Positions 1-64,000 of a stretch of DNA of 64,000 nt are shown here, piece after piece. The position numbers and the translations under genes are program-made. The DNA is from a virus (Duplodnaviria; Caudoviricetes): positions 1-64,000 of IMG/VR virus record IMGVR_UViG_2932588108_000002. One strand, 5' to 3'. The notes under the pieces were generated by a model, which worked only from the letters and a program-made list of their open reading frames with translations, ran no database searches and had not been told where the DNA came from. Position 1 is the first letter of the stretch, and the number at the start of each line of letters is the position of its first letter.

Positions 1-300
1 TCAGGCGGCGAGGTCGTACTGCTTGCGCAGCATCGACAGACGGTCGAGGTACCGCGCGGTCGTGGCCTTGCCGACGTACCTGGCCATCGCCGTACCGGCC
101 GGCGGGCGAGCCGCGGGCCCCTCCTGCTCCTCCAGCTCCGCCGCGCGCCGGATGATCTCCCGCATCGACAGACCGTGTTTGAAGTCGGCCCCGACGATGG
201 CTTCCGTCCGGGCGTAGGCCGCGGCCGCCACCGGCTCACGCCGCGCGGCGTTCACCAAGTCGCCGATGCACCCGAGGACACAGAACATGCAGCTCAGGCT
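1..300 (-). pseudogene. C-terminal fragment of a PAPS reductase-like (adenine nucleotide alpha-hydrolase) gene
   Basis: Frame reads (S)LSCMFCVLGCIGDLVNAARREP...YARTEAIVGADFKHGLS; LSCxFC is the Cys motif near the C-terminus of phage/plasmid PAPS-reductase-like proteins. Coding character stops at about 300, where low-GC DNA begins. Confidence 0.7.
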
Positions 301-400
301 TTACCGGACCAAAGAGCACGATCAGGAACGCCAGTCCCTGATCGTGTGTCCGCCTATGCGCTAAGCCAAAAATGTTCAGCGTTCAATTTGCACAGTATGT

Positions 401-1585
401 TCAGGTAGTCCGCTGCGGCAGCCCCTTGGCTGACTTCTCCCACTGCTCTCGGAGGTCGCTGGCGAAGAAGTCATATGCGCATGGATGCTCCATCTTCTTG
501 AGAGTGAGAACTAGCCCCTCATGATGCGTGCTATATAGGAGAACGGGCTGGACGCGAAGCTGAGATTGACTGTCGGCCGGGCTCGCGCCGGTAGGCGCAA
601 TGTCGCCATCAATCATGACGCCTGTAAATCCAGGCATCCTTTCCATGTGCCCGACGTGAAGCCCTCGGGATGCCGCGAAATTGTTTTCGATGATTCGAAT
701 GGAATTCCATATGTCCTCCCCTACGGGGTGCCCCTGTTCTCGGGCTATGACGAGCGGAAGGTCCGGGGATGACGGATCCAAAAGCAAGAGATAGACATGC
801 ACACCCTGTCCGAGTAGCCGATGGATCATCTTCCTATTGCTGTCCAATGTGCGGTAAAGACTTGGGCCGGATATGGCCACCTGAAATTGAGCCCTTGCGT
901 AAAAGTCGCTAGGGGGGAGTAGGTGGGCGTCGTCGTTGCGGTCCTCGATGTCGACTAGACCCATCTTCTCAATGGTGACCGCCATCGTCTCGCCCCTAGC
1001 GTTGGGAGCATTGAGAGCGTCAGGCGTCCGCGCTTCATAGTCCGAAATCTGCTCGAGCGCCGCTCGAAAACCGCTGGGATCGGCGTAACGCTCACCACGC
1101 CTAGTGGCGCATCCTACGTGCTCTAGCCTTACGGCCAATTTGTTCAGTGCTTGTGAGATGCTCTCACTGTCTCCGTTTATGCGGACCTCATTGAGACCGG
1201 CGAAATCACTTATGGCTCTCAGGGAGCCAACATGGACGATTAGCGTCCGACCTCTCTCCGCTTTAAATGCCATACCTGCTTCGAGTAGGACGTTCTGTCG
1301 AGGTTGGCCAGTAGGCTCTGCTTCGTAGTTCGGATCCGATGGCTTTCGAAGGAAATCACGCAGATAAGCGTCGTCATCGGGAGTCATCAGGACAACTACT
1401 GCCTGCATGTCGTCAAAGAGTTTCTCCACGACTTCGTGGGTGAAGGCTGTTCCCGGTTGCTTGGCTGTCGCATGCTCCCACTCTTGGGGTTCCAGCCCCA
1501 AGGCGGAAAGAAAATTGAAGATGGCAGTAGTAGCCTGCTGGTTTCGCCCGTGGACAACAGCCACAGCCCTAGGATTCACAGTCAT
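401..1585 (-). CDS. TIR-like nucleotide-binding domain (Cap12/PycTIR-type) fused to a C-terminal PLD-fold-like domain
   Basis: N-terminus has VVHGRN, LGLEP.EW, AVVVLMTPDD and PRQNVLLEAG; C-terminal half has VAISGPSL...VYLLLLDPSS...FTGVMIDG...YDFF...W. GC is visibly lower than the flanks. Start taken at ATG 1585. Confidence 0.8.
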   Translation of the reverse strand: MTVNPRAVAVVHGRNQQATTAIFNFLSALGLEPQEWEHATAKQPGTAFTHEVVEKLFDDMQAVVVLMTPDDDAYLRDFLRKPSDPNYEAEPTGQPRQNVLLEAGMAFKAERGRTLIVHVGSLRAISDFAGLNEVRINGDSESISQALNKLAVRLEHVGCATRRGERYADPSGFRAALEQISDYEARTPDALNAPNARGETMAVTIEKMGLVDIEDRNDDAHLLPPSDFYARAQFQVAISGPSLYRTLDSNRKMIHRLLGQGVHVYLLLLDPSSPDLPLVIAREQGHPVGEDIWNSIRIIENNFAASRGLHVGHMERMPGFTGVMIDGDIAPTGASPADSQSQLRVQPVLLYSTHHEGLVLTLKKMEHPCAYDFFASDLREQWEKSAKGLPQRTT

Positions 1586-1699
1586 ATCAAGGCCCCACGA
1601 GGGTTCAGTGAGATCCAAGCTGTCTTCTCTCAGTGTGCGCCTACGTTCAGCGCGGTCGCATCTTGATGAAGAACACAAGAAAACCTGGGCGTATGGGGC

Positions 1700-1893
1700 C
1701 TTGCGCCCGAGCTCGAGACGACTACCCAGTCGGCGTCCCGGATCAGCTCGTCGGGGACGGTCGTCGACGGCTTCAAGGGCACGGAGGGGTGCACGGCCCG
1801 CTTCTTCCGCTTCGCCTTCGCGGGCGCGGTGCCTGCAGGGGTCTCCTGCGGGGTCTGGACGGCGGGGAGGTCGAACAGGGTGGCGGTCTGCAT
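1700..1893 (-). pseudogene. N-terminal fragment of the same PAPS reductase-like gene
   Basis: MQTATLFDLP...DELIRDADWVVVSSSG, then the expected PP-loop GGKDS is broken (TCGGGCGCAAGGCCCC) at the low-GC junction. Confidence 0.7.
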
Positions 1894-1982
1894 GGCGAGC
1901 GTCCTGGGGGCGTGAGGCGGGCGGAGAGGGGCCGTTGGGGGCCAGGGCGCGCGATGGCCACGCCCCGGCGGAGTACGGGCGG

Positions 1983-2282
1983 CTACCGGCGCTGCGGGCG
2001 GCCCATGCGCTCCTCGCAGGGAAGCATCGAGCGGTCGACCGGCGGGAACGGGACGGGACGCCCGTACGCCCCGAAGCGCAACGCGGTCTCCCCCCGCGTC
2101 ACGCGCGTCTTGAGCCACGGCGTGGAACGGCGCTCCCCGTACCGGTACGAGCGGGCGAGGCAGGCACGGGCGGCGCTGACGGTGGGGTTCGTCGAGCGGA
2201 CGCCGGCGGGGCGGGGACGGCGGTCGGCCCAGCGGGGGGAGCGGGCCTTGCGGGCACGGTGGGCGCGGATCGTGGCGTGCAT
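1983..2282 (-). CDS. Small basic hypothetical protein
   Basis: ORF with RBS-like AGAGGA upstream, collinear with its neighbours. Confidence 0.5.
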   Translation of the reverse strand: MHATIRAHRARKARSPRWADRRPRPAGVRSTNPTVSAARACLARSYRYGERRSTPWLKTRVTRGETALRFGAYGRPVPFPPVDRSMLPCEERMGRPQRR

Positions 2283-2366
2283 GGTGAAGTCCTCTAGGTG
2301 AGTGGAGCAGGCGGGAGGGGGCCGCGGGGCCGGGGCACGGGCGCGCCCCGGCCAGGGACGAGCGGG

Positions 2367-3023
2367 TCAGTCCCGTCGCCGGGCGTAGTTGTGGAAGTCG
2401 TCTCCACCGGCGAACTCGGCGGGTTCCGTGGCCAGGGCGCAGACCCACATGCCGATCGGGCCGGGCGAGTCCTGCTCGCCGCTGAGCCACTGATGGACGG
2501 TCAGCTCAACTTCATGCAGACCGGTCTTCGTCTCGGCGTAGAACTCGGAGTTGCCGCCGTAGCCGTACTCGTCGAAGTAGTCCCACACGCACACCAGGCG
2601 CGGGCCGCCAGCATCGCGAATGAGGCCGAACACGGCGTTGATGTCCTCGGCGGTGTAGCCGTCGGCGAACTGGCCGTGCAGTTCGGCAAGCTCGGCGGGG
2701 ACGGACACCTCGACGGCCCAGGTGGCGAGCTTGTTGCCCTGGACGGTCCACACGTCCTCTCGGTCGGTCACCCAACCCTTGCCGGGCTCCCACTTGTCGG
2801 TACGCAGGAAGGAGAGGGGGACATGCTTCGCCTCGCGGACCTCGTCCATGTTCAGGACGGTGCCGACCCAGCAGTACACAGTCAGGCCCTGGCGCTCCAC
2901 GGTCGTCAGGTTGTCCAGCCGGACGCGCATCCCGTGCTCGGAGACGATGTCCCCCTTCACGAGCTGGCTGGAGTCCTTGAGGGTGGTCTGCGGCGTGTTC
3001 GCGGTCTCGGTGCTGCTGTTCAT
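2367..3023 (-). CDS. Hypothetical protein
   Basis: Globular composition, high GC3, GAGGAG RBS before ATG 3023. Confidence 0.75.
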   Translation of the reverse strand: MNSSTETANTPQTTLKDSSQLVKGDIVSEHGMRVRLDNLTTVERQGLTVYCWVGTVLNMDEVREAKHVPLSFLRTDKWEPGKGWVTDREDVWTVQGNKLATWAVEVSVPAELAELHGQFADGYTAEDINAVFGLIRDAGGPRLVCVWDYFDEYGYGGNSEFYAETKTGLHEVELTVHQWLSGEQDSPGPIGMWVCALATEPAEFAGGDDFHNYARRRD

Positions 3024-3062
3024 GGGCGTGCTGCTCCTCGGAGTGGTGCGGTGATTTGGGGG

Positions 3063-3092
3063 AGGGTGCCGGGGCACGGCGCGTAGGGTCGC
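3063..3092 (-). promoter_or_regulatory. GCGAC-N18-CAnnnT class promoter (GCGACC / CACCCT)
   Basis: Minus strand reads GCGACC-CTACGCGCCGTGCCCCGG-CACCCT, the same spacing as eight other copies. Confidence 0.55.
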
Positions 3093-3119
3093 GCCCCGGC
3101 GAGAGAGGGACCGGACCGG

Positions 3120-3548
3120 TCAGATGACGTCGGTGACGTCGAAGAAGTGGGCCAGGCCGCCCATGAACCGCTTCGGGGAGAGGCACAGACCCGGGGTCGG
3201 GCGGGCGAACTCGTCCCGTACGGCGTCCTCGTACGCCTTCTCCGCGATCGCGCGCGCCCCGTGGTCGGTGGCCCAGTAGCGGGCGGTCGACCAGTAGTCG
3301 ACGCCGTAGCGGGTCTGCTGGGTGACGGGGTCGATGTACTCGACGCACCGGATGATCACGACCGCGTCGCCGTCCGCGTCGTTGATGACGGACTCGCGCA
3401 GGCCCTTGCCGCCCAGGATGTTGAAGCGGTAGGCGTCAGCCTGTTCGCGCGGGGTGTCAGTGGTGGCGTCGGAGTGCAGGACGGTGCGCATCGGCCCGTA
3501 CTGCACGGTGAGCTGCGGCATGGGCTTCACAGCCAGGGCAGCGTTCAT
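3120..3548 (-). CDS. Hypothetical protein
   Basis: Good codon bias; preceded by the conserved leader hairpin/RBS. Confidence 0.75.
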   Translation of the reverse strand: MNAALAVKPMPQLTVQYGPMRTVLHSDATTDTPREQADAYRFNILGGKGLRESVINDADGDAVVIIRCVEYIDPVTQQTRYGVDYWSTARYWATDHGARAIAEKAYEDAVRDEFARPTPGLCLSPKRFMGGLAHFFDVTDVI

Positions 3549-3551
3549 TGC

Positions 3552-3682
3552 GGTGTTCCTTCCTTCGGGCTGTTGGCGGTGCTCTCCGCCAACACCTCAG
3601 AGAGTACAGCAATAAGACTCCCGTGTGTAGTAGCCCCAGGGAAGATGGAGGGAACGAGGTTCGGGAGTCGCGTTGCTGAGCC
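3552..3682 (-). promoter_or_regulatory. Early-type promoter module: inverted pair of 18-bp boxes, -10 TACTCT, AGAGCA-loop hairpin and RBS tail
   Basis: Box at 3603-3620 (minus GAGTCTTATTGCTGTACT), inverted degenerate box at 3665-3680, hairpin 3571-3594, tail 3552-3570. Confidence 0.75.
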
Positions 3683-3688
3683 GAAGGG

Positions 3689-4712
3689 TCACGCGATGAG
3701 CATGACGCCGCCGATGGTCTTCGCCCGTCGGACGACGACACCGCCTGTACGGCGCGGTGGGGTCGGTTCCGGCAACTCCCGCAGCGGCGTGCCCACGGTC
3801 CCATCTCGGCCCGTCAGTTGCGTGAACCGCTCCTCGAACTTCGGTCGCTGCTTGTCGTGCACCCTGGCCGGCGCCGCCACCAGGTACGCGGATGCCGTTT
3901 GGGTAGCTGTCGCCTGCGGTCAGGTAGTGCGCCCGATAGATACCGGAGTGCTCGCCCTGCTCCAGCGTCATGCCGTGCTCGCCGGCCAGGGCCCGCACGT
4001 GCGCCTCCGCCTCCGCCCGGCTCCCCTCGAACACAGTGCGCACCGACCGCCACGCCTGCCCCTTCGCCGTCTTCCCCCAGCACCCCTCCGGGCCGGAGCA
4101 CCAGGGCGCGAAGTCCCCGGCCGGGTGATCGGCGCGGCACGTCTCGGTACGAGGCTCACGGCACCACCAGCGCGGCTTCCGGCACGTCCTGCCGTGCCAC
4201 TGGCGGCAGTCGTCCGTACGGGCCGCGAAGTACATCCTGCGCACCTCGTACACCGCGTACGGGGTCTGCTGGTGCCGTCCTCCGTGAGCCGCTTCCGCAA
4301 CGACTTCGTGCCGTACAGGGCGACGCGCTCGTTCAGAGACTGGGAGACGTACTCCATGCGCAACACGTCGGCCGCGATGTGCGGATGGGCCCTCAGCCGC
4401 TCCTCGTGCGTGTCCCTGGAGGCACAGACGCCACTGAAAGGGCACAGCAGTAGGACTTACGGATCTTCTCGCCGAGCCGCTCGAGGACGTACGCCTCCAC
4501 GGCGGCCCGCTTCATGCGCGCGTGGATCAGCGGGTAGTACGGCTCGCAGATCGTCCGGCCGGCCTCGGCGTTCAGCTCCCGCTGAATGGCGGTGTCCTTG
4601 TCCGCCCGGTCCATCTCCCCGGCGTGGTAGCCGATGACCCGCCGGAACGACGACATGCCGAACTCGGCGGCCGCTCGCGCGTCCAGGCACCAGCCTTTGA
4701 ACTTGACGGAGC
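3689..4712 (-). pseudogene. Middle and C-terminal part of a second adenine nucleotide alpha-hydrolase (PAPS reductase/QueC-like) gene, frameshifted
   Basis: KFKGWCLD...RRVIGYHAGE..RA...YYPLI...RKSYC, then CPFS in another frame; further frame changes near 4265 and 3880. Confidence 0.65.
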
Positions 4713-4829
4713 TCCTCTGCACCAAGTCAAGGAGAACCTCCGAGGTCTTGGTGCGCCGGGAGCAGCGGAGACCGCCGATGACGCGACGACGGCAGGGACG
4801 GAGGCTCCGTCCCTGCCGTCGCGCTGCCC

Positions 4830-5288
4830 TTATGGAACTGGCGGACCGGCCGGACCGTTGGTCGGCACTGAGCCAGCGGCAGGCGCAGGCTGGGATGCCG
4901 CACCATTCATGGCCTCCCGGAGGCCACGGAAGGCGCCGCTGACCCCCGAGCCGATCAGGCTTGCCTCCGACGCGGTGACAGGCCGACCGAGGAACTTGGC
5001 AACCACCACCACCATCGGTGGGATGAGTGCGACTGCGACCCAGGCGTGCCCACTCTGGGCCAGCCAAACGGTGGCCAGGAGCAACGCGATCAGTGCGAGA
5101 AAGCCCATCGCAGTTTCGAAGCGCTGTTGCTTCCGCTCATCTGCCCGCTGCGCCCGTTCGTGCTCGCGCTGCTCGCGAGCGTTCCATGCCTCGAGCAACG
5201 CGGCTTTGCCTGCTCCGTCCAAGTCCGTCCGCTGCAGCACGAGCTGATAGATGTCCCGAAGATCTTGATCCCTCTGGCCTCGGTTCAT
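4830..5288 (-). CDS. Two-TM membrane protein with coiled N-terminus
   Basis: Charged helix followed by AMGFLALIALLLATVWLAQSGHAWVAVALIPPMVVVVAKF. Confidence 0.7.
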   Translation of the reverse strand: MNRGQRDQDLRDIYQLVLQRTDLDGAGKAALLEAWNAREQREHERAQRADERKQQRFETAMGFLALIALLLATVWLAQSGHAWVAVALIPPMVVVVAKFLGRPVTASEASLIGSGVSGAFRGLREAMNGAASQPAPAAGSVPTNGPAGPPVP

Positions 5289-5491
5289 CGGCCCGACCCC
5301 CCAAGTCGGCCCAGGTCTCGTGGGACCTCCCCAGCTCGCAGACTGCGTGCCAGCTCGGCGACGATCCCTCGCTGCCGGCTCCGGGCAGCCTCTCGGCGCC
5401 CGATTCGGTGCGCGATATACCTGGATGCGACTGCGGCGACGACGCTGCCCGTCGTGGCAGCAATAGACAGGGCGTCCAGCACGGACGACAC
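5285..5491 (-). CDS. Small membrane-anchored hypothetical protein
   Basis: Hydrophobic N-terminus; its stop overlaps the start of the next gene (ATGA). Confidence 0.5.
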   Translation of the reverse strand: MSSVLDALSIAATTGSVVAAVASRYIAHRIGRREAARSRQRGIVAELARSLRAGEVPRDLGRLGGSGR

Positions 5492-5800
5492 GAACTCACC
5501 CCCGTTGTATGCGTATTGATGCGGAAGCGACTGCACCCTCACCAGTAGAGCACGACGCTCGGACATCCCTCCGGCCTCGCCGGTCGCCTTGCCTAGGATC
5601 CGGCGACGTTCACCCGCTCGGGTGACGAGTGCCGGGCAGGCCAAGCAGGACTGTGGTTCTGGCGGCGGTCCGGGCCGCGTCGGCTTGTTTGGTGCGGACG
5701 AAGGTCAAGGTCATGTCGATGCCCTCAATCTCGCCCAGCCACTGCTCCTCCTCGGCTCGCTTGCGACGGAGAACCAGGTCCCTCTCGATCTCGGCCAGCA

Positions 5801-5951
5801 CGGCGAGGAACATCAGCAGGAGCGCTGTACTGTCCGCGCCGAGCCCGTACGACAAGACCGTGATGCCGAACCGGCGGAACGTGGCAGGCGCGGCCGCGGG
5901 CGCCGCAGCGGGGGCGGGCAGGTCGAACAGGGCAGGGGCAGACACGGGCAT
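5801..5951 (-). pseudogene. N-terminal fragment of the second alpha-hydrolase gene
   Basis: ITVLSYGLGADSTALLL is a PP-loop motif (SxGxDS); fused in frame to the integrase tail. Confidence 0.7.
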
Positions 5952-6008
5952 TCCTCCGGGAGATCCGGCGACGGCCGGGCGGGGCAGGGAGCTGCGAGGG
6001 AGGGAGCG

Positions 6009-6365
6009 TCAGCGGGGCCCGAACACGCGGGCCATCAGGGGCTGGAGGGACCGACGACGGCCACAGCGCTCGTACACCCGGACCATCGCGGCGACGTCCG
6101 CCGGGTCCGGCGCCTGGCTCCACCGGACGCTGAGGACCACGTACTCACCCGAGTCCGGCCGGTCCAGACGGAGGTACGCCCCGCCCAGGTCGGACTTCCA
6201 CAGCATCCAGACGTGATCCGTCTCGGAGCTGCGCTCGAACTCCCCGGTGACCATCGGCGACGGCAGACCCGTCAGGCGGGCCACCTCGTCGGTGAACGAC
6301 TCAAACGTGTACCGGGGCGACGGCTGAGCGGGCAGGTGGGACTGGAGCCAGAACGGCAGCGGCAT
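6009..6365 (-). CDS. Hypothetical protein
   Basis: MPLPFWLQSH...; GGAGG RBS upstream. Confidence 0.65.
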   Translation of the reverse strand: MPLPFWLQSHLPAQPSPRYTFESFTDEVARLTGLPSPMVTGEFERSSETDHVWMLWKSDLGGAYLRLDRPDSGEYVVLSVRWSQAPDPADVAAMVRVYERCGRRRSLQPLMARVFGPR

Positions 6366-6547
6366 GGGGGCTGGAACCTTCCTCCGAGCGGCGAACAGAC
6401 CACCGGCGGGCCGGACGCCGAGAGAGCGGGAAAAGCGCTGGCAGACCGGGTTTTGGGACTTTTGGGACCGTCCACACACGCGCGCGTGCGCGTATGGGGT
6501 GCGCCGCGCCGCCCACGGTCGATGGGCGGCGCGGCCGGCCGGGGCGG

Positions 6548-7000
6548 TCAGAAGGTGCAGGTACCGGCGAGCGCGCGACGGTCCTTGGACGCGATGGAGG
6601 CGCAGCCCCGGACGCGGAGGTCGCCGGCCTGCGGGTAGTCGCGCCACCAGCGGGCGTCCGCGTCCCAACCGGACTCGCCGACGATGAACCCGTAGAAGGT
6701 GCCGCCGTCGAACTTGCGGTACAGCCACAGGCCGTGGGCGTGGTCAACCTCGGCGGCGACGGGCGAGGCGAGCACGGCGTCGAAGATCGTGCGGACCGTG
6801 GTAGCCACCCAGGAGTCGGCGGGGTGCGCGTCGGACTCGAAGAAGATGCCGCGGGCGTTCGGGTCGATGCCCTGGAGGGCGGCGACGGCGAGGGGGCGGG
6901 CGACGGCGTCGGGGATGACGGCGTAGGCGCGGCCCATGTTGTCGGTGGTCACGGTGACGTCGGTGACGGCGAGCGTGGGGGCGGCGGTGACAGTGGCCAT
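6548..7000 (-). CDS. Hypothetical protein
   Basis: Start directly follows the conserved leader element at 7001-7039. Confidence 0.75.
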   Translation of the reverse strand: MATVTAAPTLAVTDVTVTTDNMGRAYAVIPDAVARPLAVAALQGIDPNARGIFFESDAHPADSWVATTVRTIFDAVLASPVAAEVDHAHGLWLYRKFDGGTFYGFIVGESGWDADARWWRDYPQAGDLRVRGCASIASKDRRALAGTCTF

Positions 7001-7136
7001 GGTGTTCCTTCGTTCGGGCGTCCCGGTGCTCTCCGGGACTGGTGAGGGGGCGGTGCGCCCTGGGCCTGCACCGGGCGGGCCGGTGAGGGGCACCGCCCGC
7101 CGGGGGGACGGCGGGCCGGTGCGGTCGAGGGGGCGG

Positions 7137-7415
7137 CTACACGCCCTGCTGGCCGAGCCACTTGTCGAGCATGGCCTCGCTGGTGCTGCCCTGGTGTGCG
7201 GCGGCGTACGCGGCGGAGCGGTCTCCGGCGATCACGATGCACAGCTCCCCGGCCTCCACCACCGCGGCGAGGCCGTGCAGTTCCTCGAGCAGTGCGTCGT
7301 AGTCCTCATCCCGGGCGAGGGTGACGCGGTAGACCTTCGACTTCTCGGTGCCCGGGTAGGCGACGACGGCCAAGAAGAACAGGAGCTGCGGGGTCTTGTT
7401 GAGGGACACGGGCAT
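7137..7415 (-). CDS. Hypothetical protein
   Basis: Start follows the leader element at 7421-7460. Confidence 0.7.
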   Translation of the reverse strand: MPVSLNKTPQLLFFLAVVAYPGTEKSKVYRVTLARDEDYDALLEELHGLAAVVEAGELCIVIAGDRSAAYAAAHQGSTSEAMLDKWLGQQGV

Positions 7416-7420
7416 TGTGG

Positions 7421-7677
7421 CGTTCCTTCGGTCGGGCGGGCCCCGGTTGCTCTCCGGGGCTGCGGGGTGAACCCGCTAGGACGACAGTACAGCAATGCGA
7501 CTCTGGCGCAACTGGGAACCCGCAAGAAACCGTAAACGCGCTGGTGAAATAGTGCCCGGCACACCTGTGCAGTCTCATGGCTGTACTTCCTACGGGGGTC
7601 CTGCTACGTTCTGGAGCCCCGCCACCCGGCGGCCCGGGGAGAGCACCCCGGGGAAGCCCGAACGAAGGAACACGTCC
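7421..7677. promoter_or_regulatory. Divergent promoter pair, each side with an 18-bp box and an AGAGCA leader hairpin
   Basis: Boxes at 7486-7503 (minus) and 7570-7587 (plus); hairpins at 7440-7460 and 7633-7652. Gene orientation switches here. Confidence 0.75.
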
Positions 7678-8109
7678 ATGCGCCTGTCCCGCCTGCTCCG
7701 TCGCCCTCGTCCCGCCGCGATCCTGGCCGCTGGCCTGACGATCGCCACCCTCGGACTCCTCGGCTCGTGCACCGGCGCCGACCCACACGCCGCGCCCCGG
7801 CCGGCCCGCACCGTCACCATCACGCCGCCCGCCGAAGACGACACCGTGGCCACGTACAACGCCGGTTGGAAGGCAGGCGTGGCCGCCCTCGGCGACAGCA
7901 CCAAGCCCACGTACCCGAACATCATCGGCGACGCCAACGACCCGGGCACCGTCGCGTGGGCAGACGGCTGGATCGACGGGCAGGCCGATGCCCTCGGCGA
8001 CGACAACCGTGACGGCCGGATCGAAGAGGACGAGAGCGGGTGGAACTGCCACCGCATGGGCAACCGCGTGTGCGGCCCGCAGTTCGACGCAAGCACCCCC
8101 CAGCGCTGA
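7678..8109 (+). CDS. Putative lipoprotein with an EF-hand-like loop
   Basis: Arg-rich n-region, hydrophobic h-region, lipobox LGSC; DDNRDGRIEEDE near the C-terminus. Confidence 0.7.
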   Translation: MRLSRLLRRPRPAAILAAGLTIATLGLLGSCTGADPHAAPRPARTVTITPPAEDDTVATYNAGWKAGVAALGDSTKPTYPNIIGDANDPGTVAWADGWIDGQADALGDDNRDGRIEEDESGWNCHRMGNRVCGPQFDASTPQR

Positions 8110-8186
8110 CCTAGACACCCCACCGACCCGCCGGGGCGCACCGCCTGCGCCCCGGCACCGCCCGAGCACCGACAGGAGAGACCGCA

Positions 8187-8417
8187 GTGACCGCCAACCC
8201 CCAGGGCCGCGACTGGAGCCGCATGGCGCGCGCCGACTTCGACGACTCCGCCCCGCTCGCCCTGGTCGACGCCCGCGCCGTCAGCCGCGCCGTGCCCGCC
8301 GTCGCGCACTCCAACGGGACCGATGCTCTGTTCGGGGAGGACCCGACGCCCGCGCGCCCCGCCCGCACCCGCAGGCCGGCCACACCGTCCACCGAGGACA
8401 CCGGCACCCTCTTCTAG
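8187..8417 (+). CDS. Small hypothetical protein
   Basis: AGGAGA RBS, GTG start. Confidence 0.6.
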   Translation: MTANPQGRDWSRMARADFDDSAPLALVDARAVSRAVPAVAHSNGTDALFGEDPTPARPARTRRPATPSTEDTGTLF

Positions 8418-8429
8418 CCAGTGAGAGCA

Positions 8430-8599
8430 GTGCAGCCGTGAGACTAGCGGCGCGCGCCAACAGCTCCCGCGCGCGCCGTTCCACCTGGAAAAACTTCGAT
8501 CAGTTCCCGTGGACTTGCTCCCCTTGCGAGTCTCATTGCTGTATTGTGTGTGTTGTTGGCGGAGAGCACCGCCAACAGCCCGAACGAAGGAACACCGCA
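8430..8599 (+). promoter_or_regulatory. Early-type promoter module (inverted box pair, -10 TATTGT, leader hairpin, RBS)
   Basis: Inverted box 8430-8447, box 8528-8545, hairpin TGTTGGCGG-AGAGCA-CCGCCAACA 8554-8577. Confidence 0.8.
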
Positions 8600-8995
8600 A
8601 TGGCTTCTGTCACCGCCCGCCGCATCCTCCGCGACCGCGTCCACGCCCACCGCGCCGCCTCCGCCGCCCGCCGCGAAGTTGCCCGCGCCGCCCGCCGCGT
8701 CCGCAACTCCGCCCGCTCCCTGGCCACGCACGTCATCGCCACCGGCGCCGACCGCGCGACCGTCAAGGGCGTCGTCAACGCCCTCCAGGGCGTTGCCAAG
8801 ACCGCCCGGACCAACGGCCTAAAGGGCAAGCGGGCCCGCATCCGCCGCACCGCCCAGGGCTTCAAGCGCCACGCCGTCACCGCCTACCGGTACACCCGCG
8901 CCCAGGTCGCCCAGATCGCCGCGCAGTACAAGCCGCGCAAGGCCGAGTACAAGGCCGTCCGCGCCGCGCTGATCGCCGCCTCAGCGACCCCCTGA
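8600..8995 (+). CDS. Highly basic hypothetical protein, possibly nucleic-acid binding
   Basis: Arg/Lys/Ala-rich with strong codon bias; follows the leader element. Confidence 0.75.
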   Translation: MASVTARRILRDRVHAHRAASAARREVARAARRVRNSARSLATHVIATGADRATVKGVVNALQGVAKTARTNGLKGKRARIRRTAQGFKRHAVTAYRYTRAQVAQIAAQYKPRKAEYKAVRAALIAASATP

Positions 8996-9068
8996 CCGCC
9001 GGGGCGCGGCCCTTCCGCCCGCCGCGCCCCGGCCCCCACCTCACCAAGCACCGGAGACGGAGACACCC

Positions 9069-9977
9069 ATGCCCGCGCTGCCCAACGCCCTCGCCGCCGC
9101 CCACCGCGCCCGCACCATCGCCGCCATCGCCCGCACCCGCGCCACCTCCACCACCGTCGTCCTCGACGACACCGGCCGCGCCGCGCTCACCCAGATCGCC
9201 GAACTGCTCGACACCGCCGCGCACTCGCTGGAGACCGAGGAACCCAGCACCGTGGACGGCATCGTGATCACGAACACCATGGACTGGGACGCCTCGTACG
9301 CGCTGATCACCGCCTGCCACATCGCCGCCGCCAACCCCGCGATCGGCTTCCCGCCCCACTTCACGCAGTACGTCACCGCGCCGGTCTTCGGCAACGACAT
9401 CGAGCTGCCCCCGTCGCTGCTCCCCGGCGGCCCCGTGCTGATCGCCCAGGAAGGCGACCTGTTCGCCCGACTCCTCGCCCTGCACGGCCACTACCTCGCC
9501 ATCACCGTCCCGCAGGAAGACCCGGAGAGCATCACCGCCGCGCTCGAAGCCGCGTTCACCCTGCACTGGAAGCACGCCCGCCTCGCTGAGGCCGTGGCCG
9601 TCGACGCTGCCCGCCCGTGCAAGCAGCCCACCGTCGAGCCCGCGCCGCTCGACCTCACCGGCCTCACCCCGTACACCGTCGGCGTCATCCGGCTCGCCGA
9701 GAGCAAGGGACTCCACCCGACCTGGGCCGGTCCCGGCTACCGCAACGTCACCCGCCGGATCAGCCTCAATGCGGGCGGCCAGCACGGCACGTTCGGCACC
9801 ATCCACATCGGCCGGAGAAGCGGCAAGGTGCTCCGCATCGAGCTGATCCACGGCAACGACGGCACTCCCACGCGCGCTGAGGGCGCCAAGGCCGCCCGTG
9901 CGCTCCTCAAGGCCGCGCACGTCCACGCCTGCCCCGACGACTGCACCGCCCCCTCCACGGCCACCTGCCGCCCGTAG
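9069..9977 (+). CDS. Hypothetical protein
   Basis: 302-aa ORF, GGAGA RBS, high GC3. Confidence 0.75.
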   Translation: MPALPNALAAAHRARTIAAIARTRATSTTVVLDDTGRAALTQIAELLDTAAHSLETEEPSTVDGIVITNTMDWDASYALITACHIAAANPAIGFPPHFTQYVTAPVFGNDIELPPSLLPGGPVLIAQEGDLFARLLALHGHYLAITVPQEDPESITAALEAAFTLHWKHARLAEAVAVDAARPCKQPTVEPAPLDLTGLTPYTVGVIRLAESKGLHPTWAGPGYRNVTRRISLNAGGQHGTFGTIHIGRRSGKVLRIELIHGNDGTPTRAEGAKAARALLKAAHVHACPDDCTAPSTATCRP

Positions 9978-10161
9978 GCGCCCCCGCTGCGCGGGACGCG
10001 ACGCAAGCCGCCCCCGCCCGGCCCACGGTCACACCCCCCGCTGCGCCCCGGGGCCCGGACGTACGAGCCGCCCCGGGGCGCGACGCAAGCACCACTCGCA
10101 TGACCAGATCACCCGGCCGGAGAGCACCGCGCCGGACCCGCCCGAACGAAGGAACACCCCA

Positions 10162-10992
10162 GTGACCCTGTCCGCCGTCACCCCCGCCGAGATCGCTGCC
10201 CCGCTCGCCGCGCTTCTGCCCGCCCGCCGGGGCGCCCGCTGGACGGTCGGCCCGGCCCCGTACGGCATCCGCAACAACGTCCCCACGTCCCGGCTCACGA
10301 ACGGCCGTCGCGCCCTGATCGTCGCCGAGGAAGCGGGACGCATCGAGGTCTTCGCCGACCGGCCCGGCGCGTTCGCCGTCACCCCCGACGTGGTGGTCGA
10401 CGCGACCGACCCGGCGCCCGCCCTCACCCTCGCCGCGCGCGTGCTGCGTTCCGTCCTCCCCGCCCTTGACGCCGACGAGATCCGGGAGACCGCCCGCGCG
10501 AAGGGTTGGGACCAGGTCCTCTCCGACCGCGCGACGGAGCTGCTGGAAGTCGGCTTCTCGCTCATCGACCACGGCGCCCATGCCGTTCCGGCTGAGGGCG
10601 TGAACGGGCCCGGCCTGATGTGGACGGCCGACAGCGGCGGCACCTGGGGCCTGTGGGTGTACGGCCTGAACCGGAACCTCGTGCTGACGTACGACGGGCC
10701 CGTGCGTGGCCTGTACGGCTTCCTGCCGGTCGTCGTCACCCCGTACGCCGGACACGCCGAAGACCACGCCGGGAGCGCCTTCACCCGGAACCTCACCGAC
10801 CGGCTTCCGCAGCTCCGCCCGGTCGACGACGGCGAGGTCCAGTTCGGCGCTCGCCGAGAGCCCTCCGGCTGGATCGCGCTCCCCACCGCCGACGAGCCGA
10901 CCGACCGCGCCGACGACGACCGGCGCGTGGTCGCCGAGATCAGCGGTATCGGCGTCGACCTGCTGCTCACCACCGTCGCGTACCTGGTCTGA
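10162..10992 (+). CDS. Hypothetical protein, paralog of the next gene
   Basis: GTG after the leader element at 10113-10160; shares LAALLP..G..WTV.P and VLR.VLP.LD with 11060-11917. Confidence 0.75.
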   Translation: MTLSAVTPAEIAAPLAALLPARRGARWTVGPAPYGIRNNVPTSRLTNGRRALIVAEEAGRIEVFADRPGAFAVTPDVVVDATDPAPALTLAARVLRSVLPALDADEIRETARAKGWDQVLSDRATELLEVGFSLIDHGAHAVPAEGVNGPGLMWTADSGGTWGLWVYGLNRNLVLTYDGPVRGLYGFLPVVVTPYAGHAEDHAGSAFTRNLTDRLPQLRPVDDGEVQFGARREPSGWIALPTADEPTDRADDDRRVVAEISGIGVDLLLTTVAYLV

Positions 10993-11059
10993 CCCCCTCC
11001 CGCCCGGCCGCGCTCCCGGACTGCTCCCGGGGGCGCGGCCCCCTCGAAAGGCCCTTGCC

Positions 11060-11917
11060 ATGACCCCGATCGCCACCGCCCCCGCCCGCCCCGGCTGCCC
11101 CGCCCAGACCCTCGCCGGACGCATCGCCGCCTTCCTCCCGGAGCGGGCCGGCATTCCGTGGACTGTCGAGCCCTACGACGCGTGGTGGACCGCCCGGTAC
11201 CCCGCCGCCCGCCTCGTTCAGGGTGGCCGCGCCCTGGTCCTGGTCGCGCGCACCTGGGACACGCAGATCGGCTGGCAGCTCCCCGACCGCGAGCCGACCC
11301 GGCCCGATCTCCAGCTCGAGAGCGTTAGTCCGGCCGTCATCGCGCGGGAGGTGCTGCGCCTGGTCCTGCCCGTCCTCGACGACGAGGCCGCCGGACGCGC
11401 CGCCGCCGACGGACCGCGCGTGATGGGGCGGCTGGAGCTGCTTGACGAGATCGGGCACGCGATGCGTCTGCAGGGCGTGGCGACGTACAACCGGATCGGT
11501 CTCCTGGCGAACACGTCCACCCTGGCGTGGGGTGCGCCGTCCGGCGCCCGGTACTCCGTCACCCTGCACGGCACGAACCCCGTGGCCGACGTCCAGATAC
11601 AGGGCCCGGTGCGCGCCGTCGAGAAGGCCGTGACCTACTTCCTGCCCCCGGCCGCCGACGGGCGCCCCGAGATCCCCCGCGTCCGCGGACGTCTGCAGCG
11701 CCGCCTGGCCGCCGTCCTCGCCCGGCACGGGCACGTCGAGCAGACCGAGCAGGGCGGACTCGCGTTCAGCACCGGCCGCGGCCCCGGGCCGTACGGGTAC
11801 GCCGCGCCCGCCCTCGACCCCGTGTCCCGCGCGCACGACACGACCCCGGCGTCCGTCGACCTCCACGGCCTCGGCGCGGACTTCCTGATCTCCCTCGCCC
11901 CGCAGCTCTGCCGCTGA
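11060..11917 (+). CDS. Hypothetical protein, paralog of the previous gene
   Basis: IAAFLPERAGIPWTVEP...GGRALVLV...VLRLVLPVLDDE. Confidence 0.75.
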   Translation: MTPIATAPARPGCPAQTLAGRIAAFLPERAGIPWTVEPYDAWWTARYPAARLVQGGRALVLVARTWDTQIGWQLPDREPTRPDLQLESVSPAVIAREVLRLVLPVLDDEAAGRAAADGPRVMGRLELLDEIGHAMRLQGVATYNRIGLLANTSTLAWGAPSGARYSVTLHGTNPVADVQIQGPVRAVEKAVTYFLPPAADGRPEIPRVRGRLQRRLAAVLARHGHVEQTEQGGLAFSTGRGPGPYGYAAPALDPVSRAHDTTPASVDLHGLGADFLISLAPQLCR

Positions 11918-11977
11918 CCGCCCGGCGTCCCGAGGCCGGCCTCGGGACGGACCCCACCCCTGGAAGGACACACCACG

Positions 11978-12862
11978 TTGTCTGAGTTCACCGTGATCGC
12001 AACGAACTTGGCCACCGGTCAGAAGTTCACGCTCACCGGCAGCGGAGACGAGACCGCCGATCGCGTAATGGAACGCGCCGCTCGGGAGGGGGACCTTCCT
12101 GGCGTCGACGGCGGGCTGCCGACCAGCCTCATGTGGACGGAAGTCGTCGACGGGTATGAGTGGCGCCGCCTGCCCAAGTCTGGCCACCGCCCCGGCGAGG
12201 ACCCGCTGCCCGCCGAGCGCCTGGAGGAGATCCGCGCCGCGGCCGACTCGTCGCCAGAGCTGCGCGACCTGCTCGGTGAGCTGGACCGCATCCGCCCCCT
12301 GTTCGACTCCACACTCGAGGCGAACGGCGTCCTCCTGGACCAGTGGGCCCGGTACGCGGGCGTGGCCCCGCACCCGTTCCTCGGCGTGTTCTGCCGTACG
12401 TGCCGCACGGAGGTGAAGCCCGGCGAGGAGGGATGCCCGCGGCACGACCCGACGGTGATCGGGCGCGCCCTGTACCGGATGCACGAGGAGAACCGGACGC
12501 TCCTGGACGAGGAGGAGGCGGGCCGCCGCGCGGTCGCGATGCTGGACGCCGCTCTGCCGCTGCTCGCCGCGGTGCTGAACCCGGTGGTGGACCACAAGGA
12601 GGGGTGCCGCCCGCACGACTGCCGGTGTGGCTGCGACCGTCGGCAGACCTGCCAGGACTGCTACCGGTGCGTGTGCTGGCGGTCGGAGTGCTGCGCGGAG
12701 AAGGCGATCCGGTGGCGTGCCGAGATGGATTGGGAGCGGCTGAGCGCCGAGGCCGGCCTCGGGGCCGAGGGGTCCGCCGAGGAGGGTCCGCGGTGCGCGG
12801 TGTGCCTGACCCCGATCGCCGAGCACGCCGGGCGGCACTGCCAGACCAGCCCGACTGCCTGA
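11978..12862 (+). CDS. Cys-rich, probably zinc-binding hypothetical protein
   Basis: CRTC..CPRH, HDCRCGCDRRQTCQDCYRCVCWRSECC and CAVC..H...HC clusters. Confidence 0.7.
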   Translation: MSEFTVIATNLATGQKFTLTGSGDETADRVMERAAREGDLPGVDGGLPTSLMWTEVVDGYEWRRLPKSGHRPGEDPLPAERLEEIRAAADSSPELRDLLGELDRIRPLFDSTLEANGVLLDQWARYAGVAPHPFLGVFCRTCRTEVKPGEEGCPRHDPTVIGRALYRMHEENRTLLDEEEAGRRAVAMLDAALPLLAAVLNPVVDHKEGCRPHDCRCGCDRRQTCQDCYRCVCWRSECCAEKAIRWRAEMDWERLSAEAGLGAEGSAEEGPRCAVCLTPIAEHAGRHCQTSPTA

Positions 12863-12920
12863 GCGGTGTGCCCGGCCCCAGACTGCTCGCCCGGGGCCAG
12901 GCGCACCGCCACGGCATTGG

Positions 12921-13045
12921 AGTGCAGCCGTGCGAGTTCACCCGGGTTTTTCCCTGCTCCCGCGGCACGCGAGTCTCATTGCTGTATTGTGCGTGGCGTT
13001 GGTGGAGAGCAGCCACCAACGAAGCCCGAACGAAGGACACCGCAG
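12921..13045 (+). promoter_or_regulatory. Early-type promoter module upstream of the C5 methyltransferase
   Basis: Inverted degenerate box 12921-12938, box 12971-12988, -10 TATTGT, hairpin CGTTGGTGG-AGAGCAG-CCACCAACG 12997-13021, tail GCCCGAACGAAGGACACC. Confidence 0.8.
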
Positions 13046-14374
13046 ATGAGGGACCTGCCCGCCAAGGTCAAGACCGCAATCCACGTCGCCACGCTCGCCC
13101 GCAAGGCCGGTCTGCCCATCCCCGCCAAGGTCCGCCCGATCCTCGAAGAGGCCGCCGCCCCGTGGCCCGCCGAGTGGCTGCTCGCCCCTCTCCCCGGCGA
13201 CCCGATCCGCGTCGTCGAGCTGTTCGCGGGCCCCGGCGGCTGGTCCGAGGGCATCGCCGCCGTCCTCGGCGTGGCCGTCGACTCCGTCGGCGTCGACATC
13301 TCCGAAGACGCCTGCGCCACCGCCCGCGCCGCCGGTCACCGCCGCATCTGCGCCGACATCACCACCCTGGACCCCGAGCACATCGCCCTGCGCCACACCC
13401 GCGCGGTCATCATCAGCCCGCCGTGCCCGACCTTCTCTCCGGCGGGCAAGCTCTCCGGCCTGGAGCAGGGCAACATCCAGCTCCTGTGCGACGCCATCGC
13501 CTACGTCGGCGAGGCCGCCGGGTTCATCCCCATGGAGTGGCACCACAACGACTACGACGACGAATGCGGCTGCGACCCCGACGCCCCGGACGGAAAGGGA
13601 TGCCACGGCGACGGCTTCGCCCCGCGCTCCGGCGCCACCTGGGACGAGGTCCGCGAGATGGCCGCCGACGTCAGCGACCCTCGCATCGCCCTGATGCTGG
13701 AGGTCGTCATCTGGCCCCTCGCCCTGCAGGCCGCCGGTGCGCCCATCCAGTGGATGGCCATGGAGCAGTCCAGCAACCTGCCCGAGGAGATCCTCGACGA
13801 CCTGTCGTGCGAGTTTTCCTGCGCCGAGTGGTTCTACACCAACCGCGAGATCCTGGAGGCCGCCGACTACGGCCTGCCCTCCCGCCGCAAGCGCGTCTAC
13901 ATGATCGCCTCCCGCCGCTACACCCCCACCGTCACCCGCCGCATCCGCCCGCTCCCCGCCACGACCATGGCCCAGGCCCTCGGCTGGCAGCCCGGCGAGC
14001 GCGTCAACACCCGCGGCAACCGCCCCGTCGACCCGAAGACCGGCCGCGCCAAGGGCGGCAACAGCTTCTCCGCCGACGGCCCGTCCTGGTGCCTCACCGG
14101 CAAGTCCCGCACCTGGAAGCGCGAGAGCGACGGCTACCGGCTCACCGAGGCGGAGGCCGGTCTCCTCGTCGGGTTCCGCCGCTCCTACCCATGGCAGGGC
14201 AGCCGCACTAGCGCCTTCCAGCAGGCCGCCGACGTCGTCTCACCGGTCATGGCCGCCATCGTCCTGTCCGGCATGTTCGGCGCCCTCGGCGAGGCTCTGA
14301 TCCGTGACTACCTCGCCCAGCTCTACGACATGGACGACATGCTCAGTCCAGACGACTACGAGCTGATCGGCTAA
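13046..14374 (+). CDS. DNA cytosine-5 methyltransferase (orphan)
   Basis: Motif I ELFAGPGG, catalytic SPPCPTFS, MEQ (motif VI variant), DYGLPSRRKR, RLTEAEAGLLVGF. Confidence 0.9.
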   Translation: MRDLPAKVKTAIHVATLARKAGLPIPAKVRPILEEAAAPWPAEWLLAPLPGDPIRVVELFAGPGGWSEGIAAVLGVAVDSVGVDISEDACATARAAGHRRICADITTLDPEHIALRHTRAVIISPPCPTFSPAGKLSGLEQGNIQLLCDAIAYVGEAAGFIPMEWHHNDYDDECGCDPDAPDGKGCHGDGFAPRSGATWDEVREMAADVSDPRIALMLEVVIWPLALQAAGAPIQWMAMEQSSNLPEEILDDLSCEFSCAEWFYTNREILEAADYGLPSRRKRVYMIASRRYTPTVTRRIRPLPATTMAQALGWQPGERVNTRGNRPVDPKTGRAKGGNSFSADGPSWCLTGKSRTWKRESDGYRLTEAEAGLLVGFRRSYPWQGSRTSAFQQAADVVSPVMAAIVLSGMFGALGEALIRDYLAQLYDMDDMLSPDDYELIG

Positions 14375-14445
14375 CCCCCAGCGCGCCCGGCCCCCGCCCC
14401 CGCGGAGGCCGGGCGTTGTCGTTGGCTCGAACTAGGCTCCGAACC

Positions 14446-14901
14446 ATGAGCACCCCTGCCCCTGCCCCCGTCACGGAGGACACCAGCGCCCCCCCGGCCG
14501 GCCGCGACCGAACCGGCCCCGTTCGACCCGCACGACTTCCCCGCCGACCTGCGCGCCGCCCAGCGCACGGCCGCCGAGCTGTACGCCGCGCCCCACGCCC
14601 ACCAGAAGACCCTTCCATGGTCCCGTGAGCCACGCCCGCGCTGGACGGAGGAGACGGAGCGGGGACGGGAGCGCCGCGGGCGGCCGCGTCGCCCGGCTGG
14701 ACACCCGAGGAGGCTGCCGAGTACGACCGGTTGTTCGAGGCCCCTACGGGAGGCCACCGCCGCCGTGCAGTGCCACCCATGGTGGGAGCACTGCAAGAAG
14801 GAAGGGATCAAGGGCGCTGACCTGGTCGCCGCCCGGCGGGCACTCAAGCACGCCAAAGGCGTCGTTCCCCTGGTCCGCGACGACGTCGACGTCGCCGCCT
14901 G
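14446..14901 (+). pseudogene. Frameshifted conserved Streptomyces hypothetical gene
   Basis: Coding pieces in different frames: DFPADLRAAQ..., GWTPEEAAEYDRL, HPWWEHCK...VAARRALKHA. Leaderless start 7 nt after TAGGCT. Confidence 0.55.
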
Positions 14902-15104
14902 ATCAGCTACCTGCCGTCGAACGCCCTTGCGGCCCCCTCTGCGCCCGGCGAGGCCGCGCCTGCGGTATTCCCTCTGCCGTGTCGGGGCGCCGGTAAGAAC
15001 CGTGTCGCCAGCCGCAAACGACGGCCACGCACGGGCTGACCACGCTCGCCGATTCACCCGAAACGATCCCTTGTCGGGCGACCCGTCGTTTCCCCCTCTA
15101 GGTT

Positions 15105-15518
15105 TTGGTCATGGACAGGGAGCCGCCGCCGTTGCCACAGCCGGGGTCTGGTCGGCGGCGCCACAAGATCAAGACCTCCCTGTACAAGTGGTGGTACCGC
15201 CCTCTCTTCATCTGGTTCAGGAAGAGTGCCTTCTGGGCCTTCCTGTTCAGCACGGTTCTGTACCTGCTGACGGCCTGGTCCCTTGATTCGTTGGATTGCG
15301 CAGCCCAGTTCATGATCGGATACCTGAATCCGTTCAATCCGCCTCTGTCGCTTAACCCTGGCCAGCAAGCACTGGTCATCGCGCTCCGCGTCGTCGGTTG
15401 GCTTCTGGTCCCTGCGACAGTGGGCGCAACAGCCGGTCTCGTGTCTGCGGAACTGATGAGGCGCTATTTCAACCAGCCTCACCCGGCGGAATCTCAAGGA
15501 GGCCCGCCCAGTGAGTGA
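15105..15518 (+). CDS. Two-TM membrane protein (DUF6313-like)
   Basis: Two hydrophobic helices flanking AQFMIGYLNP; GWLLVPA.VG..AG. Confidence 0.65.
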   Translation: MVMDREPPPLPQPGSGRRRHKIKTSLYKWWYRPLFIWFRKSAFWAFLFSTVLYLLTAWSLDSLDCAAQFMIGYLNPFNPPLSLNPGQQALVIALRVVGWLLVPATVGATAGLVSAELMRRYFNQPHPAESQGGPPSE

Positions 15519-15762
15519 CGTTTTCGCCATGCGGGGGTGGCCGGACGAACTTCTGATCTGCCAACTCTTCTACGAGATTCACGAATGGGATGATGACCGC
15601 ACGCAGGACCACTTCCTGAAGATCTTTTACAAGCTGCTCTGGCAGGTGAAGACCGTCTACGACGCTGCCGACCGCGACGCCACGTGCAGGCGCGAGGTTC
15701 TCAGCTTCATCGACAAGGTAATCTTCGGCTCCTCGCGCGGAAAGTGCCCGTTCTGTAGCTGA
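15511..15762 (+). CDS. Small hypothetical protein with terminal CPFC
   Basis: Overlaps the upstream stop; lies inside the cassette. Confidence 0.6.
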   Translation: MSDVFAMRGWPDELLICQLFYEIHEWDDDRTQDHFLKIFYKLLWQVKTVYDAADRDATCRREVLSFIDKVIFGSSRGKCPFCS

Positions 15763-15778
15763 GCAGTACCGTGGAGGT

Positions 15779-15994
15779 GTGGTGCAGTTGAAGCCGAAGT
15801 CCAAGAGCCGCGAGCCCCTTACGCCTGAGGAGAAGAACAAGGTCGAGGGGCTACTTGGCGATCCGGAGACGCGTGCCATGTTCGCCGCTGCGCGCCCTGG
15901 AGCCTCCGACGAAGAGCTTCGCGAAGTCGCTGAGGATTTCGTACGAGACGTTACTGAGAGGAATGCCGCAGCGACGGGAAGTGCGGCCGACTGA
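15779..15994 (+). CDS. Small hypothetical protein
   Basis: GGAGGT RBS; lies inside the cassette. Confidence 0.55.
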   Translation: MVQLKPKSKSREPLTPEEKNKVEGLLGDPETRAMFAAARPGASDEELREVAEDFVRDVTERNAAATGSAAD

Positions 15995-16109
15995 TCGAGC
16001 TTGACCTTCGGACGCCAAGACGTCCCCCCTTGCTCGGGTCGGCCTCCTCGATACTCACCTGGTGAAACCGCCGCAAGATCACCGCCGTTTGCGGCTGGTG
16101 ACAGCGTTC

Positions 16110-16427
16110 TTACCGGCTCACCCGTATCCCATCGGTGTTCCTGGACGGCGCCGAGCCGCTTCCGTGTGCTTTCCGCAACCCGGGCTGCGGCCACTGGTAC
16201 GTGCGGATCGTGACCATTGTGTCGCCGCGTAGGTCCACCTCGACCTGGTAGCGCACGCTGCCGTCCGCCCAGTTCTGCCGCGCCATGACCCGCGCGGACC
16301 GCCAGGCCCCGGCCGACCACACCTTCAGCGACGGACGATCGGCGTTCGGCCACGTCCACACCTCTGGCTTGGGCCCGTCCTCGGGGCGCCACGGGCGGGC
16401 CGCTTCTGGCTCCGGGATCGTGCTCAT
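16110..16427 (-). CDS. Hypothetical protein whose 3' end is supplied by the cassette IR
   Basis: Leaderless-type start after TACAGT; the stop codon lies inside IRR. Confidence 0.65.
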   Translation of the reverse strand: MSTIPEPEAARPWRPEDGPKPEVWTWPNADRPSLKVWSAGAWRSARVMARQNWADGSVRYQVEVDLRGDTMVTIRTYQWPQPGLRKAHGSGSAPSRNTDGIRVSR

Positions 16428-16538
16428 GCCTCCGACTGTAGACGGCACGCTCCGGGCGCCTGCCAGGCAGGACGCGACGCAAGCCCTTCCTGGCCTCCAC
16501 CATCCGCGGCCTCATCTCTCCACCTGGAAGGCCGCGCC

Positions 16539-16913
16539 GTGAAGCCCAAGCCCCCGTCCGACGACCGCCAGTCTCGCCTGATCATCTCCGTGGCGGTCGG
16601 TGTGATCGTGCTCGCCCTGGTGATCCTGGTTGCGCTCCTGGTCGACCACGCCGTCGACGACGACAGCGACAGCAGCCCCGGCCGCTGCGCCCCCGCCCTC
16701 GCGGGCACCGTGGACCCCGTGACGTGCCAGCCGTACGGCGGGATACCCGCGGGCACGACCAACTCCTCGAAGACCGGCAGCACCGCTAGGAAGCCCGCCG
16801 TGCCCGCGCCGAAGGCGCCCGCTGCCAAGGCCCCGGCTGCCCCGAAGGCCCCGGCTCCTGCGGCACCGAAGGCGCCCGCAGCCCCGCCGCGGATCTCCCT
16901 GGGCAAGCGGTGA
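16539..16913 (+). CDS. Single-TM protein with Pro/Ala/Lys-rich tail
   Basis: TM LIISVAVGVIVLALVILVALLV and APKAP repeats; GCGAC-class promoter at 16474-16503. Confidence 0.7.
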   Translation: MKPKPPSDDRQSRLIISVAVGVIVLALVILVALLVDHAVDDDSDSSPGRCAPALAGTVDPVTCQPYGGIPAGTTNSSKTGSTARKPAVPAPKAPAAKAPAAPKAPAPAAPKAPAAPPRISLGKR

Positions 16914-17053
16914 CCGCCCGCGAGTGCGGGTGGCACCTCGGCCTCTGCACCGGATGCGAGCTGTGCCCCACCCCTCAGCCAGCCAGCGCACGACACAAGC
17001 CCCTCGTGGCGGACACCGTCCGCGGGCCCAGTTCCCGTACGGAAGGACCCGCC

Positions 17054-17437
17054 GTGTCAGACCCCGCCCCCTGCAGCTCCCCGTGTTCGGCTGCGCTGGA
17101 CCCCGCCGAGCTCATCTCGGACGGCACCTGCCGCACCTGCGTGCGCTACAGCCGCGCGATCCTGGCCCTGCTCCTGGTCAACCTCCTCGTCACGGTCGTG
17201 TTCGGCGTGCTCGGTGTTGTCCGGGACGGCTCGTCGGCGAAGTCCGACCCGAAGCCGTCGCCCACCGCAACGCGTACGCCGAGCCCCAGCGCCCCGACTC
17301 CGTCCGGCGGCTCAACGTCCGGCGGCTCGACGCCAACCCCGACCATGCCCTCGGACCCGACCGACGGGGCGTGCAACATCTTCGACCCCGAGTGCCCCGG
17401 CACCACGGGCGGCAGCTCCGGCGGTAGCGAGGCGTAG
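17054..17437 (+). CDS. Single-TM protein with Pro/Ser/Thr-rich tail
   Basis: TM ILALLLVNLLVTVVFGVLGVV; promoter-like motif at 16990-17019; GAAGGA RBS. Confidence 0.7.
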   Translation: MSDPAPCSSPCSAALDPAELISDGTCRTCVRYSRAILALLLVNLLVTVVFGVLGVVRDGSSAKSDPKPSPTATRTPSPSAPTPSGGSTSGGSTPTPTMPSDPTDGACNIFDPECPGTTGGSSGGSEA

Positions 17438-17780
17438 CCCCTCACCCGCTCCACCCGCGCCCCGGTCGCACGACTCCGCGACCGGGGCGCAGCCGTACCC
17501 GGCACCCCGCGGCCGGCCAGGCGGTGACCCCGGCCCGGTGCGGTCGTTGGTCCTGGTGGCGCGGGCTGTTGTTTGCCTCCCCGTGAACGCCGCGCCCGCG
17601 GGGCCCCACGTCATGGCGCCGATCGGGGCCCCGCGAGGGACACGTGATCGACGTCTCAACGCCTGACCTGCGGTTTCCCCGGACGTAAGCCCTCCGCGGC
17701 CGGCACGGTGCGCCGTCACCCGGGACACGTCCCGCGGCCGCCGCCCGGCGGCCCCCTGACCTGGGCAGACGGGAGGACAT

Positions 17781-18254
17781 GTGCAGCCACACGTCACACA
17801 GGCACTCGATTGCTGGTACGGGGCATGGGAGCTTCACCAGGAGACCGCTCAGGAAGCCTTCACCGCGGCGTTCCCCGCCCTGAACCCCGCCGACCGCTGC
17901 CAGTGCTTCGGGCCGACGCTGCGCTGGGTGACGCCCGGAGAGGGGCAGGGGAAGGTGTGCCTCGACGACCACGGGCGCGCCACGATCGAGTTCGAGAACG
18001 TCCCGAAGGAGGCCGTGGGCGCCGCCATGACGGAGTGCTGGGGCGCCGACTGGTTCGACGAGGGTCCCGGCGGGTTCGCTGAGGCGGAGCCCGGCCAGTA
18101 CCACTACGAGGACGAGCAGACCTACAGCGAGTACGAGTTCGACGTGAACGCCGACGGCACCGTCACGTTCGGGATCTCCTACGTGAAGGTCGACGACATC
18201 GTGACGATGCTCGACGCGCTCGAGCGGGCGCTTTCCGGATACCGCACCGCCTGA
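17781..18254 (+). CDS. Acidic hypothetical protein
   Basis: GGAGGA RBS; promoter-like motif at 17680-17709. Confidence 0.7.
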   Translation: MQPHVTQALDCWYGAWELHQETAQEAFTAAFPALNPADRCQCFGPTLRWVTPGEGQGKVCLDDHGRATIEFENVPKEAVGAAMTECWGADWFDEGPGGFAEAEPGQYHYEDEQTYSEYEFDVNADGTVTFGISYVKVDDIVTMLDALERALSGYRTA

Positions 18255-18317
18255 CCGGGGGAAGCGAGGGAGACGCGACCGCGGCCGCCGGATTCACTAT
18301 CAGGAGTGCCGCGAACC

Positions 18318-18359
18318 GGCGGGGCGGCGTGGAGAGGGGTTTCTCCACGCCGCCCCGCC
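18318..18359. terminator. Perfect 18-bp stem-loop, likely terminator
   Basis: GGCGGGGCGGCGTGGAGA-GGGGTT-TCTCCACGCCGCCCCGCC downstream of 17781-18254. Confidence 0.65.
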
Positions 18360-18743
18360 CCTCAGATCATCAGAGGTTGACCTCGACCTTGATCTGCAGA
18401 CACGTTCCGGCGGTGATGAGCGGGCCGCCGACGAAGGGGAAGCCGGTGAAGCACAGGGCGACCCCGGAGCCGACGCAGAGAGCGGAGAATCCGAGCTGAC
18501 ACCAGCCGAACGCCCCCTCGGAACGCCTCCTGCTCACGGAGACGATGGGCTGGTGCTGTGCCGGATCTGCTGGGGTACCGTCGTTGGTAGTCAGGATGGA
18601 CCACCTCTTTCCTGTAGGCGCAGGCCCAGGGCAGTTCTGCTTGCCGGCTCTCTGCCCGGGGCCTGCGGGACTTCTACGGCTGGAGGGTTCCAGCTCGTGA
18701 GATCCATGGTGCGCGGGCTTGACAGGCCCTCGGGGTACACTGG

Positions 18744-18858
18744 GCTACGGATTGATCCGCATGCGTTGAGTCTCAGGTAAATAGAGCTGAAACCAGATAG
18801 ATGACAACTGGACTAGTAACCCGACATGCGGATCAATCGGTAGCGGATAAACCGTAGC
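18744..18858. repeat. 20-bp inverted repeat around an AT-richer spacer, plus a partial third copy
   Basis: GCTACGGATTGATCCGCATG (18744-18763) vs CATGCGGATCAATCGGTAGC (18825-18844), 19/20; GCGGATAAACCGTAGC at 18843-18858. Confidence 0.8.
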
Positions 18859-18883
18859 AGTTTTTTTTGAGGAGGCCGGGGCT

Positions 18884-19948
18884 GTGGCCCACGAGAGGGA
18901 CGGCAAGGTCGAGGTCCGCATGGAGCAACTGGCGGCCTTGATGGGGAACGATCTCCCGGAGGCGGTCAGGAAGACTCGCGAGATCTACGAGCGCGGCAGG
19001 AAGCCGCAGACCGTGCGCGTGCGGCGGTCCTTCGTGCGGCTGGAGAAGTTCGGCGGGACAGTCGAGGACGAACGCAAGCCGCTGCCTCGGTCCGAGCGGC
19101 CTTTCTCGGCACAGATGATCACACCCAAGGGGCTCACCCTGAAGCTCTACCTCGTGATGCTGTTCGCTGCGCAGTGCGAGGCGACGATCGGGAAGGAGTG
19201 GCCCCAGCCGTATCCGATCGAGCCGGACGCCCGGACGACCGACTCGTGGGAGGGCTTGGTGGCGACCGTCGCCAAGTACGCCGGTCCCGGCGTTCAGGCG
19301 TCCTCGGTCCGCACGAACAAGCTGAGGCAGATCACCCAGGCGATGAAGACGCTGGAGGGGATGAAGCTGCTCAGGTCGGCGACCGGGACCAAGGGGCAGG
19401 TCAGCCGCGGTGTCCTGCTCCTGTGCGAGAACGGGAAAAGCAAGGACACCGGCGCCGCGAGCATCCCGTACACGGTGCCGGCGGATGACGAGCACTTCCT
19501 TGAGATCCCCGTGGGGTTCTTCACCAACGGCTGGATCTACGCGCTCACCAACAGCGAGATCGCGGCCTTGTTGATGTGGTTCGACGTCCTGAAGTTCGAC
19601 GGCATGCAGGTGAAGCCCGAGGGCGGGACCCCGATGACCCTCGGCTTCGTGCTGAGCAACGTACGCCACGGCTTCTACGGCCTCGGCCGGGACGCGTACG
19701 AGACGCATAGGCCGCTGGAGGCCTTCGGGATCCTTGAGGTCCACCGTCACTGGAAGCGGTACGACAGCGGCAAGTGGATGGAGTTCAAGGAGGACAGCAG
19801 CGACATGGTGTGCCACCGAGTGATGCTCCGGGACGGCGCCTTCGACAGGGAGGCGGGGGAAGTCGTGCAGGAGGTGCTCCGGCGACGTGACGCCACCAAC
19901 GAGTGGCGGCAGCCCATGAGCGGGTTTCTACAGCCTCGAAGGCCGTAA
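18884..19948 (+). CDS. Hypothetical basic protein, possibly tandem winged-helix DNA-binding or replication-related
   Basis: 354 aa, GAGGAGG RBS; two helical segments ending in L..L...LL-type motifs. Function inferred only. Confidence 0.7.
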   Translation: MAHERDGKVEVRMEQLAALMGNDLPEAVRKTREIYERGRKPQTVRVRRSFVRLEKFGGTVEDERKPLPRSERPFSAQMITPKGLTLKLYLVMLFAAQCEATIGKEWPQPYPIEPDARTTDSWEGLVATVAKYAGPGVQASSVRTNKLRQITQAMKTLEGMKLLRSATGTKGQVSRGVLLLCENGKSKDTGAASIPYTVPADDEHFLEIPVGFFTNGWIYALTNSEIAALLMWFDVLKFDGMQVKPEGGTPMTLGFVLSNVRHGFYGLGRDAYETHRPLEAFGILEVHRHWKRYDSGKWMEFKEDSSDMVCHRVMLRDGAFDREAGEVVQEVLRRRDATNEWRQPMSGFLQPRRP

Positions 19949-19984
19949 GAACCCGCCAGGACAGAGTTTCACGCGCGTCTGATC

Positions 19985-20014
19985 GCGACGTAAGCCTCCT
20001 CGGCGGCCCATGGT
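19985..20014 (+). promoter_or_regulatory. GCGAC-N18-CAnnnT class promoter
   Basis: GCGACG-TAAGCCTCCTCGGCGGCC-CATGGT. Confidence 0.65.
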
Positions 20015-20092
20015 CCCGCCTCGCTCCAGCCGTCCTCCCGTGGCCGCCGCTCCTGGCCGGCCCGACGAGCCGGGGCAGGACGGACGAACCTC

Positions 20093-21556
20093 GTGGCGGC
20101 AACGAACCTCGCCCCCGCCGGGCAGGAAGCCCTGATACCCGTGGAGGAGCTGACAGGCCCCGAGCCGGTCGTGTACTGCGCCGACGCCCTCGAGCACCTT
20201 CGGACGCTCCCGGACGCCTCCGTGGACGCGATCGTGACCGATCCGCCGTACGAGCTGGGGTTCCTCGGGAAGGCGTGGGACGCCTCCGGCATCGCGTACA
20301 GCGTGGACATGTGGGCGGAGTGCCTGCGCGTCCTCAAGCCGGGCGGGCACCTGGCAGCGTTCGGCGCGACCCGCACATACCACCGCATGGCCGTGGCCGT
20401 CGAGGACGCCGGTTTCGAGATCCGTGACTCCCTGCACTGGCTGTACGGCACCGGCTTCCCCAAGGGCCAGGACGTCGGGAAGCTGATCGACCGGCGCCGC
20501 GACGACCGCCCCGCCCGCCGCCGGTTCACCGCCGAGTTCGCCGCGCTCCGCGACTCCGTCGGCTGGACGAACCCGCAGATCGACGCCCTGTTCGGCTTCA
20601 ACGGTATGGCGCAGCACTGGACGACGCAGACCAAGACCGCCGCCGTCCCGACCGTCGAACAGTGGGAGCAGTTGAAGGCGGAGATGGGGTTCGAGGCCCC
20701 GTTCAGCGTCGAGAACCTGGTGCACGAGCTGAACGGGCGGAAGAACGCGCCCGGGGAGGCGTGGGATGACCGGGAGGTCATCGGCAAGGGGCACCGGAAA
20801 CGGGGCGGTTCCGGGGTGTTTCCGCAGCTCCAGTCCGACACGTTCGACGTGACCGTGCCAGCGACCGCCGCGGCCGTCCGCTGGGACGGCTGGAACACCG
20901 CCCTCAAGCCCAGCCATGAGCCGATCGTCCTGGCGCGGAAGACGCTCGAGGGCACGGTCGCCTCCAACGTCCTGGCGTACGGGACCGGGGCGATGAACAC
21001 CGCGGCGTGCAAGACCCCGCCCGGCGACCCGGAGGGGCGTTGGCCGACCAACGTTCTGCTGTCGCACGCGTGGGCCGTCGACGAGGCGGGATGGATCGTC
21101 GACGGCTGCGCGGACGGCTGCCCGGTTGCCGACCTGGACGGCCAGTCGGGGCGGCTTACCTCTGGGGCGAACCCGCGGCGCCGCAACGCCGACAAGTTCC
21201 GCGACGTCTACGGCGACTTCAAGGGCCAGACTGCGTGCAAGCCGGTCCGGGGCGCGGACTCCGGCGGCGCCTCCCGCTTCTACCCGGCGTTCCGCTACCA
21301 GGCCAAGGCCCCCACCAGCGAGCGGCCGCGCCTGCCGGACGGCACCGTGCACCCCACGGTGAAGCCGGTCGCGCTGATGCGGTGGCTGGTCCGGCTGCTC
21401 ACCGCGCCCGGCGGACTCGTCCTGGACCCGTTCGCCGGTACTGGCACGACGCTCGAGGCTGCCCGGCTGGAGGGCTTCGACTCCATGGGTGTGGAGGCCA
21501 AGGCCGAGTACGCCGAGCTGTGCCGCCTCCGGCTGCGCCGCGACGCCCGCGGGTAG
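20093..21556 (+). CDS. Site-specific DNA methyltransferase (N6-adenine/N4-cytosine, beta class)
   Basis: VTDPPY near the N-terminus; HPTVKP and VLDPFAGTGTT near the C-terminus. Confidence 0.92.
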   Translation: MAATNLAPAGQEALIPVEELTGPEPVVYCADALEHLRTLPDASVDAIVTDPPYELGFLGKAWDASGIAYSVDMWAECLRVLKPGGHLAAFGATRTYHRMAVAVEDAGFEIRDSLHWLYGTGFPKGQDVGKLIDRRRDDRPARRRFTAEFAALRDSVGWTNPQIDALFGFNGMAQHWTTQTKTAAVPTVEQWEQLKAEMGFEAPFSVENLVHELNGRKNAPGEAWDDREVIGKGHRKRGGSGVFPQLQSDTFDVTVPATAAAVRWDGWNTALKPSHEPIVLARKTLEGTVASNVLAYGTGAMNTAACKTPPGDPEGRWPTNVLLSHAWAVDEAGWIVDGCADGCPVADLDGQSGRLTSGANPRRRNADKFRDVYGDFKGQTACKPVRGADSGGASRFYPAFRYQAKAPTSERPRLPDGTVHPTVKPVALMRWLVRLLTAPGGLVLDPFAGTGTTLEAARLEGFDSMGVEAKAEYAELCRLRLRRDARG

Positions 21557-21669
21557 GGCGCGACGCAAGGCTCGTCGGCGCTCCACTCTCCCCGCCTCGC
21601 CCAGGGCGTGCCCGACTAGGACCGCGACTCAGCGGTCCGGCGCCCGGGGCAGACGAGGAGACCAGTGTT

Positions 21670-22023
21670 GTGGCACGACGACGGACTGGCCCCACCGACG
21701 TGGTGAAAGCGATCGTCTACGACCGGGACGGCGGCGCCTGCGTGCGCTGCGGGACACGGGAGGACCTGACCATCCACCACCGCGTGAACCGCGGCATGGG
21801 CGGCGCCCGCGAGGAGTACATCAACCAGGCCCACAACCTCCTGACCGCGTGCACGACGTGCAACGGCTGGTTCGAGGACCACCCCCGGGAGTCGTACGAG
21901 GCCGGGTGGAAGGTCCGCCGGCCGGAGCTGCCCGACAAGGTCCTGGTGCGCTACCCCGACGGCCGCGAGTACCGGCTCACCCCTGACGGTGTTCGCTCCA
22001 CGACCGTGGCGACCGCCCGATGA
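21670..22023 (+). CDS. HNH endonuclease
   Basis: RDGGACVRCG...TIHHRVNRGMGG...NLLTACTTCN; promoter motif at 21560-21589. Confidence 0.88.
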   Translation: MARRRTGPTDVVKAIVYDRDGGACVRCGTREDLTIHHRVNRGMGGAREEYINQAHNLLTACTTCNGWFEDHPRESYEAGWKVRRPELPDKVLVRYPDGREYRLTPDGVRSTTVATAR

Positions 22024-22610
22024 GGCGCCTCGGGCGGCTCTGGCGACGGCAGTGCTCCTCCTGGGCGCTCTCCTCGGTCGGTCTCCGCTGCCAGCGGCGC
22101 GCCGGGCACGACGAGCCGCACGGTGCGTCGTACTCCGCGCGCTCGACCATGCACCACTCCTGGGCGGACGGCGCCGACTTCTTCGGGTACCGGTGGCTGC
22201 CCGGCACGATCCGCTACCGGCCGACCTTGACCCGCTCCCGCGCGTTCCGCGTCGGTGAGTGGACCGTGTCCGTGCTGCTCGCCCTCCTGCTGTGGTGGGC
22301 GGTGTCCCTGGTCACGGCCATCGTGTTCCTCATCGGTGAGCTGTGGCTGTCCGTGCGGCGGCCGCACTTCGTCGACGTCGGCCGGTTCACCGCCGGTGTG
22401 TTCTTCGTCAGCCGCAAGAACTCCCCGCCGTCCTTCGCGGTCGGCTTCACCCGGTACGGGCCGGAGGCCGACGCCAGGCGTAGCGGTCTGCAGGTCAGCA
22501 TCGGGCGCCGCTCGCTGATGGTCTGCGCTCTGCTCCCGCGCGACGAGTGGGCCGACTACAAGCGGCGGAACGCCGAACGTGAGGCCCGCCGGAAGGACAG
22601 CGCCCGGTGA
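22020..22610 (+). CDS. Membrane hypothetical protein
   Basis: ATGA overlap with the HNH stop; one long hydrophobic segment. Confidence 0.65.
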   Translation: MRRLGRLWRRQCSSWALSSVGLRCQRRAGHDEPHGASYSARSTMHHSWADGADFFGYRWLPGTIRYRPTLTRSRAFRVGEWTVSVLLALLLWWAVSLVTAIVFLIGELWLSVRRPHFVDVGRFTAGVFFVSRKNSPPSFAVGFTRYGPEADARRSGLQVSIGRRSLMVCALLPRDEWADYKRRNAEREARRKDSAR

Positions 22611-22867
22611 GCCCTCGGATCACGATGCAGACCCGGGTGCGGCGGCCGCGCGGGCTGCGCTTTGGTCCGGTGCTGCTGTGGGCTGTGCGCATACCGAACG
22701 GCCCGAACCTCGGCGTAGGGCGGATCGCGGTCACGGACACGCCCCGCGACCCAGCCCCCGGCCAGACACTGGCACGAGACGGGCAAGGGCGCGTCCTGAT
22801 CGTGGGCGGCGTGGCGTTCGCGGCGCTCCGGTGCAGGTCAGTGTCGGTGCGTCGCGCTCCACTCTGA
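22607..22867 (+). CDS. Small hypothetical protein
   Basis: GTGA overlap with the upstream stop. Confidence 0.55.
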   Translation: MSPRITMQTRVRRPRGLRFGPVLLWAVRIPNGPNLGVGRIAVTDTPRDPAPGQTLARDGQGRVLIVGGVAFAALRCRSVSVRRAPL

Positions 22868-22872
22868 CACGG

Positions 22873-22892
22873 GAGTCTCGTTGCTGTACTCT
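22873..22892 (+). promoter_or_regulatory. 18-bp box with -10 TACTCT
   Basis: GAGTCTCGTTGCTGTACT, one mismatch to consensus. Confidence 0.7.
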
Positions 22893-22974
22893 TTCGGGCT
22901 GTGCGCAGGCGCGGGGGTACCCCGGTCTGCGCGAGGCGCAGAAGCGTCACAGCTTGAGATGGGAATCGCCAGCC

Positions 22975-23604
22975 ATGCCCACCGCCGGAATCACCTACTC
23001 GAAGAAGAAGATCGAACGGACCGACTTCAAGGCCCTGCGCGAGCATGAGGAAGGGGCCGTGAACGCGGAGCTGGGCCGGATCGCCCGCCCTGACGACCGG
23101 ATTGAGCGCGCAGCCGACATCATCCGCCAGGCGGACGCCGAGATCGCCCTGCACCTCGAGGACCGCGACAAGGCCGTGGCCTCCCTGTGGTTCTACGAGC
23201 GCGTCAAGGGCCTCGCCACGACGATCGGCGTCGCCCCCACCGCCTACCGAGAGATCCTGAGCAAGGCGCTGTACGGCAGGAACTGGAAGCGAACCGAGAG
23301 CGGGCACGTCGAATTGGAGCCGGTTCCCGCCCACGTGCCGACCCCGGAGCTTGCCAAGCTCGCCGAGGAGGCCGGAGTGCCGCGCGTCGAGAACGCCTCC
23401 GACGAGCTGCCGCGACTGGCCCGGGTCGTGGCCGCGGCGCGCGCCCGCCGCGGAGCCGCGGTGGTCTTCATGCGGGAGGCCGCCCTCGCCCTGTCCGAGG
23501 AGCCCTACGGCTGGGATGGCGAGAAGATCGCCGAGCACGCCGGCGTGGCCAAGAAGTTGATCTGGCAGCAGCAGCGGACGGCCCGCCTGGCGCGCGAAAG
23601 CTGA
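22975..23604 (+). CDS. Helical protein with two HTH-like segments (candidate regulator)
   Basis: KGLATTIGVAPTAYREILSK and WDGEKIAEHAGVAKKLIWQQ, each preceded by a long amphipathic helix. Confidence 0.7.
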   Translation: MPTAGITYSKKKIERTDFKALREHEEGAVNAELGRIARPDDRIERAADIIRQADAEIALHLEDRDKAVASLWFYERVKGLATTIGVAPTAYREILSKALYGRNWKRTESGHVELEPVPAHVPTPELAKLAEEAGVPRVENASDELPRLARVVAAARARRGAAVVFMREAALALSEEPYGWDGEKIAEHAGVAKKLIWQQQRTARLARES

Positions 23605-23676
23605 CTGCTCCTCTTCGTTCCAGCGGCCGGTCCCGAGCACCTTCGGGGCCGGCCTTCCCTTTGCACCGCAGGTCAG

Positions 23677-23731
23677 ACCGGCGCCTGAAAATCAGGCGCC
23701 GGTCACCGGGGCCTGAAAATCCGGCTTCCGG
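23677..23731. repeat. Two tandem palindromes with a GAAAAT centre
   Basis: ACCGGCGCCTGA-AAA-TCAGGCGCCGGT (perfect), then CCGGGGCCTGA-AAA-TCCGGCTTCCGG. Confidence 0.7.
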
Positions 23732-23950
23732 TGTAGGGGCCGCCGGGAGACCGGGTGCCGGTGGATCAGGCGCCTTTAGTAACAAGATCAAGCACCACAA
23801 TGAAGTAAGAGTTCCGATGCCTTCGCTTCGCTCAGACATCGGCGCGCATCGACCTCCGAAGGCCCTCGAACGAACCACCGGACAGCCGCAGCGACAGGGC
23901 GCCGAGGAGGAGGGGTGTCACAAAATCCGGCTGTTGGCGTTCCCCCAGAC

Positions 23951-24466
23951 ATGACGATGCGATCCATGCCCACGCGCACGATGCTTCCGCCGAACCTGAC
24001 CCGGCACTTCTATGAGACCCGCCGGGCGTTCCTCCGGAGCGCCGGCCAGGAATCCACCCCGTGGTTCCAGCTCTCCCCGATGGAGCGCACCGTGGTCGAG
24101 TCGGAGATGGAGATCTTCCGCCAGGCGATACGGAGCGCCGAGGAAGAGCAGGACCTGATCGCCAGCCTCGATGCGACCCGCGCCGCCGCGGCCACCGACA
24201 AGTCCGCCGCCGAGGAGCCGGAACCGGCCGCGCCCGTCGACGAGGGAACCCGGGAGGATTGCTGCCTGGAGTGCGCAGCCGTCGCCGCGTTCCTTGCCCT
24301 CATCAGGGGGCTGGGCGGGAAGCTCGACGGCACTGCACCGGATGTACTGGTCACCTTCGACGGCCGCCCGATCAGCGTCGAGCGCCTGCTGGTGATGAAC
24401 TCCCCCTTCGACGACATCCGCGCCGAGTTCTGGCGCAGGAAGCCCCCGACCGCCGACAAAGCGTAA
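23951..24466 (+). CDS. Hypothetical protein
   Basis: ORF with good codon bias; start uncertain. Confidence 0.65.
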   Translation: MTMRSMPTRTMLPPNLTRHFYETRRAFLRSAGQESTPWFQLSPMERTVVESEMEIFRQAIRSAEEEQDLIASLDATRAAAATDKSAAEEPEPAAPVDEGTREDCCLECAAVAAFLALIRGLGGKLDGTAPDVLVTFDGRPISVERLLVMNSPFDDIRAEFWRRKPPTADKA

Positions 24467-24713
24467 CGGAATTCGGCGCGCGACGTACTACAGAGTGCGG
24501 CTGGCCCTCTGCCCCCGACACCCCCTCGGGGAAAGCACTCCAGCCGCGCCCCCTCGGCCGGGGCGAAGACCCTGCTCCACCTCCCCGGTGCAGGGCCCTC
24601 GCCCCGGCAACAGACATCCGGCACAAGTCCCCTTGGCGGGGTGGCTTCTTTCTCAAGATCGTGCCGGATCTCGCGGCCTGGTCGGCGGTCTGGGCATGGG
24701 CCCCGGCCAGGCC

Positions 24714-24750
24714 GCGACACTAGATCCCTGCCGGCGGCACCTTCCCCGCC
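24714..24750 (+). promoter_or_regulatory. GCGAC-class leaderless promoter of the terminase
   Basis: GCGACA-N18-CACCTT-7 nt-ATG 24751. Confidence 0.7.
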
Positions 24751-26547
24751 ATGTCCCGCACGAAGCTCTCGCCCCCCGCACGCCCCCGCGTGGTCCCACC
24801 AGCCCGGGACCTGCGGAACCGGCGTCAGCCCGGCGTCGTATCCCGTGACGCCTCCAACATCGCCGACATCCTGCTCCGCGCCCCCGCGGCCGCCCGCCGC
24901 CACGCCTTCAAGCACGACATCACCGCCCGCGAACGGCCGCACGTCATGCGCGAAGTCGAACGGGCCACCGGCTCGATGTACGGGCTCTGGCACGACACCC
25001 CCAGCGGCTTCATCGAGGACGTGCTGGGGGAGAGCATTTGGAGCCGTCAGCGCGAAATCGTCGACGCCGTCCCCTTCAAGAAGCGCATCGCCGTCCCGGC
25101 CGGCTTCGGCGTCGGGAAAACCTGGATCGCGGGCAGGCTCGTCGCCTGGGCCGGAGCCGTCAACGCCCCCGGGACCATGGTCATCGTCACCACCGCGACG
25201 AGATTCCGGCAGGTCCGTAACCAGCTCTGGCCGCACATCAGGAAGACCGTCGCCCGCGCGGGCCTGCCTGGATACTGCGACACCACCCAGTGGAAGATCC
25301 CCGACCAGTGGGGCAACGACGTCATCGTCGCGTACGGCTTCACCGCGCCAGAGAACGACGAAGCCGCGATGCAGGGCATCCACGGCACGCCCAAGCTGCT
25401 CATCGTCGTCGACGAGGCCGGCGGTATCGCCCGCACCATCGGCAACGGCACCAACAACCTCCTGACCGGCGACGCGAGGATGTTGGCGATCGGCAACCCC
25501 GCGATGGACGACCCGCGGAGCTGGTTCGAGACGCTGTGCGAGGAGGGCGAGGACCCCGAGGAACCGTCCACGGTCACCATCCCCATCGCGACCTTCGACT
25601 CCCCGGCCATCACCAAGGAACGCGTCCCATACTGCAACGACTGCCCCGACGGCGTCCCCCCGCACTCCCTCGCCATCCACCTCCCCGATCAGGACTGGGT
25701 GGACCGCACCATCCGTGAGTACGGCGAAGATCACCCCTACGTCATCGCTAAGGTCCACGCCAAGTTCCCCAAGGGCGGAGGCGGCCTCGCGATACCCGTG
25801 ACCTGGGTCGAGGACGCCCAGAACAACGACGACCCGACCGGCCCCGGCTGGCACCGACTCTGTGACCTCGGCCTGGAAGGGGAGAGCGCCAAGCACACCG
25901 TGAAGGAAGGCGCCTGGATCAGGCTCGGCGTCGACGTCGCCGCCGACGGAGGCGACGAATTCACGATCTACAGGGCGGTCGGAGACGCCATCGAGATGCG
26001 GCACGCCAGCTCCGGCACCGCCAACGACAACCAGGTGAAGGTCGCGGAGAAGATCCTCGAGGAGATCCGCGCCGCGCAGCGCCTCGCGGATGCCCTGAAC
26101 TCTCCACACCCCGTCCGCGTGAAGATCGACAAGAACGGCATCGGCCACGGCGCCACGAGCATGCTGGAGGTCTGGGCGGACAACGGCACCCACCACGCGC
26201 AGATCGTGGGCGTCATGGTGTCCGAGTCCCCCACCCAGGACGACCCGGGCGCCGTCATGCGCCCGTACCGCAAGCGTGACGAGATGTGGCTCGCGACCAG
26301 GGCACTTTTGCAGCCGGACCCGTCGACCGGCACCGGCCGGCTACGCCTCCGCGTCGACCGGCAGGCCGGTATCCAGCTCTCCACCCCGAAGCTCGGGTCG
26401 AACACCGCCGGGTACAGCATCATCGAGTCGAAGAAGACCATGAAGGCCCGCGGGATGAAGAGTCCCGACCGGGCCGAGGCCGCCCTGCTGGCCGTGTACG
26501 AGCCCGAGCCGCTGAACCAGCCACGCCGCCGCGGTCTGCTCAATTAG
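24751..26547 (+). CDS. terL: Phage terminase large subunit
   Basis: WSRQ Q-motif, Walker A AGFGVGKT, Walker B LIVVDEA, AIGNP, nuclease motifs LGVDVA..GGD, KID and SPDRAEA. Confidence 0.92.
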   Translation: MSRTKLSPPARPRVVPPARDLRNRRQPGVVSRDASNIADILLRAPAAARRHAFKHDITARERPHVMREVERATGSMYGLWHDTPSGFIEDVLGESIWSRQREIVDAVPFKKRIAVPAGFGVGKTWIAGRLVAWAGAVNAPGTMVIVTTATRFRQVRNQLWPHIRKTVARAGLPGYCDTTQWKIPDQWGNDVIVAYGFTAPENDEAAMQGIHGTPKLLIVVDEAGGIARTIGNGTNNLLTGDARMLAIGNPAMDDPRSWFETLCEEGEDPEEPSTVTIPIATFDSPAITKERVPYCNDCPDGVPPHSLAIHLPDQDWVDRTIREYGEDHPYVIAKVHAKFPKGGGGLAIPVTWVEDAQNNDDPTGPGWHRLCDLGLEGESAKHTVKEGAWIRLGVDVAADGGDEFTIYRAVGDAIEMRHASSGTANDNQVKVAEKILEEIRAAQRLADALNSPHPVRVKIDKNGIGHGATSMLEVWADNGTHHAQIVGVMVSESPTQDDPGAVMRPYRKRDEMWLATRALLQPDPSTGTGRLRLRVDRQAGIQLSTPKLGSNTAGYSIIESKKTMKARGMKSPDRAEAALLAVYEPEPLNQPRRRGLLN

Positions 26548-26587
26548 AGCGACCGGAAGGTCCGCAGGACGCTGGTACTGTCCCCGT

Positions 26588-26812
26588 ATGGATCTCGCTC
26601 AGGCTCAGGCTCTTTCCGCGCCCCTGACAGCCGCTGAGCTCGACCAGGTGCAGCGCGCCGCAGCGGCGGCCGGTCAGAACATTGAGGAGTTCGTGCGGAC
26701 TGCGGTCCTCGACGCCGCCGCGGACCCCTTCCTCGACGCCCTCGATCAGGCCGTCGCTTCCATCGCCGCCCGCGCCCAGGGCGAGCACATTCAGCACGAC
26801 TACGCACTTTGA
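26588..26812 (+). CDS. Small ribbon-helix-helix-like (DUF1778-like) protein
   Basis: LTAAELDQVQRAAAAAGQNIEEFVRTAVLDAA. Confidence 0.6.
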   Translation: MDLAQAQALSAPLTAAELDQVQRAAAAAGQNIEEFVRTAVLDAAADPFLDALDQAVASIAARAQGEHIQHDYAL

Positions 26813-27146
26813 CGCCAGCCGCCCTGGTTCCGCACCAGGAGCGAATCCAATCGTCCGCCGTGTCCTGGCCGCGCAGCAGCGCGGAAAGGCGGCCTGATCA
26901 TCCACGACGCACAAGGAGCCCGGTACCGACGGGGGATGCGGTACCGGGCCTGTGATCACCTTACTTGCTGGTGCAGTAGCCGCCCCTGGCGGGACAGCCA
27001 CCGAACAGTGCGTGACTCAGACCACTAGCTTCGCGTCCTCACGGGGCACTGGCCTGGTCTCGCCGGCCTGCTCTCCCCCAATGCCAGACGTGGCATGATC
27101 CGTTGGGTAGTGTTGGCCCGATTCCTATCCCGGAGGACACCACTTG

Positions 27147-28910
27147 ATGGCCGACCTACTCGTCGTCGCGGCTCTGTCAGAGGCTGTGGAGAACGCCTCG
27201 GCCGCGCGTCCTCTAGGCTCCAGAGGTTCTCGCGGTGAGATTGCGGAGAGCGGCCCCGCCGAGCTGACGCCTACGGCTACCGCGGTGCTGGCCGCAATTC
27301 CAGCCTGGTGGCGGGCTCAGGCTGCGGCAGCGGGCCTCACCGGCCGCTGGCTGGACATCGAAACGGCGCTCCAAGCAGACCCGCCCGTTGACGTTCCGAG
27401 CGATCCTCCCCTAGGCGACTCCTGGGGATCTCTTACGCCAGAGCAGGTGGGCGCTGCGTATGTGGAGGCCCTTTCGTCTGCCACGCGCGCGCGCCACGGC
27501 CGTCACTACACGCCACCCGAGCTCGCCTCACACTTGTGGAGGCTGGCACGCACGTCCCTGGATCTTCCTCCGCAGAAGCAGGTTCTTCCCGGGTTGGTGC
27601 GCGACCCAGCATGTGGCGCCGGAGCCCTTCTCCTACCAGCGTTGAGGGAACATCTCCATGCCTCCTTCGGCGTCGATCCGGCGCTGACGCTGGCGGGTCT
27701 CCCCAACCTGATCCAGGGAGTCGATACCGACCCAGCTGCCGTATGGGTCGCCAACGTCGTTCTGGCGGCGGAGATGCTTCCCACCCTCGCCCGCGTCCCC
27801 GAGAAGGTACGCAAACCGTTGCCGTCGCTGGCTCGCGTTGGCGACGGGCTTGCCGCCCCCGACCAGCAGGCGCGAGTCGTCATGATGAACCCGCCATACG
27901 GTCGCGTTCGACTCTCGCCCGGCGAACGCGACCGCTACGCGCATGTGCTGTACGGGCACGCCAACCTGTACGGCCTTTTCATGGCAGCGGCCGTGGCCTC
28001 CTTGGACGAGACGGGCGTTCTGGCGGCCCTTGTCCCCACGAGTTTCACCAGCGGACGCTATTTCTCAAAGCTGCGCACCTACCTGGGCCGCGAAGCTGGG
28101 ATGAGTGCCGTCACGTTCGTTGAGGACCGCAGCGGCGTGTTTACTTCCGTCCTGCAAGAGACTTGCCTGGCCACTTTCGAGCGTCGCCGACGGAAGAAGA
28201 CGCGGATCAGCAGCCTAGGCAGCGCAGAGACCACGATCGCGAGTGTGAAGACACAGAGGACCGGCGAGCCATGGGTATTGCCGCGCCGGTCGGATGACGC
28301 GCCCGTGGCTGCTGCTGCCTCCGCCATGACGGAGTCCCTCGCCTCACTAGGTTGGCGCGCTTCGACCGGGCCACTTGTTTGGAATCGCCGCAGCACCGAC
28401 CTGCACGCAAACTGGGGTCCGTCTCGGTCTCACGTCATTTGGGCAGCAGATCTCGACGGTGGCATTTTGCACCGTGACGCGGCTCGTGACTCGATGCGAT
28501 ACCTGGCGCTCACTGCGGCGTCTGACCTCAAGGTCATGGTTTTGGATGAGCCGGCAATCCTGGTACAGCGCACGACGGCTCCTGAACAGTCACGAAGACT
28601 TGTAGCCGCTCTCCTCGACGACGAAGCGCTGAAAGTTCGCCATGGGCGGGTCACGGTTGAGAACCACGTCAACGTTCTGCGGCCTACCGCTGCTGACCCC
28701 GTACTCACAAACGAAGCTATGACGCGATTGTTGGCCACAAGAGCACTGGACAGGGTAGTGCGCTGCATCTCGGGTTCCGTCGCGCTTAGCGCATACGAAC
28801 TGGAATCGATCCCGCTGCCCGACCGTGATGTGGTGGCCAAGTGGAACGACCTTGAGGGCGACGCGCTCGAAGCCGCCGTTGCCGCCGCTTACCGGCCGGA
28901 AGGCAGCTGA
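27147..28910 (+). CDS. Type II RM N6-adenine methyltransferase (gamma class, BsuBI/PstI-associated)
   Basis: GRHYTP, RDPACGAGA, MMNPPY, NLYGLF, VPTSFTSGRYF..LR, STGPLVWNR, ENHVN. Confidence 0.9.
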   Translation: MADLLVVAALSEAVENASAARPLGSRGSRGEIAESGPAELTPTATAVLAAIPAWWRAQAAAAGLTGRWLDIETALQADPPVDVPSDPPLGDSWGSLTPEQVGAAYVEALSSATRARHGRHYTPPELASHLWRLARTSLDLPPQKQVLPGLVRDPACGAGALLLPALREHLHASFGVDPALTLAGLPNLIQGVDTDPAAVWVANVVLAAEMLPTLARVPEKVRKPLPSLARVGDGLAAPDQQARVVMMNPPYGRVRLSPGERDRYAHVLYGHANLYGLFMAAAVASLDETGVLAALVPTSFTSGRYFSKLRTYLGREAGMSAVTFVEDRSGVFTSVLQETCLATFERRRRKKTRISSLGSAETTIASVKTQRTGEPWVLPRRSDDAPVAAAASAMTESLASLGWRASTGPLVWNRRSTDLHANWGPSRSHVIWAADLDGGILHRDAARDSMRYLALTAASDLKVMVLDEPAILVQRTTAPEQSRRLVAALLDDEALKVRHGRVTVENHVNVLRPTAADPVLTNEAMTRLLATRALDRVVRCISGSVALSAYELESIPLPDRDVVAKWNDLEGDALEAAVAAAYRPEGS

Positions 28911-28911
28911 G

Positions 28912-30006
28912 TTGAGGAAGATCATTAGTCCCGAAGAAGCCGAACGGCGACTTCAAGTCATCTTCCCCCGCGCGGCCTTCGACACGGTACTTTCATCGCC
29001 ATTGGCGGGAATGGCAGTAGCCGCTCTGATCTACGTGGAAGCGGTATGCAGTTCGAGCGACGAGGCGGAGACCGTCCAGTGGGCACGTCCTTCCACCGTC
29101 GTATGGATGTCCACGGCCACGCTTGAGCACGAGGCAGACGATGAGCGCCTCGCCTGGCGCGCTGCCGCGCTGAAGAATCAGAAGTACGTGCAGGACCTCC
29201 AAGAATCATGGGGCATCCCATTCCAGCCCAAATACAAAGACAACAGTCGCGAAACCCTTCGCGACGAGACTTTCCGGGCCTGGCGGGAACATAACGCGAT
29301 CCGAAAGCGGTCTGGGCTTCCCAGTAACAGCAGCAAACCCACTTGGTCACTGCTCGACGACTTCGCAGACCTGTTCGATCCCGACATGCCGGATGAACTC
29401 TTCAGAGAAGCCGCCGCCCAATGGCGCGACAAGCGTATGACCCCTGGTACCAAACTCAAAGCGCTCCGCGCCCTTAACGCGGAGGCCGCCCAGCATGCCG
29501 TAGTTGTAACGCTCCCCGACGGCACGACTCGGACTCTCGAACCTGGCGGCTCCTCCCTCATAATCAAGGGCGTCATCGAGGAGTGGGCTCCAGTTCGCCT
29601 GGGGCAGCCGGTAGTTCTGGCAATCTCTGAGCCAGGCGACAAAGTCCACCTCGGGGACAAGAAGATGCTTCAGGCGCTCGGCATCAAGATTGATCCCAAA
29701 GACGTACTCCCCGACGTTTTGATCGCCGACGCGAACCCAGACCCGGTCGTGTTTTGGATCATCGAAGCCGTAGCGTCAGACGGAGCCGTGACTACTGGGC
29801 GCCGCAAGGCGCTTTTGGAGTGGGCCGCACAGCAAAACATCAAACCGGATCACTGTTCGTTTCTCAGCGCCTTCAGGTCTCGAAACGCCGCCCCGGCCAG
29901 GAAGCGCCTCAAAGACCTCGCCCCTAACACCTGGGCGTGGTTCACTGACGAACCTGGTCACGAACTCTCCTGGTATCAGATGTTTCCCACCGCAGAGGAA
30001 GTCTGA
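28912..30006 (+). CDS. BsuBI/PstI-family type II restriction endonuclease
   Basis: YKDNSRETLRDET, LEPGGSS.IIK.VIEE, LPDVLIAD...IEAVASDG.V, AWFTDEP. Confidence 0.88.
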   Translation: MRKIISPEEAERRLQVIFPRAAFDTVLSSPLAGMAVAALIYVEAVCSSSDEAETVQWARPSTVVWMSTATLEHEADDERLAWRAAALKNQKYVQDLQESWGIPFQPKYKDNSRETLRDETFRAWREHNAIRKRSGLPSNSSKPTWSLLDDFADLFDPDMPDELFREAAAQWRDKRMTPGTKLKALRALNAEAAQHAVVVTLPDGTTRTLEPGGSSLIIKGVIEEWAPVRLGQPVVLAISEPGDKVHLGDKKMLQALGIKIDPKDVLPDVLIADANPDPVVFWIIEAVASDGAVTTGRRKALLEWAAQQNIKPDHCSFLSAFRSRNAAPARKRLKDLAPNTWAWFTDEPGHELSWYQMFPTAEEV

Positions 30007-30083
30007 TCACCCCAGGGACATCACTCGCTCCGTCGCGTTCTCCGGAGCCGTGGAACGGGTAAGGGCCCTTTGATCTGGGCGGA

Positions 30084-31256
30084 TCACTTCGACGTTTGAG
30101 CCTCCGGGCTGTGCACCGGGATCTTCCTGAAAGGGTCCTTGGACGTGTCCTTGGCCGGGCGCACGTACCTCTCCCGTGGGATGCGCGAACCCTTCTTCCA
30201 GCGCCCTGCTTCCTCGAGTTCTTCGTCCGTTGCGCCGTTCACGCCGAGGTCGGTGGCACCGCCAGCGCGGAGGCTGTGCGAGGACACGGGCCTGCCATCG
30301 GTCTTGAGCCCGGCCGCCGCGAACCACAGCTTTACCCGCTCGTTGACGGTCTGCGGGCGCAGGTAGGCGCCGCGTTTGGTGGCACCCCGCCTCGCCCGGG
30401 TCTCCGGCGAGGCCACTCTGCCACTCCGTAGAACTTCTCGGAACACAGGGCCGGTCGTGATGCCTTGCTCGGCAAGGTAGCCAACCCAGCGGCGCAACCG
30501 GAAGATCAAGTTGAGGTCCGGCCGGTCGTGGAGGACGAGCGTCTGTTCCTCGCCCTTGTGGGTCTTGTCCTCGGCAAGCCACACCAGCACTCGGTCGTCG
30601 AGGATGGTCACGTCCTCGAGGTCCAGGTCGACGTCTTCGATGCTGCGGCCGAGGAACCGGTACCCGAAAGCGAACATCGCCGAATCGCGCCAGCCGATCG
30701 GCCGGTCGTCGGCCTCCGCCTTCTCGATCATCGGGACTAGGTACGGCAGCGTGATGGGGAACGCTTCCTTCCTGCGCAGAGCCCGCTTGTTCTTCCGCCG
30801 GTACTGCGCCAGAAGCATCAGGTACAGACTGTTGTCCGGCTTCTTCCCGGCCGGCATCGACGTCCGGATCAGGGACATGTAGTGCCGGATCGTGCTCACC
30901 TTGAGGCCCTGCGCCATCAGGTGACGGCCGTATTCGGTGTACGTCGCCGTCGTGCACGGCTTCGCCACCCGCCCCTGCTCCGCACACCACGCCTCGAACA
31001 GCCGCATGGCAGTGCGCCGCTGGGGTGACCCCTCCTCCTCGGCCTCCTTGATGGCGGCGGCGGTTTCCTCGCTGACGTACAGGTCCCGCTCTGTGTACGT
31101 AGTGCCCGGATCCGTGCTAGTCGGGATCTCCTCGCCGGGCATCAGCACCGTGTGCGCGTCGACGAGCGGCCGCCCGGCCGGCTCGGCATAGGGCAGCAGC
31201 TCACCATCCTCGACGAGTTCGGCGTCAACGATCTCGTCCTGGTCGCGCAGGCTCAT
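30084..31256 (-). CDS. Tyrosine recombinase (Cre/resolvase-like)
   Basis: SAM-like N-domain; RDSA..FGYRFLGRSIE, DKT, SSHSLRAGGAT, GRW, RERY. Confidence 0.9.
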   Translation of the reverse strand: MSLRDQDEIVDAELVEDGELLPYAEPAGRPLVDAHTVLMPGEEIPTSTDPGTTYTERDLYVSEETAAAIKEAEEEGSPQRRTAMRLFEAWCAEQGRVAKPCTTATYTEYGRHLMAQGLKVSTIRHYMSLIRTSMPAGKKPDNSLYLMLLAQYRRKNKRALRRKEAFPITLPYLVPMIEKAEADDRPIGWRDSAMFAFGYRFLGRSIEDVDLDLEDVTILDDRVLVWLAEDKTHKGEEQTLVLHDRPDLNLIFRLRRWVGYLAEQGITTGPVFREVLRSGRVASPETRARRGATKRGAYLRPQTVNERVKLWFAAAGLKTDGRPVSSHSLRAGGATDLGVNGATDEELEEAGRWKKGSRIPRERYVRPAKDTSKDPFRKIPVHSPEAQTSK

Positions 31257-31618
31257 TCCGGGGTCACGTCTTCCTCGGGCTTCGCCTGGAGCTGATGCAG
31301 CAGCGCGTGCAGGGTGATGATCTGCGAGTTGGTGGACGTGCCCGTCTCGGTGAGCTGTTGAACCAGGTGCAGGAGGCTTCCGACTCCCTGCCGGTCCTGG
31401 TTGTAGAGCAGAACGAAGGCAGTTTGGTCAGTCGGGAGCTGCGTAGGGAAGTGCCCGACGCGTTGGCCCGCGAGTTCGCGCTCAATGCCCGCGATGATGC
31501 GCCGCCCTGCCTTACGTTCGCCCGCCACCGCCAGCAGCTCCTGCACACTCGTCTGCCGCCAACCCCGGTCCTGCCCGGCGATCATTTCGGCGTACGTCTT
31601 CCACGGCGTATCAGTCAT
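31253..31618 (-). CDS. Small hypothetical protein, paralog of 32842-33252
   Basis: ELLAVAGERKAGRRIIAGIERELAGQRVGHFPTQLPTDQTAFVLLY. Confidence 0.75.
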   Translation of the reverse strand: MTDTPWKTYAEMIAGQDRGWRQTSVQELLAVAGERKAGRRIIAGIERELAGQRVGHFPTQLPTDQTAFVLLYNQDRQGVGSLLHLVQQLTETGTSTNSQIITLHALLHQLQAKPEEDVTPE

Positions 31619-31670
31619 CGGTCGCTCCACTTCCAGCAATCGGGGGTGCAGTCTTTCGATATGGCGGTGG

Positions 31671-32642
31671 TCAGTAGCGCTGCATTCTGTGCTCGACACA
31701 GTTGCCACACATGTCCGCTTCCGGGATGGCGAAGGTGCTGACGGCGAGCCCGCAGTATCCGCAGACTCCAGCGCATTCGATCCCGCAGAAGAGGCAAAGC
31801 AGCGTGGAGGCTTCGCCGTCACCTCCGATTGGGACATCGGTCACGGCTTCTGTGCCGCACTCGTCGCATTGGTGCACCGGGGATGGGCCACCGCCCGTGA
31901 TGATCTCGTGCTCTGAGGTGTCCGCGTAGATCCAGGCTGCTTCTGTCGGCGGGCCCAGGTGGGAGTCACAGACCACGCAGGTGAGATCGGCGCCGCCCTG
32001 TACGGGGACTGCGAGAGCTGCGCAGACAGGGCAACCGAGGATGGTGGGAAACTGGCCCAACAGCTCCCGGGCGGGTTCCATGCGCCGGTCTACGAGACGT
32101 TGGATGCGGCCAAGCCCCGGGCGGATGCGTTCCACGGCCTCCTCGGCAAGCGTCAGCTCCTCTTCCTCTACCAAGGGCAGCAGGTCCTCGCGTACGAAGG
32201 TGAGCAAGTTGTCGAGCACGGGCGTCGTGAGCACTTCGACGGTGATGGAGCCCTCCGTGACTCCGACGTGCGCGAAGCGGTTGCGCATCTGAGCGAGAGC
32301 CTTGAAGTGCCGCGGTTCCAGCAGCGTGGTGTCAAGGTCGCACTCCTTGATGACTCGCTTGCGGGCGTCCTCCCAGCCGCAGCTCTTGAAGTCCCCTCGT
32401 GCATGCTTGGCCGGGTCGTAGCCGTCTGGCGTTGCCCACACGAGGGCGGGATTCTTCATCGCGAGCCGCGCCTTGAACAACGTCTCGGCCGCGGATGCCA
32501 GGTGCACCACGGCGTACTTCAGGTTCCGGGGCGGTACCTCTTCCTGCGCGGCAAGCAGATCGACAGTGCTCTCCAAGAAGTCGAGCCCGTTGAGCACGGG
32601 CGGAAAGTTGATGCTCGGCCCGCTTCCCTTTGTCGCGCTCAC
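31671..32642 (-). CDS. HEPN-like domain protein with C-terminal zinc ribbons
   Basis: LKYAVVHLASAAETLFKARL; RxxxxH motif RNRFAH; six CxxC pairs in the C-terminal third. Confidence 0.7.
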   Translation of the reverse strand: MSATKGSGPSINFPPVLNGLDFLESTVDLLAAQEEVPPRNLKYAVVHLASAAETLFKARLAMKNPALVWATPDGYDPAKHARGDFKSCGWEDARKRVIKECDLDTTLLEPRHFKALAQMRNRFAHVGVTEGSITVEVLTTPVLDNLLTFVREDLLPLVEEEELTLAEEAVERIRPGLGRIQRLVDRRMEPARELLGQFPTILGCPVCAALAVPVQGGADLTCVVCDSHLGPPTEAAWIYADTSEHEIITGGGPSPVHQCDECGTEAVTDVPIGGDGEASTLLCLFCGIECAGVCGYCGLAVSTFAIPEADMCGNCVEHRMQRY

Positions 32643-32854
32643 TGCCGCGCCTCCGCAGAGGGTCCGTAGTGGCTGTTATCGACCAGGTCGTCGTGCTCCT
32701 TCTTCGCGGCGCGGTACTTCTCCCGGTACTCCTTCACAGCCAGAGTGCTTTCTGCCGTCGGGTACTTGGTGTGCAGTTCCTCGTCGAGACGCGCGTCGAT
32801 GAACTCGTAGAAGGCGAGCGCGATCTGCCCGTTGACGGCGCTCACAGCTTCCAC
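32639..32854 (-). CDS. Small hypothetical protein
   Basis: Overlaps both neighbours, operon-like. Confidence 0.55.
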   Translation of the reverse strand: MEAVSAVNGQIALAFYEFIDARLDEELHTKYPTAESTLAVKEYREKYRAAKKEHDDLVDNSHYGPSAEARQ

Positions 32855-33252
32855 GGCCGGCCTTCTCCTCCTGCACGGCGGTCGGCGTTCAGCTTCAACG
32901 ACGTGGCTTCCTTGAGGACGTGGTCCAGGTTGTGGACCGTCGTGTTGCGCTCATCCGCCGGGTCCTGGAGAGCGAGTTCGTGGACCAGACTCAGGAGGTA
33001 GCCGACTCCGTTGTGATCCTTGCTGTAGAGCAGGACGCGGCGCGTGCTGTCGGTCGGGAGCTTGGTCGGCAGGTGACCGATGTTGTGCTCGGCCAGCTTC
33101 TGCTCGATGCGCTCGATGACGCGGGCCCCGGCCTTCTGTGCACCGGCGAGGCGCACCAGGTTCTCGACGTCGCGTGCCTCGTGCCCGGCCCATCTCAACC
33201 TATGAGCCAGGCTCTCCCACTCGTTCATGTCTTCCCACCGCTTCACGGCCAC
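32842..33252 (-). CDS. Small hypothetical protein, paralog of 31253-31618
   Basis: NLVRLAGAQKAGARVIERIEQKLAEHNIGHLPTKLPTDSTRRVLLY. Confidence 0.75.
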   Translation of the reverse strand: MAVKRWEDMNEWESLAHRLRWAGHEARDVENLVRLAGAQKAGARVIERIEQKLAEHNIGHLPTKLPTDSTRRVLLYSKDHNGVGYLLSLVHELALQDPADERNTTVHNLDHVLKEATSLKLNADRRAGGEGRPWKL

Positions 33253-33294
33253 CTCTGCCCCGCCTCGCGTTGTGATCTGATGTCGCGCCAACTT

Positions 33295-33335
33295 TAGCGA
33301 CAACAATCACAGTTGTTGTCGGCTACTAATTAGTA
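33295..33335. promoter_or_regulatory. AT-rich dyad: 12/13-bp arms with 6-bp spacer plus an adjacent 12-bp palindrome
   Basis: TAGCGACAACAA-TCACAG-TTGTTGTCGGCTA and TACTAATTAGTA between divergent genes. Confidence 0.6.
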
Positions 33336-33399
33336 ACAACGGGAGGTCATCACCGAAGGGCGGACAGCACCGCCCGAACCCCGAACGAACGACACCGCC

Positions 33400-33659
33400 A
33401 TGCAGAAGCTGAAGCTGTTCGCGTACGCCCTCGCGCTCCTGACCCTCGCGCACCCACCCTCATTCCACCTGCCCTCGGCACACTCGGCGTCACGGCCGCC
33501 GCGGTGGCCACCGCCATCGGATGATTCCTGGCGAACCCGTCGCTCACCCTCACGATCACGGCCCGCCGGCTACTGATCCGCGCCTTCCCCAGCGTTCCAC
33601 GGTGGTTGAGCCGTGCACTAGTCGCTTCAGTCGCTGCAACAGCCCCCGTCAAGGCGTAA
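33400..33659 (+). pseudogene. Frameshifted small membrane-protein gene
   Basis: MQKLKLFAYALALLTLA, then hydrophobic coding continues in another frame with an internal TGA; degenerate leader element at 33358-33399. Confidence 0.45.
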
Positions 33660-33792
33660 CACGACCGCCGTTCGAGCCGTTCGATTCTTCGCTCAGAACG
33701 ATTCTCTGCTCACCCCTGTCTGTGGCCACGGGCCTGCTGCCGCGCCAACTCGGCGGAGAGCACCGCTGGAATCCCGAAGGAAGGAACACCGT

Positions 33793-34302
33793 ATGTCCCG
33801 TCGCATCGTCGTCACTGCCCTGCAATACCAGGAGATCCTGGCGCGACGACGCGCCGCCCAACCACCCGTGGCCGCCGCCGCATCACGGAAGAAGGCCAGT
33901 AAGAGGCCTGCCGCGCACCCGGGCCCGCCGTCCATCCCGGCGGGGCCCGAGATCCCGCCGCTGCTCTCCGACCTGTCCGGCGTGGGGCACGTCCGAACGA
34001 CCCTCATGCCGTACGTGGAGGAGATGCTGACAAGCAATCAGTGCCTTCACCGGATGACCGAACACAAGATCAAGAAGCAGCTTCGCGCCGACGCTGCACA
34101 GATGATCACCCTTCAGCGTTTGCCCCGTCTCCAACGCGCGGCGATCTTCTATGTGCTGCACTCACGCCCCATCAACCAGAAGCGGGACCCCGGGAACTGG
34201 GCGTCGACAGCGAAGGCGTACATCGACGGTGATCAGGGGCTACCGGCGGCCTTCGCCGTGCCCATTTACCCGCCCCACGCCGGGCGGCGAAGCCGGCCTT
34301 AG
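33793..34302 (+). pseudogene. RusA-like Holliday junction resolvase, apparently 3'-truncated
   Basis: LTSNQ.LH...KRDPGNW..TAKAYIDG, after which the expected L..AG...DD motif is absent; leader element at 33751-33790. Confidence 0.55.
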
Positions 34303-34687
34303 TTGCTGACCTGACACTCCCCAAATCCACCCCAACTCGACCAGGCTGCGGTGTAGTTACGTTCGACCGCACATACCTTGAGCCGTGCTACATTCGAACC
34401 GGTAAGTCGTCAGGCTCTCTACTTGAGGCCTCGCGGTCTGCTTCCCGAGCATTCCGGCTGGGTGCACTGCGGCAATCGCAATGCACACCCGCACGGCGTG
34501 AGCTGGAATCAATGAGGCGGACCCTCCAGACTCCGAGCTAGCTTGCTTGCTTGGACTGTTGGCGACTGCCGAGAGCCGAGAACATTTGCGCACACGTCGG
34601 CGCGGGTGTCTCGGTCCGAACCGTAAGGGTTCGGATCGAGGCTGCCTGCGCACCCGATCCGACCCATGACAGGGAAGGTAGGGATCG

Positions 34688-34885
34688 GTGGACGGCGCAG
34701 CCATCCTCTTCATTCTCGCCGTCGCTGGCGTGGCTTCGATCTGCCTCTTCGCTCTGAAGGGGCTACTCGACCAGGTCCCGGATGTGATCGACTCCGCCGG
34801 GAAAGCACGCGACGCGTGGCACCGCTTCAAGAAGCCCGAGGAGCGGCCCCGGGTAGACGACGAGGAGCCGCCCGCTGCCGCTTAG
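34688..34885 (+). CDS. Small single-TM protein
   Basis: AILFILAVAGVASICLFAL. Confidence 0.6.
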   Translation: MDGAAILFILAVAGVASICLFALKGLLDQVPDVIDSAGKARDAWHRFKKPEERPRVDDEEPPAAA

Positions 34886-34954
34886 GCCCGTCGTGGGGTC
34901 TTCGTCGCTCTCCCTGACGCGTAAATACGGACCGCTGCGGAACACGGGGCCGTC

Positions 34955-35179
34955 GTGACGCGCCCCAGGAAGAGGGAGTTCGCCCCCGACGAGCTGACCG
35001 AGCTCATCGGGGGCGAGCTGCATCCCACGATGCCGCTCGAGGGCTGGCGCACGGTGACGCTGCACTGCCAGGTCGACGCGATCGGCCCGTCCGACCGGCA
35101 CCCGGACTTGGTCAGGCTGGAGGTGTCGTTCCCTCCGGGGTCGGCGTCTGCCCCGCCGGGTCCTGGCCCGCGTCGTTGA
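34955..35179 (+). CDS. Small hypothetical protein
   Basis: ORF with plausible codon usage. Confidence 0.45.
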   Translation: MTRPRKREFAPDELTELIGGELHPTMPLEGWRTVTLHCQVDAIGPSDRHPDLVRLEVSFPPGSASAPPGPGPRR

Positions 35180-35732
35180 TGCTTCGGAGCAACTCCTGCA
35201 GGCGCCGGCGGTCGTCGGCCAGATGCCGCACCCGGTAGGAGTTCTTCGCGAAGAAGATGCCTTGCACCGGCTCAAAGAGGGCCTGCACACGGCGAGCCCG
35301 TTCCACCACCTGCAGTTCGGTCAACCACGCCCCCCGCGCTGCCACTACCGCCCCCGTCAGCAACTGCTGCAGGTCCAACGGACCCGACGGGTAGGTCAAG
35401 ACGTACTGCTCGACGTGGTCGATCAGGTAGCGGGTGGACTCCTCCACCTGTTCCCCCCACCGGTCCAGCTCCCCCTGCAGTCGGCTGCGCACGGGTTCCG
35501 GCGCCTCGGCCGGCTCCATGTACTGAAGTCTGGCCGTCGCGGAGAGAATCGTCAGAACGTGCCCCGAGAAGGTGTCCCTCGCTGCCCAAGCCGCTTTGAT
35601 CCGCACCGACCGCGCTTCTAGCCGCGGCGCAAAGCGCGACACCGCGAAGGTGGTCGCCAACGTGGTGACCACGGCGATGATCACCGTCTTCATCCAAGGG
35701 TCGAGCACTGGCACTCCGTACGTAGCCCGCAA
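35112..35732 (-). CDS. N-terminally anchored helical hypothetical protein
   Basis: TM VIIAVVTTLATTFAV followed by a helical domain; start uncertain. Confidence 0.6.
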   Translation of the reverse strand: MRATYGVPVLDPWMKTVIIAVVTTLATTFAVSRFAPRLEARSVRIKAAWAARDTFSGHVLTILSATARLQYMEPAEAPEPVRSRLQGELDRWGEQVEESTRYLIDHVEQYVLTYPSGPLDLQQLLTGAVVAARGAWLTELQVVERARRVQALFEPVQGIFFAKNSYRVRHLADDRRRLQELLRSINDAGQDPAGQTPTPEGTTPPA

Positions 35733-35913
35733 CTGGCCCCCGCTTGCGGGAAGGTGGCGGGGGATCAGCTTCTACCACGCTGGCCGAATCATCCCGGTTC
35801 CCCCTGTCGCTCGGCCGCTCATCTCGCCGAGATTGACGAATTTCGGTGAGATCTTCCAATCTCCGTGATAGATCGGCACAATGGGGCTGTTGCTGATCTA
35901 GAGGGGGGTACCG

Positions 35914-36174
35914 GTGGCTGATCAAGAGTCGCCCCGAGTCCTACGGCTCACATTCGAGTTCCACGTGCCCGTCGGGCTGCGCGTCAACATCCATGGCTCA
36001 CGCGTGAGGAAGGCCGCTGAGGCGATCACCAGCGCCGTGCAGGCCCTGGCCGGTCAAGTCTTCCCGTGGGCCTCGGAAATGCGGGTCCGTCACGAATGGT
36101 CGTACGCCTGGCACGACCACAGGCCGGAGCCCATCAGCTTGCCGGCCACAGACAAGAACACGCCGAAGACGTAG
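35914..36174 (+). CDS. Small hypothetical protein
   Basis: GAGGGGG RBS before GTG. Confidence 0.55.
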   Translation: MADQESPRVLRLTFEFHVPVGLRVNIHGSRVRKAAEAITSAVQALAGQVFPWASEMRVRHEWSYAWHDHRPEPISLPATDKNTPKT

Positions 36175-36331
36175 CCGCGGGCTGAGCCCCGCGCGACAGA
36201 CCCACAACTGAACACCTGGCGTCATGGCCAGACCACCCCGGCGGAGAGCACCGCCGGACAGCCCGAACGAAGGAACTCGAAGGAAGTCCTGCGTATGACG
36301 CAGCCTCATCCATGGCCGATCAGCTGGAGGC

Positions 36332-36673
36332 ATGACCGTGCCGTTCGATCCCGACCGCCCGGCCCCGCCCAAGGGAATGAAGCACCGCACCGCTCGCGGC
36401 TACGTCATCGCCGGACCTGACGACCGCGGATGCTGCGTGATTCACGAGATGTGGGTTGATCCCGAGCACCGCGGCAGCGGCGAAGGACGCGCCCTGGTCA
36501 ACTTCGTTCGCGCGTGGGCACGCGAACGGAAACTCGGGCCACTCGTTGTCCACTGCTCGCCTCGCAACCAAGGCGGCCGGGCCTTCTACGAAGCCCTTGG
36601 CATGCGTGCCGTCGCCATCGTCTACCAAGAGGATCTAGACGGCGCAGAGCACGGTCACTCCGGATCGCGATAG
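36332..36673 (+). CDS. GNAT family N-acetyltransferase (short)
   Basis: IHEMWVDPEHRGSGEGRALV...N..GRAFYEALG. Confidence 0.8.
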   Translation: MTVPFDPDRPAPPKGMKHRTARGYVIAGPDDRGCCVIHEMWVDPEHRGSGEGRALVNFVRAWARERKLGPLVVHCSPRNQGGRAFYEALGMRAVAIVYQEDLDGAEHGHSGSR

Positions 36674-36699
36674 CGACATCGGTCCCCGCTACGCAGGGG

Positions 36700-37173
36700 T
36701 CATGCCTTGCGTGCCCAGTAGTCAGCCAGCATCTCGCCCGGCCAGGCGGGCTCATGGACAGTGCCTCGCGGACCCATCTCGGCGAAGTACGGCGACAGGT
36801 CATAGATCTTCGTGCCGACGACTGCGTCCAGATCGGTCACGCGCAGTGTGAGTCCGTCGACCTTGAGCAGTCGGGGGAAGCTCTGCGCTAGTTGGTTGGG
36901 GCGCCGGTGATTGCGGTGCGCGAACGTCCCGGTTGCCGGCCACTCTGTGTTCCCGCGTGGGCTCCGGGCGTGGTATTCGACGTCGTCGGGCGAGGCCAGG
37001 TTGAAGTGCCACACCACTACCAGGTGGGAGAACTCCCCGAGGCCCTGCACGGAGTCGAGCGGAAACTCGGCCTCGTCGAGCTGGATCACTGACTCGATGC
37101 CGCCCCAGTAATCGTCAGCGACCTCGGTGCGACCTTCGACGACTTCCCCGATCGGCTTGATCTCCAAGGTCAT
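36700..37173 (-). CDS. TrmO/TsaA-like SAM-binding methyltransferase family protein
   Basis: IKPIG.V, GLGEFSHL.VVW.F, GTFAHR...RPN, DLDAVVGT.IYDL.PY. Confidence 0.85.
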   Translation of the reverse strand: MTLEIKPIGEVVEGRTEVADDYWGGIESVIQLDEAEFPLDSVQGLGEFSHLVVVWHFNLASPDDVEYHARSPRGNTEWPATGTFAHRNHRRPNQLAQSFPRLLKVDGLTLRVTDLDAVVGTKIYDLSPYFAEMGPRGTVHEPAWPGEMLADYWARKA

Positions 37174-37210
37174 GCCCCAGCCCTTCGTCTTTGCCTCAAT
37201 GACGTTGCGA

Positions 37211-38602
37211 TCAATCTACTTGGGCGAGGTACGAGGCTGCACGGGCGTCGAGCACGCCTACCGCTGGGATGCCGCGCTTGCGGTAGGGCGACAACAGGTG
37301 GCGCATGTCGACGACTGTCTGCCGGGCCCGGCCGGAGTAGATGCCGTCCTCCATCGCGTCGAGGACGTTGATCCATGTCGCGCAGGCTTCTTCGACGCCG
37401 CCTTGGGCGATTTGCGTTGCGCCCATGTACCCGAGGGTGACCGCGTGTGTGCGCCTGAACGCTGCGCCGCGAGTTCGCACGGAGCGACGGAACTGCTTGA
37501 CCGCCCGTCGGTGGTCACCGAGGTCCCGCAGAGTGCATGCGGTTTCGTGCGCCAAGGAAGCCTCCCCGAAGAAGAAGGTCCGATCCGGCTCCCTGATCCC
37601 GTCGTGGGCGTTCGACAGGTCGTCCTCGGCCCGAAGCAGCGCCCGCGCTGCCTCCTCCTTGTGGCCGCTCGCGGCGAGGGTCCGCGCGTGCACGACGCCG
37701 AGGAGCGCTCGCTCGCGGGGTGTGGCGGCTGCGTACCGCTCGCCGTGTACCGAAGCCTGCGCGATCTGGAGGGCTTCGCTGCGAAAGCCCAGGTCGAGCG
37801 CCTGGTGCGCCATGGCACGCAAGATGTGTCCGCTCAGGGGTGCGTCGCCTGACCGGGCAGCGAGCTTCACCGCGGTGTTGAAGCGCTGGAGCGCAACCGC
37901 ATGCTCGCCGTTATCGAAGGCCATCCAGCCCGACACGTACGCAAGCTCGGCGGAGGCGGAGAACATGGCACGTCGGGTCGCGTCGTCGGCGAACCGGCCC
38001 CGAAGAAAGTCGTGGGCCTCATGCTTCAGGTACTCGTCGACCGCCCAGCGGCCGTGGCCGCCACCACGCCGCTGGTCCATGCGCGAGAAGGCCAGGGTCA
38101 GCTCGCGCACGGTCTCGACGTCGCCGCGACCGACCCGTTTGCCCACCGAGGGCTCCTCGGCCAGCGGCCTCGACATCGCGTCCCACCACGTCTCCTCGGG
38201 AAGGATCAGGGCCGCCGCGGAGTAGACCCCACCCGTCAGCAGTCGACGCCGGTCCGTGTCCACGCCACTCCCCAAGTCGTTCAGCGCGATCAACGGATCA
38301 ACGCGCCAGTCCAGCGCCCCCTGCGCTGGTGAGGTGGAAGCTGCGAACCCGATCTCTTGTGGCGTGATCTCACGCTTCAAACGACGGGACAGCGCCTGGC
38401 ACAAGATAGCGGGCGCGATTCCCGACGGCTCGGTGCCTCCCACCCACATGCTGACGTGGGAGCGTCCGATCTTGGAGTTCTCCCGCACGTCACCGTTCAG
38501 TGTCTCGACGGCGACCCGGTTGTACGCAGCGGCGGCTTGCGCTCGTGACCAGCCCGCATCCAGGAGGAGTGCGGCCAGCCGCTCGTTTCTCTCGCGCGCC
38601 AT
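37211..38602 (-). CDS. Streptomyces XRE/TPR-like transcriptional regulator (NsdA-like)
   Basis: RNERLAALL..AGWS...HVSMWVGG..P; DQRRGGGH; GWMAFD.G; helical repeats. Confidence 0.85.
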   Translation of the reverse strand: MARERNERLAALLLDAGWSRAQAAAAYNRVAVETLNGDVRENSKIGRSHVSMWVGGTEPSGIAPAILCQALSRRLKREITPQEIGFAASTSPAQGALDWRVDPLIALNDLGSGVDTDRRRLLTGGVYSAAALILPEETWWDAMSRPLAEEPSVGKRVGRGDVETVRELTLAFSRMDQRRGGGHGRWAVDEYLKHEAHDFLRGRFADDATRRAMFSASAELAYVSGWMAFDNGEHAVALQRFNTAVKLAARSGDAPLSGHILRAMAHQALDLGFRSEALQIAQASVHGERYAAATPRERALLGVVHARTLAASGHKEEAARALLRAEDDLSNAHDGIREPDRTFFFGEASLAHETACTLRDLGDHRRAVKQFRRSVRTRGAAFRRTHAVTLGYMGATQIAQGGVEEACATWINVLDAMEDGIYSGRARQTVVDMRHLLSPYRKRGIPAVGVLDARAASYLAQVD

Positions 38603-38777
38603 CCTGCGCCCCCGCCGCTGAAAACGATCTTTGACCACGTTGACCGGACCCGCCCCGGCAGCAGCTCGGGGACGGGTGCAGATCCAACGTAGTGCTCAAC
38701 TGCCTCTTGGCGCAGCCGAGGTGGCGGAAAGCCACCCTGGCCGCCTCACGGTGAGGAGTTCATCCGCTCGCTGACGT

Positions 38778-39599
38778 TCAGCTCAGGGAGGCCAGCAGAT
38801 CGGAGGCCGCAGCCTCCATGGCCCCGGTCAGCGGCCCCGCCTTCCCCGTCCGTCGGTACGCCCGCGCCACGTTCGCGCACAGCATCAGCCGTGACAGCTG
38901 ACCGGTCCGAGTGTTGAGGACGTCGGCGAACTCGTTGAGGACACGCGCGGCCAGGGCGGGGACCGACAGCGAGGCTGACCACAGACAGGCCGCGTCCCAG
39001 CCGGCGGGCGCCAGCCCCCAGTCCTCCCAATCGAGCAGCGTGAGCGGGGCGGCGGTCAGGTTGGCGTATCCGACGTCGCCGTGTGCGCACGTCCACTCCG
39101 CCACTGTCGTGTCGACCTGGTCGCCGTACACCTCCCCAATCCGCCTGGAGAGGTGGCCCTGCTGGACGCATACCCGGCTCGTTTCGTGCAGGGCCAGGTT
39201 CTCGAGCGCCGTACGCAGGTCGGCCCACCAGGCGTCTGTCAGGCCCGGGTCGCGGTCGACGGTGCCGGCCGGCGAGAGCGCCGGGGCGGCGGCGAGGCTC
39301 ATCTCATCGACCCGCCACACCACCCCCCGGCCCTCGTCGTGCCACATTGAGCCCGCGAACCAGTTCGGTCGCGGCACGCCTTCGATCGCGACGGATGCCT
39401 CCAGTCCGGTCCACGACTGCGCGCTGAACGCGCCGGGCCGCACCCACGCCAGCCGCACCCACGTGCCCGCCGACGTCCGGAACCCGGCCGTCCCGTTGTA
39501 CTTGGAGTAGTGGGCACGGTCGCGGTCGAGGACGCGGCCGGTACGCTTCTCCGCTTCGGCAAGGACGTCCTCGTGGCTGATGGTCGACAGGTCATCCAT
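38778..39599 (-). CDS. APH/kinase-like phosphotransferase
   Basis: Brenner motif AHGDVGYANL and LLDWEDWG.APAGWD. Confidence 0.8.
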   Translation of the reverse strand: MDDLSTISHEDVLAEAEKRTGRVLDRDRAHYSKYNGTAGFRTSAGTWVRLAWVRPGAFSAQSWTGLEASVAIEGVPRPNWFAGSMWHDEGRGVVWRVDEMSLAAAPALSPAGTVDRDPGLTDAWWADLRTALENLALHETSRVCVQQGHLSRRIGEVYGDQVDTTVAEWTCAHGDVGYANLTAAPLTLLDWEDWGLAPAGWDAACLWSASLSVPALAARVLNEFADVLNTRTGQLSRLMLCANVARAYRRTGKAGPLTGAMEAAASDLLASLS

Positions 39600-40434
39600 G
39601 GTGGGCTGCACGGGCGGCCTCCTCTCTGCGTCCGGCCCGTTCCCGTAGCAGTGTGCGGTAGGCGTGAACCGTCTGCATGCTGGCCGCGATGCGGGTAGCG
39701 GCGGCGAGCTCGGCGAGGTGGTCCGGCTGGGAAGTTCCCACGGCGATCCTGCTGACGGAGGGGACGGCGAACGCTGCTGCCAGCCTGGCCTGGACGCTCG
39801 ATACGGCTGGCTGCCCTGGTTCGAGGAACAAGCCGGTGTCGACGCCGGACCAGACCGGATCTGATGGGTCGCCCGCAAAGGGTGCCATACCCCACACCGC
39901 CCTGCCACTTAGCTCGTGGGCAAGGTTCTCGGCGGCGTCGAGGACCGGGCCGGGCACGGCCAGCCCAGCCCGCACCATCACCACATCTGGCCGTACGGGT
40001 ACCCCGGCCGCGACGGGGGCCAGGGGCAGCGGGTTCCACGTGGCGACACCCCAGGCCCGGCAAAGGCCCGCTGCCTGGCAGGCGGCGAGCGTCTCGCACG
40101 CGACTGCGAACCGTTCTGGATCGTGCTCGGGGTTGTGCAGAAGCACCGTGTCGGGCACCCGGCCGAGGGCTTCCCCTGCCTCGGCTACGGCGGCCCTCAG
40201 CCGGTCCGGGTCGAGGTCGTGGCCGTCGGGGAAGTACCCCACTTTGGTCGACACCTCGAACCGCTCAAGGAGTTCGCCCGCCTCACTCGCAAGCGCCCGG
40301 TGTCCGTCGTACCCGCTGTAGTTGTAGGCCGTATCGACTGCGGTGATACCGGCCTCTAGAGCCCGTTCGAGGACAGCACGGGAGGGACCAGACCGGTATA
40401 GCCCGAGGACAATTCGTCGGTCAGCTCCGCGCAC
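39592..40434 (-). CDS. Aldo/keto reductase
   Basis: VDTAYNY, STKVG, LLHNPE, WGVATW, VGTS...HL.E. Confidence 0.88.
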   Translation of the reverse strand: MRGADRRIVLGLYRSGPSRAVLERALEAGITAVDTAYNYSGYDGHRALASEAGELLERFEVSTKVGYFPDGHDLDPDRLRAAVAEAGEALGRVPDTVLLHNPEHDPERFAVACETLAACQAAGLCRAWGVATWNPLPLAPVAAGVPVRPDVVMVRAGLAVPGPVLDAAENLAHELSGRAVWGMAPFAGDPSDPVWSGVDTGLFLEPGQPAVSSVQARLAAAFAVPSVSRIAVGTSQPDHLAELAAATRIAASMQTVHAYRTLLRERAGRREEAARAAHHG

Positions 40435-41579
40435 AGCCCCTCCCGGATCAGGATGTCGGCGAGTTCCCCAGCGTTGACGCCTGTCTCAATGCCTGCTTGC
40501 TCGATCTCCACCGGCGCGCCGGACAGGAATAAGCGCAGTGCGGGCAGGGCCTTGCCATGGAAGGTGAGGCGCTTGCCCGTGGCGGTGACGGTGACGTGTT
40601 CGCCGTCCGGCTCAACGAGCGGCGGGAACTCGGTCACGCACACCACGGCGGTCGGCGGCCCGAACAGGCCGGAGGTCTGCACGTGCCGGGCCGCCGTGCG
40701 CTCTTGCTCGCGGGTGGCAAGGAAGGCAGCCGGAGGGAACTCCTCGACCAGTCGGGCGGTCGCGGCCGCGAGCGCGGCGGTCTGCTCAGACTTGCCTTCC
40801 GCCGTGCCCCACCGGTCCAGGTCCGTACGGAACGTCTCCTCGCGCCGGCACTGGTCGACCAGCCACGTCAGCCAGTTCACTCCCGTGCGCTTCACGAACC
40901 CGAACGTCAAGTGCAGGCTGTACCCGTCGCCGCTGTCGGTACGGGTGGCCTGGTGCCAGTGGCCTCGGGGTATGTGCATGACGTCCCCGGCCTTGAGCGT
41001 CCCCCGCCATATGGACTGCTCCGGCGGGGTGTTGTTTGGCTCGGCGTCCCGGTACATCGGCACCGGTCGGGACACACCACGCACGTCCCACGACTTCTCA
41101 CCGGCCACCTGCATGATCACTACGTCATGGTCGTCCCAGTGCAACGCGAACCCAGCCGCGTCCTGGGTCGTGAGGTAGGCGTTCACCTGGACGAGCTCGC
41201 GGGACCACCACTGCAATGCCCGGCAGGCGACCTCAAGGGTGGGGTCAAAGAAGTCGAGTTCGTCGAGGACCAGAGTGCAGCCCTCGCGCATCAGCGCCCC
41301 AAGGCGCGTCATGTTCGCGAAGCGGATGCCCTGCCCGCGGCGGGTGACGGTGTCGGTGAAGTATTCGCCGGGGTGAAGCTCACGCCCGTCCTGGAACGCC
41401 CGGAACTGGGGGTGGGATAGGCCGCGCCGCATCACGGTGTCGAGAAGCCGGACCGGGGTCATCAGCCTCGGGAGAAGGGCTGGGGTGGGGATGCTGCCCC
41501 TGGTGAACGCGGAGCCCATGGGGGTCGGGCCGTCCCAACCGAGCGCGGATTCGATGGCGTGAACAAGCTGGTGCTGCAC
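40356..41579 (-). CDS. JmjC/cupin 2-oxoglutarate-Fe(II) oxygenase (YcfD/ROXA-like)
   Basis: VNAYLT..AGFALHWDDHDV..Q..GEK.W, L.AGDV.HIPRGHWHQA, SLHLT. Confidence 0.92.
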   Translation of the reverse strand: MQHQLVHAIESALGWDGPTPMGSAFTRGSIPTPALLPRLMTPVRLLDTVMRRGLSHPQFRAFQDGRELHPGEYFTDTVTRRGQGIRFANMTRLGALMREGCTLVLDELDFFDPTLEVACRALQWWSRELVQVNAYLTTQDAAGFALHWDDHDVVIMQVAGEKSWDVRGVSRPVPMYRDAEPNNTPPEQSIWRGTLKAGDVMHIPRGHWHQATRTDSGDGYSLHLTFGFVKRTGVNWLTWLVDQCRREETFRTDLDRWGTAEGKSEQTAALAAATARLVEEFPPAAFLATREQERTAARHVQTSGLFGPPTAVVCVTEFPPLVEPDGEHVTVTATGKRLTFHGKALPALRLFLSGAPVEIEQAGIETGVNAGELADILIREGLCAELTDELSSGYTGLVPPVLSSNGL

Positions 41580-41604
41580 ATGTCCTCCGGGAAGCGTGAG
41601 GGGG

Positions 41605-41633
41605 TGGGCCCGCCGCAGACCACGGCGGGCCCA
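41605..41633 (-). terminator. Stem-loop between the peptide gene and the JmjC gene
   Basis: TGGGCCCGCCG-CAGACCA-CGGCGGGCCCA, 11-bp perfect stem. Confidence 0.6.
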
Positions 41634-41651
41634 GGTGCGGAGAAGCGGCGC

Positions 41652-41822
41652 CTACGCCTCGGGGTGGTTCAGGCCGTCGCGGTTCTCTCCGTCGTCCCCG
41701 GCGGAGGTTCCGGTGGGGTCGGACTCCTGAGTGTCGAAGCGGTCCTGCACACGGGCCAGTTGCTCGACGGCGATCAGGAGCCCGGACTCGCCGACGCTGC
41801 TGGACGGTTCTCGGTTGGCCAT
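41652..41822 (-). CDS. 56-aa acidic peptide, putative RiPP precursor (absent from the ORF track)
   Basis: Manual translation MANREPSSSVGESGLLIAVEQLARVQDRFDTQESDPTGTSAGDDGENRDGLNHPEA; GAGGA RBS; first gene of the JmjC operon. Confidence 0.7.
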   Translation of the reverse strand: MANREPSSSVGESGLLIAVEQLARVQDRFDTQESDPTGTSAGDDGENRDGLNHPEA

Positions 41823-41995
41823 GGTCGTCCTCGCTCACTTCCGGTGAAGGGGGCTAATGACGTGCTGTGGTGCCCTGGAACCCTGCCTTCTCGAACGTAT
41901 GTACGCAAGGTGTGAATGAGCCCGCGCCGGGCGGTCTAGGCGAGCCGAGGTGCCCCGTGATACCCACACGCATGGGCGCTCCTACAGGTACGCCC

Positions 41996-42535
41996 TCAGC
42001 CGCGCAGATTCTTGACCATGACCGCGTACACCGGAGAGTCGGCGAAGGGCTGCTGCTCGCCGGCCTTGTGGTAGCCCCATGTCTCGTACATGTCCTGCAC
42101 CTTCGGGTGGGTCACGTCGACCAGGAGCACGGCCAAGTCCTCGCCGCGCCGGCTCAGCAGCGCTTCGTGTAGCCGCTCGGAGATACCCTGCTTGCGCCAC
42201 TTCGGGCGCACCATGACCTCGGAGACCGCGTACGTCGCGGTGTAGCCGTTGTTCGGCTTGAAGGAGGTGGAGCGCCACCACTCGCGGCCGGGCTGCAGCG
42301 GGGCGCCGTACGCGAACCCGGTCGGCTCCTCGCCCTCGAACGCGACGACGCAGGTGAAGCCATTCATCGCAGACCAGTGGTCGACGAACCAGGGGAACCG
42401 CTGGTTGAACTCGTTATCCATGGCGTCGGCGTAAGAGTCGGCGTGCACGTCGATCAGCATTTGCCTGAAGCCTTCGGGGAGGCTTCCGTGGTTGTAGTGG
42501 CGCAGGTCGATCAGCCTGGTCACGCTCGACTCCAT
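41996..42535 (-). CDS. GNAT family N-acetyltransferase
   Basis: GFAYG.PL, EVMVRPKWRKQGIS..LH..LL, Y..WGY. Confidence 0.88.
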   Translation of the reverse strand: MESSVTRLIDLRHYNHGSLPEGFRQMLIDVHADSYADAMDNEFNQRFPWFVDHWSAMNGFTCVVAFEGEEPTGFAYGAPLQPGREWWRSTSFKPNNGYTATYAVSEVMVRPKWRKQGISERLHEALLSRRGEDLAVLLVDVTHPKVQDMYETWGYHKAGEQQPFADSPVYAVMVKNLRG

Positions 42536-43773
42536 TCTTCTCGCATACGGTCTGCCCAGTCGCGGGCGTACGCCGTGGACGGCGCCATCCGGAACAGGTC
42601 TCGGTGGAAGTCTCCGATCAGGGTGCGCATGCGTCCAGGGAGCGGAGCGCCGTCCATGATCTGGAAGACGGTGGCCGCGGTCGCTGTGGCCTGCTCGGGC
42701 TCGCCTTGCCGTAGCTGGGCGAGCGCGAGCTGACACGTTGCCAAGGCGCGGTTGCGTTGGAACTCTGCCGGGATCTTGGCGAGCGCGCGGTGGGCCATCG
42801 CCTCGGCGTCGGCGGACTCCCCGTTGTGGTTGAGGATGATGGCCGCGAGGTGGTTGAGCTCGGCCGGGCCGTAGAACGCGGTCCAGCGCGGGCGGTCGTC
42901 CTCGACGGCCTTCCGAAGGGTCTCTTGCGCCGAACCGAGGGCCCTCTTGGCGGCCTGGGGGTCACCCATCGACGAATGGGCGAGAGCGAGGCGCACGCGG
43001 CCCATGGAGCTGAAGAAGGGATCGCTGCGTGCCGCCTTTGACGCATTGGCCGCCTGGGCGGCTGCAAGCTGTTCCGGCCAGTTCTTCCGCTGGTAGGCGA
43101 GCATCGCGACGTTGATCCATACCCGCATCCCCGTCGGGGCGTCTTGGGACAGGCCCGCGAAGGTGGTGGCCTCGTGGAGGTGTGCCTGAGCCGTGTCCAA
43201 ATCGCGCAGGTCGATGCATGCCCAGGCCGCGATGGTCGTGTACTCGGCGGCGAGCGCGTACAGGGCGCGGCGCACGGTCTCGCTGGCGTTCTGCTGCTGG
43301 AGTTCCAGGATTTTGGCTCGGCCTGCGAGGGCTGCGGCGGCGAGGGATCGGTGTCCGCCCTGGCGGTCGTCGGCTTCTACGAGTTTGTTCATGCCGGCGG
43401 ACGCTCGGGCCACGTCCGTCATGCCGACCGAGCGCCGCTGTCTCCCAACGGACAAAGCGGCGGTCGCCGTTCCTGTGGTGGCAACGATGAAGTCGCGACG
43501 CCGCACGGGGTCCTCCGGAGGATGGTGCATGGAGCTGGGAGCGCTGAACCCTAAGTCCGCCACCGGGCAGCCGAACACACGCTCAAGTGCTACGCAAGTG
43601 CGGCCGATTGGGCGCCGGGTCGTCCCGTTGAGCAGGTTCCGGATTGTGCGTGACGACATGTCTCCCGTTCTGCCGGTGACCTCCGACAGCGCCTGGTTAC
43701 AGCGATCCGCCAACTCATCCTGAGTTAAGCCGAGTTCATCCATCCGCTTCTGAAGGATGACGTTCGCTCCCAT
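42520..43773 (-). CDS. XRE-family HTH regulator with C-terminal helical repeats
   Basis: LGLTQDELA...SRTIRNLL.G...P...ALE.VFG....LGF; DDRQGG. Confidence 0.88.
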   Translation of the reverse strand: MGANVILQKRMDELGLTQDELADRCNQALSEVTGRTGDMSSRTIRNLLNGTTRRPIGRTCVALERVFGCPVADLGFSAPSSMHHPPEDPVRRRDFIVATTGTATAALSVGRQRRSVGMTDVARASAGMNKLVEADDRQGGHRSLAAAALAGRAKILELQQQNASETVRRALYALAAEYTTIAAWACIDLRDLDTAQAHLHEATTFAGLSQDAPTGMRVWINVAMLAYQRKNWPEQLAAAQAANASKAARSDPFFSSMGRVRLALAHSSMGDPQAAKRALGSAQETLRKAVEDDRPRWTAFYGPAELNHLAAIILNHNGESADAEAMAHRALAKIPAEFQRNRALATCQLALAQLRQGEPEQATATAATVFQIMDGAPLPGRMRTLIGDFHRDLFRMAPSTAYARDWADRMREEWSRA

Positions 43774-44186
43774 GCACTGAAAGTAGTACCGCCACCCTTG
43801 TACTGCCCAGAACCAAGGTAACGGGAACGCAAAGTCTTCCGGTCTGCGGTGATGCACGGACCCGGAACCCTTCCTGTTCCCCCATCACCGAGCGTCGTTG
43901 ACTGAACATCAGCCGTCACGCCGGCTCGGCATGACGACATGGAGGGCAGCTCCGCTCTGCGTCTCGCGTCGAACTGGGCGCCCTCAGATGATCTTTGATC
44001 ACCTTGACCACCTCCAGCCCCTTGACCCCATGCCAATCGCACCGGTTAAGCGGTTCGCTCTTGTAGGCCAGCTACTCGACGAGCGGGAGCACCCCACATG
44101 AACTCCTCTACTGGCAGGTCCACCCCCGTGATTGCCTTACGACTGGGCGGCATCGGCCCGCAGTTGCGCAGTGGGACTGGCTCCCG

Positions 44187-44621
44187 ATGAGCCCCGCCAC
44201 AGCCGTCGCCACGCTCGCTGCAGAACTGCTGCAACGGACCGCCCGCGGCTTCGCGGTGGCTTTCACGCCGAAGGAAGACCGTGTCGGGCGCATGCGCCGG
44301 ATCACGGTCGCGCACCTGCGGCTGTGGCGGGTGGCTGGGCCGATCGCGGACGACATCGTGCTCGCTGTCTCCGAGCTCGTGACCAACGCCGTCCAGCACG
44401 GCGATGGCGACGTCGCCTTGGAGGTCCTCTACACCGACGATGAGGTGCGGGTCGAAGTCACGGACGGTAGCCCGGAGCCCGCTCAGCTCAGCAGTGCTCA
44501 GCCCGGCGACGTCTCCGGCCGGGGCCTTTTCATCGTCGCCGTCCTCTCCCTGGAATGGGGTGTGAGTGACGACGGCCGTAAGACCTGGGCCCGGTTCCGC
44601 GTCCCCGCGGGGAGGCCGTGA
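44187..44621 (+). CDS. HATPase_c anti-sigma-like ATP-binding protein
   Basis: LAVSELVTNAVQHG, EVTDG, SGRGLFIV..L...WG. Confidence 0.9.
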   Translation: MSPATAVATLAAELLQRTARGFAVAFTPKEDRVGRMRRITVAHLRLWRVAGPIADDIVLAVSELVTNAVQHGDGDVALEVLYTDDEVRVEVTDGSPEPAQLSSAQPGDVSGRGLFIVAVLSLEWGVSDDGRKTWARFRVPAGRP

Positions 44622-45037
44622 TGATGACCACGCGCCCGCGCCCCGCCCCCGAGCCATGGACTCCTCCTCACGACGCCGACGTACTGGCGGCTTTCGCTGG
44701 CCGGCTGAAGGTCTGGAAGCCACTCGATGTGGAAGCGCTTCTGGACGACGTCGCAGATGCCTTGGACGACTTACCGCCCACCGCGATGGACGTGCCGGAT
44801 CTACTTCAGCGCCTCCAGGCCCATCTCGGCCAGCTCGCGACCATCTCAATCGCCAACGAGGCCAGCGAGAAGGAAGACGACGTTGCCCGCCTGCTCGTCC
44901 GCGGCGAGACCCTGCGGGCCTCTCCCCTTCCATCCGAGCCCGCCAAGGCCCAGGGGCACCTGCGCCAGGTCGGTTGGGTCGTCAACGAACTCGTTGAACG
45001 GCTCGTCGAGGCCCAGTACATGAAGGGAACGGAATGA
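44618..45037 (+). CDS. DUF6415-like helical protein
   Basis: W.P.D...LLDD...L...L..HL..L pattern typical of Streptomyces RiPP-adjacent genes (recognised by eye). Confidence 0.6.
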   Translation: MMMTTRPRPAPEPWTPPHDADVLAAFAGRLKVWKPLDVEALLDDVADALDDLPPTAMDVPDLLQRLQAHLGQLATISIANEASEKEDDVARLLVRGETLRASPLPSEPAKAQGHLRQVGWVVNELVERLVEAQYMKGTE

Positions 45038-45531
45038 GTACGGCTACGGCGTCCCGCCCCAGGCCCCATACGCGGCTCCTGGCCGCACGGGACGCGTTCG
45101 ACTACGACTACTTTCGCGAGCGGCTGGCGGACCCCGGTCTCGCCGACGCTGGCGTCGCGGTCGCACTCTTCCGCATCCCACTGCTGGCCGTCCCAGTGGG
45201 CGGCGAACGACACGGCGGATACACGAGCTTCGAGCAACTCGTGGACGCCGTTCAGGCCCGCGCGCTTCTCAGCACCGTTCCCGGCTTCCCGGACCTGCGT
45301 ATCCGCTGGTCGCCGTATCGCGACACCTGCCACACCGTCGAGTGGGGAGAACCCAGCCCCTCTTGGTGGGCGAGCGACGAGGTCTTCGGCCGCTTCTACG
45401 GCTACAGCGCCAACGCCATCGCTGTCTTCGTACGGCATCGCTCACAGACTCCCTCTCCAGAGTTCTCCGAACGTGTTCCCCCACGGCCCAGAGTCACCTG
45501 GAGGGGGCCCAACTTCTCACCGCGGAAGTGA
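45034..45531 (+). CDS. DUF6302-like protein
   Basis: RLADP.L...GVA....PLLAVPVGG.R.GG...GFP..R....CHTVEWG...GRFYGY. Confidence 0.65.
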   Translation: MSTATASRPRPHTRLLAARDAFDYDYFRERLADPGLADAGVAVALFRIPLLAVPVGGERHGGYTSFEQLVDAVQARALLSTVPGFPDLRIRWSPYRDTCHTVEWGEPSPSWWASDEVFGRFYGYSANAIAVFVRHRSQTPSPEFSERVPPRPRVTWRGPNFSPRK

Positions 45532-45583
45532 GATTCGACGCGTCGTGCTGGCAGATCGCTCATGCCCAACAAGGAGGAGAACA

Positions 45584-46051
45584 GTGACCACGACGACTGT
45601 CGCCAGGATCACCCTCGCCCCGAGGGAGCAGCAGGTCCTCGAGGGCCTGGCCGACGGGAGCACGCTGGCCGTGGTCGCGCTGGACCTCAAGATCCGCGAG
45701 GGCACGGCTGCGGGCTACCTCAAGCTCGCCAAGCGCAAGCTGTACGGCATGAGCGAGAACGCTGCCGCGCTCGCCGTCGCCTACACCACCGAAGCCATCA
45801 CCCGCCCGCAGCTCCTAGACCCCGAAGCGCTGTTCCTGCCCGATGACCAGCGTGACCTCGTGCCGCTCCTCGCCCGTGGCATGGCGGCCGCGCAGATGGC
45901 CACCGAGCTGAAACGACCGGTCGACATCATCCGCAGGGACGGCCGTGACCTCCTGACCAATCTTCGGGCCAGGAACCGCGCCCACGCCATCAAGAGGTCC
46001 TGGGAGCTTCAGGTCCTGACTGCGGAGCAGGTGGTTGCATGGCTGCGCTAA
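45584..46051 (+). CDS. Tandem LuxR-type HTH regulator
   Basis: LAPREQQVLEGLADG...VA..L.I...T...YL..AKRKL and a second LLARGM...MA..L...L.ARNRAHA. Confidence 0.85.
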   Translation: MTTTTVARITLAPREQQVLEGLADGSTLAVVALDLKIREGTAAGYLKLAKRKLYGMSENAAALAVAYTTEAITRPQLLDPEALFLPDDQRDLVPLLARGMAAAQMATELKRPVDIIRRDGRDLLTNLRARNRAHAIKRSWELQVLTAEQVVAWLR

Positions 46052-46434
46052 CCCCTTCCGTCCCGGACAAGGTTGAGGTCCTGGCGAACGTCGAGACGGT
46101 GCTCGCCTGGGACGTGAAGGGCCTTGAACGCCCGTCCCTCCAGGACGCGACGGGCATGGTCGAGCAGTTCACCGAGTTCGGCCGGACCGTCGCGGAGGAC
46201 TTGCGGACCCAGTGCCTCGGCATTCCCGCGGACTCGGAGGCCGGGCGAAGTGCACAGACCATCCTCGGCGAAGCCGACCGTCGGCTTTATGCCTCACCCC
46301 CGAACCCCCTCAGCCAACAAGCGGCCACGCACCGCGCGCAGAACCTCGCCCGGCTCGTGAAGGGCCTGCTCCGCGCTGCCGGGCAGGTCAGCGAAGAACA
46401 GGCCCGCGCTGCACCGAGACCACTACGGAGATAA
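46039..46434 (+). CDS. DUF6415-like helical protein
   Basis: LGEADRRL...RAQNLARLV..LL. Confidence 0.6.
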   Translation: MAALTPSVPDKVEVLANVETVLAWDVKGLERPSLQDATGMVEQFTEFGRTVAEDLRTQCLGIPADSEAGRSAQTILGEADRRLYASPPNPLSQQAATHRAQNLARLVKGLLRAAGQVSEEQARAAPRPLRR

Positions 46435-46811
46435 CCCCCAGGACTGGGACCTCCTCCCTGGCCATGTGGACCACCGCGCCCGTGCGCGGAGGATCCAAGG
46501 CCGTCCCCCGAGGAGGAGGTGGCGCCAAGACATCGCGCCCCGGCCGCGCTCTGTGGGGGGGGAGCAAGCAGCCGGCCCGCTCAACCGCCGCCCGTCGTCG
46601 GCGACGGGCGGGTGCACCACCCGGTAACCGGTCCTGCGAAGACGGCTCGGTGCCGGACGTCACGTGTGGGGAGGAGCCCATCTCCTCCCACCGGGTTCCT
46701 CCCCACACGAAATTGCTCAACCCCAGATGCCGGGGTCCACGCGGTTCACCGCGTGAACCGATGACTCCGGAGCCCTTGCACCATCAGCCCACTGCCCCAA
46801 GGAGGCACGTA

Positions 46812-47000
46812 ATGACCGTTCAACTGGAGCACCCGGTCACCATTGAGCAGCTGCCCGTCGACGGCGCCGCTGTCACCGACGACCCGTTCCAGCTCGACAT
46901 CACCTTCATCGAGGGGACGCCTGCGACCGAGACGGTGCTGATGTGCAGCACCGGCGACAACTGCGGCAGCTCCTGCCCGAGCGCCTGCACCACCTCGTAA
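46812..47000 (+). CDS. fxlA: FxLD-family class I lanthipeptide precursor
   Basis: Leader DDPFQLDITF; core CSTGDNCGSSCPSACTTS; AAGGAGG RBS. Confidence 0.93.
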   Translation: MTVQLEHPVTIEQLPVDGAAVTDDPFQLDITFIEGTPATETVLMCSTGDNCGSSCPSACTTS

Positions 47001-47016
47001 GACAGGTCAGCCCGAT

Positions 47017-47055
47017 GGCGTGGGTCGGACGGAGCTGTTCCGTCCGGCCCGCGCC
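47017..47055 (+). terminator. Stem-loop after the lanthipeptide precursor
   Basis: GGCGTGGGTCGGACGGA-GCTGT-TCCGTCCGGCCCGCGCC with G-U pairs. Confidence 0.6.
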
Positions 47056-47081
47056 CCGCCTACCAAGAACGGAGTGAGGGG

Positions 47082-49118
47082 ATGACGCGCGTACGGCACA
47101 GCCTGTACCGAGCCGCCGGAGAACCAATGCTGCGTGCCGCAGTGAACCTCACCGAGCCGAGCATGCCTCCCTGGCCAGGTCCCACGGCCTCGCTTGAACA
47201 GTGGCGTGCGTGGCTGCGTGCGGTGTGGGCCGACGACACCTTCCAGCAAGCCGTAACCAGCGCCAGCCCAGATCTGGCACGCCAGGTTCAAGCAGTGCTC
47301 GCCGGGCGGTCTCCGGGAGTGCGCCGGGTGCGGCGGGCGGCACTGTCCACCGCCCGGTACGCGATCCGATACGCGCGCCGCCCCACTCCGTACGGTCTCT
47401 TCGCGGGCGTCGCGCGCGTCGAGTTCGCCGACACGGCGGAGGTCCGCGTCGGCGACGAGCACCTGGCTGTCGCCCGGCATGACCCGGTGGCGCTCGATGT
47501 GGCAATCAGCGGCTGGGAGGCGGACGGCAAGCGGATGGCTGACGTCGACGTGTGCGTCAACAACCTCGTTCAGAAGCGCGGCGAGCGCGTCTACGTCCCG
47601 TCCGAGGGCGCCTCGGAGTTCTCCCTCGCGCTGAGCCCCGCGCTCAAGTTGATTCTCGACGCCGCCCGCTCCCCGGTCCGGTACTCGGTCCTCGGCGACA
47701 AGCTCGCCGCCGACTTCCCCACCACGACCGCACAGCAACGAACCGGATTGCTCGGGGAGCTTCTGCACGTACGACTGCTCCGGTCGTCGCTACGCGCACC
47801 CGCTACGGTCATCGACCCCACCGACACGTTGCCGCCCGCGCTGCGTGACGAGGTCCGCGAAAGGACGGCGGCCCCCGATTTGCGGCTGGACGCCACGGTG
47901 CGGCTCCCGAGCACGGTCCTCACGGAAGCGGAGACAGCCGCGACCGTCCTCGCCCGGATCGCCGCGCACCCCAACGGCATCCCGGCTTGGCGCCGATGGA
48001 TCGAGCAGTTCACCGAGCGCTACGGCGAGAGCGCCGAGATTCCGCTGAACCTGGTCCTGGACCCCGAAAAGGGCTTGGGCTTTCCCGACGGGTTCGGCCA
48101 GGTGTCCGAGCCTCCCCGCCCCATGGCTCGGCGCGACCGGCTGCTGCTGGAACTGGCCGGAACCGCAGCCGTCGAAGGCGCCCGCTCCGTTCCCCTGTCC
48201 GGCGCGATGATCGAAGAACTGGAGGCCGCCGCGGGCAAGCCCACCGCCACCGCGCCCCACCTCGAACTCGGCATGCGCCTCAACGCCCGCTCGACCCGCG
48301 CCCTGGAACGGGGGAACTTCCGGCTCCACGTATCCACCGTCTCCCGTTCGGCCGGCTCGATGACGGGCCGGTTCTGGCACCTGTTCCCGCACACCGGAGG
48401 GACGTACACCGACCTGCCCACCGTCGAGCCCGGCGCGGAGCTGGCCCAGCTTTCCTTCCACGCCGGACGCGTGCCGGCCGACCTACTCACCCGCGCCCCG
48501 CGCGTGCTGCCCAGGGTGGTCAGCGTCGGCGAGTTCCGGCACCCCGAGGAAGGCGTGCTGTTCCCCTCCGACCTGGCCGTCGGCCTCCGCGACGGCCGCC
48601 CCTACCTCGCCGAGGCTGCCACCGGCACGCACCTGGAACTGCTCGCGCCAACCGCGCTGAACTTCCTGTGGAACAACTACACTCCGCCACTGGCCCGGTT
48701 CCTGGTCGAGATCAGCCGGGCCGCCACGCCACAGGTGACCTGGTTCGACTGGGGCTCGGCATGGACTCTGCCGTTCACCCCGGCGGTGCACTACCGCCGT
48801 TCGATCCTGGTGACGGCGCGATGGAAGGTGCGGGCCCGGGATCTGCCCGATCGCACCGCGTCGCTGGATGAGTGGGCCGAGCAACTGCACGCCTGGATGA
48901 GCCGATTCCGCGTGCCGGACCGCGTGCTCTTGGCCGAAGACGACCAACAGCTCCCGCTCGACCTGCGACACGACATGCACTTGGACCTGTTGCGCGCCCA
49001 CCTGGCTGCCAGCCCGATCGGCGTCGCGACCCTGCACGATGCGCCGCCGCAAGACGCGGACGGCTGGATCGGTGGCAGGGCCCACAACCTCGTCGTCCCC
49101 CTGAAGGCCCGCTCATGA
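47082..49118 (+). CDS. lanB: Lantibiotic dehydratase, glutamylation domain only
   Basis: ASPDL, RY..R...RPTPYGLFAGV, GSMTGRF, PPLARFL.EI, DQQL.LDL. Confidence 0.92.
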   Translation: MTRVRHSLYRAAGEPMLRAAVNLTEPSMPPWPGPTASLEQWRAWLRAVWADDTFQQAVTSASPDLARQVQAVLAGRSPGVRRVRRAALSTARYAIRYARRPTPYGLFAGVARVEFADTAEVRVGDEHLAVARHDPVALDVAISGWEADGKRMADVDVCVNNLVQKRGERVYVPSEGASEFSLALSPALKLILDAARSPVRYSVLGDKLAADFPTTTAQQRTGLLGELLHVRLLRSSLRAPATVIDPTDTLPPALRDEVRERTAAPDLRLDATVRLPSTVLTEAETAATVLARIAAHPNGIPAWRRWIEQFTERYGESAEIPLNLVLDPEKGLGFPDGFGQVSEPPRPMARRDRLLLELAGTAAVEGARSVPLSGAMIEELEAAAGKPTATAPHLELGMRLNARSTRALERGNFRLHVSTVSRSAGSMTGRFWHLFPHTGGTYTDLPTVEPGAELAQLSFHAGRVPADLLTRAPRVLPRVVSVGEFRHPEEGVLFPSDLAVGLRDGRPYLAEAATGTHLELLAPTALNFLWNNYTPPLARFLVEISRAATPQVTWFDWGSAWTLPFTPAVHYRRSILVTARWKVRARDLPDRTASLDEWAEQLHAWMSRFRVPDRVLLAEDDQQLPLDLRHDMHLDLLRAHLAASPIGVATLHDAPPQDADGWIGGRAHNLVVPLKARS

Positions 49119-50188
49119 CGGCAACAGCGATTCCAACCCGCACGCAGGATCTCTCCGAGGGCACCCTCGGGATGGCGCTGCTCCACATCGAGCGCGGTGA
49201 TCACTTGGCCGCGCGGCGCTACCTCGCCCAGGCCGTGGCGGGCGGCGTCAGCGCCGGAGGCAACGCCTCGCTGTTCCACGGTGCCCCCGCATTGGAGTTC
49301 GTGCTCTCTCGCGCCGGACATGCCGGCCGTGTAGTCCGTGACGCCGTCGACCGCGTCGTGGACTCCCGGCTGGCCGCCGCCCATCGGCGGAAGGCTGCGG
49401 GCACGCTGCCTCATCTGGCAGAGTTCGACCTCATCCGCGGGCTGACCGGGCTGGGCGCACTGCTGCTGACCCGAGGCGCGGACTCGCCCCGGCTCCGGAA
49501 AGTGCTGGCCTACCTCGTGTCCCTGGCGCAGCCGGTCCGCATCGAGGACCGGGAGCTGCCGGGCTGGTGGTCCGCGGCTGGGCCTGGCGGGGAGGAGATG
49601 CCCGGCGGGCACAGCAACAACGGTGTTGCTCACGGCGTCGCCGGTCCCTTGGCGGTGCTCTCTCTCGCCGTGCGGCACGACGTCCATGTGCCGGGACAAC
49701 TCGACGCCATCGAGGTATTCGCGCGCTGGCTCGACACGTACGGCACCCGTTATTGGACCACGTACGACGAACTGCTGGTCAACGCGCCGCCCGAACCTCA
49801 GCTCGCGCGCCAGTCCTGGTGCTACGGCCAACCCGGCATCGCCCGCGCCCAGCAGCTTGCCGCACTCGCGCTCGGCGATTCGATCCGTCGGCAGGCGGCA
49901 GAGGCCACCGTCCTGAGGACCCTGACCGACCCGTCCCACCTCGGCCGGATCGTCGACGCAACGCTGTGCCACGGATGGGCCGGACTCGTGACGATCGCTC
50001 GCGCCGTCGCTGCTGACAGCCCCACGCCAGAGCGCTTCTCCCCAGTGATTGACGACCTGAGCAGGCGTCTGGCCGCGGACCTAGACCGACTGCCCAAGCC
50101 CGGCTTCATGGAGGGCCGCAGCGGAGCGCACCTGGCCGTTGACGGCACGAACACCACGGACTGGACCAGCGTCCTGCTGATCACCTGA
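49115..50188 (+). CDS. lanC: Lanthionine synthetase C (cyclase)
   Basis: FDLIRGLTG, GVAHGVAG, SWCYG.PG, LCHGWAG. Confidence 0.92.
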   Translation: MTATAIPTRTQDLSEGTLGMALLHIERGDHLAARRYLAQAVAGGVSAGGNASLFHGAPALEFVLSRAGHAGRVVRDAVDRVVDSRLAAAHRRKAAGTLPHLAEFDLIRGLTGLGALLLTRGADSPRLRKVLAYLVSLAQPVRIEDRELPGWWSAAGPGGEEMPGGHSNNGVAHGVAGPLAVLSLAVRHDVHVPGQLDAIEVFARWLDTYGTRYWTTYDELLVNAPPEPQLARQSWCYGQPGIARAQQLAALALGDSIRRQAAEATVLRTLTDPSHLGRIVDATLCHGWAGLVTIARAVAADSPTPERFSPVIDDLSRRLAADLDRLPKPGFMEGRSGAHLAVDGTNTTDWTSVLLIT

Positions 50189-50233
50189 CCCGCCCTCAAC
50201 CGAACTGACGCCCCCGACAAGGAGCCCCAGCCG

Positions 50234-52285
50234 ATGGACTTCGACGACGAGAACCTTCCGATCACGGCCGATACAACCTGGTGGCATGCCAGCGTGGCGT
50301 TTCCTGGGCGGGCGGTGAGTAGTGAGGCCGCTCAGGCACTGGCGGCCGCGCTGGATAACCAGCGCTTCCACTTCCTCCGTAAGGACACAGGTCTTCGGCT
50401 GCGCACCGAGCGTCCCGTCGGCACTCTGCTGGACCGCCTCGTCGCCGACCATCTGGCCACGGGATGGGTCGGCGGCATCTACGAGCCGGAGACCGAGGCG
50501 TTCGGTGGCCCGGAGGGTATGGACGTGGCGCACGACGTGTTCTGCGCCGACAGCCCCAGCGCCCTGTTCGAGACCGGCCTGCCCGGTGGCCGAGAGTGCG
50601 CTGTACTGCTGCTCTCCGCCATGATCCGCTCGGCGGGACTGGACCCGTTCGAGGCCGGGGACGTCTGGGCGAAACTCGGCGCCCTGCGGCCGCCCGTCAT
50701 CCCGCCCACCGGCCCCGCGCGCGACCAGGCGGTGAGCGCCATGCGGCGGCTGATGAACGCCGACTCGGCGCAGCGGCCGGACGCTGAACCCGGATGGGCC
50801 GAACGTCTCGCCGCCTTCGAGAACGCTGGCCTTCGCCTGCGCAAGCTCGCCACTGATGGGCGCCTGATACGCGGCCTGCGCGCCGTTCTCGCCCATCACG
50901 CGATCTTCGCGTTCAACCGTGCGGGAGTACCTGCCGCCGAGCAGGCCGCTACCGCATGGCTAGGCCGCGAGGTCGCCTTTGCCGCAGGCGAAGGGGCCGA
51001 CGTGTCTACTCGCCGGTTCACTTCCCCGGACCCTAATGTCGCTCGAATGGAGACCACCGTGACACCCGTTACTGACGCCGCCGACATGCGTGAAGCCCTG
51101 GTGAACCGCCTTGTCGGCAGCGGCCATCTGCGCACCCCCGCCGTCATCGATGCCTTCCGCACCACCGAGCGCCACCAGTTTCTTCCCGGCGTCGACCTCG
51201 AATCGGCGTACAAGGAGGACGCGGTGTCCATCAAGGAGGACGAGCACGGCGAGATGATCTCCTGCATCTCCGCACCCTCGATCGTCGCCACCCAGCTCGA
51301 ACAGCTCGGTGCGCAGCCAGGAGACAAGGTCCTGGAAGCCGGGGCCGCCACCGGCTACAACGCCCGCCTGCTGGGCAAGCTCGTGGCTCCCGGCGGTCAC
51401 GTGTGGACCGTGGACGTCGACCAGGACCTCGTCGACGGCGCGAGCAAGAACCTCGCCGAGGCCGGGGCTACGAACGTGACGGCGGTGCTGGCCGACGGTG
51501 CTGCCGGCCTCCCGGAGCATGCCCCGTACCACCGCATCCAGTTCACGGTTGGCGCAGGCGACGTGCCGGTGAAGATCCTCGATCAGCTCGCCCCCGGCGG
51601 ACGCCTGGTCCTGCCGATGCGGATTCGCGGCAGCATCTCCCGCAGCTTCGCCTTCGAGCGGGACGGCGACGCCTGGAAGACCGTCTCATGCGAAATGTCG
51701 ACCTTCGTGCCCCTGCGCAAGGGCGTCTGCGACGACATCTACACCTTGGTGCCCATGGAAGGTGAGGGCAACGTCCGCCTGGAAACCTTCAGCGAGCAGA
51801 CCGTCGACCGCGACGCGATCCGCACCGTCCTCGACCAGAAGCAGGCCAAGGTCTACACCGGCGTGAAGTTCCGGCAGGGCGACCCCTGGGAGTGGCTGTA
51901 CCTGTACCTGGCCTCCGTGCTGCCCAACGGTCTGTCCCGCCTGCCCGGCCAGCGCCCCGGTTTCACCCCACACTTCGGCTGGGGCTCCATGGCCGCGCTC
52001 GACGGCGACAGCCTGGCCTACCTGGCCATCCGCGAGGGCGAGGACGACAAGGGCCGCTTCTGGGAGATCGGCGTCATCGGCCACGGCTCCCGTGCCACCG
52101 AACTCGCCGACCAGGTCGCGGGCGAGATCCGCGACTGGGATGAGGGCTGGGGCAACACCGCGCCGGAGCCCACCTTCCGCATGGCCGTCGGCGACGCCCG
52201 CGACAAGATCACGGCCGCCGACCCGCGCTTCATCATCGACAAGGCGTACAGCCGCCTTGTCGTCGACTGGCCGCGCAAGGGCTGA
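50234..52285 (+). CDS. fxlM: FxLD-system methyltransferase: LanB elimination domain fused to PIMT-like O-methyltransferase
   Basis: N-terminal FHFLRK...LRLR, YEPE..AFGG..GM..AH.VF.ADS, HH.IF.FNR; C-terminal SCISAP.IVA..LEQL..PG.KVLEAGAATGYNA. Confidence 0.92.
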   Translation: MDFDDENLPITADTTWWHASVAFPGRAVSSEAAQALAAALDNQRFHFLRKDTGLRLRTERPVGTLLDRLVADHLATGWVGGIYEPETEAFGGPEGMDVAHDVFCADSPSALFETGLPGGRECAVLLLSAMIRSAGLDPFEAGDVWAKLGALRPPVIPPTGPARDQAVSAMRRLMNADSAQRPDAEPGWAERLAAFENAGLRLRKLATDGRLIRGLRAVLAHHAIFAFNRAGVPAAEQAATAWLGREVAFAAGEGADVSTRRFTSPDPNVARMETTVTPVTDAADMREALVNRLVGSGHLRTPAVIDAFRTTERHQFLPGVDLESAYKEDAVSIKEDEHGEMISCISAPSIVATQLEQLGAQPGDKVLEAGAATGYNARLLGKLVAPGGHVWTVDVDQDLVDGASKNLAEAGATNVTAVLADGAAGLPEHAPYHRIQFTVGAGDVPVKILDQLAPGGRLVLPMRIRGSISRSFAFERDGDAWKTVSCEMSTFVPLRKGVCDDIYTLVPMEGEGNVRLETFSEQTVDRDAIRTVLDQKQAKVYTGVKFRQGDPWEWLYLYLASVLPNGLSRLPGQRPGFTPHFGWGSMAALDGDSLAYLAIREGEDDKGRFWEIGVIGHGSRATELADQVAGEIRDWDEGWGNTAPEPTFRMAVGDARDKITAADPRFIIDKAYSRLVVDWPRKG

Positions 52286-52289
52286 GCCC

Positions 52290-53387
52290 GTGATCCCCGC
52301 GATAGCCAGCCGCATCCCGCTAGTCCGTCGTCCCAAGGCGCCGGCGCTCCCGCTGGACGAGCGAATCACCCACCTCACCGGGCTGACTATCGCGCCCGCT
52401 GACGCGGGTCACCATGACCTGGTGGCCCGCGCCAGTGGCGTCCTCAACTACGCCGCTCTGATCGCCTCCGACGTCGGATTACCCGACCTGGCGGCTGACC
52501 TGTGCTGGAGGCAGCACCGGGTCTTCGCCGACGCCGGGCGCCTCACTGGCGGCATCGCCGTGATGTCGCTGATGCCCCTCATCAACATCTCCCGGCTACT
52601 GACCCGCGAGGGCGACGGCAAGGCCGCCTACGACGTCCTCACTCGGCTGTACCGCGCCGCCCAGAAACGCGATACCGCCGAGATCCACGGCCACACCGTC
52701 GACCTCGCAGCCTTGATCGACACAGACGCCGACCACCGCAAGGTCTGCGAGGAGCTGTGGATCACCGTGCTCGTCGACGGTGCCAGAGCCCTGGCACGGA
52801 TCGGCCGATGGACCGAGGCCGCCAAAGCCATGACCTCGTACCGCGGCATCGGCAACCGCCTCCTCGACGGCCGCCAAATCGAGATCATGGCCCTGATGGA
52901 ACGCGGCCTCGATCAGCAGGCCCGCGACACGATCGACGCCACCGCCCCGACTGAGCCGTGGGAGAACACCATCGCGGCTCTCCTGCGTGTCTACTGTCGG
53001 CCCCCGTCGGCAGTCGTGCCGCAATCAGACCTGGAACTCGTGCTGAGCAAAGTGGCCACGCTGATCGCCGAACCTGACCCCTCAACCGCCGTCTTCCAGA
53101 CCCGAGCTGGTCTCGCCGCGCTCGATCTGGTCCACAACCGGACGAGCCCCAACGTGGGCCCGTTGAACGACGCAGTCGCCAACGCGGCTGCTCTGGATGC
53201 ATGCGCCGCCCGGGACGTCCTGACCCACGCTGCCGCGTGCTCGTCCCTGACCGGCGAGCAGAGTCGGAAGCTGGACACCGCGATCGCCTCGTCGGGGCTG
53301 GGGGCGGGGCGCCTGCCCGAGCACCACATGCACGCACTCACGGAAGCTGTCGACAAGGGCGAAGTCGCGCTTCGCAGCCTCCTGTGA
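52290..53387 (+). CDS. Conserved helical hypothetical protein of FxLD clusters
   Basis: N.AALIASD.G.PDLA..LC..Q, P.IN..RL..R, GIG.RLLDGRQ. Confidence 0.75.
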   Translation: MIPAIASRIPLVRRPKAPALPLDERITHLTGLTIAPADAGHHDLVARASGVLNYAALIASDVGLPDLAADLCWRQHRVFADAGRLTGGIAVMSLMPLINISRLLTREGDGKAAYDVLTRLYRAAQKRDTAEIHGHTVDLAALIDTDADHRKVCEELWITVLVDGARALARIGRWTEAAKAMTSYRGIGNRLLDGRQIEIMALMERGLDQQARDTIDATAPTEPWENTIAALLRVYCRPPSAVVPQSDLELVLSKVATLIAEPDPSTAVFQTRAGLAALDLVHNRTSPNVGPLNDAVANAAALDACAARDVLTHAAACSSLTGEQSRKLDTAIASSGLGAGRLPEHHMHALTEAVDKGEVALRSLL

Positions 53388-53721
53388 CTCCACACGTACA
53401 CCGAACGCCCAAATAGCAGGAGATGCCTGCTAGTTGGGCGACTTGACGTTGTCGGACTCAGTGGCGACAGCCCGTCGCCTCTTGGGAGGCAGACACTCGC
53501 TGGAAACCTCATCCATCACAGGCGCATCAGGTGTCGGCGATTCGGCCAAGTCGCGCCACTCAAGAACGGCCCTATCACCGCGTCCACACGTTCGTTCCCT
53601 TGCGCCTCAAGGCCCCCAGTGCGTCCGAAATCGAGCGCGTTCGATTCCGCTGTTGCGTCGTTATGCCGTGCATCGCCGAGCCATCCAGGTGCGACCCCCG
53701 ACCCCCCCAGGAGGGACACAG

Positions 53722-55611
53722 GTGACTGTGACTGACGCCTCTACTGCAAACGCTGAGACGCCACCCCCTCCGCCACCTGCGGAGATCCGCTACAGCGGCG
53801 AGTACTCCATCAACCCGCTCGGCGATGTGTCGTTCGCCCACATGTGCGCTCGCCTGCCGTCCGTGCTGCGCCGCATCTCTCGAATGGCCTGGCACCTCGA
53901 CCGCACGGCCGTTCTCCTCCTCGCCGCCTGCCAACTGGTCACAGGCGCCGCCGCCGCAGTCGGTCTGACCGCGACCGCTCGCGCCATGCGACCCGTTCTT
54001 GGCCCCGGAGCTGTGACCGACCGTCTTCATCAGGCACTACCCGCGCTGCTCGTCGTGGCCGGCGCGGCGGCACTCGGACGGCTGTCCAGCGCGCTCGCCT
54101 CGTACGCGGGTCGCAGGCTCACCCCGCACCTGACGACCTATGCGGACACCTCGCTGGTCGAGGCGGTGTGCCGAGTCGAAGTCGCTGCCTACGCCCAGGA
54201 CGGCTTCGCCGACCGGCAAGAAGCCGCCGAGATGGGCGTGGTGCGCACGACCGTGATGGTGAACGACGCACAGCGATTCATGGCCGCTCTCATCAGGATG
54301 GTGGCCGCGAGCGGAGTGTTGTCCGTGCTGCACTGGGCGATGCTGCCGCTGCTCCTCCTCGCCGTCCTGCCGGCCGGAGTCGGCGCGGTTCTCACCGCGC
54401 GCGTCGACTACGAAATGCACTACGCGAACGTGTCGGACCGCAATGTGCGCCACATGATGCGCTGGTGGGCCACCACGCCGAAACACGGGGACGAAGTCCG
54501 CGCCAACGGCATGACCGGCTATCTGCTGTTCTGGTATCGGTCACTGTCCGAGCGCATCGACCGCCGTCTGCTGGACTCCGCTCCACGCACCTTGCGCATC
54601 ACCCTGCTGTCCGCGACGGCTGGCGGCTTCTTCCTGCTCCTGGCCTGGGCCGCCCTCGCCTGGCTGGCCACCACCGGGCGCATCGAACTCGCCGTTGCCG
54701 CGACCGCGGTCGTCGCCGTTCAGACCACGCTCGTAGCGCTTTCCCAAGTGGTCATCAACGGGGCGGCCCTGTTCCATACCAGCCTCTACCTGACCGACAT
54801 GCAGACGTTTCTCGACGACGCCGCACAACGGGCCCCACAGCGTGGTGAGTTGGAGGCTCCCGCGACCGTGGAGGAAATCCGGATCGACGACGTGGTCTAC
54901 CAATACCCTGGCAAGGACAGCCCGGCCGTCGACGGCGTATCCCTCACGCTGCGCCGTGGCGAGATCCTGGCCATCGTCGGCGAGAACGGCAGCGGCAAGT
55001 CCACCCTCCTGCGCTTGATCACCGGCATCTACCTGGCAGACAAGGGGCGCGTTCTGTGGAACGGCGCAGACCTCTCCACCCTTTCCCAGGACAGCGTCTG
55101 GGCCCGTACAGGACTCGTGCCGCAGCTCTTTGCCCAGTGGCCGCTGCGCGTGCGCGAGAATGTCACGCTCGGGCAGCCGCGGACCCGCGATGACCTGCCT
55201 GTCTGGGAAGCGATCGACGCCGTAGGCATGCGAGAGGCGGTCGAGGCGCTGCCGGACGGTATCGAGACGCTGCTTGCCCGGGAAGTCTTCGGGGGCGCCG
55301 AACTCTCCGGCGGGCAGTGGCAGCGCTTGGCCTGTTCTCGCGCGATCTACAGGCGCCCTGAAGTACTCATCCTGGACGAACCCACCTCCCAGATGGACGC
55401 CCGCGGTGAGCATCAGATCTTCGAGAAGATCAAACGCGGCGCTGCTGGCCGCATCACAATCGTGGTCACTCACCAGTTGGAAAACACCCGCCTCGCCGAC
55501 CGCATCCTCGTCATGGACAAAGGCCGAGTCATTGAGCACGGCCAGTACGAGGAACTGGTCAACTCCGACGGACTGTTCGCCGAGCTCGTGGCCCTGACCC
55601 AAGACCGATGA
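53722..55611 (+). CDS. ABC transporter, fused permease and ATPase (LanT-like exporter)
   Basis: TM helices; GENGSGKST, LSGGQWQR, LILDEPT, VVTH. Confidence 0.92.
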   Translation: MTVTDASTANAETPPPPPPAEIRYSGEYSINPLGDVSFAHMCARLPSVLRRISRMAWHLDRTAVLLLAACQLVTGAAAAVGLTATARAMRPVLGPGAVTDRLHQALPALLVVAGAAALGRLSSALASYAGRRLTPHLTTYADTSLVEAVCRVEVAAYAQDGFADRQEAAEMGVVRTTVMVNDAQRFMAALIRMVAASGVLSVLHWAMLPLLLLAVLPAGVGAVLTARVDYEMHYANVSDRNVRHMMRWWATTPKHGDEVRANGMTGYLLFWYRSLSERIDRRLLDSAPRTLRITLLSATAGGFFLLLAWAALAWLATTGRIELAVAATAVVAVQTTLVALSQVVINGAALFHTSLYLTDMQTFLDDAAQRAPQRGELEAPATVEEIRIDDVVYQYPGKDSPAVDGVSLTLRRGEILAIVGENGSGKSTLLRLITGIYLADKGRVLWNGADLSTLSQDSVWARTGLVPQLFAQWPLRVRENVTLGQPRTRDDLPVWEAIDAVGMREAVEALPDGIETLLAREVFGGAELSGGQWQRLACSRAIYRRPEVLILDEPTSQMDARGEHQIFEKIKRGAAGRITIVVTHQLENTRLADRILVMDKGRVIEHGQYEELVNSDGLFAELVALTQDR

Positions 55612-55667
55612 CCCGTACCGGCGCAGAGTCGTTCCCCGCCGCCCCCACGCACAGAAGCGAGACACGC

Positions 55668-56048
55668 ATGGCTGATACCTGGCAGACGATCGCCCGCCTT
55701 GCTGGCCGGTTGGAAGACCACTCGGTCCTTCCCCGCGAGCAACGCATCTTGCTCCAGCTCCTCAAGATTCAGGAGGAGGCAGGCGAGGTCGCCGAAGCGG
55801 TGATCGGAGCCATGGGGCAGAACCCCCGCAAGGGGCACTCGCACACGTGGGATGACGTCGAAGCCGAGGTCTGCGACGTCATCGTCACCGGCATGGTCGC
55901 CCTGGCCCGCATGAACCTCGATGCCGAGGCCGTGTTCGCGCGGCACATGGACCGCATCGCCTCTCGGGACCTGATGGCGCAGGGCGAGGCCAGCGACGCT
56001 CGGACCGTGAGCAGCCACCCCGACGCGACGACGGGACGGCAGAGTTGA
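55668..56048 (+). CDS. MazG-like nucleotide pyrophosphohydrolase
   Basis: LKIQEEAGEVAEAVIG..GQNPRKG...EVCDVIVT. Confidence 0.88.
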   Translation: MADTWQTIARLAGRLEDHSVLPREQRILLQLLKIQEEAGEVAEAVIGAMGQNPRKGHSHTWDDVEAEVCDVIVTGMVALARMNLDAEAVFARHMDRIASRDLMAQGEASDARTVSSHPDATTGRQS

Positions 56049-57277
56049 ACGCGCACACAGTGAACAGGCAAACCTGGGTCCGCTACGGCCAGATGCAGCT
56101 CGATCGCGGATACATGCCACCAGTTCCCGACCGACTGAAGTGGGGGTTCTGGGACGGTGTAGGACCAGGTGCTGACGTGCTCGGGCCGCTTCGCGGAAAA
56201 CGAGTGCTGGCCTTCGGATCAGGCCCCGGACACCAGGCCGTGCACGTGGCACGTGATCACGGCGCCCTCGTCGATGCAGTTGAGCTGTCGCCGACCCAGC
56301 ATCGACGAGCGGTCCAGCACTTCAGCCAAGTGCCCGGCGTGCGGTTCTTCAACGCCGACGTCGTTGAACATCTCCGCACCGCCGAGGCGTACGACGCGGC
56401 GTACGCGATTGGGACTCTCGCGTGCAACGACCCGCACTACCTCCTGCCGGCGCTCAGGGACGGGCTCGGAGACGGCGCTCGACTGGTCTTCTCGGCCCTA
56501 CACACCAACCTCCATGGGCACGGACCTTCCTCCGGGGTAGCGCCCCGCGAGGAGACGATCCGCATCATCGGTCAGGAGCCGATCCCGGTGCAGATGTGGG
56601 TGCTGACGCCGCAGCTGTGGGAGGACCTGCTGGTCGACTACGGGTTCCGCGTGGAGGATAACGAGCTGCTCCGCGCTCCCGAGGCCGACAACCCCGTGGT
56701 TGTGCAGCTCATTCGCGCCCGCCGCCTGCCGGACCGCCCCAGACGTATTACGAGTCGGCCGCGCACCAAGCGCCCTCCGATCCCTCATGCAGCGGTCGGC
56801 GTAGGCGCCATCGTGCTCGGTGAACAGGGCCTGCTGCTGGGCCGTCACCGCCGCGGAACGATCGAGTTGCCCGGCGGGACCGTGGAGACGCGCGACGGCT
56901 CTCTACAGGATGCGGTGGTACGCGAACTCAAGGAAGAGACTGGCCTGGTGGCCCGCTCTGAGGACGTTGTCCTTCTGGGCACGCTCGTCGACCACGTTGG
57001 CGACGTGGTGCGCGTCACCGTCGGTGCCGTCGTCACAGCCTGGCAGGGGCAGCCCTCCACACAACCAGACGAGAGCGTGGGCAACTGGGACTGGTGGCCC
57101 CTCGACCAACTGCCTCAGCAAGATCTGTTCGAGTGCAGTGCCCAGATCCTCGCCGCCTGGCGCCCCGGCCTACCCATCGACGATACCCCCGCCCACTTCA
57201 CCCCCTACGCCCGTGAACCGGAAACGGCGTCGGAACCGGGAGACAGAAACGCCCGAACGCGAGAGAAGGCGCCTTGA
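56045..57277 (+). CDS. Class I SAM methyltransferase-NUDIX hydrolase fusion
   Basis: VLAFGSGPG...VELS; Nudix box LPGG.VE......AVVRELKEETGL. Confidence 0.88.
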   Translation: MNAHTVNRQTWVRYGQMQLDRGYMPPVPDRLKWGFWDGVGPGADVLGPLRGKRVLAFGSGPGHQAVHVARDHGALVDAVELSPTQHRRAVQHFSQVPGVRFFNADVVEHLRTAEAYDAAYAIGTLACNDPHYLLPALRDGLGDGARLVFSALHTNLHGHGPSSGVAPREETIRIIGQEPIPVQMWVLTPQLWEDLLVDYGFRVEDNELLRAPEADNPVVVQLIRARRLPDRPRRITSRPRTKRPPIPHAAVGVGAIVLGEQGLLLGRHRRGTIELPGGTVETRDGSLQDAVVRELKEETGLVARSEDVVLLGTLVDHVGDVVRVTVGAVVTAWQGQPSTQPDESVGNWDWWPLDQLPQQDLFECSAQILAAWRPGLPIDDTPAHFTPYAREPETASEPGDRNARTREKAP

Positions 57278-57419
57278 TCCAAGCCGAGCTGAGGGCGTTG
57301 TAGGGCGCCAATCGACCGCCGCTGATGAGCGGTCGGTGTAACAGATCACCGCCCGCCGACGTTCCGCGCTGTGAACGGGTTGACCGCTTAAGTCAACCCG
57401 GCAGTGATCCGGAGGAACG

Positions 57420-57941
57420 GTGACGATCGCGACAGCCCCCCATTCGCTCGAGACTGGCCGCTCTCACCTGCAGGAGAGCCTGTTCTCCTGGCTCGTGCCC
57501 GAGGGGCCCCCCGTGCCGACCCCGGCCCCAAGCTCGACGCCAGAACCCGAGCAGAAGGCCGCTCCCCGTCCAGAGCCACCGGCCGCCAAGGGAGAGGCAC
57601 CCGACCTCTCCCACGTCTGGGTAGTCGCCGCGGAAGTCGAGGTCACCCCGAAGATCGCCAAGACGGCCGACTGCCGCGGCAGCTTCAAGGCCACTGAAGG
57701 GCAGCGCATCGATGCGCTCGAGGTCTACTGCAAGGGCTGCCGACGCCCCTACGACGAAGTCACCGGCCAGGACTGCGCAGCGAAGATCGACAACCGGCAT
57801 CTGATCGGCGGTGACCAGAGCACCCGCGCGAAGCGGAAGATCCCGGTACCGCCGAAGAACGCCCGCGTCGTCCCTGGCGGCACCATCCAGCGCCGCGGCA
57901 TCGGCGCCTACATGTCCGGGGTGTCGCGGCCCGCTCGCTGA
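57420..57941 (+). CDS. Hypothetical protein with CxxC
   Basis: GGAGGA RBS; YCKGCRRPY. Confidence 0.7.
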   Translation: MTIATAPHSLETGRSHLQESLFSWLVPEGPPVPTPAPSSTPEPEQKAAPRPEPPAAKGEAPDLSHVWVVAAEVEVTPKIAKTADCRGSFKATEGQRIDALEVYCKGCRRPYDEVTGQDCAAKIDNRHLIGGDQSTRAKRKIPVPPKNARVVPGGTIQRRGIGAYMSGVSRPAR

Positions 57942-57945
57942 CCGC

Positions 57946-57982
57946 GCGACACTAACGCCGCCCGCTGTTCATGGTGCGCGGC
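57946..57982 (+). promoter_or_regulatory. GCGAC-class leaderless promoter of the portal operon
   Basis: GCGACA-N18-CATGGT-7 nt-GTG 57983. Confidence 0.7.
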
Positions 57983-58366
57983 GTGACTACTCAGCAACCT
58001 CAGCCGTCGAACGACGACCCGACCGGCATCACTGGGTCGGTGCTTCCCGACGCGAAGATCGGCCGGGAGGCCTTCGGGCTTCTCCTGCTCTCGTTCGGTG
58101 TGCTCGGCGGCCTCGGTGCGCTGGGCGCCCTGCATTGGGCCGCGGGCCTGTCCGCCGCCCTCGTCGGACTGTGCGCCAGTGGTGTCGCCGTCCGCCGCAA
58201 CTCCAAGCAGCGATGGCAGCAAGACGTCGGCGCCATGGCCGCATTCACGGCCTACGCGGGGCAGACCGCCCTCCTGTTCTATCTGCTGGCGCCGCTGGGA
58301 TGGCTGGCAGCCAGCCTCCTCGCCGTCGCCGCTGGTCTGCGGCTGTCCAGCGATGAGGGGGCCTGA
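57983..58366 (+). CDS. Small multi-TM membrane protein preceding the portal
   Basis: About four hydrophobic segments; TGATG coupling to the portal gene. Confidence 0.75.
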   Translation: MTTQQPQPSNDDPTGITGSVLPDAKIGREAFGLLLLSFGVLGGLGALGALHWAAGLSAALVGLCASGVAVRRNSKQRWQQDVGAMAAFTAYAGQTALLFYLLAPLGWLAASLLAVAAGLRLSSDEGA

Positions 58367-60828
58367 TGCCCCGCCAACTCTTCCCCGGCCTCCGCGGCCT
58401 CCTCGTCCCGCGGACCGCTGCGCCTCCTCCGCCCACGGAGACGAAGGATCTCCTGGCGGGCAACGCGTACGTGTCGATGACGTACGCCGGCGTCACGAAC
58501 GTGTGGGGCACCCCTGGCCGCGCGGACGGCTGGGACCTCGAGCGCGTCATCATCGAGGGCTACGAACGCAGCATCTGGACCTTCAAGTCCATCGAGGCGA
58601 TCAGCAAGCACGCCAGTACCCTGCCGATCCAGATAGGCCGGGGAGGCGACGAACGGCGCTTCGAGGAGACCCTCGATGACCACCCGCTCCTTCGCCTGCT
58701 GAACAAGAAGGCCAACCCGCTAGAGACCGCCGATGTCTTCAAGAAGCGGCTGAGCGCGCAGCTTCTTCTGTCGAAAAAGGGCGTGTTCATCGAGAAGACC
58801 TACAGCCGCGGCGGCACCCTCACCCGGCTCGATCTTCTGCCACCGGACCGCGTCCAGATCATCCCGGACGACGAGAACGCCGACTACATCAAGCACTTCG
58901 AGTTCACGGACTACAGCGGCCGTGTCCGGGAACTGCTGCCCAAGCACGTCATCTGGATCAGGGACCCCCACCCCACCGACCCCTTCTGCGGCGTCACTCC
59001 GCTCGAGGCCGCGGGCCTGTCCATCGACCTGGACGTCAAGGCCCGCACGTACAACATCTCATTTATTGACAATGACGGCAGACCGGGCGGCATCGTCGGT
59101 ATCGATCTGGACGGCGTCGACCCGCGCGAAGTCGACCGCATCCAGAAGCGCCTGGCCCCCGGCGCGCACCACGCCGGGCAGCTCACCCTCGTCGGTACCG
59201 GCCCCGGCGGCGTCACATACGTGGACACCTCCGCACGGCCGCGCGAGATGGCGTACGAGACGCTGGCCGGCATCTCCAAGGGCGAGATCCTGGCCGCGTT
59301 CGGCGTGCCCGAGAGCATCGTCGGTAACGCATCCGAGCGGACGTACGCCAACGCTGACCGGGAAGACTGGAACTTCTGGGACCACACCGAACTGCCCCAC
59401 CTCAACCTGGTGACCTCCGGCTTCGACCCTGAGCTGGATGACGGCTGGACCGTCCGGTACGACACCTCCCGCGTCCAGGCCCTCGAGTTCCCCCGGCGCC
59501 AGGCCCGGCAGGAAGCCCGCGAGGAGTTCGACAAGGGCCTCATCACCATCGACGAGTACCGGGAGATCGCGGGCCGGGAAGCCTTCAACGTCCCGCAGTC
59601 CCGTGCCCTGTGGATCAGCCCGCAGAAGGCGCCCATACCCGCCAACCCGCAGGACGCTGCGGCCCTCGGCCTCGGCCCCGACCCGGCCGCCGGCGGAACT
59701 CCCGGCGCGGCGCCCACCGGCGTCCCGCTCCCCCAGGGCGCGGCTCCGGAAGACTCCGCGGCCGCGGACGTGGCAGCCGCGCGCGCCATCGAGCCCGGTC
59801 AGGACGCGGCGGCCGCCGTCGCCGCGGCACGAGCGCAGGCCCCCCTCGCACTGCCCGCCGGCACCACGGGCACCGCCGCCGACGCCGTCGCCTCAGCCCG
59901 CGCCACCAACACCGCCACCACCCCGGGCGATGCAGCCGCCGACGTCGACCGCGCCCGGAGCGCACAAGAGCAGACCCAGCCCGGCGATGCCGCCGAGGAC
60001 GTCGACGCCGTCCGCGCCAAGGTCGAGAGCAAGGCCCTCCCCCAGGACGACGGATACGAAGTCACAGACGACGACTTCGACGCCCTCTCCTCTGCCGTGA
60101 GCGCGGCCCTCACCGCGCTACTGGCACGCCAGGAAGGCGTCATACTCGCCCGGCTCCGTGCGCCGAAGATCCGTAAGTACACGCGCTACTGGGAGCCACA
60201 GGACGCCAACGACGCCCGGCACGTCGACGCGAACCTCGACCAAGACCGCGTCGTCAGCGCCGCCCGCTGGGCCGAGGAAACCACCAACACACTCGCCTCG
60301 ATCCTGCAGCAAGCCGCGGCCACGACCGCCCGCAAGGTGGGACAGAGCCTGACCGGCACTGACGCCGTTCCCCCTGCCGCGGCCGCGGCCGCACTGGTCT
60401 CCGCGGCGTACGCCGGTGAGGCAATCACCGCGATGCTCCGCGACCTCGCCACCCTCCTGTTCGACGCGCAGCACGGAGCTGTCGAACTCAGCGACCTCGA
60501 GAACAAGATCACGTGGTTCTACCAGTCAGAGGCGCCCGCCACCGTCGCCCGGATTGCCGAGATGTGCGCCGTCTCGACCATCAACGGCGCAGCAGACGCC
60601 GCCGCCGAACAGGCCGGTCCCGGCGTCGTCCGAACCTGGATCACCCGCGGAGACGACCGCGTACGACCCGCACACAAGGCGCTGAACGGCAAGACACTCC
60701 CCGTCGGCACCCCGTACACCGTCGACGGCTCCAGCCTCCGCTACCCCGGCGACCCATTCGCGCCGATCGCCCTGACGATCAACTGCCGATGCCGCCTCCA
60801 CTACGCAACCGCCGAGGAGGCGAACTGA
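58366..60828 (+). CDS. Phage portal protein (HK97-like) fused to a MuF/gp7-like minor head domain
   Basis: HPLLRLLN.KANP, LLPPDRV, GVTPLEAA, DNDGRPGG, EILAAFGVP...VG....TYAN, GLITIDEYR; C-terminal WITRGDDRVRPAH..LNG...LRYPGDP...INCRC. Confidence 0.92.
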   Translation: MPRQLFPGLRGLLVPRTAAPPPPTETKDLLAGNAYVSMTYAGVTNVWGTPGRADGWDLERVIIEGYERSIWTFKSIEAISKHASTLPIQIGRGGDERRFEETLDDHPLLRLLNKKANPLETADVFKKRLSAQLLLSKKGVFIEKTYSRGGTLTRLDLLPPDRVQIIPDDENADYIKHFEFTDYSGRVRELLPKHVIWIRDPHPTDPFCGVTPLEAAGLSIDLDVKARTYNISFIDNDGRPGGIVGIDLDGVDPREVDRIQKRLAPGAHHAGQLTLVGTGPGGVTYVDTSARPREMAYETLAGISKGEILAAFGVPESIVGNASERTYANADREDWNFWDHTELPHLNLVTSGFDPELDDGWTVRYDTSRVQALEFPRRQARQEAREEFDKGLITIDEYREIAGREAFNVPQSRALWISPQKAPIPANPQDAAALGLGPDPAAGGTPGAAPTGVPLPQGAAPEDSAAADVAAARAIEPGQDAAAAVAAARAQAPLALPAGTTGTAADAVASARATNTATTPGDAAADVDRARSAQEQTQPGDAAEDVDAVRAKVESKALPQDDGYEVTDDDFDALSSAVSAALTALLARQEGVILARLRAPKIRKYTRYWEPQDANDARHVDANLDQDRVVSAARWAEETTNTLASILQQAAATTARKVGQSLTGTDAVPPAAAAAALVSAAYAGEAITAMLRDLATLLFDAQHGAVELSDLENKITWFYQSEAPATVARIAEMCAVSTINGAADAAAEQAGPGVVRTWITRGDDRVRPAHKALNGKTLPVGTPYTVDGSSLRYPGDPFAPIALTINCRCRLHYATAEEAN

Positions 60829-60829
60829 C

Positions 60830-61183
60830 GTGAACACCTACCCCGCCACGCTCGTGCACGTAGTCGACGGCGACACCCTCGACCTCGACATAGACCTCGG
60901 CTTCACCATCCGCACACGCCAACGCGTCCGCCTGGTGGGCTTGAACACCCCCGAGAAGAACACCGACGAGGGCAAAGCAGCGAAAGCCTGGGTCACCGAC
61001 TGGCTCGCTCAACATGGCCCCGGCCTCGTCGTTGAGACACACCGCCGCGAAAAGTACGGCCGATGGCTCGCCACCATCACGTCCCCCGACGGCGCATGCC
61101 TGAACACCGACCTGATCGACACCGGCCACGCCGCCCCGTACGACGGCCACGGCCCCCGCCCCCTCCCAGAACCGAAGGAGTAG
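60830..61183 (+). CDS. Thermonuclease (SNase-like) without signal peptide
   Basis: VVDGDT, RVRLVGLNTPE, EKYGRWLA, LN..LI..GHA..Y. Confidence 0.88.
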   Translation: MNTYPATLVHVVDGDTLDLDIDLGFTIRTRQRVRLVGLNTPEKNTDEGKAAKAWVTDWLAQHGPGLVVETHRREKYGRWLATITSPDGACLNTDLIDTGHAAPYDGHGPRPLPEPKE

Positions 61184-61188
61184 CCGCC

Positions 61189-61401
61189 ATGTGGGCCGCC
61201 ATTTGGATCGCCTGGACCGCCGCCTTTGCCCTGGCCGAGGGCATCGCCCTGGCCAACAAGCGCGATGAGGACACCCTGTCGGAGAACGTCCGCCGCCTGT
61301 TCCGCACCCGCACCAGCAGAGTCGGCCGAGCCATATTCGCCGCCACATGGTTCGGATTCAGCGGCTGGTTCGCCCTGCACATCCTCACCGAGACCATGTG
61401 A
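61189..61401 (+). CDS. Small two-TM membrane protein
   Basis: MWAAIWIAWTAAFALAEGIAL...DTLSEN.RR.F...IFAATWFGFSGWFALHIL; AAGGAG RBS. Confidence 0.7.
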   Translation: MWAAIWIAWTAAFALAEGIALANKRDEDTLSENVRRLFRTRTSRVGRAIFAATWFGFSGWFALHILTETM

Positions 61402-61565
61402 GATGTAGCTGGGTTACCGACACCGCTTGCGCAGCGCGGGAAGCCACCTGCCGCAGTAGTGCGAATACTCATGCTGCAGGGAGGGCCATGCGGCTCAGCG
61501 GTTTCGACCGCAAGCCTCCTCGCTCATGCCCTTGGGACCACTTACACCGGATCATCACCCAAGAG

Positions 61566-62063
61566 TTACGAGTGGCCCCTTCCTGTGCGCAGGCGGACAT
61601 AGCGGCGCTCGCCGGTTGGGCCCACGTAGGTGTAGACAGCGGCAAGTTGCTCCATGTTGCGGCGGCGTCGCAGGGGTTGCTCCTCAACGTTGGGCCGATA
61701 ACGACGGCGCAGGGCGGGCGATATCGCCTCAGCGATGGTGCGGGCGGCGAGACGTCGCTCTTCCTCGAGCGCTGCGGCCTCTGCCGCCTCGCCTCCTGAT
61801 GCCGCGATTTCCTGCCGCCCCTTCCTGGGCTTCGGAGGCTCCGGAACGAAGACCCACTGTGCTGGCTTAGCCCGGTCGGCAGCGGGCGAATCACGCTTCG
61901 AGGAATACCGCACCGCCCGCCTCTGCGAGGGCGTAGTAATCGCCTCTTCCGCATCCCATCCGTCGTACATGCGACGGCGGAGGACTTCCCGCTGCACCAC
62001 ACAGCGGTCGTCGCGCGCCCACTCTGCGGCGGTCTTTGTCTCTCCGAACGCACGGATGGCCAT
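61566..62063 (-). CDS. Small DNA-binding-like protein
   Basis: AFGETKTAAEWA...LRRR...GWDAEEAITTP resembles the C-terminal DNA-binding module of phage HNH-type proteins. Confidence 0.6.
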   Translation of the reverse strand: MAIRAFGETKTAAEWARDDRCVVQREVLRRRMYDGWDAEEAITTPSQRRAVRYSSKRDSPAADRAKPAQWVFVPEPPKPRKGRQEIAASGGEAAEAAALEEERRLAARTIAEAISPALRRRYRPNVEEQPLRRRRNMEQLAAVYTYVGPTGERRYVRLRTGRGHS

Positions 62064-62156
62064 GTCCAGCCTCCCCTTGACCGGAACGAATGCCGGGGAG
62101 TCTACCCAAGGCCCCACCGGACAATGCGGGTTTACGGACCCCGGGAAAACCAGCGC

Positions 62157-62193
62157 GCGACGCTACGCACCCGCGCTCTGCATGGTCCGCGGC
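62157..62193 (+). promoter_or_regulatory. GCGAC-class leaderless promoter of the giant gene
   Basis: GCGACG-N18-CATGGT-7 nt-ATG 62194. Confidence 0.7.
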
Positions 62194-64000
62194 ATGCTGA
62201 ATCGCCCCACTGCACAGGCTGAGTCGCAGGACCTGAATCGCGACCTCGAGGTCAAGGTCACGCGTCGGCCGTGGAACCCTGCCCTGCACCCCCGCGACAG
62301 CAAGGGCCGCTTCATCGAGACGGGTGGAACGGTCAGGCTCTGGGGCGGCAAGCTCGCGCGCGTCGTGCGCGCCCTTCCGCACGACCGCGTCCTCGTCCAG
62401 GACCAGAGCGGCCCCAACGAGTTCCGGGGACGCCGGCACACCACGAGTGCCAAGTGGGTGACGATGGTCGCCCGTCCCGACGGCACCGCGCCCACCGAGG
62501 ACGAGAACAAGGTCGTCGCCGAGGACGAGCGTCGACACAAGGACCCGCGCCGCGGCAACGGCGTCGCCCGGGACGACGATGGCGACCCTGACACCCCCAA
62601 CGACCCCCACGACGTCGACGACCAGGGCCGCCCGATCGGGGACGACGAGGGCGACGGCCCGCACGACGAGGACGACCAGGACGAGCCGGAAGACGGCGCC
62701 CACCCCGTCAACCTCGACGCGCTTCCCAACCAGCAGAACGCCGCCGGAGCCCGGTACGCCGACACCGCGGCCGTCCGGCGGCACTTCACGAAGCTTGCCG
62801 AACAGCCCGGCACCAAGCCGGAGATGGGCACCTTCCTGCGCTCGGTCGCCCACGACGACGACCTGCGGGTGACCCCGAACGGCCGCTTCGCGATCCTCCG
62901 CGACGACAACGGCCGCTGGTACCTCACGGCCACCGGCACCGGACAGCGCATGGACGGCGCCGGCGACTTCGACACCCCGCAGGACGCCGCCCGGTTCGCC
63001 AAACACCTCGACAAGACCGCCGTCAACGGCCGACTCACCCAGTTCAACCAGCCGTTCGACTTCTCCGACCCGCAACTGGACCGCGCCGCCCGCGACTGGC
63101 GCTCCACCAAGGGCGAGAACATCCAGGGCGCCATCATCCGCGCCCGCAAGGAGTTCGACGCCACCCCGGCGCCCGCGGCCGCGCCGAGGGCCCCCGCGGA
63201 CAGCCCGGCCGACGGCAACGGACAGCGCTTCAGCACGCTCCAGGCCGTTCGCGCCCACTGGCAGCAGCGCCTCGACCAGATCAACGACATGGGCCCGGAC
63301 AGCCTCCGAGAGCAGCGCGCCGCGCGGCACCTCGAAGGACTGATCAGCAACGACCGGATCAAGCTCGTCGGCCATGGCCAGTTCGTCGTCGGCCAGGACC
63401 AGAACGGGGAGTGGTACCTGGTCGCTACCGGCAGCGGCCTGCCGCTCCGCCGTCGGTGGACTTCCCAGCGGGACGCGCAGGCGTTCGCCCAGTCCTTCAC
63501 CGAGAACGCCCCCATGGGAGACGACGGTAAGCCGCTGGACCTGTCGGACCCCAACACCCGCATCGCGACGTGGCGGTCCAACGACAACCGTTCGATCAGC
63601 GAAGTCATCGACGCAGCCGCCGAAAAGTTCCAGCGCGGCAACGCCGCGGAGGGAGCACCGGCCGCCAACCCGGCGCCGACCGCCGCCCCGGAAACACCCG
63701 CCGCTCCACAGGCACCGGAGACCCCGGAGGTGCCGCAGGCGCCCGCGCTGCCGGGCAACGCCGAGCCCGTCGACGGTGTCGACGGCTACCACTACGTCAA
63801 CCACGGCGGCGCGATCACCCTGTACGGCCCCGACGGGCAGGTCGCCGCCACCAGCGAGCGCGGCTACCCGCCGAAGGTCACCATCGACGGCGTCGTTGTC
63901 CCCGTCCCGCAGTACCCCCCGCAGGGCGCCCAGGTCATGGCCCGCCTCCACCTCGCCGCGCAGAACCCGCAGAAGCGGGACCGCGTCACCGCGGCGTGGG
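62194..64000 (+). CDS. 5' part (>600 aa) of a very large repeat-containing protein, running off the window (absent from the ORF track)
   Basis: Open frame from ATG 62194 to the window end; WNPALHPRDSKGRFIE near the N-terminus, an acidic linker, and two about 140-aa homologous repeats. Confidence 0.85.
   Translation, partial: MLNRPTAQAESQDLNRDLEVKVTRRPWNPALHPRDSKGRFIETGGTVRLWGGKLARVVRALPHDRVLVQDQSGPNEFRGRRHTTSAKWVTMVARPDGTAPTEDENKVVAEDERRHKDPRRGNGVARDDDGDPDTPNDPHDVDDQGRPIGDDEGDGPHDEDDQDEPEDGAHPVNLDALPNQQNAAGARYADTAAVRRHFTKLAEQPGTKPEMGTFLRSVAHDDDLRVTPNGRFAILRDDNGRWYLTATGTGQRMDGAGDFDTPQDAARFAKHLDKTAVNGRLTQFNQPFDFSDPQLDRAARDWRSTKGENIQGAIIRARKEFDATPAPAAAPRAPADSPADGNGQRFSTLQAVRAHWQQRLDQINDMGPDSLREQRAARHLEGLISNDRIKLVGHGQFVVGQDQNGEWYLVATGSGLPLRRRWTSQRDAQAFAQSFTENAPMGDDGKPLDLSDPNTRIATWRSNDNRSISEVIDAAAEKFQRGNAAEGAPAANPAPTAAPETPAAPQAPETPEVPQAPALPGNAEPVDGVDGYHYVNHGGAITLYGPDGQVAATSERGYPPKVTIDGVVVPVPQYPPQGAQVMARLHLAAQNPQKRDRVTAAW

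Follow-up and report, generated by a model that had tools for sequence, protein, structure and literature searches.

Translational operators such as those of T4 gene 43 and thrS are hairpins beside the Shine-Dalgarno sequence, each regulating one gene, while the eukaryotic iron-responsive element is a single tag common to unrelated genes. The nut sites of phage lambda, two per genome and without start-codon register, consist of boxA and boxB and are read by the arginine-rich motif of the N protein. In mycobacteriophages, start-associated sequences (SAS) precede many genes, and the related ESAS repeats have 17-bp arms of conserved sequence around a variable spacer; as departures within the ESAS do not support RNA pairing, their authors favoured DNA sites (PMC3203893).

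In the present case, a large Streptomyces phage that is also able to live as a plasmid tags about ten non-virion genes with one leader. The window analysed, a stretch of 64,000 nucleotides, comes from a 90.6-kb provirus record whose relatives are the Streptomyces phage Gilgamesh and Streptomyces plasmids of 125–130 kb. A covariance model (R1) built from 61 copies recovers exactly ten copies in the window (48.7–66.7 bits, E 2.6e-18 to 7.2e-13), the eleventh match reaching only 16.8 bits; these are the ten hairpins named in the initial annotation, all of which are present where it had placed them. Each has a 6–11 bp stem of variable sequence and an (A)GAGCA loop closed by GG/CC, followed by a nearly T-free tail, CCCGAACGAAGGAACAC (0–2 T in 24 nt), and a start codon. 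All ten are in sense orientation to the downstream gene, as had been claimed; the fixed tail leading into a start codon holds for nine copies but not for copy 10. The features, with R1 scores in brackets, are:

3546-3599, minus strand: copy 1 (63.4 bits); hairpin 3571-3594, stem TGTTGGCGG/CCGCCAACA, loop AGAGCA; tail 3553-3569; ATG 3546-3548; 142-aa protein of unassigned function
3601-3620, minus strand: promoter-like box GAGTCTTATTGCTGTACTCT of copy 1; the stem begins 6 nt past TACTCT
6998-7046, minus strand: copy 2 (53.5 bits), intergenic, without box; hairpin 7020-7039; tail 7002-7018; ATG 6998-7000; 150-aa protein
7413-7467, minus strand: copy 3 (51.2 bits); hairpin 7440-7460, 7-nt loop AGAGCAA; tail 7420-7436; ATG 7413-7415; 92-aa protein
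7626-7680, plus strand: copy 4 (63.9 bits); hairpin 7633-7652 (CCCGGGG/CCCCGGG); tail 7657-7673; ATG 7678-7680; 143-aa protein, phrog_3471
8549-8602, plus strand: copy 5 (66.7 bits, the top score); hairpin 8554-8577; tail 8579-8595; ATG 8600-8602; box 8528-8547; conserved arginine-rich 131-aa protein
10107-10164, plus strand: copy 6 (55.1 bits), intergenic, without box; hairpin 10113-10135 with a one-base bulge; tail 10141-10157; GTG 10162-10164; 276-aa protein
12992-13048, plus strand: copy 7 (48.9 bits); hairpin 12997-13021, CGTTGGTGG/CCACCAACG, 7-nt loop AGAGCAG; tail 13025-13041; ATG 13046-13048; box 12971-12990; C-5 cytosine DNA methyltransferase (PF00145, 8.1e-20)
33350-33402, plus strand: copy 8 (50.4 bits); hairpin 33358-33375, loop ACAGCA; ATG 33400-33402; frame of only 58 codons (GC3 0.75) whose N-terminus resembles Gilgamesh gp27
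33743-33795, plus strand: copy 9 (55.1 bits); hairpin 33750-33769 with two G.U pairs; tail 33773-33789; ATG 33793-33795; 169-aa protein with weak RusA-like PHROG matches (phrog_9203, 8.4e-5)
36231-36282, plus strand: copy 10 (48.7 bits), a remnant; hairpin 36238-36257; tail 36262-36278; lacking a credible in-register start codon

The tail, allowing up to three changes, occurs nine times in the window, each time adjoining a hairpin and never without one, and GGAGAGCACC with at most one mismatch has 24 matches against 9.6 expected, a number reached in 0/100 shuffles. Copies are either promoter-adjacent or intergenic, about half being intergenic within rows of co-oriented genes, and the unit is found behind three different upstream contexts, also inside operons. 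Long G+C-rich hairpins precede the intergenic copies; those upstream of copy 2 (7040-7136) are conserved in relatives. Upstream of copy 8 there are a palindrome (33298-33321) and a TACTAA. The genes behind the copies are non-virion and, by Pfam and PHROG scans, mostly of unassigned function; the 142-aa protein of copy 1 matches no Pfam or PHROG family, and its orthologues in three relatives retain the hairpin leader.

With the T4 gene 43 and thrS operators and the iron-responsive element, this leader has in common a 5'-leader hairpin, constant in its loop and free in its stem, near the site of ribosome entry, although the two operators each serve a single gene and the loop sequences differ. 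The lambda nut sites are likewise short hairpins early in phage transcripts, with the specificity in the loop rather than the stem and a small arginine-rich protein encoded nearby, whereas the Streptomyces leader has 10–19 sites, which end on start codons. In a sister lineage of Streptomyces phage-plasmids (loci L188, L191 and L192), the block GAGGAACCGACC stands immediately before the ATG of at least ten genes per locus. It is also a fixed, purine-rich ribosome-binding block with GGAAC that marks the translation start in many non-structural genes, but it abuts the ATG without a spacer and the hairpins upstream of it share no tip; an R1 scan of this lineage found no AGAGCA hairpin (best match 17.8 bits). 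The likeness to the SAS that the initial annotation drew is apt as far as placement goes. Both are lineage-private, asymmetric, multi-copy elements (11–19 per genome) with a Shine-Dalgarno core, lying in one orientation a few bases ahead of the initiation codon in non-structural genes; both favour ATG (80/93 for the SAS; 68/81 for the Streptomyces leader, which has GTG in 12/81), both stay with a gene family across genomes, and an inverted repeat just upstream in about half of the copies is a further likeness (PMC3203893). The sequences are unrelated, the SAS GGGATAGGAGCCC having no match in the window with up to two mismatches. The SAS and ESAS also differ from the Streptomyces leader in host genus and phage type, and ESAS arms are conserved around a variable spacer whereas here the arms are free and covarying and the loop is fixed (PMC3203893).

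That the stem covaries, as first proposed from the window, is borne out by larger alignments, one made with MAFFT and not fitted to the model (A1, 61 copies) and one fitted to it (A2, 81 copies). The proportion of cells that pair is 66.6% in A1 and 78.3% in A2, against 52.8% and 53.3% in shuffles (reached in 0/500 for A2), these cell counts overstating the number of independent events because many of the aligned copies are orthologues. The covariation score is 0.346 in A1 (0.154 in shuffles, reached in 0/500; slid controls at most 0.182) and 0.551 in A2 (0.165 in shuffles; slid controls at most 0.171). In A2 all 9/9 stem pairs have changes on both sides, for example GC in 44 and CG in 30 copies at columns 11-28, and RNAalifold independently found the same helix, with six pairs that all carry compensatory changes. 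RNAalifold predicted no pairs on the unfitted A1, so the consensus helix depends on the correct register of copies with 7-nt loops or bulges; single-sequence folding predicts the hairpin in nearly every one of the 81 copies.

Among 79 distinct copies, 55 have the loop AGAGCA and 21 a one-base variant or extension of it, the remaining three being odd calls. Three loop bases, A17, G18 and C19, are the same in all of 61 copies, although no stem position is constant. In at least 20 orthologous groups, delimited by the protein encoded downstream, stems diverge from one genome to another with pairing and loop retained; the proteins are only 30–70% identical, yet the loop is fixed. Loop variants such as CGAGAGCACG and GGCGAGCATCC track the gene, not the genome, which would be expected if the affinity for a single common reader were adjusted separately for each gene.

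Coupling to translation starts is evident in Gilgamesh, where 15/18 copies end exactly on a start codon of an independent annotation. Of the other three, one misses the annotated start by 3 nt, another stands before a short frame absent from the annotation, and the last ends 45 nt inside an annotated methylase, exactly where the alignment with the methylase of the window begins. The distance from GGA to the start codon is 5–10 nt in 80/81 copies.

Copies 1, 5 and 7, and also 3 and 4, lie downstream of a CATTGCTGTA box, a putative promoter; a sigma-70 scan of the copy 1 box called no -35/-10 pair. The 6-nt gap from the TAYTNT hexamer to the stem reported at 3.6, 8.5 and 13.0 kb is right on reading the sequence, and in the promoter-adjacent class of the relatives the stem likewise begins 6 nt past the hexamer. 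It had also been stated that other copies lack the box, which is true of copies 2 and 6 but not of copies 3 (box 7488-7497, minus strand, 23 nt from the stem) and 4 (box 7576-7585, plus strand, 43 nt from the stem), making five boxed copies and not three. The box also exists without the hairpin unit, at 22879.

The leader is private to a single Gilgamesh-like lineage of Streptomyces phage-plasmids, about 90–130 kb in size. R1 scans found 3–19 copies in each of ten records of related elements and none in two unrelated virus records. In a host genome of 7.4 Mb (G011), all 16 matches of at least 32 bits are on the 125.6-kb element contig C18, the best score anywhere outside it being 28.5 bits, and among 101 sampled Streptomyces genomes six have a match, clustered in three of those six. 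This confinement to the element suggests that a reader would be supplied by the element as well. The view that it is undescribed agrees with our searches: the hairpin leader has no match in Rfam 15, and we found no paper on it.

Of several possible explanations, we favour a cis-acting, sense-strand RNA leader tied to translation starts, for whose fixed tip the element probably encodes a reading factor, and put its probability at a little under one half (about 0.45). The unit comprises a short hairpin of any stem sequence with the fixed tip G-(A)GAGCA-C above a G-C pair, then a single-stranded segment almost devoid of U that contains the Shine-Dalgarno sequence (AAGGA), and a start codon 5–10 nt past that sequence. 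The tip may be where a sequence-specific reader docks, most likely the element's own protein, which, bound beside the ribosome-binding site, would set the loading of the 30S subunit and so join some 10–20 otherwise unrelated non-virion transcription units into one post-transcriptional regulon. Where the unit lies 6 nt past the conserved TAYTNT box, the hairpin would double as the 5'-terminal structure of the message. Structure, strand, coupling to start codons and restriction to the element are shown, whereas we infer that RNA and not DNA is read, that a reader exists and that the element encodes it as a protein, as well as the direction in which it acts.

The same units might be passive expression cassettes without a dedicated reader, spread by duplication and recombination, with the hairpin as both a 5' cap-like stabiliser and an insulator against 5'-end-dependent RNases and upstream structure and the U-free tail as the element's canonical strong ribosome-binding site, a possibility that we consider doubtful. 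The constant 6-nt spacing behind the hexamer in window and relatives, the scarcity of T in the tail and a rearrangement breakpoint inside the copy 10 tail are in keeping with it, as is the sister lineage, where the GAGGAACCGACC block shows that fixed ribosome-binding blocks exist without a fixed tip. A stabilising hairpin, however, needs no fixed loop, and here three loop bases are invariant and the stem is free; intergenic copies do not coincide with a primary 5' end, and openness of the ribosome-binding stretch (0.53) is not significantly above that of the window's other genes (0.45; one-sided p = 0.09), a result that also speaks against the favoured reading. About half of the copies being intergenic in co-oriented gene rows would suit a processing mark, where an endonuclease cuts the polycistronic message at or just before the hairpin and leaves a protective 5' hairpin downstream, so that promoter-adjacent and intergenic copies share the same mature 5' end. 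This is quite improbable, as RNase III requires about two helical turns and stems of 6–11 bp are too short for it, while the spacing between the stem and the next CC(C/A) varies by 1–5 nt, unlike an RNase P minihelix.

It is unlikely that hairpin and tail act like a nut site, loading an arginine-rich N-like protein onto RNA polymerase shortly after initiation by a boxB-like hairpin for read-through of the intergenic G+C-rich hairpins. Such a site could lie at any distance from a start codon, yet the Gilgamesh copies keep a fixed register, there are 10–19 sites per genome, and intergenic copies come after the hairpins to be overcome, not before them, although copies do lie directly behind promoter-like boxes and long G+C-rich hairpins do accompany the intergenic ones. 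The top-scoring copy 5 also precedes the 131-aa protein, the first 36 residues of which are a predicted arginine-rich helix with R7, R11, R24 and R25 invariant. Pfam scans of window proteins found no match to the N family and, in 40 proteins, no recognisable RNA-binding domain, which also counts against the favoured reading. The 131-aa protein belongs to no Pfam family and has no clear fold match by Foldseek (best E-value 0.19, TM about 0.2) or VIA-align (best Z 6.1, below the tool's stated background). Its homologues occur only in Streptomyces, often on contigs of 121–134 kb, and are also present (43–45% identity) in the sister lineage that lacks the AGAGCA hairpin, which counts against a nut-like role.

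A DNA-level site, whether it serves a DNA-binding protein as operator or is a recombination hotspot through which gene cassettes are shuffled, is very improbable. Folding energies give the sense strand no advantage, which also speaks against the favoured reading, the reverse complement being slightly more stable on average (-16.1 against -15.2 kcal/mol) and the more stable strand in 57/79 copies, and the authors describing the ESAS repeats in cluster K phages regarded them as DNA sites (PMC3203893). A double-strand operator gives no reason, however, for arms that change freely yet stay complementary, for 14 interior G.U pairs against 3 A.C mismatches under the same criterion, or for the strict sense orientation and start-codon register. 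The breakpoint that such a hotspot might explain is in copy 10, where homology to the relatives (alignment A4) ends at about 36276, inside the tail, and a second CGAAGGAA follows. Copy 10 is a relic of the leader; in the relatives, a conserved upstream frame of 17–20 codons and an FtsK-like gene come next.

The ten leaders of the window follow one compact design of 45–55 nt. Each consists of a hairpin of 6–11 pairs (mostly 6–10 bp), the stem sequence of which varies among copies, with a loop of six or seven bases, (A)GAGCA(A/G), that sits on closing G-C pairs (GG...CC); after 1–5 linker bases on the 3' side comes the block CCCGAACGAAGGAACAC, and in each unit described a start codon is found 2–4 bases beyond that block. 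All copies are co-oriented with the following gene. The initial annotation had described this arrangement at ten places, and re-reading the sequence at all of them found the description right almost to the base. At up to one mismatch the apex decamer occurs 24 times in the window (9.6 expected), a count not attained in any of 100 shuffles, while the tail, searched for at no more than three changes, occurs nine times and every time beside a hairpin. A covariance model of the unit (R1; 55 positions, 9 pairs), built from 61 copies of the window and its relatives and run without filters at each window position, gave ten matches of 48.7–66.7 bits, with the rest at or below 16.8 bits. In the remaining 26.6 kb of the record, which carries virion genes, the same model found no further strong copy.

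The proposal that the stems covary was borne out in larger alignments. The first of these (A1), which was not fitted to the model, took in 61 of 100 listed candidates. Left out were loci whose match to the pattern was put down to chance (L003, L007, L008, L011–L013, L017–L019, L025, L027, L029, L030, L033, L039 and L042), any candidate short of 4 of the 6 stem pairs, and two rows removed by eye (L001:15086 and L041:8918). In A1, 66.6% of the cells in the named helix are paired, compared with 52.8% after shuffling, and covariation reaches a score of 0.346, shuffled alignments giving 0.154, with none of 500 shuffles as high and slid controls not exceeding 0.182. A second, model-fitted alignment (A2) holds 81 R1 matches, drawn from 25 sources at E values of up to 1e-6. 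Here 78.3% of cells are paired (53.3% shuffled), a figure that leans towards structure as the alignment was fitted to the model, and the covariation score is 0.551 (0.165 shuffled; slid controls at most 0.171). All nine pairs have changed on both sides, for example columns 11–28 (GC in 44 rows, CG in 30), 10–29 (GC 42, CG 26) and 8–31 (CG 21, UA 18, GC 13). Because many rows are orthologous, the cells of neither alignment represent independent events. RNAalifold recovered the same helix from A2, with six pairs, all of them compensatory; it predicted no pairs from the 61 copies of A1, in which a quarter of the rows are shifted in register by seven-base loops and a bulged stem.

Grouping by the downstream protein yields at least 20 orthologous positions at which the unit is kept across genomes, with the stem altered and pairing intact. 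One lipoprotein-like gene, for example, is preceded by the stems CCCGGGG/CCCCGGG, GTCCCGG/CCGGGGC and GGCCCCGG/CCGGGGCC. Among 79 distinct copies, 55 carry an AGAGCA loop, 21 a one-base variant or an extension of it, and three are odd calls; A17, G18 and C19 are unchanging throughout A1, and the rare tip variants track the gene, not the genome. Novelty with respect to catalogued RNAs also held, as a search of Rfam 15 at gathering thresholds matched no known family anywhere in the window. Even at E up to 10, only chance-level SECIS_2 and mir-6132 matches appeared in 3000–14000, both away from the units, and neither a tRNA nor a tmRNA was found in the search for known RNA families.

The register with start codons is tight. 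In the related Streptomyces phage Gilgamesh (MN234216.1), 15 of 18 copies terminate exactly at the start codon picked by that genome's annotators. One of the other three is three bases off an annotated start, one fronts an unannotated frame of 17–20 codons kept in four genomes, and one ends 45 nt within an annotated methylase, at the point where its alignment to the window methylase begins. Among the 81 copies of A2, 68 have ATG, and 80 have 5–10 nt between GGA and the start codon. When both are counted by the same criterion, interior G·U pairs outnumber A·C mismatches by 14 to 3. Folding energy cannot decide the strand, since the antisense strand is slightly more stable than the sense strand, contrary to expectation, and the openness of the RBS stretch shows no significant difference from that of other genes.

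The upstream surroundings of the unit are varied. Five of the ten copies lie downstream of a promoter-like box, (GAGTCT)CATTGCTGTAYTNT, which is present six times:

Copies of the promoter-like box in the window
3601–3620, minus strand
7484–7503, minus strand; one of a divergent pair between 7415 and 7678
7570–7589, plus strand; the other of that pair
8528–8547, plus strand
12971–12990, plus strand
22873–22892, plus strand; at 22.9 kb (22879), without a leader hairpin

At copies 1, 5 and 7 the stem starts 6 nt past the TAYTNT hexamer. The same layout is repeated in Gilgamesh-type relatives, where the upstream half of the box is altered (e.g. TTGCCCAGGGTGTACTATTC) though TACTNT is retained. In copies 3 and 4 the stem lies 23 and 43 nt from the box, and a small additional hairpin occupies the interval. 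Judging from the box-to-stem distances, the unit may form the 5' end of the mRNA; a simple sigma-70 scan called no promoter here. Copy 8 follows a 24-bp palindrome (33298–33321) and TACTAA, copy 10 stands behind another conserved upstream context, and copies 2 and 6 are intergenic, downstream of runs of G+C-rich hairpins. These varied contexts, and the box without a unit at 22879, indicate that the unit is not tied to any one type of promoter, which is what a post-transcriptional signal would be expected to show.

Two of these upstream regions have features of their own. The palindrome before copy 8 is near-perfect (CGACAACAAT-CACA-GTTGTTGTCG, followed by TACTAA) and sits between copy 8 and a divergent gene starting at 33306 (minus strand). 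As it is kept upstream of the orthologous copies in Gilgamesh and three related records (G001, G005, G006), it is likely to be a repressor operator. The gap before copy 2 (7040–7136, minus strand) contains three more G+C-rich hairpins, e.g. GCACCGGCCCGCC...GGCGGGCGGTGC; these are kept in at least seven related loci and may belong to a larger structured intergenic RNA or represent stacked terminators.

The source record (90.6 kb), of which the window makes up bases 1–64000, is classed in IMG/VR as a provirus with an estimated completeness of 69%. Its nearest annotated relatives are Gilgamesh (129 kb) and three Streptomyces plasmids of 125–130 kb. Gilgamesh combines terminase, portal, capsid and tail genes with ParA/ParB-like, FtsK-like, integrase and sigma-factor genes, from which we infer that the family behaves as phage-plasmids. 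The window genes behind units are mostly without known function, apart from a C-5 cytosine methyltransferase and a gene with weak RusA-like matches. In the surroundings are an integrase, a second methylase and several cargo genes, including a restriction-modification pair:

Cargo genes in the window
27642–30006, plus strand: Eco57I-like methylase and BsuBI/PstI-type endonuclease
36700–37173, minus strand: TrmO_N-domain protein
47319–52285, plus strand: lanthipeptide set (LanB N- and C-terminal parts, LanC, PCMT-type methyltransferase)

The motif is a property of this lineage and not of its host. It is present in multiple copies throughout the related elements:

Copies of the unit found with R1 in related elements
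Gilgamesh: 18 (E up to 3e-4)
plasmid CP108533.1: 18 (E up to 3e-4)
related record G001: 7 (E up to 0.001)
related record G002: 18 (E up to 0.001)
related record G003: 14 (E up to 0.001)
related record G004: 10 (E up to 0.001)
related record G005: 19 (E up to 0.001)
related record G006: 13 (E up to 0.001)
related record G007: 11 (E up to 0.001)
related record G008: 3 (E up to 0.001)

No copy was found in G009 and G010, two unrelated virus records that share no more than the exact search pattern. A scan of species genomes with an exact apex-plus-RBS pattern produced at least 120 stretches, of which 80 loci were listed and scored with R1. Among these 80, six, all from Streptomyces, have matches of at least 32 bits (31 matches), and the remaining seven matches at E up to 0.001 do not exceed 27.5 bits. 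In the 7.4-Mb genome from which one of these six loci comes, all 16 matches of at least 32 bits are confined to a single 125.6-kb contig. When 101 Streptomyces genomes were sampled, six had an R1 match at E up to 1e-5; three of the six have 11–16 clustered copies, one cluster lying within about 100 kb of a chromosome. A BLAST search with one 54-nt copy matched Gilgamesh alone among 50,697 phage records, if short chance hits to Vibrio phages are set aside; of 72,556 plasmids it matched only three.

As to function, we favour a process in which the hairpin tip would serve as the docking site for a reader that is encoded by the element and modulates ribosome loading, the hairpin acting at box-adjacent copies also as a 5'-terminal structure. 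We put the probability of this reading at roughly 45%. Since the tag is not used by host genes, the simplest idea is that the element brings its own reader. Two kinds of RNA partner were rejected. The loop is not a plausible enhancer pairing with 16S rRNA, as the tip has one complementary 6-mer in a Streptomyces 16S rRNA (L181) against 1.6 expected, and no 7-mer. A search for hairpins with the complementary loop TGCTCT in G000, Gilgamesh, G005 and G006 gave no additional conserved locus, such hairpins being almost all the reverse strands of unit copies.

A candidate for the reader is the arginine-rich 131-aa protein (phrog_10890; 8600–8995, plus strand), encoded behind copy 5, the best-scoring copy. 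It is 73–93% identical to its counterparts in Gilgamesh, G005 and G006, compared with 31–69% for its neighbours. Its 86 homologues are found only in Streptomyces, many on contigs of 121–134 kb. With these homologues on at least 25 such contigs, and the motif in six of the sampled genomes, the element family is a common one. Residues 1–36 are predicted to form a helix with invariant arginines, and the AlphaFold2 model (mean pLDDT 85.3) has the order helix-helix-helix-beta hairpin-helix-helix. Ribosomal protein uS7 fills the majority of the top Foldseek rows, the first five among them, but a uS7-like fold was rejected at E values of 0.19–2 and TM of about 0.2, and the best VIA-align Z against all representatives (6.1) is within background. 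Counting further against this candidate, homologues also occur in a sister lineage of Streptomyces phage-plasmids (L188, L190, L191, L192) that is without the AGAGCA hairpin. A bolder version of the docking-site reading, which we regard as speculative and rather doubtful, is that the tip labels the members of a private post-transcriptional regulon, in which a single small RNA-binding protein encoded by the phage-plasmid would recognise AGAGCA and switch 10–20 unrelated operons on or off at ribosome loading, the 131-aa protein being the leading candidate and regulating itself, while sister lineages would have other labels and matching readers. If true, bacterial viruses would have a counterpart of the iron-responsive-element system, and the purpose of actinophage start-associated sequences could be explained.

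Several other explanations have to be weighed against a docked reader. The unit might be a passive cassette that stabilises the message and provides a strong RBS; we hold this to be a possible but unlikely account, as a purely passive cassette is at odds with a loop that is fixed while the stems are free. A lambda-type nut site, at which antitermination factors act on elongation, is also a loop-specific hairpin early in the transcript and would fit the unit in this respect, its earliness being suggested only by box-to-stem distances. Such sites have no start-codon register, whereas units are in register with start codons (annotated ones in 15 of the 18 Gilgamesh cases), and a nut-like role appears improbable. 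With regard to an N-family antiterminator, the arginine-rich 131-aa protein has neither a Pfam family (the Pfam scan covered 40 window proteins) nor a clear structural match.

Slightly lower still do we rank a mark for RNA processing. RNase III sites of the T7 early type are long duplexes of about 20 bp or more, compared with unit stems of mostly 6–10 bp, and together with variable spacing this stem length disfavours RNase III or RNase P sites; an RNase P minihelix in particular was dropped, as the distance to CC is not constant. Intrinsic terminators differ in requiring a U run, the unit tail having 0–2 T in 24 nt, and a terminator scan of 3000–14500 flagged no unit copy. A site acting at the DNA level seems hardly credible. 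The arms are free yet complementary, the orientation is sense and the register is that of start codons, which together make a double-strand DNA operator unlikely and indicate the message itself. A promoter formed by tip and tail was dropped because their spacing (16–22 nt) is too variable, and mimicry of a tRNA D-arm or T-arm and CsrA-type GGA sites were dropped as the conserved letters are unsuitable.

The closest described thing is the pair of start-associated repeats, SAS and ESAS, of cluster K mycobacteriophages, yet as far as the cited accounts describe them these are a different family. SAS is defined there by a 13-bp consensus with up to two deviations, 3–7 bp before a start codon (PMC3203893, PMC12699233). 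The unit resembles SAS/ESAS, as given in the same accounts, in where its copies sit, how they point and how many there are, in favouring ATG and in being confined to one lineage; the unit and SAS are both multi-copy, in one orientation and adjoining non-structural start codons, a likeness in behaviour and not homology. The SAS consensus GGGATAGGAGCCC does not occur in the window at up to two mismatches. ESAS is reported as imperfect 17-bp inverted repeats with conserved arms, a variable spacer and departures that do not support pairing, whereas the unit has free, compensatory arms of 6–11 bp and a fixed centre. Actinobacteriophage start-associated repeats have been known since 2011; the Streptomyces version, with clear RNA covariation and a fixed loop that are absent in the mycobacterial one, makes the question of tag and reader directly testable. 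Our literature search found no description of the motif or of Gilgamesh. As a portable leader, the unit may serve as a tool for Streptomyces expression.

In the sister lineage (IMG/VR records of 93–96 kb), a different block, GAGGAACCGACC, abuts ATG or GTG at at least 10 genes per 16-kb locus. It is often preceded by GACCAAGGAAT, and the lineage has its own promoter-like motif, GGGGTTGTG...TGATTTAATTAA. Start-associated blocks particular to one lineage are therefore more widespread among these elements, and the fixed tip is an addition of the Gilgamesh-like clade, as the sister lineage has the block without the AGAGCA hairpin.

The unit also helps with annotation, moving the start of one Gilgamesh gene and revealing a short frame. 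At MN234216.1 118223–118270 (L060:18213-18270), the ATG marked by the leader is 45 nt downstream of the start annotated for methylase gp137, which falls within the hairpin. In Gilgamesh (L044:8950-9007, minus strand), G005 (L047), G006 (L055) and G001 (L022), a leader precedes a conserved unannotated frame (MPSRT...LSR) of 17–20 codons, upstream of the gene for an FtsK-like translocase.

Copy 10 is a remnant (36231–36282). Its homology to four relatives ends inside the tail at about 36276, with other DNA beyond, and a second CGAAGGAA comes after the breakpoint. This one observation would fit a conserved tail that is also a recombination joint.
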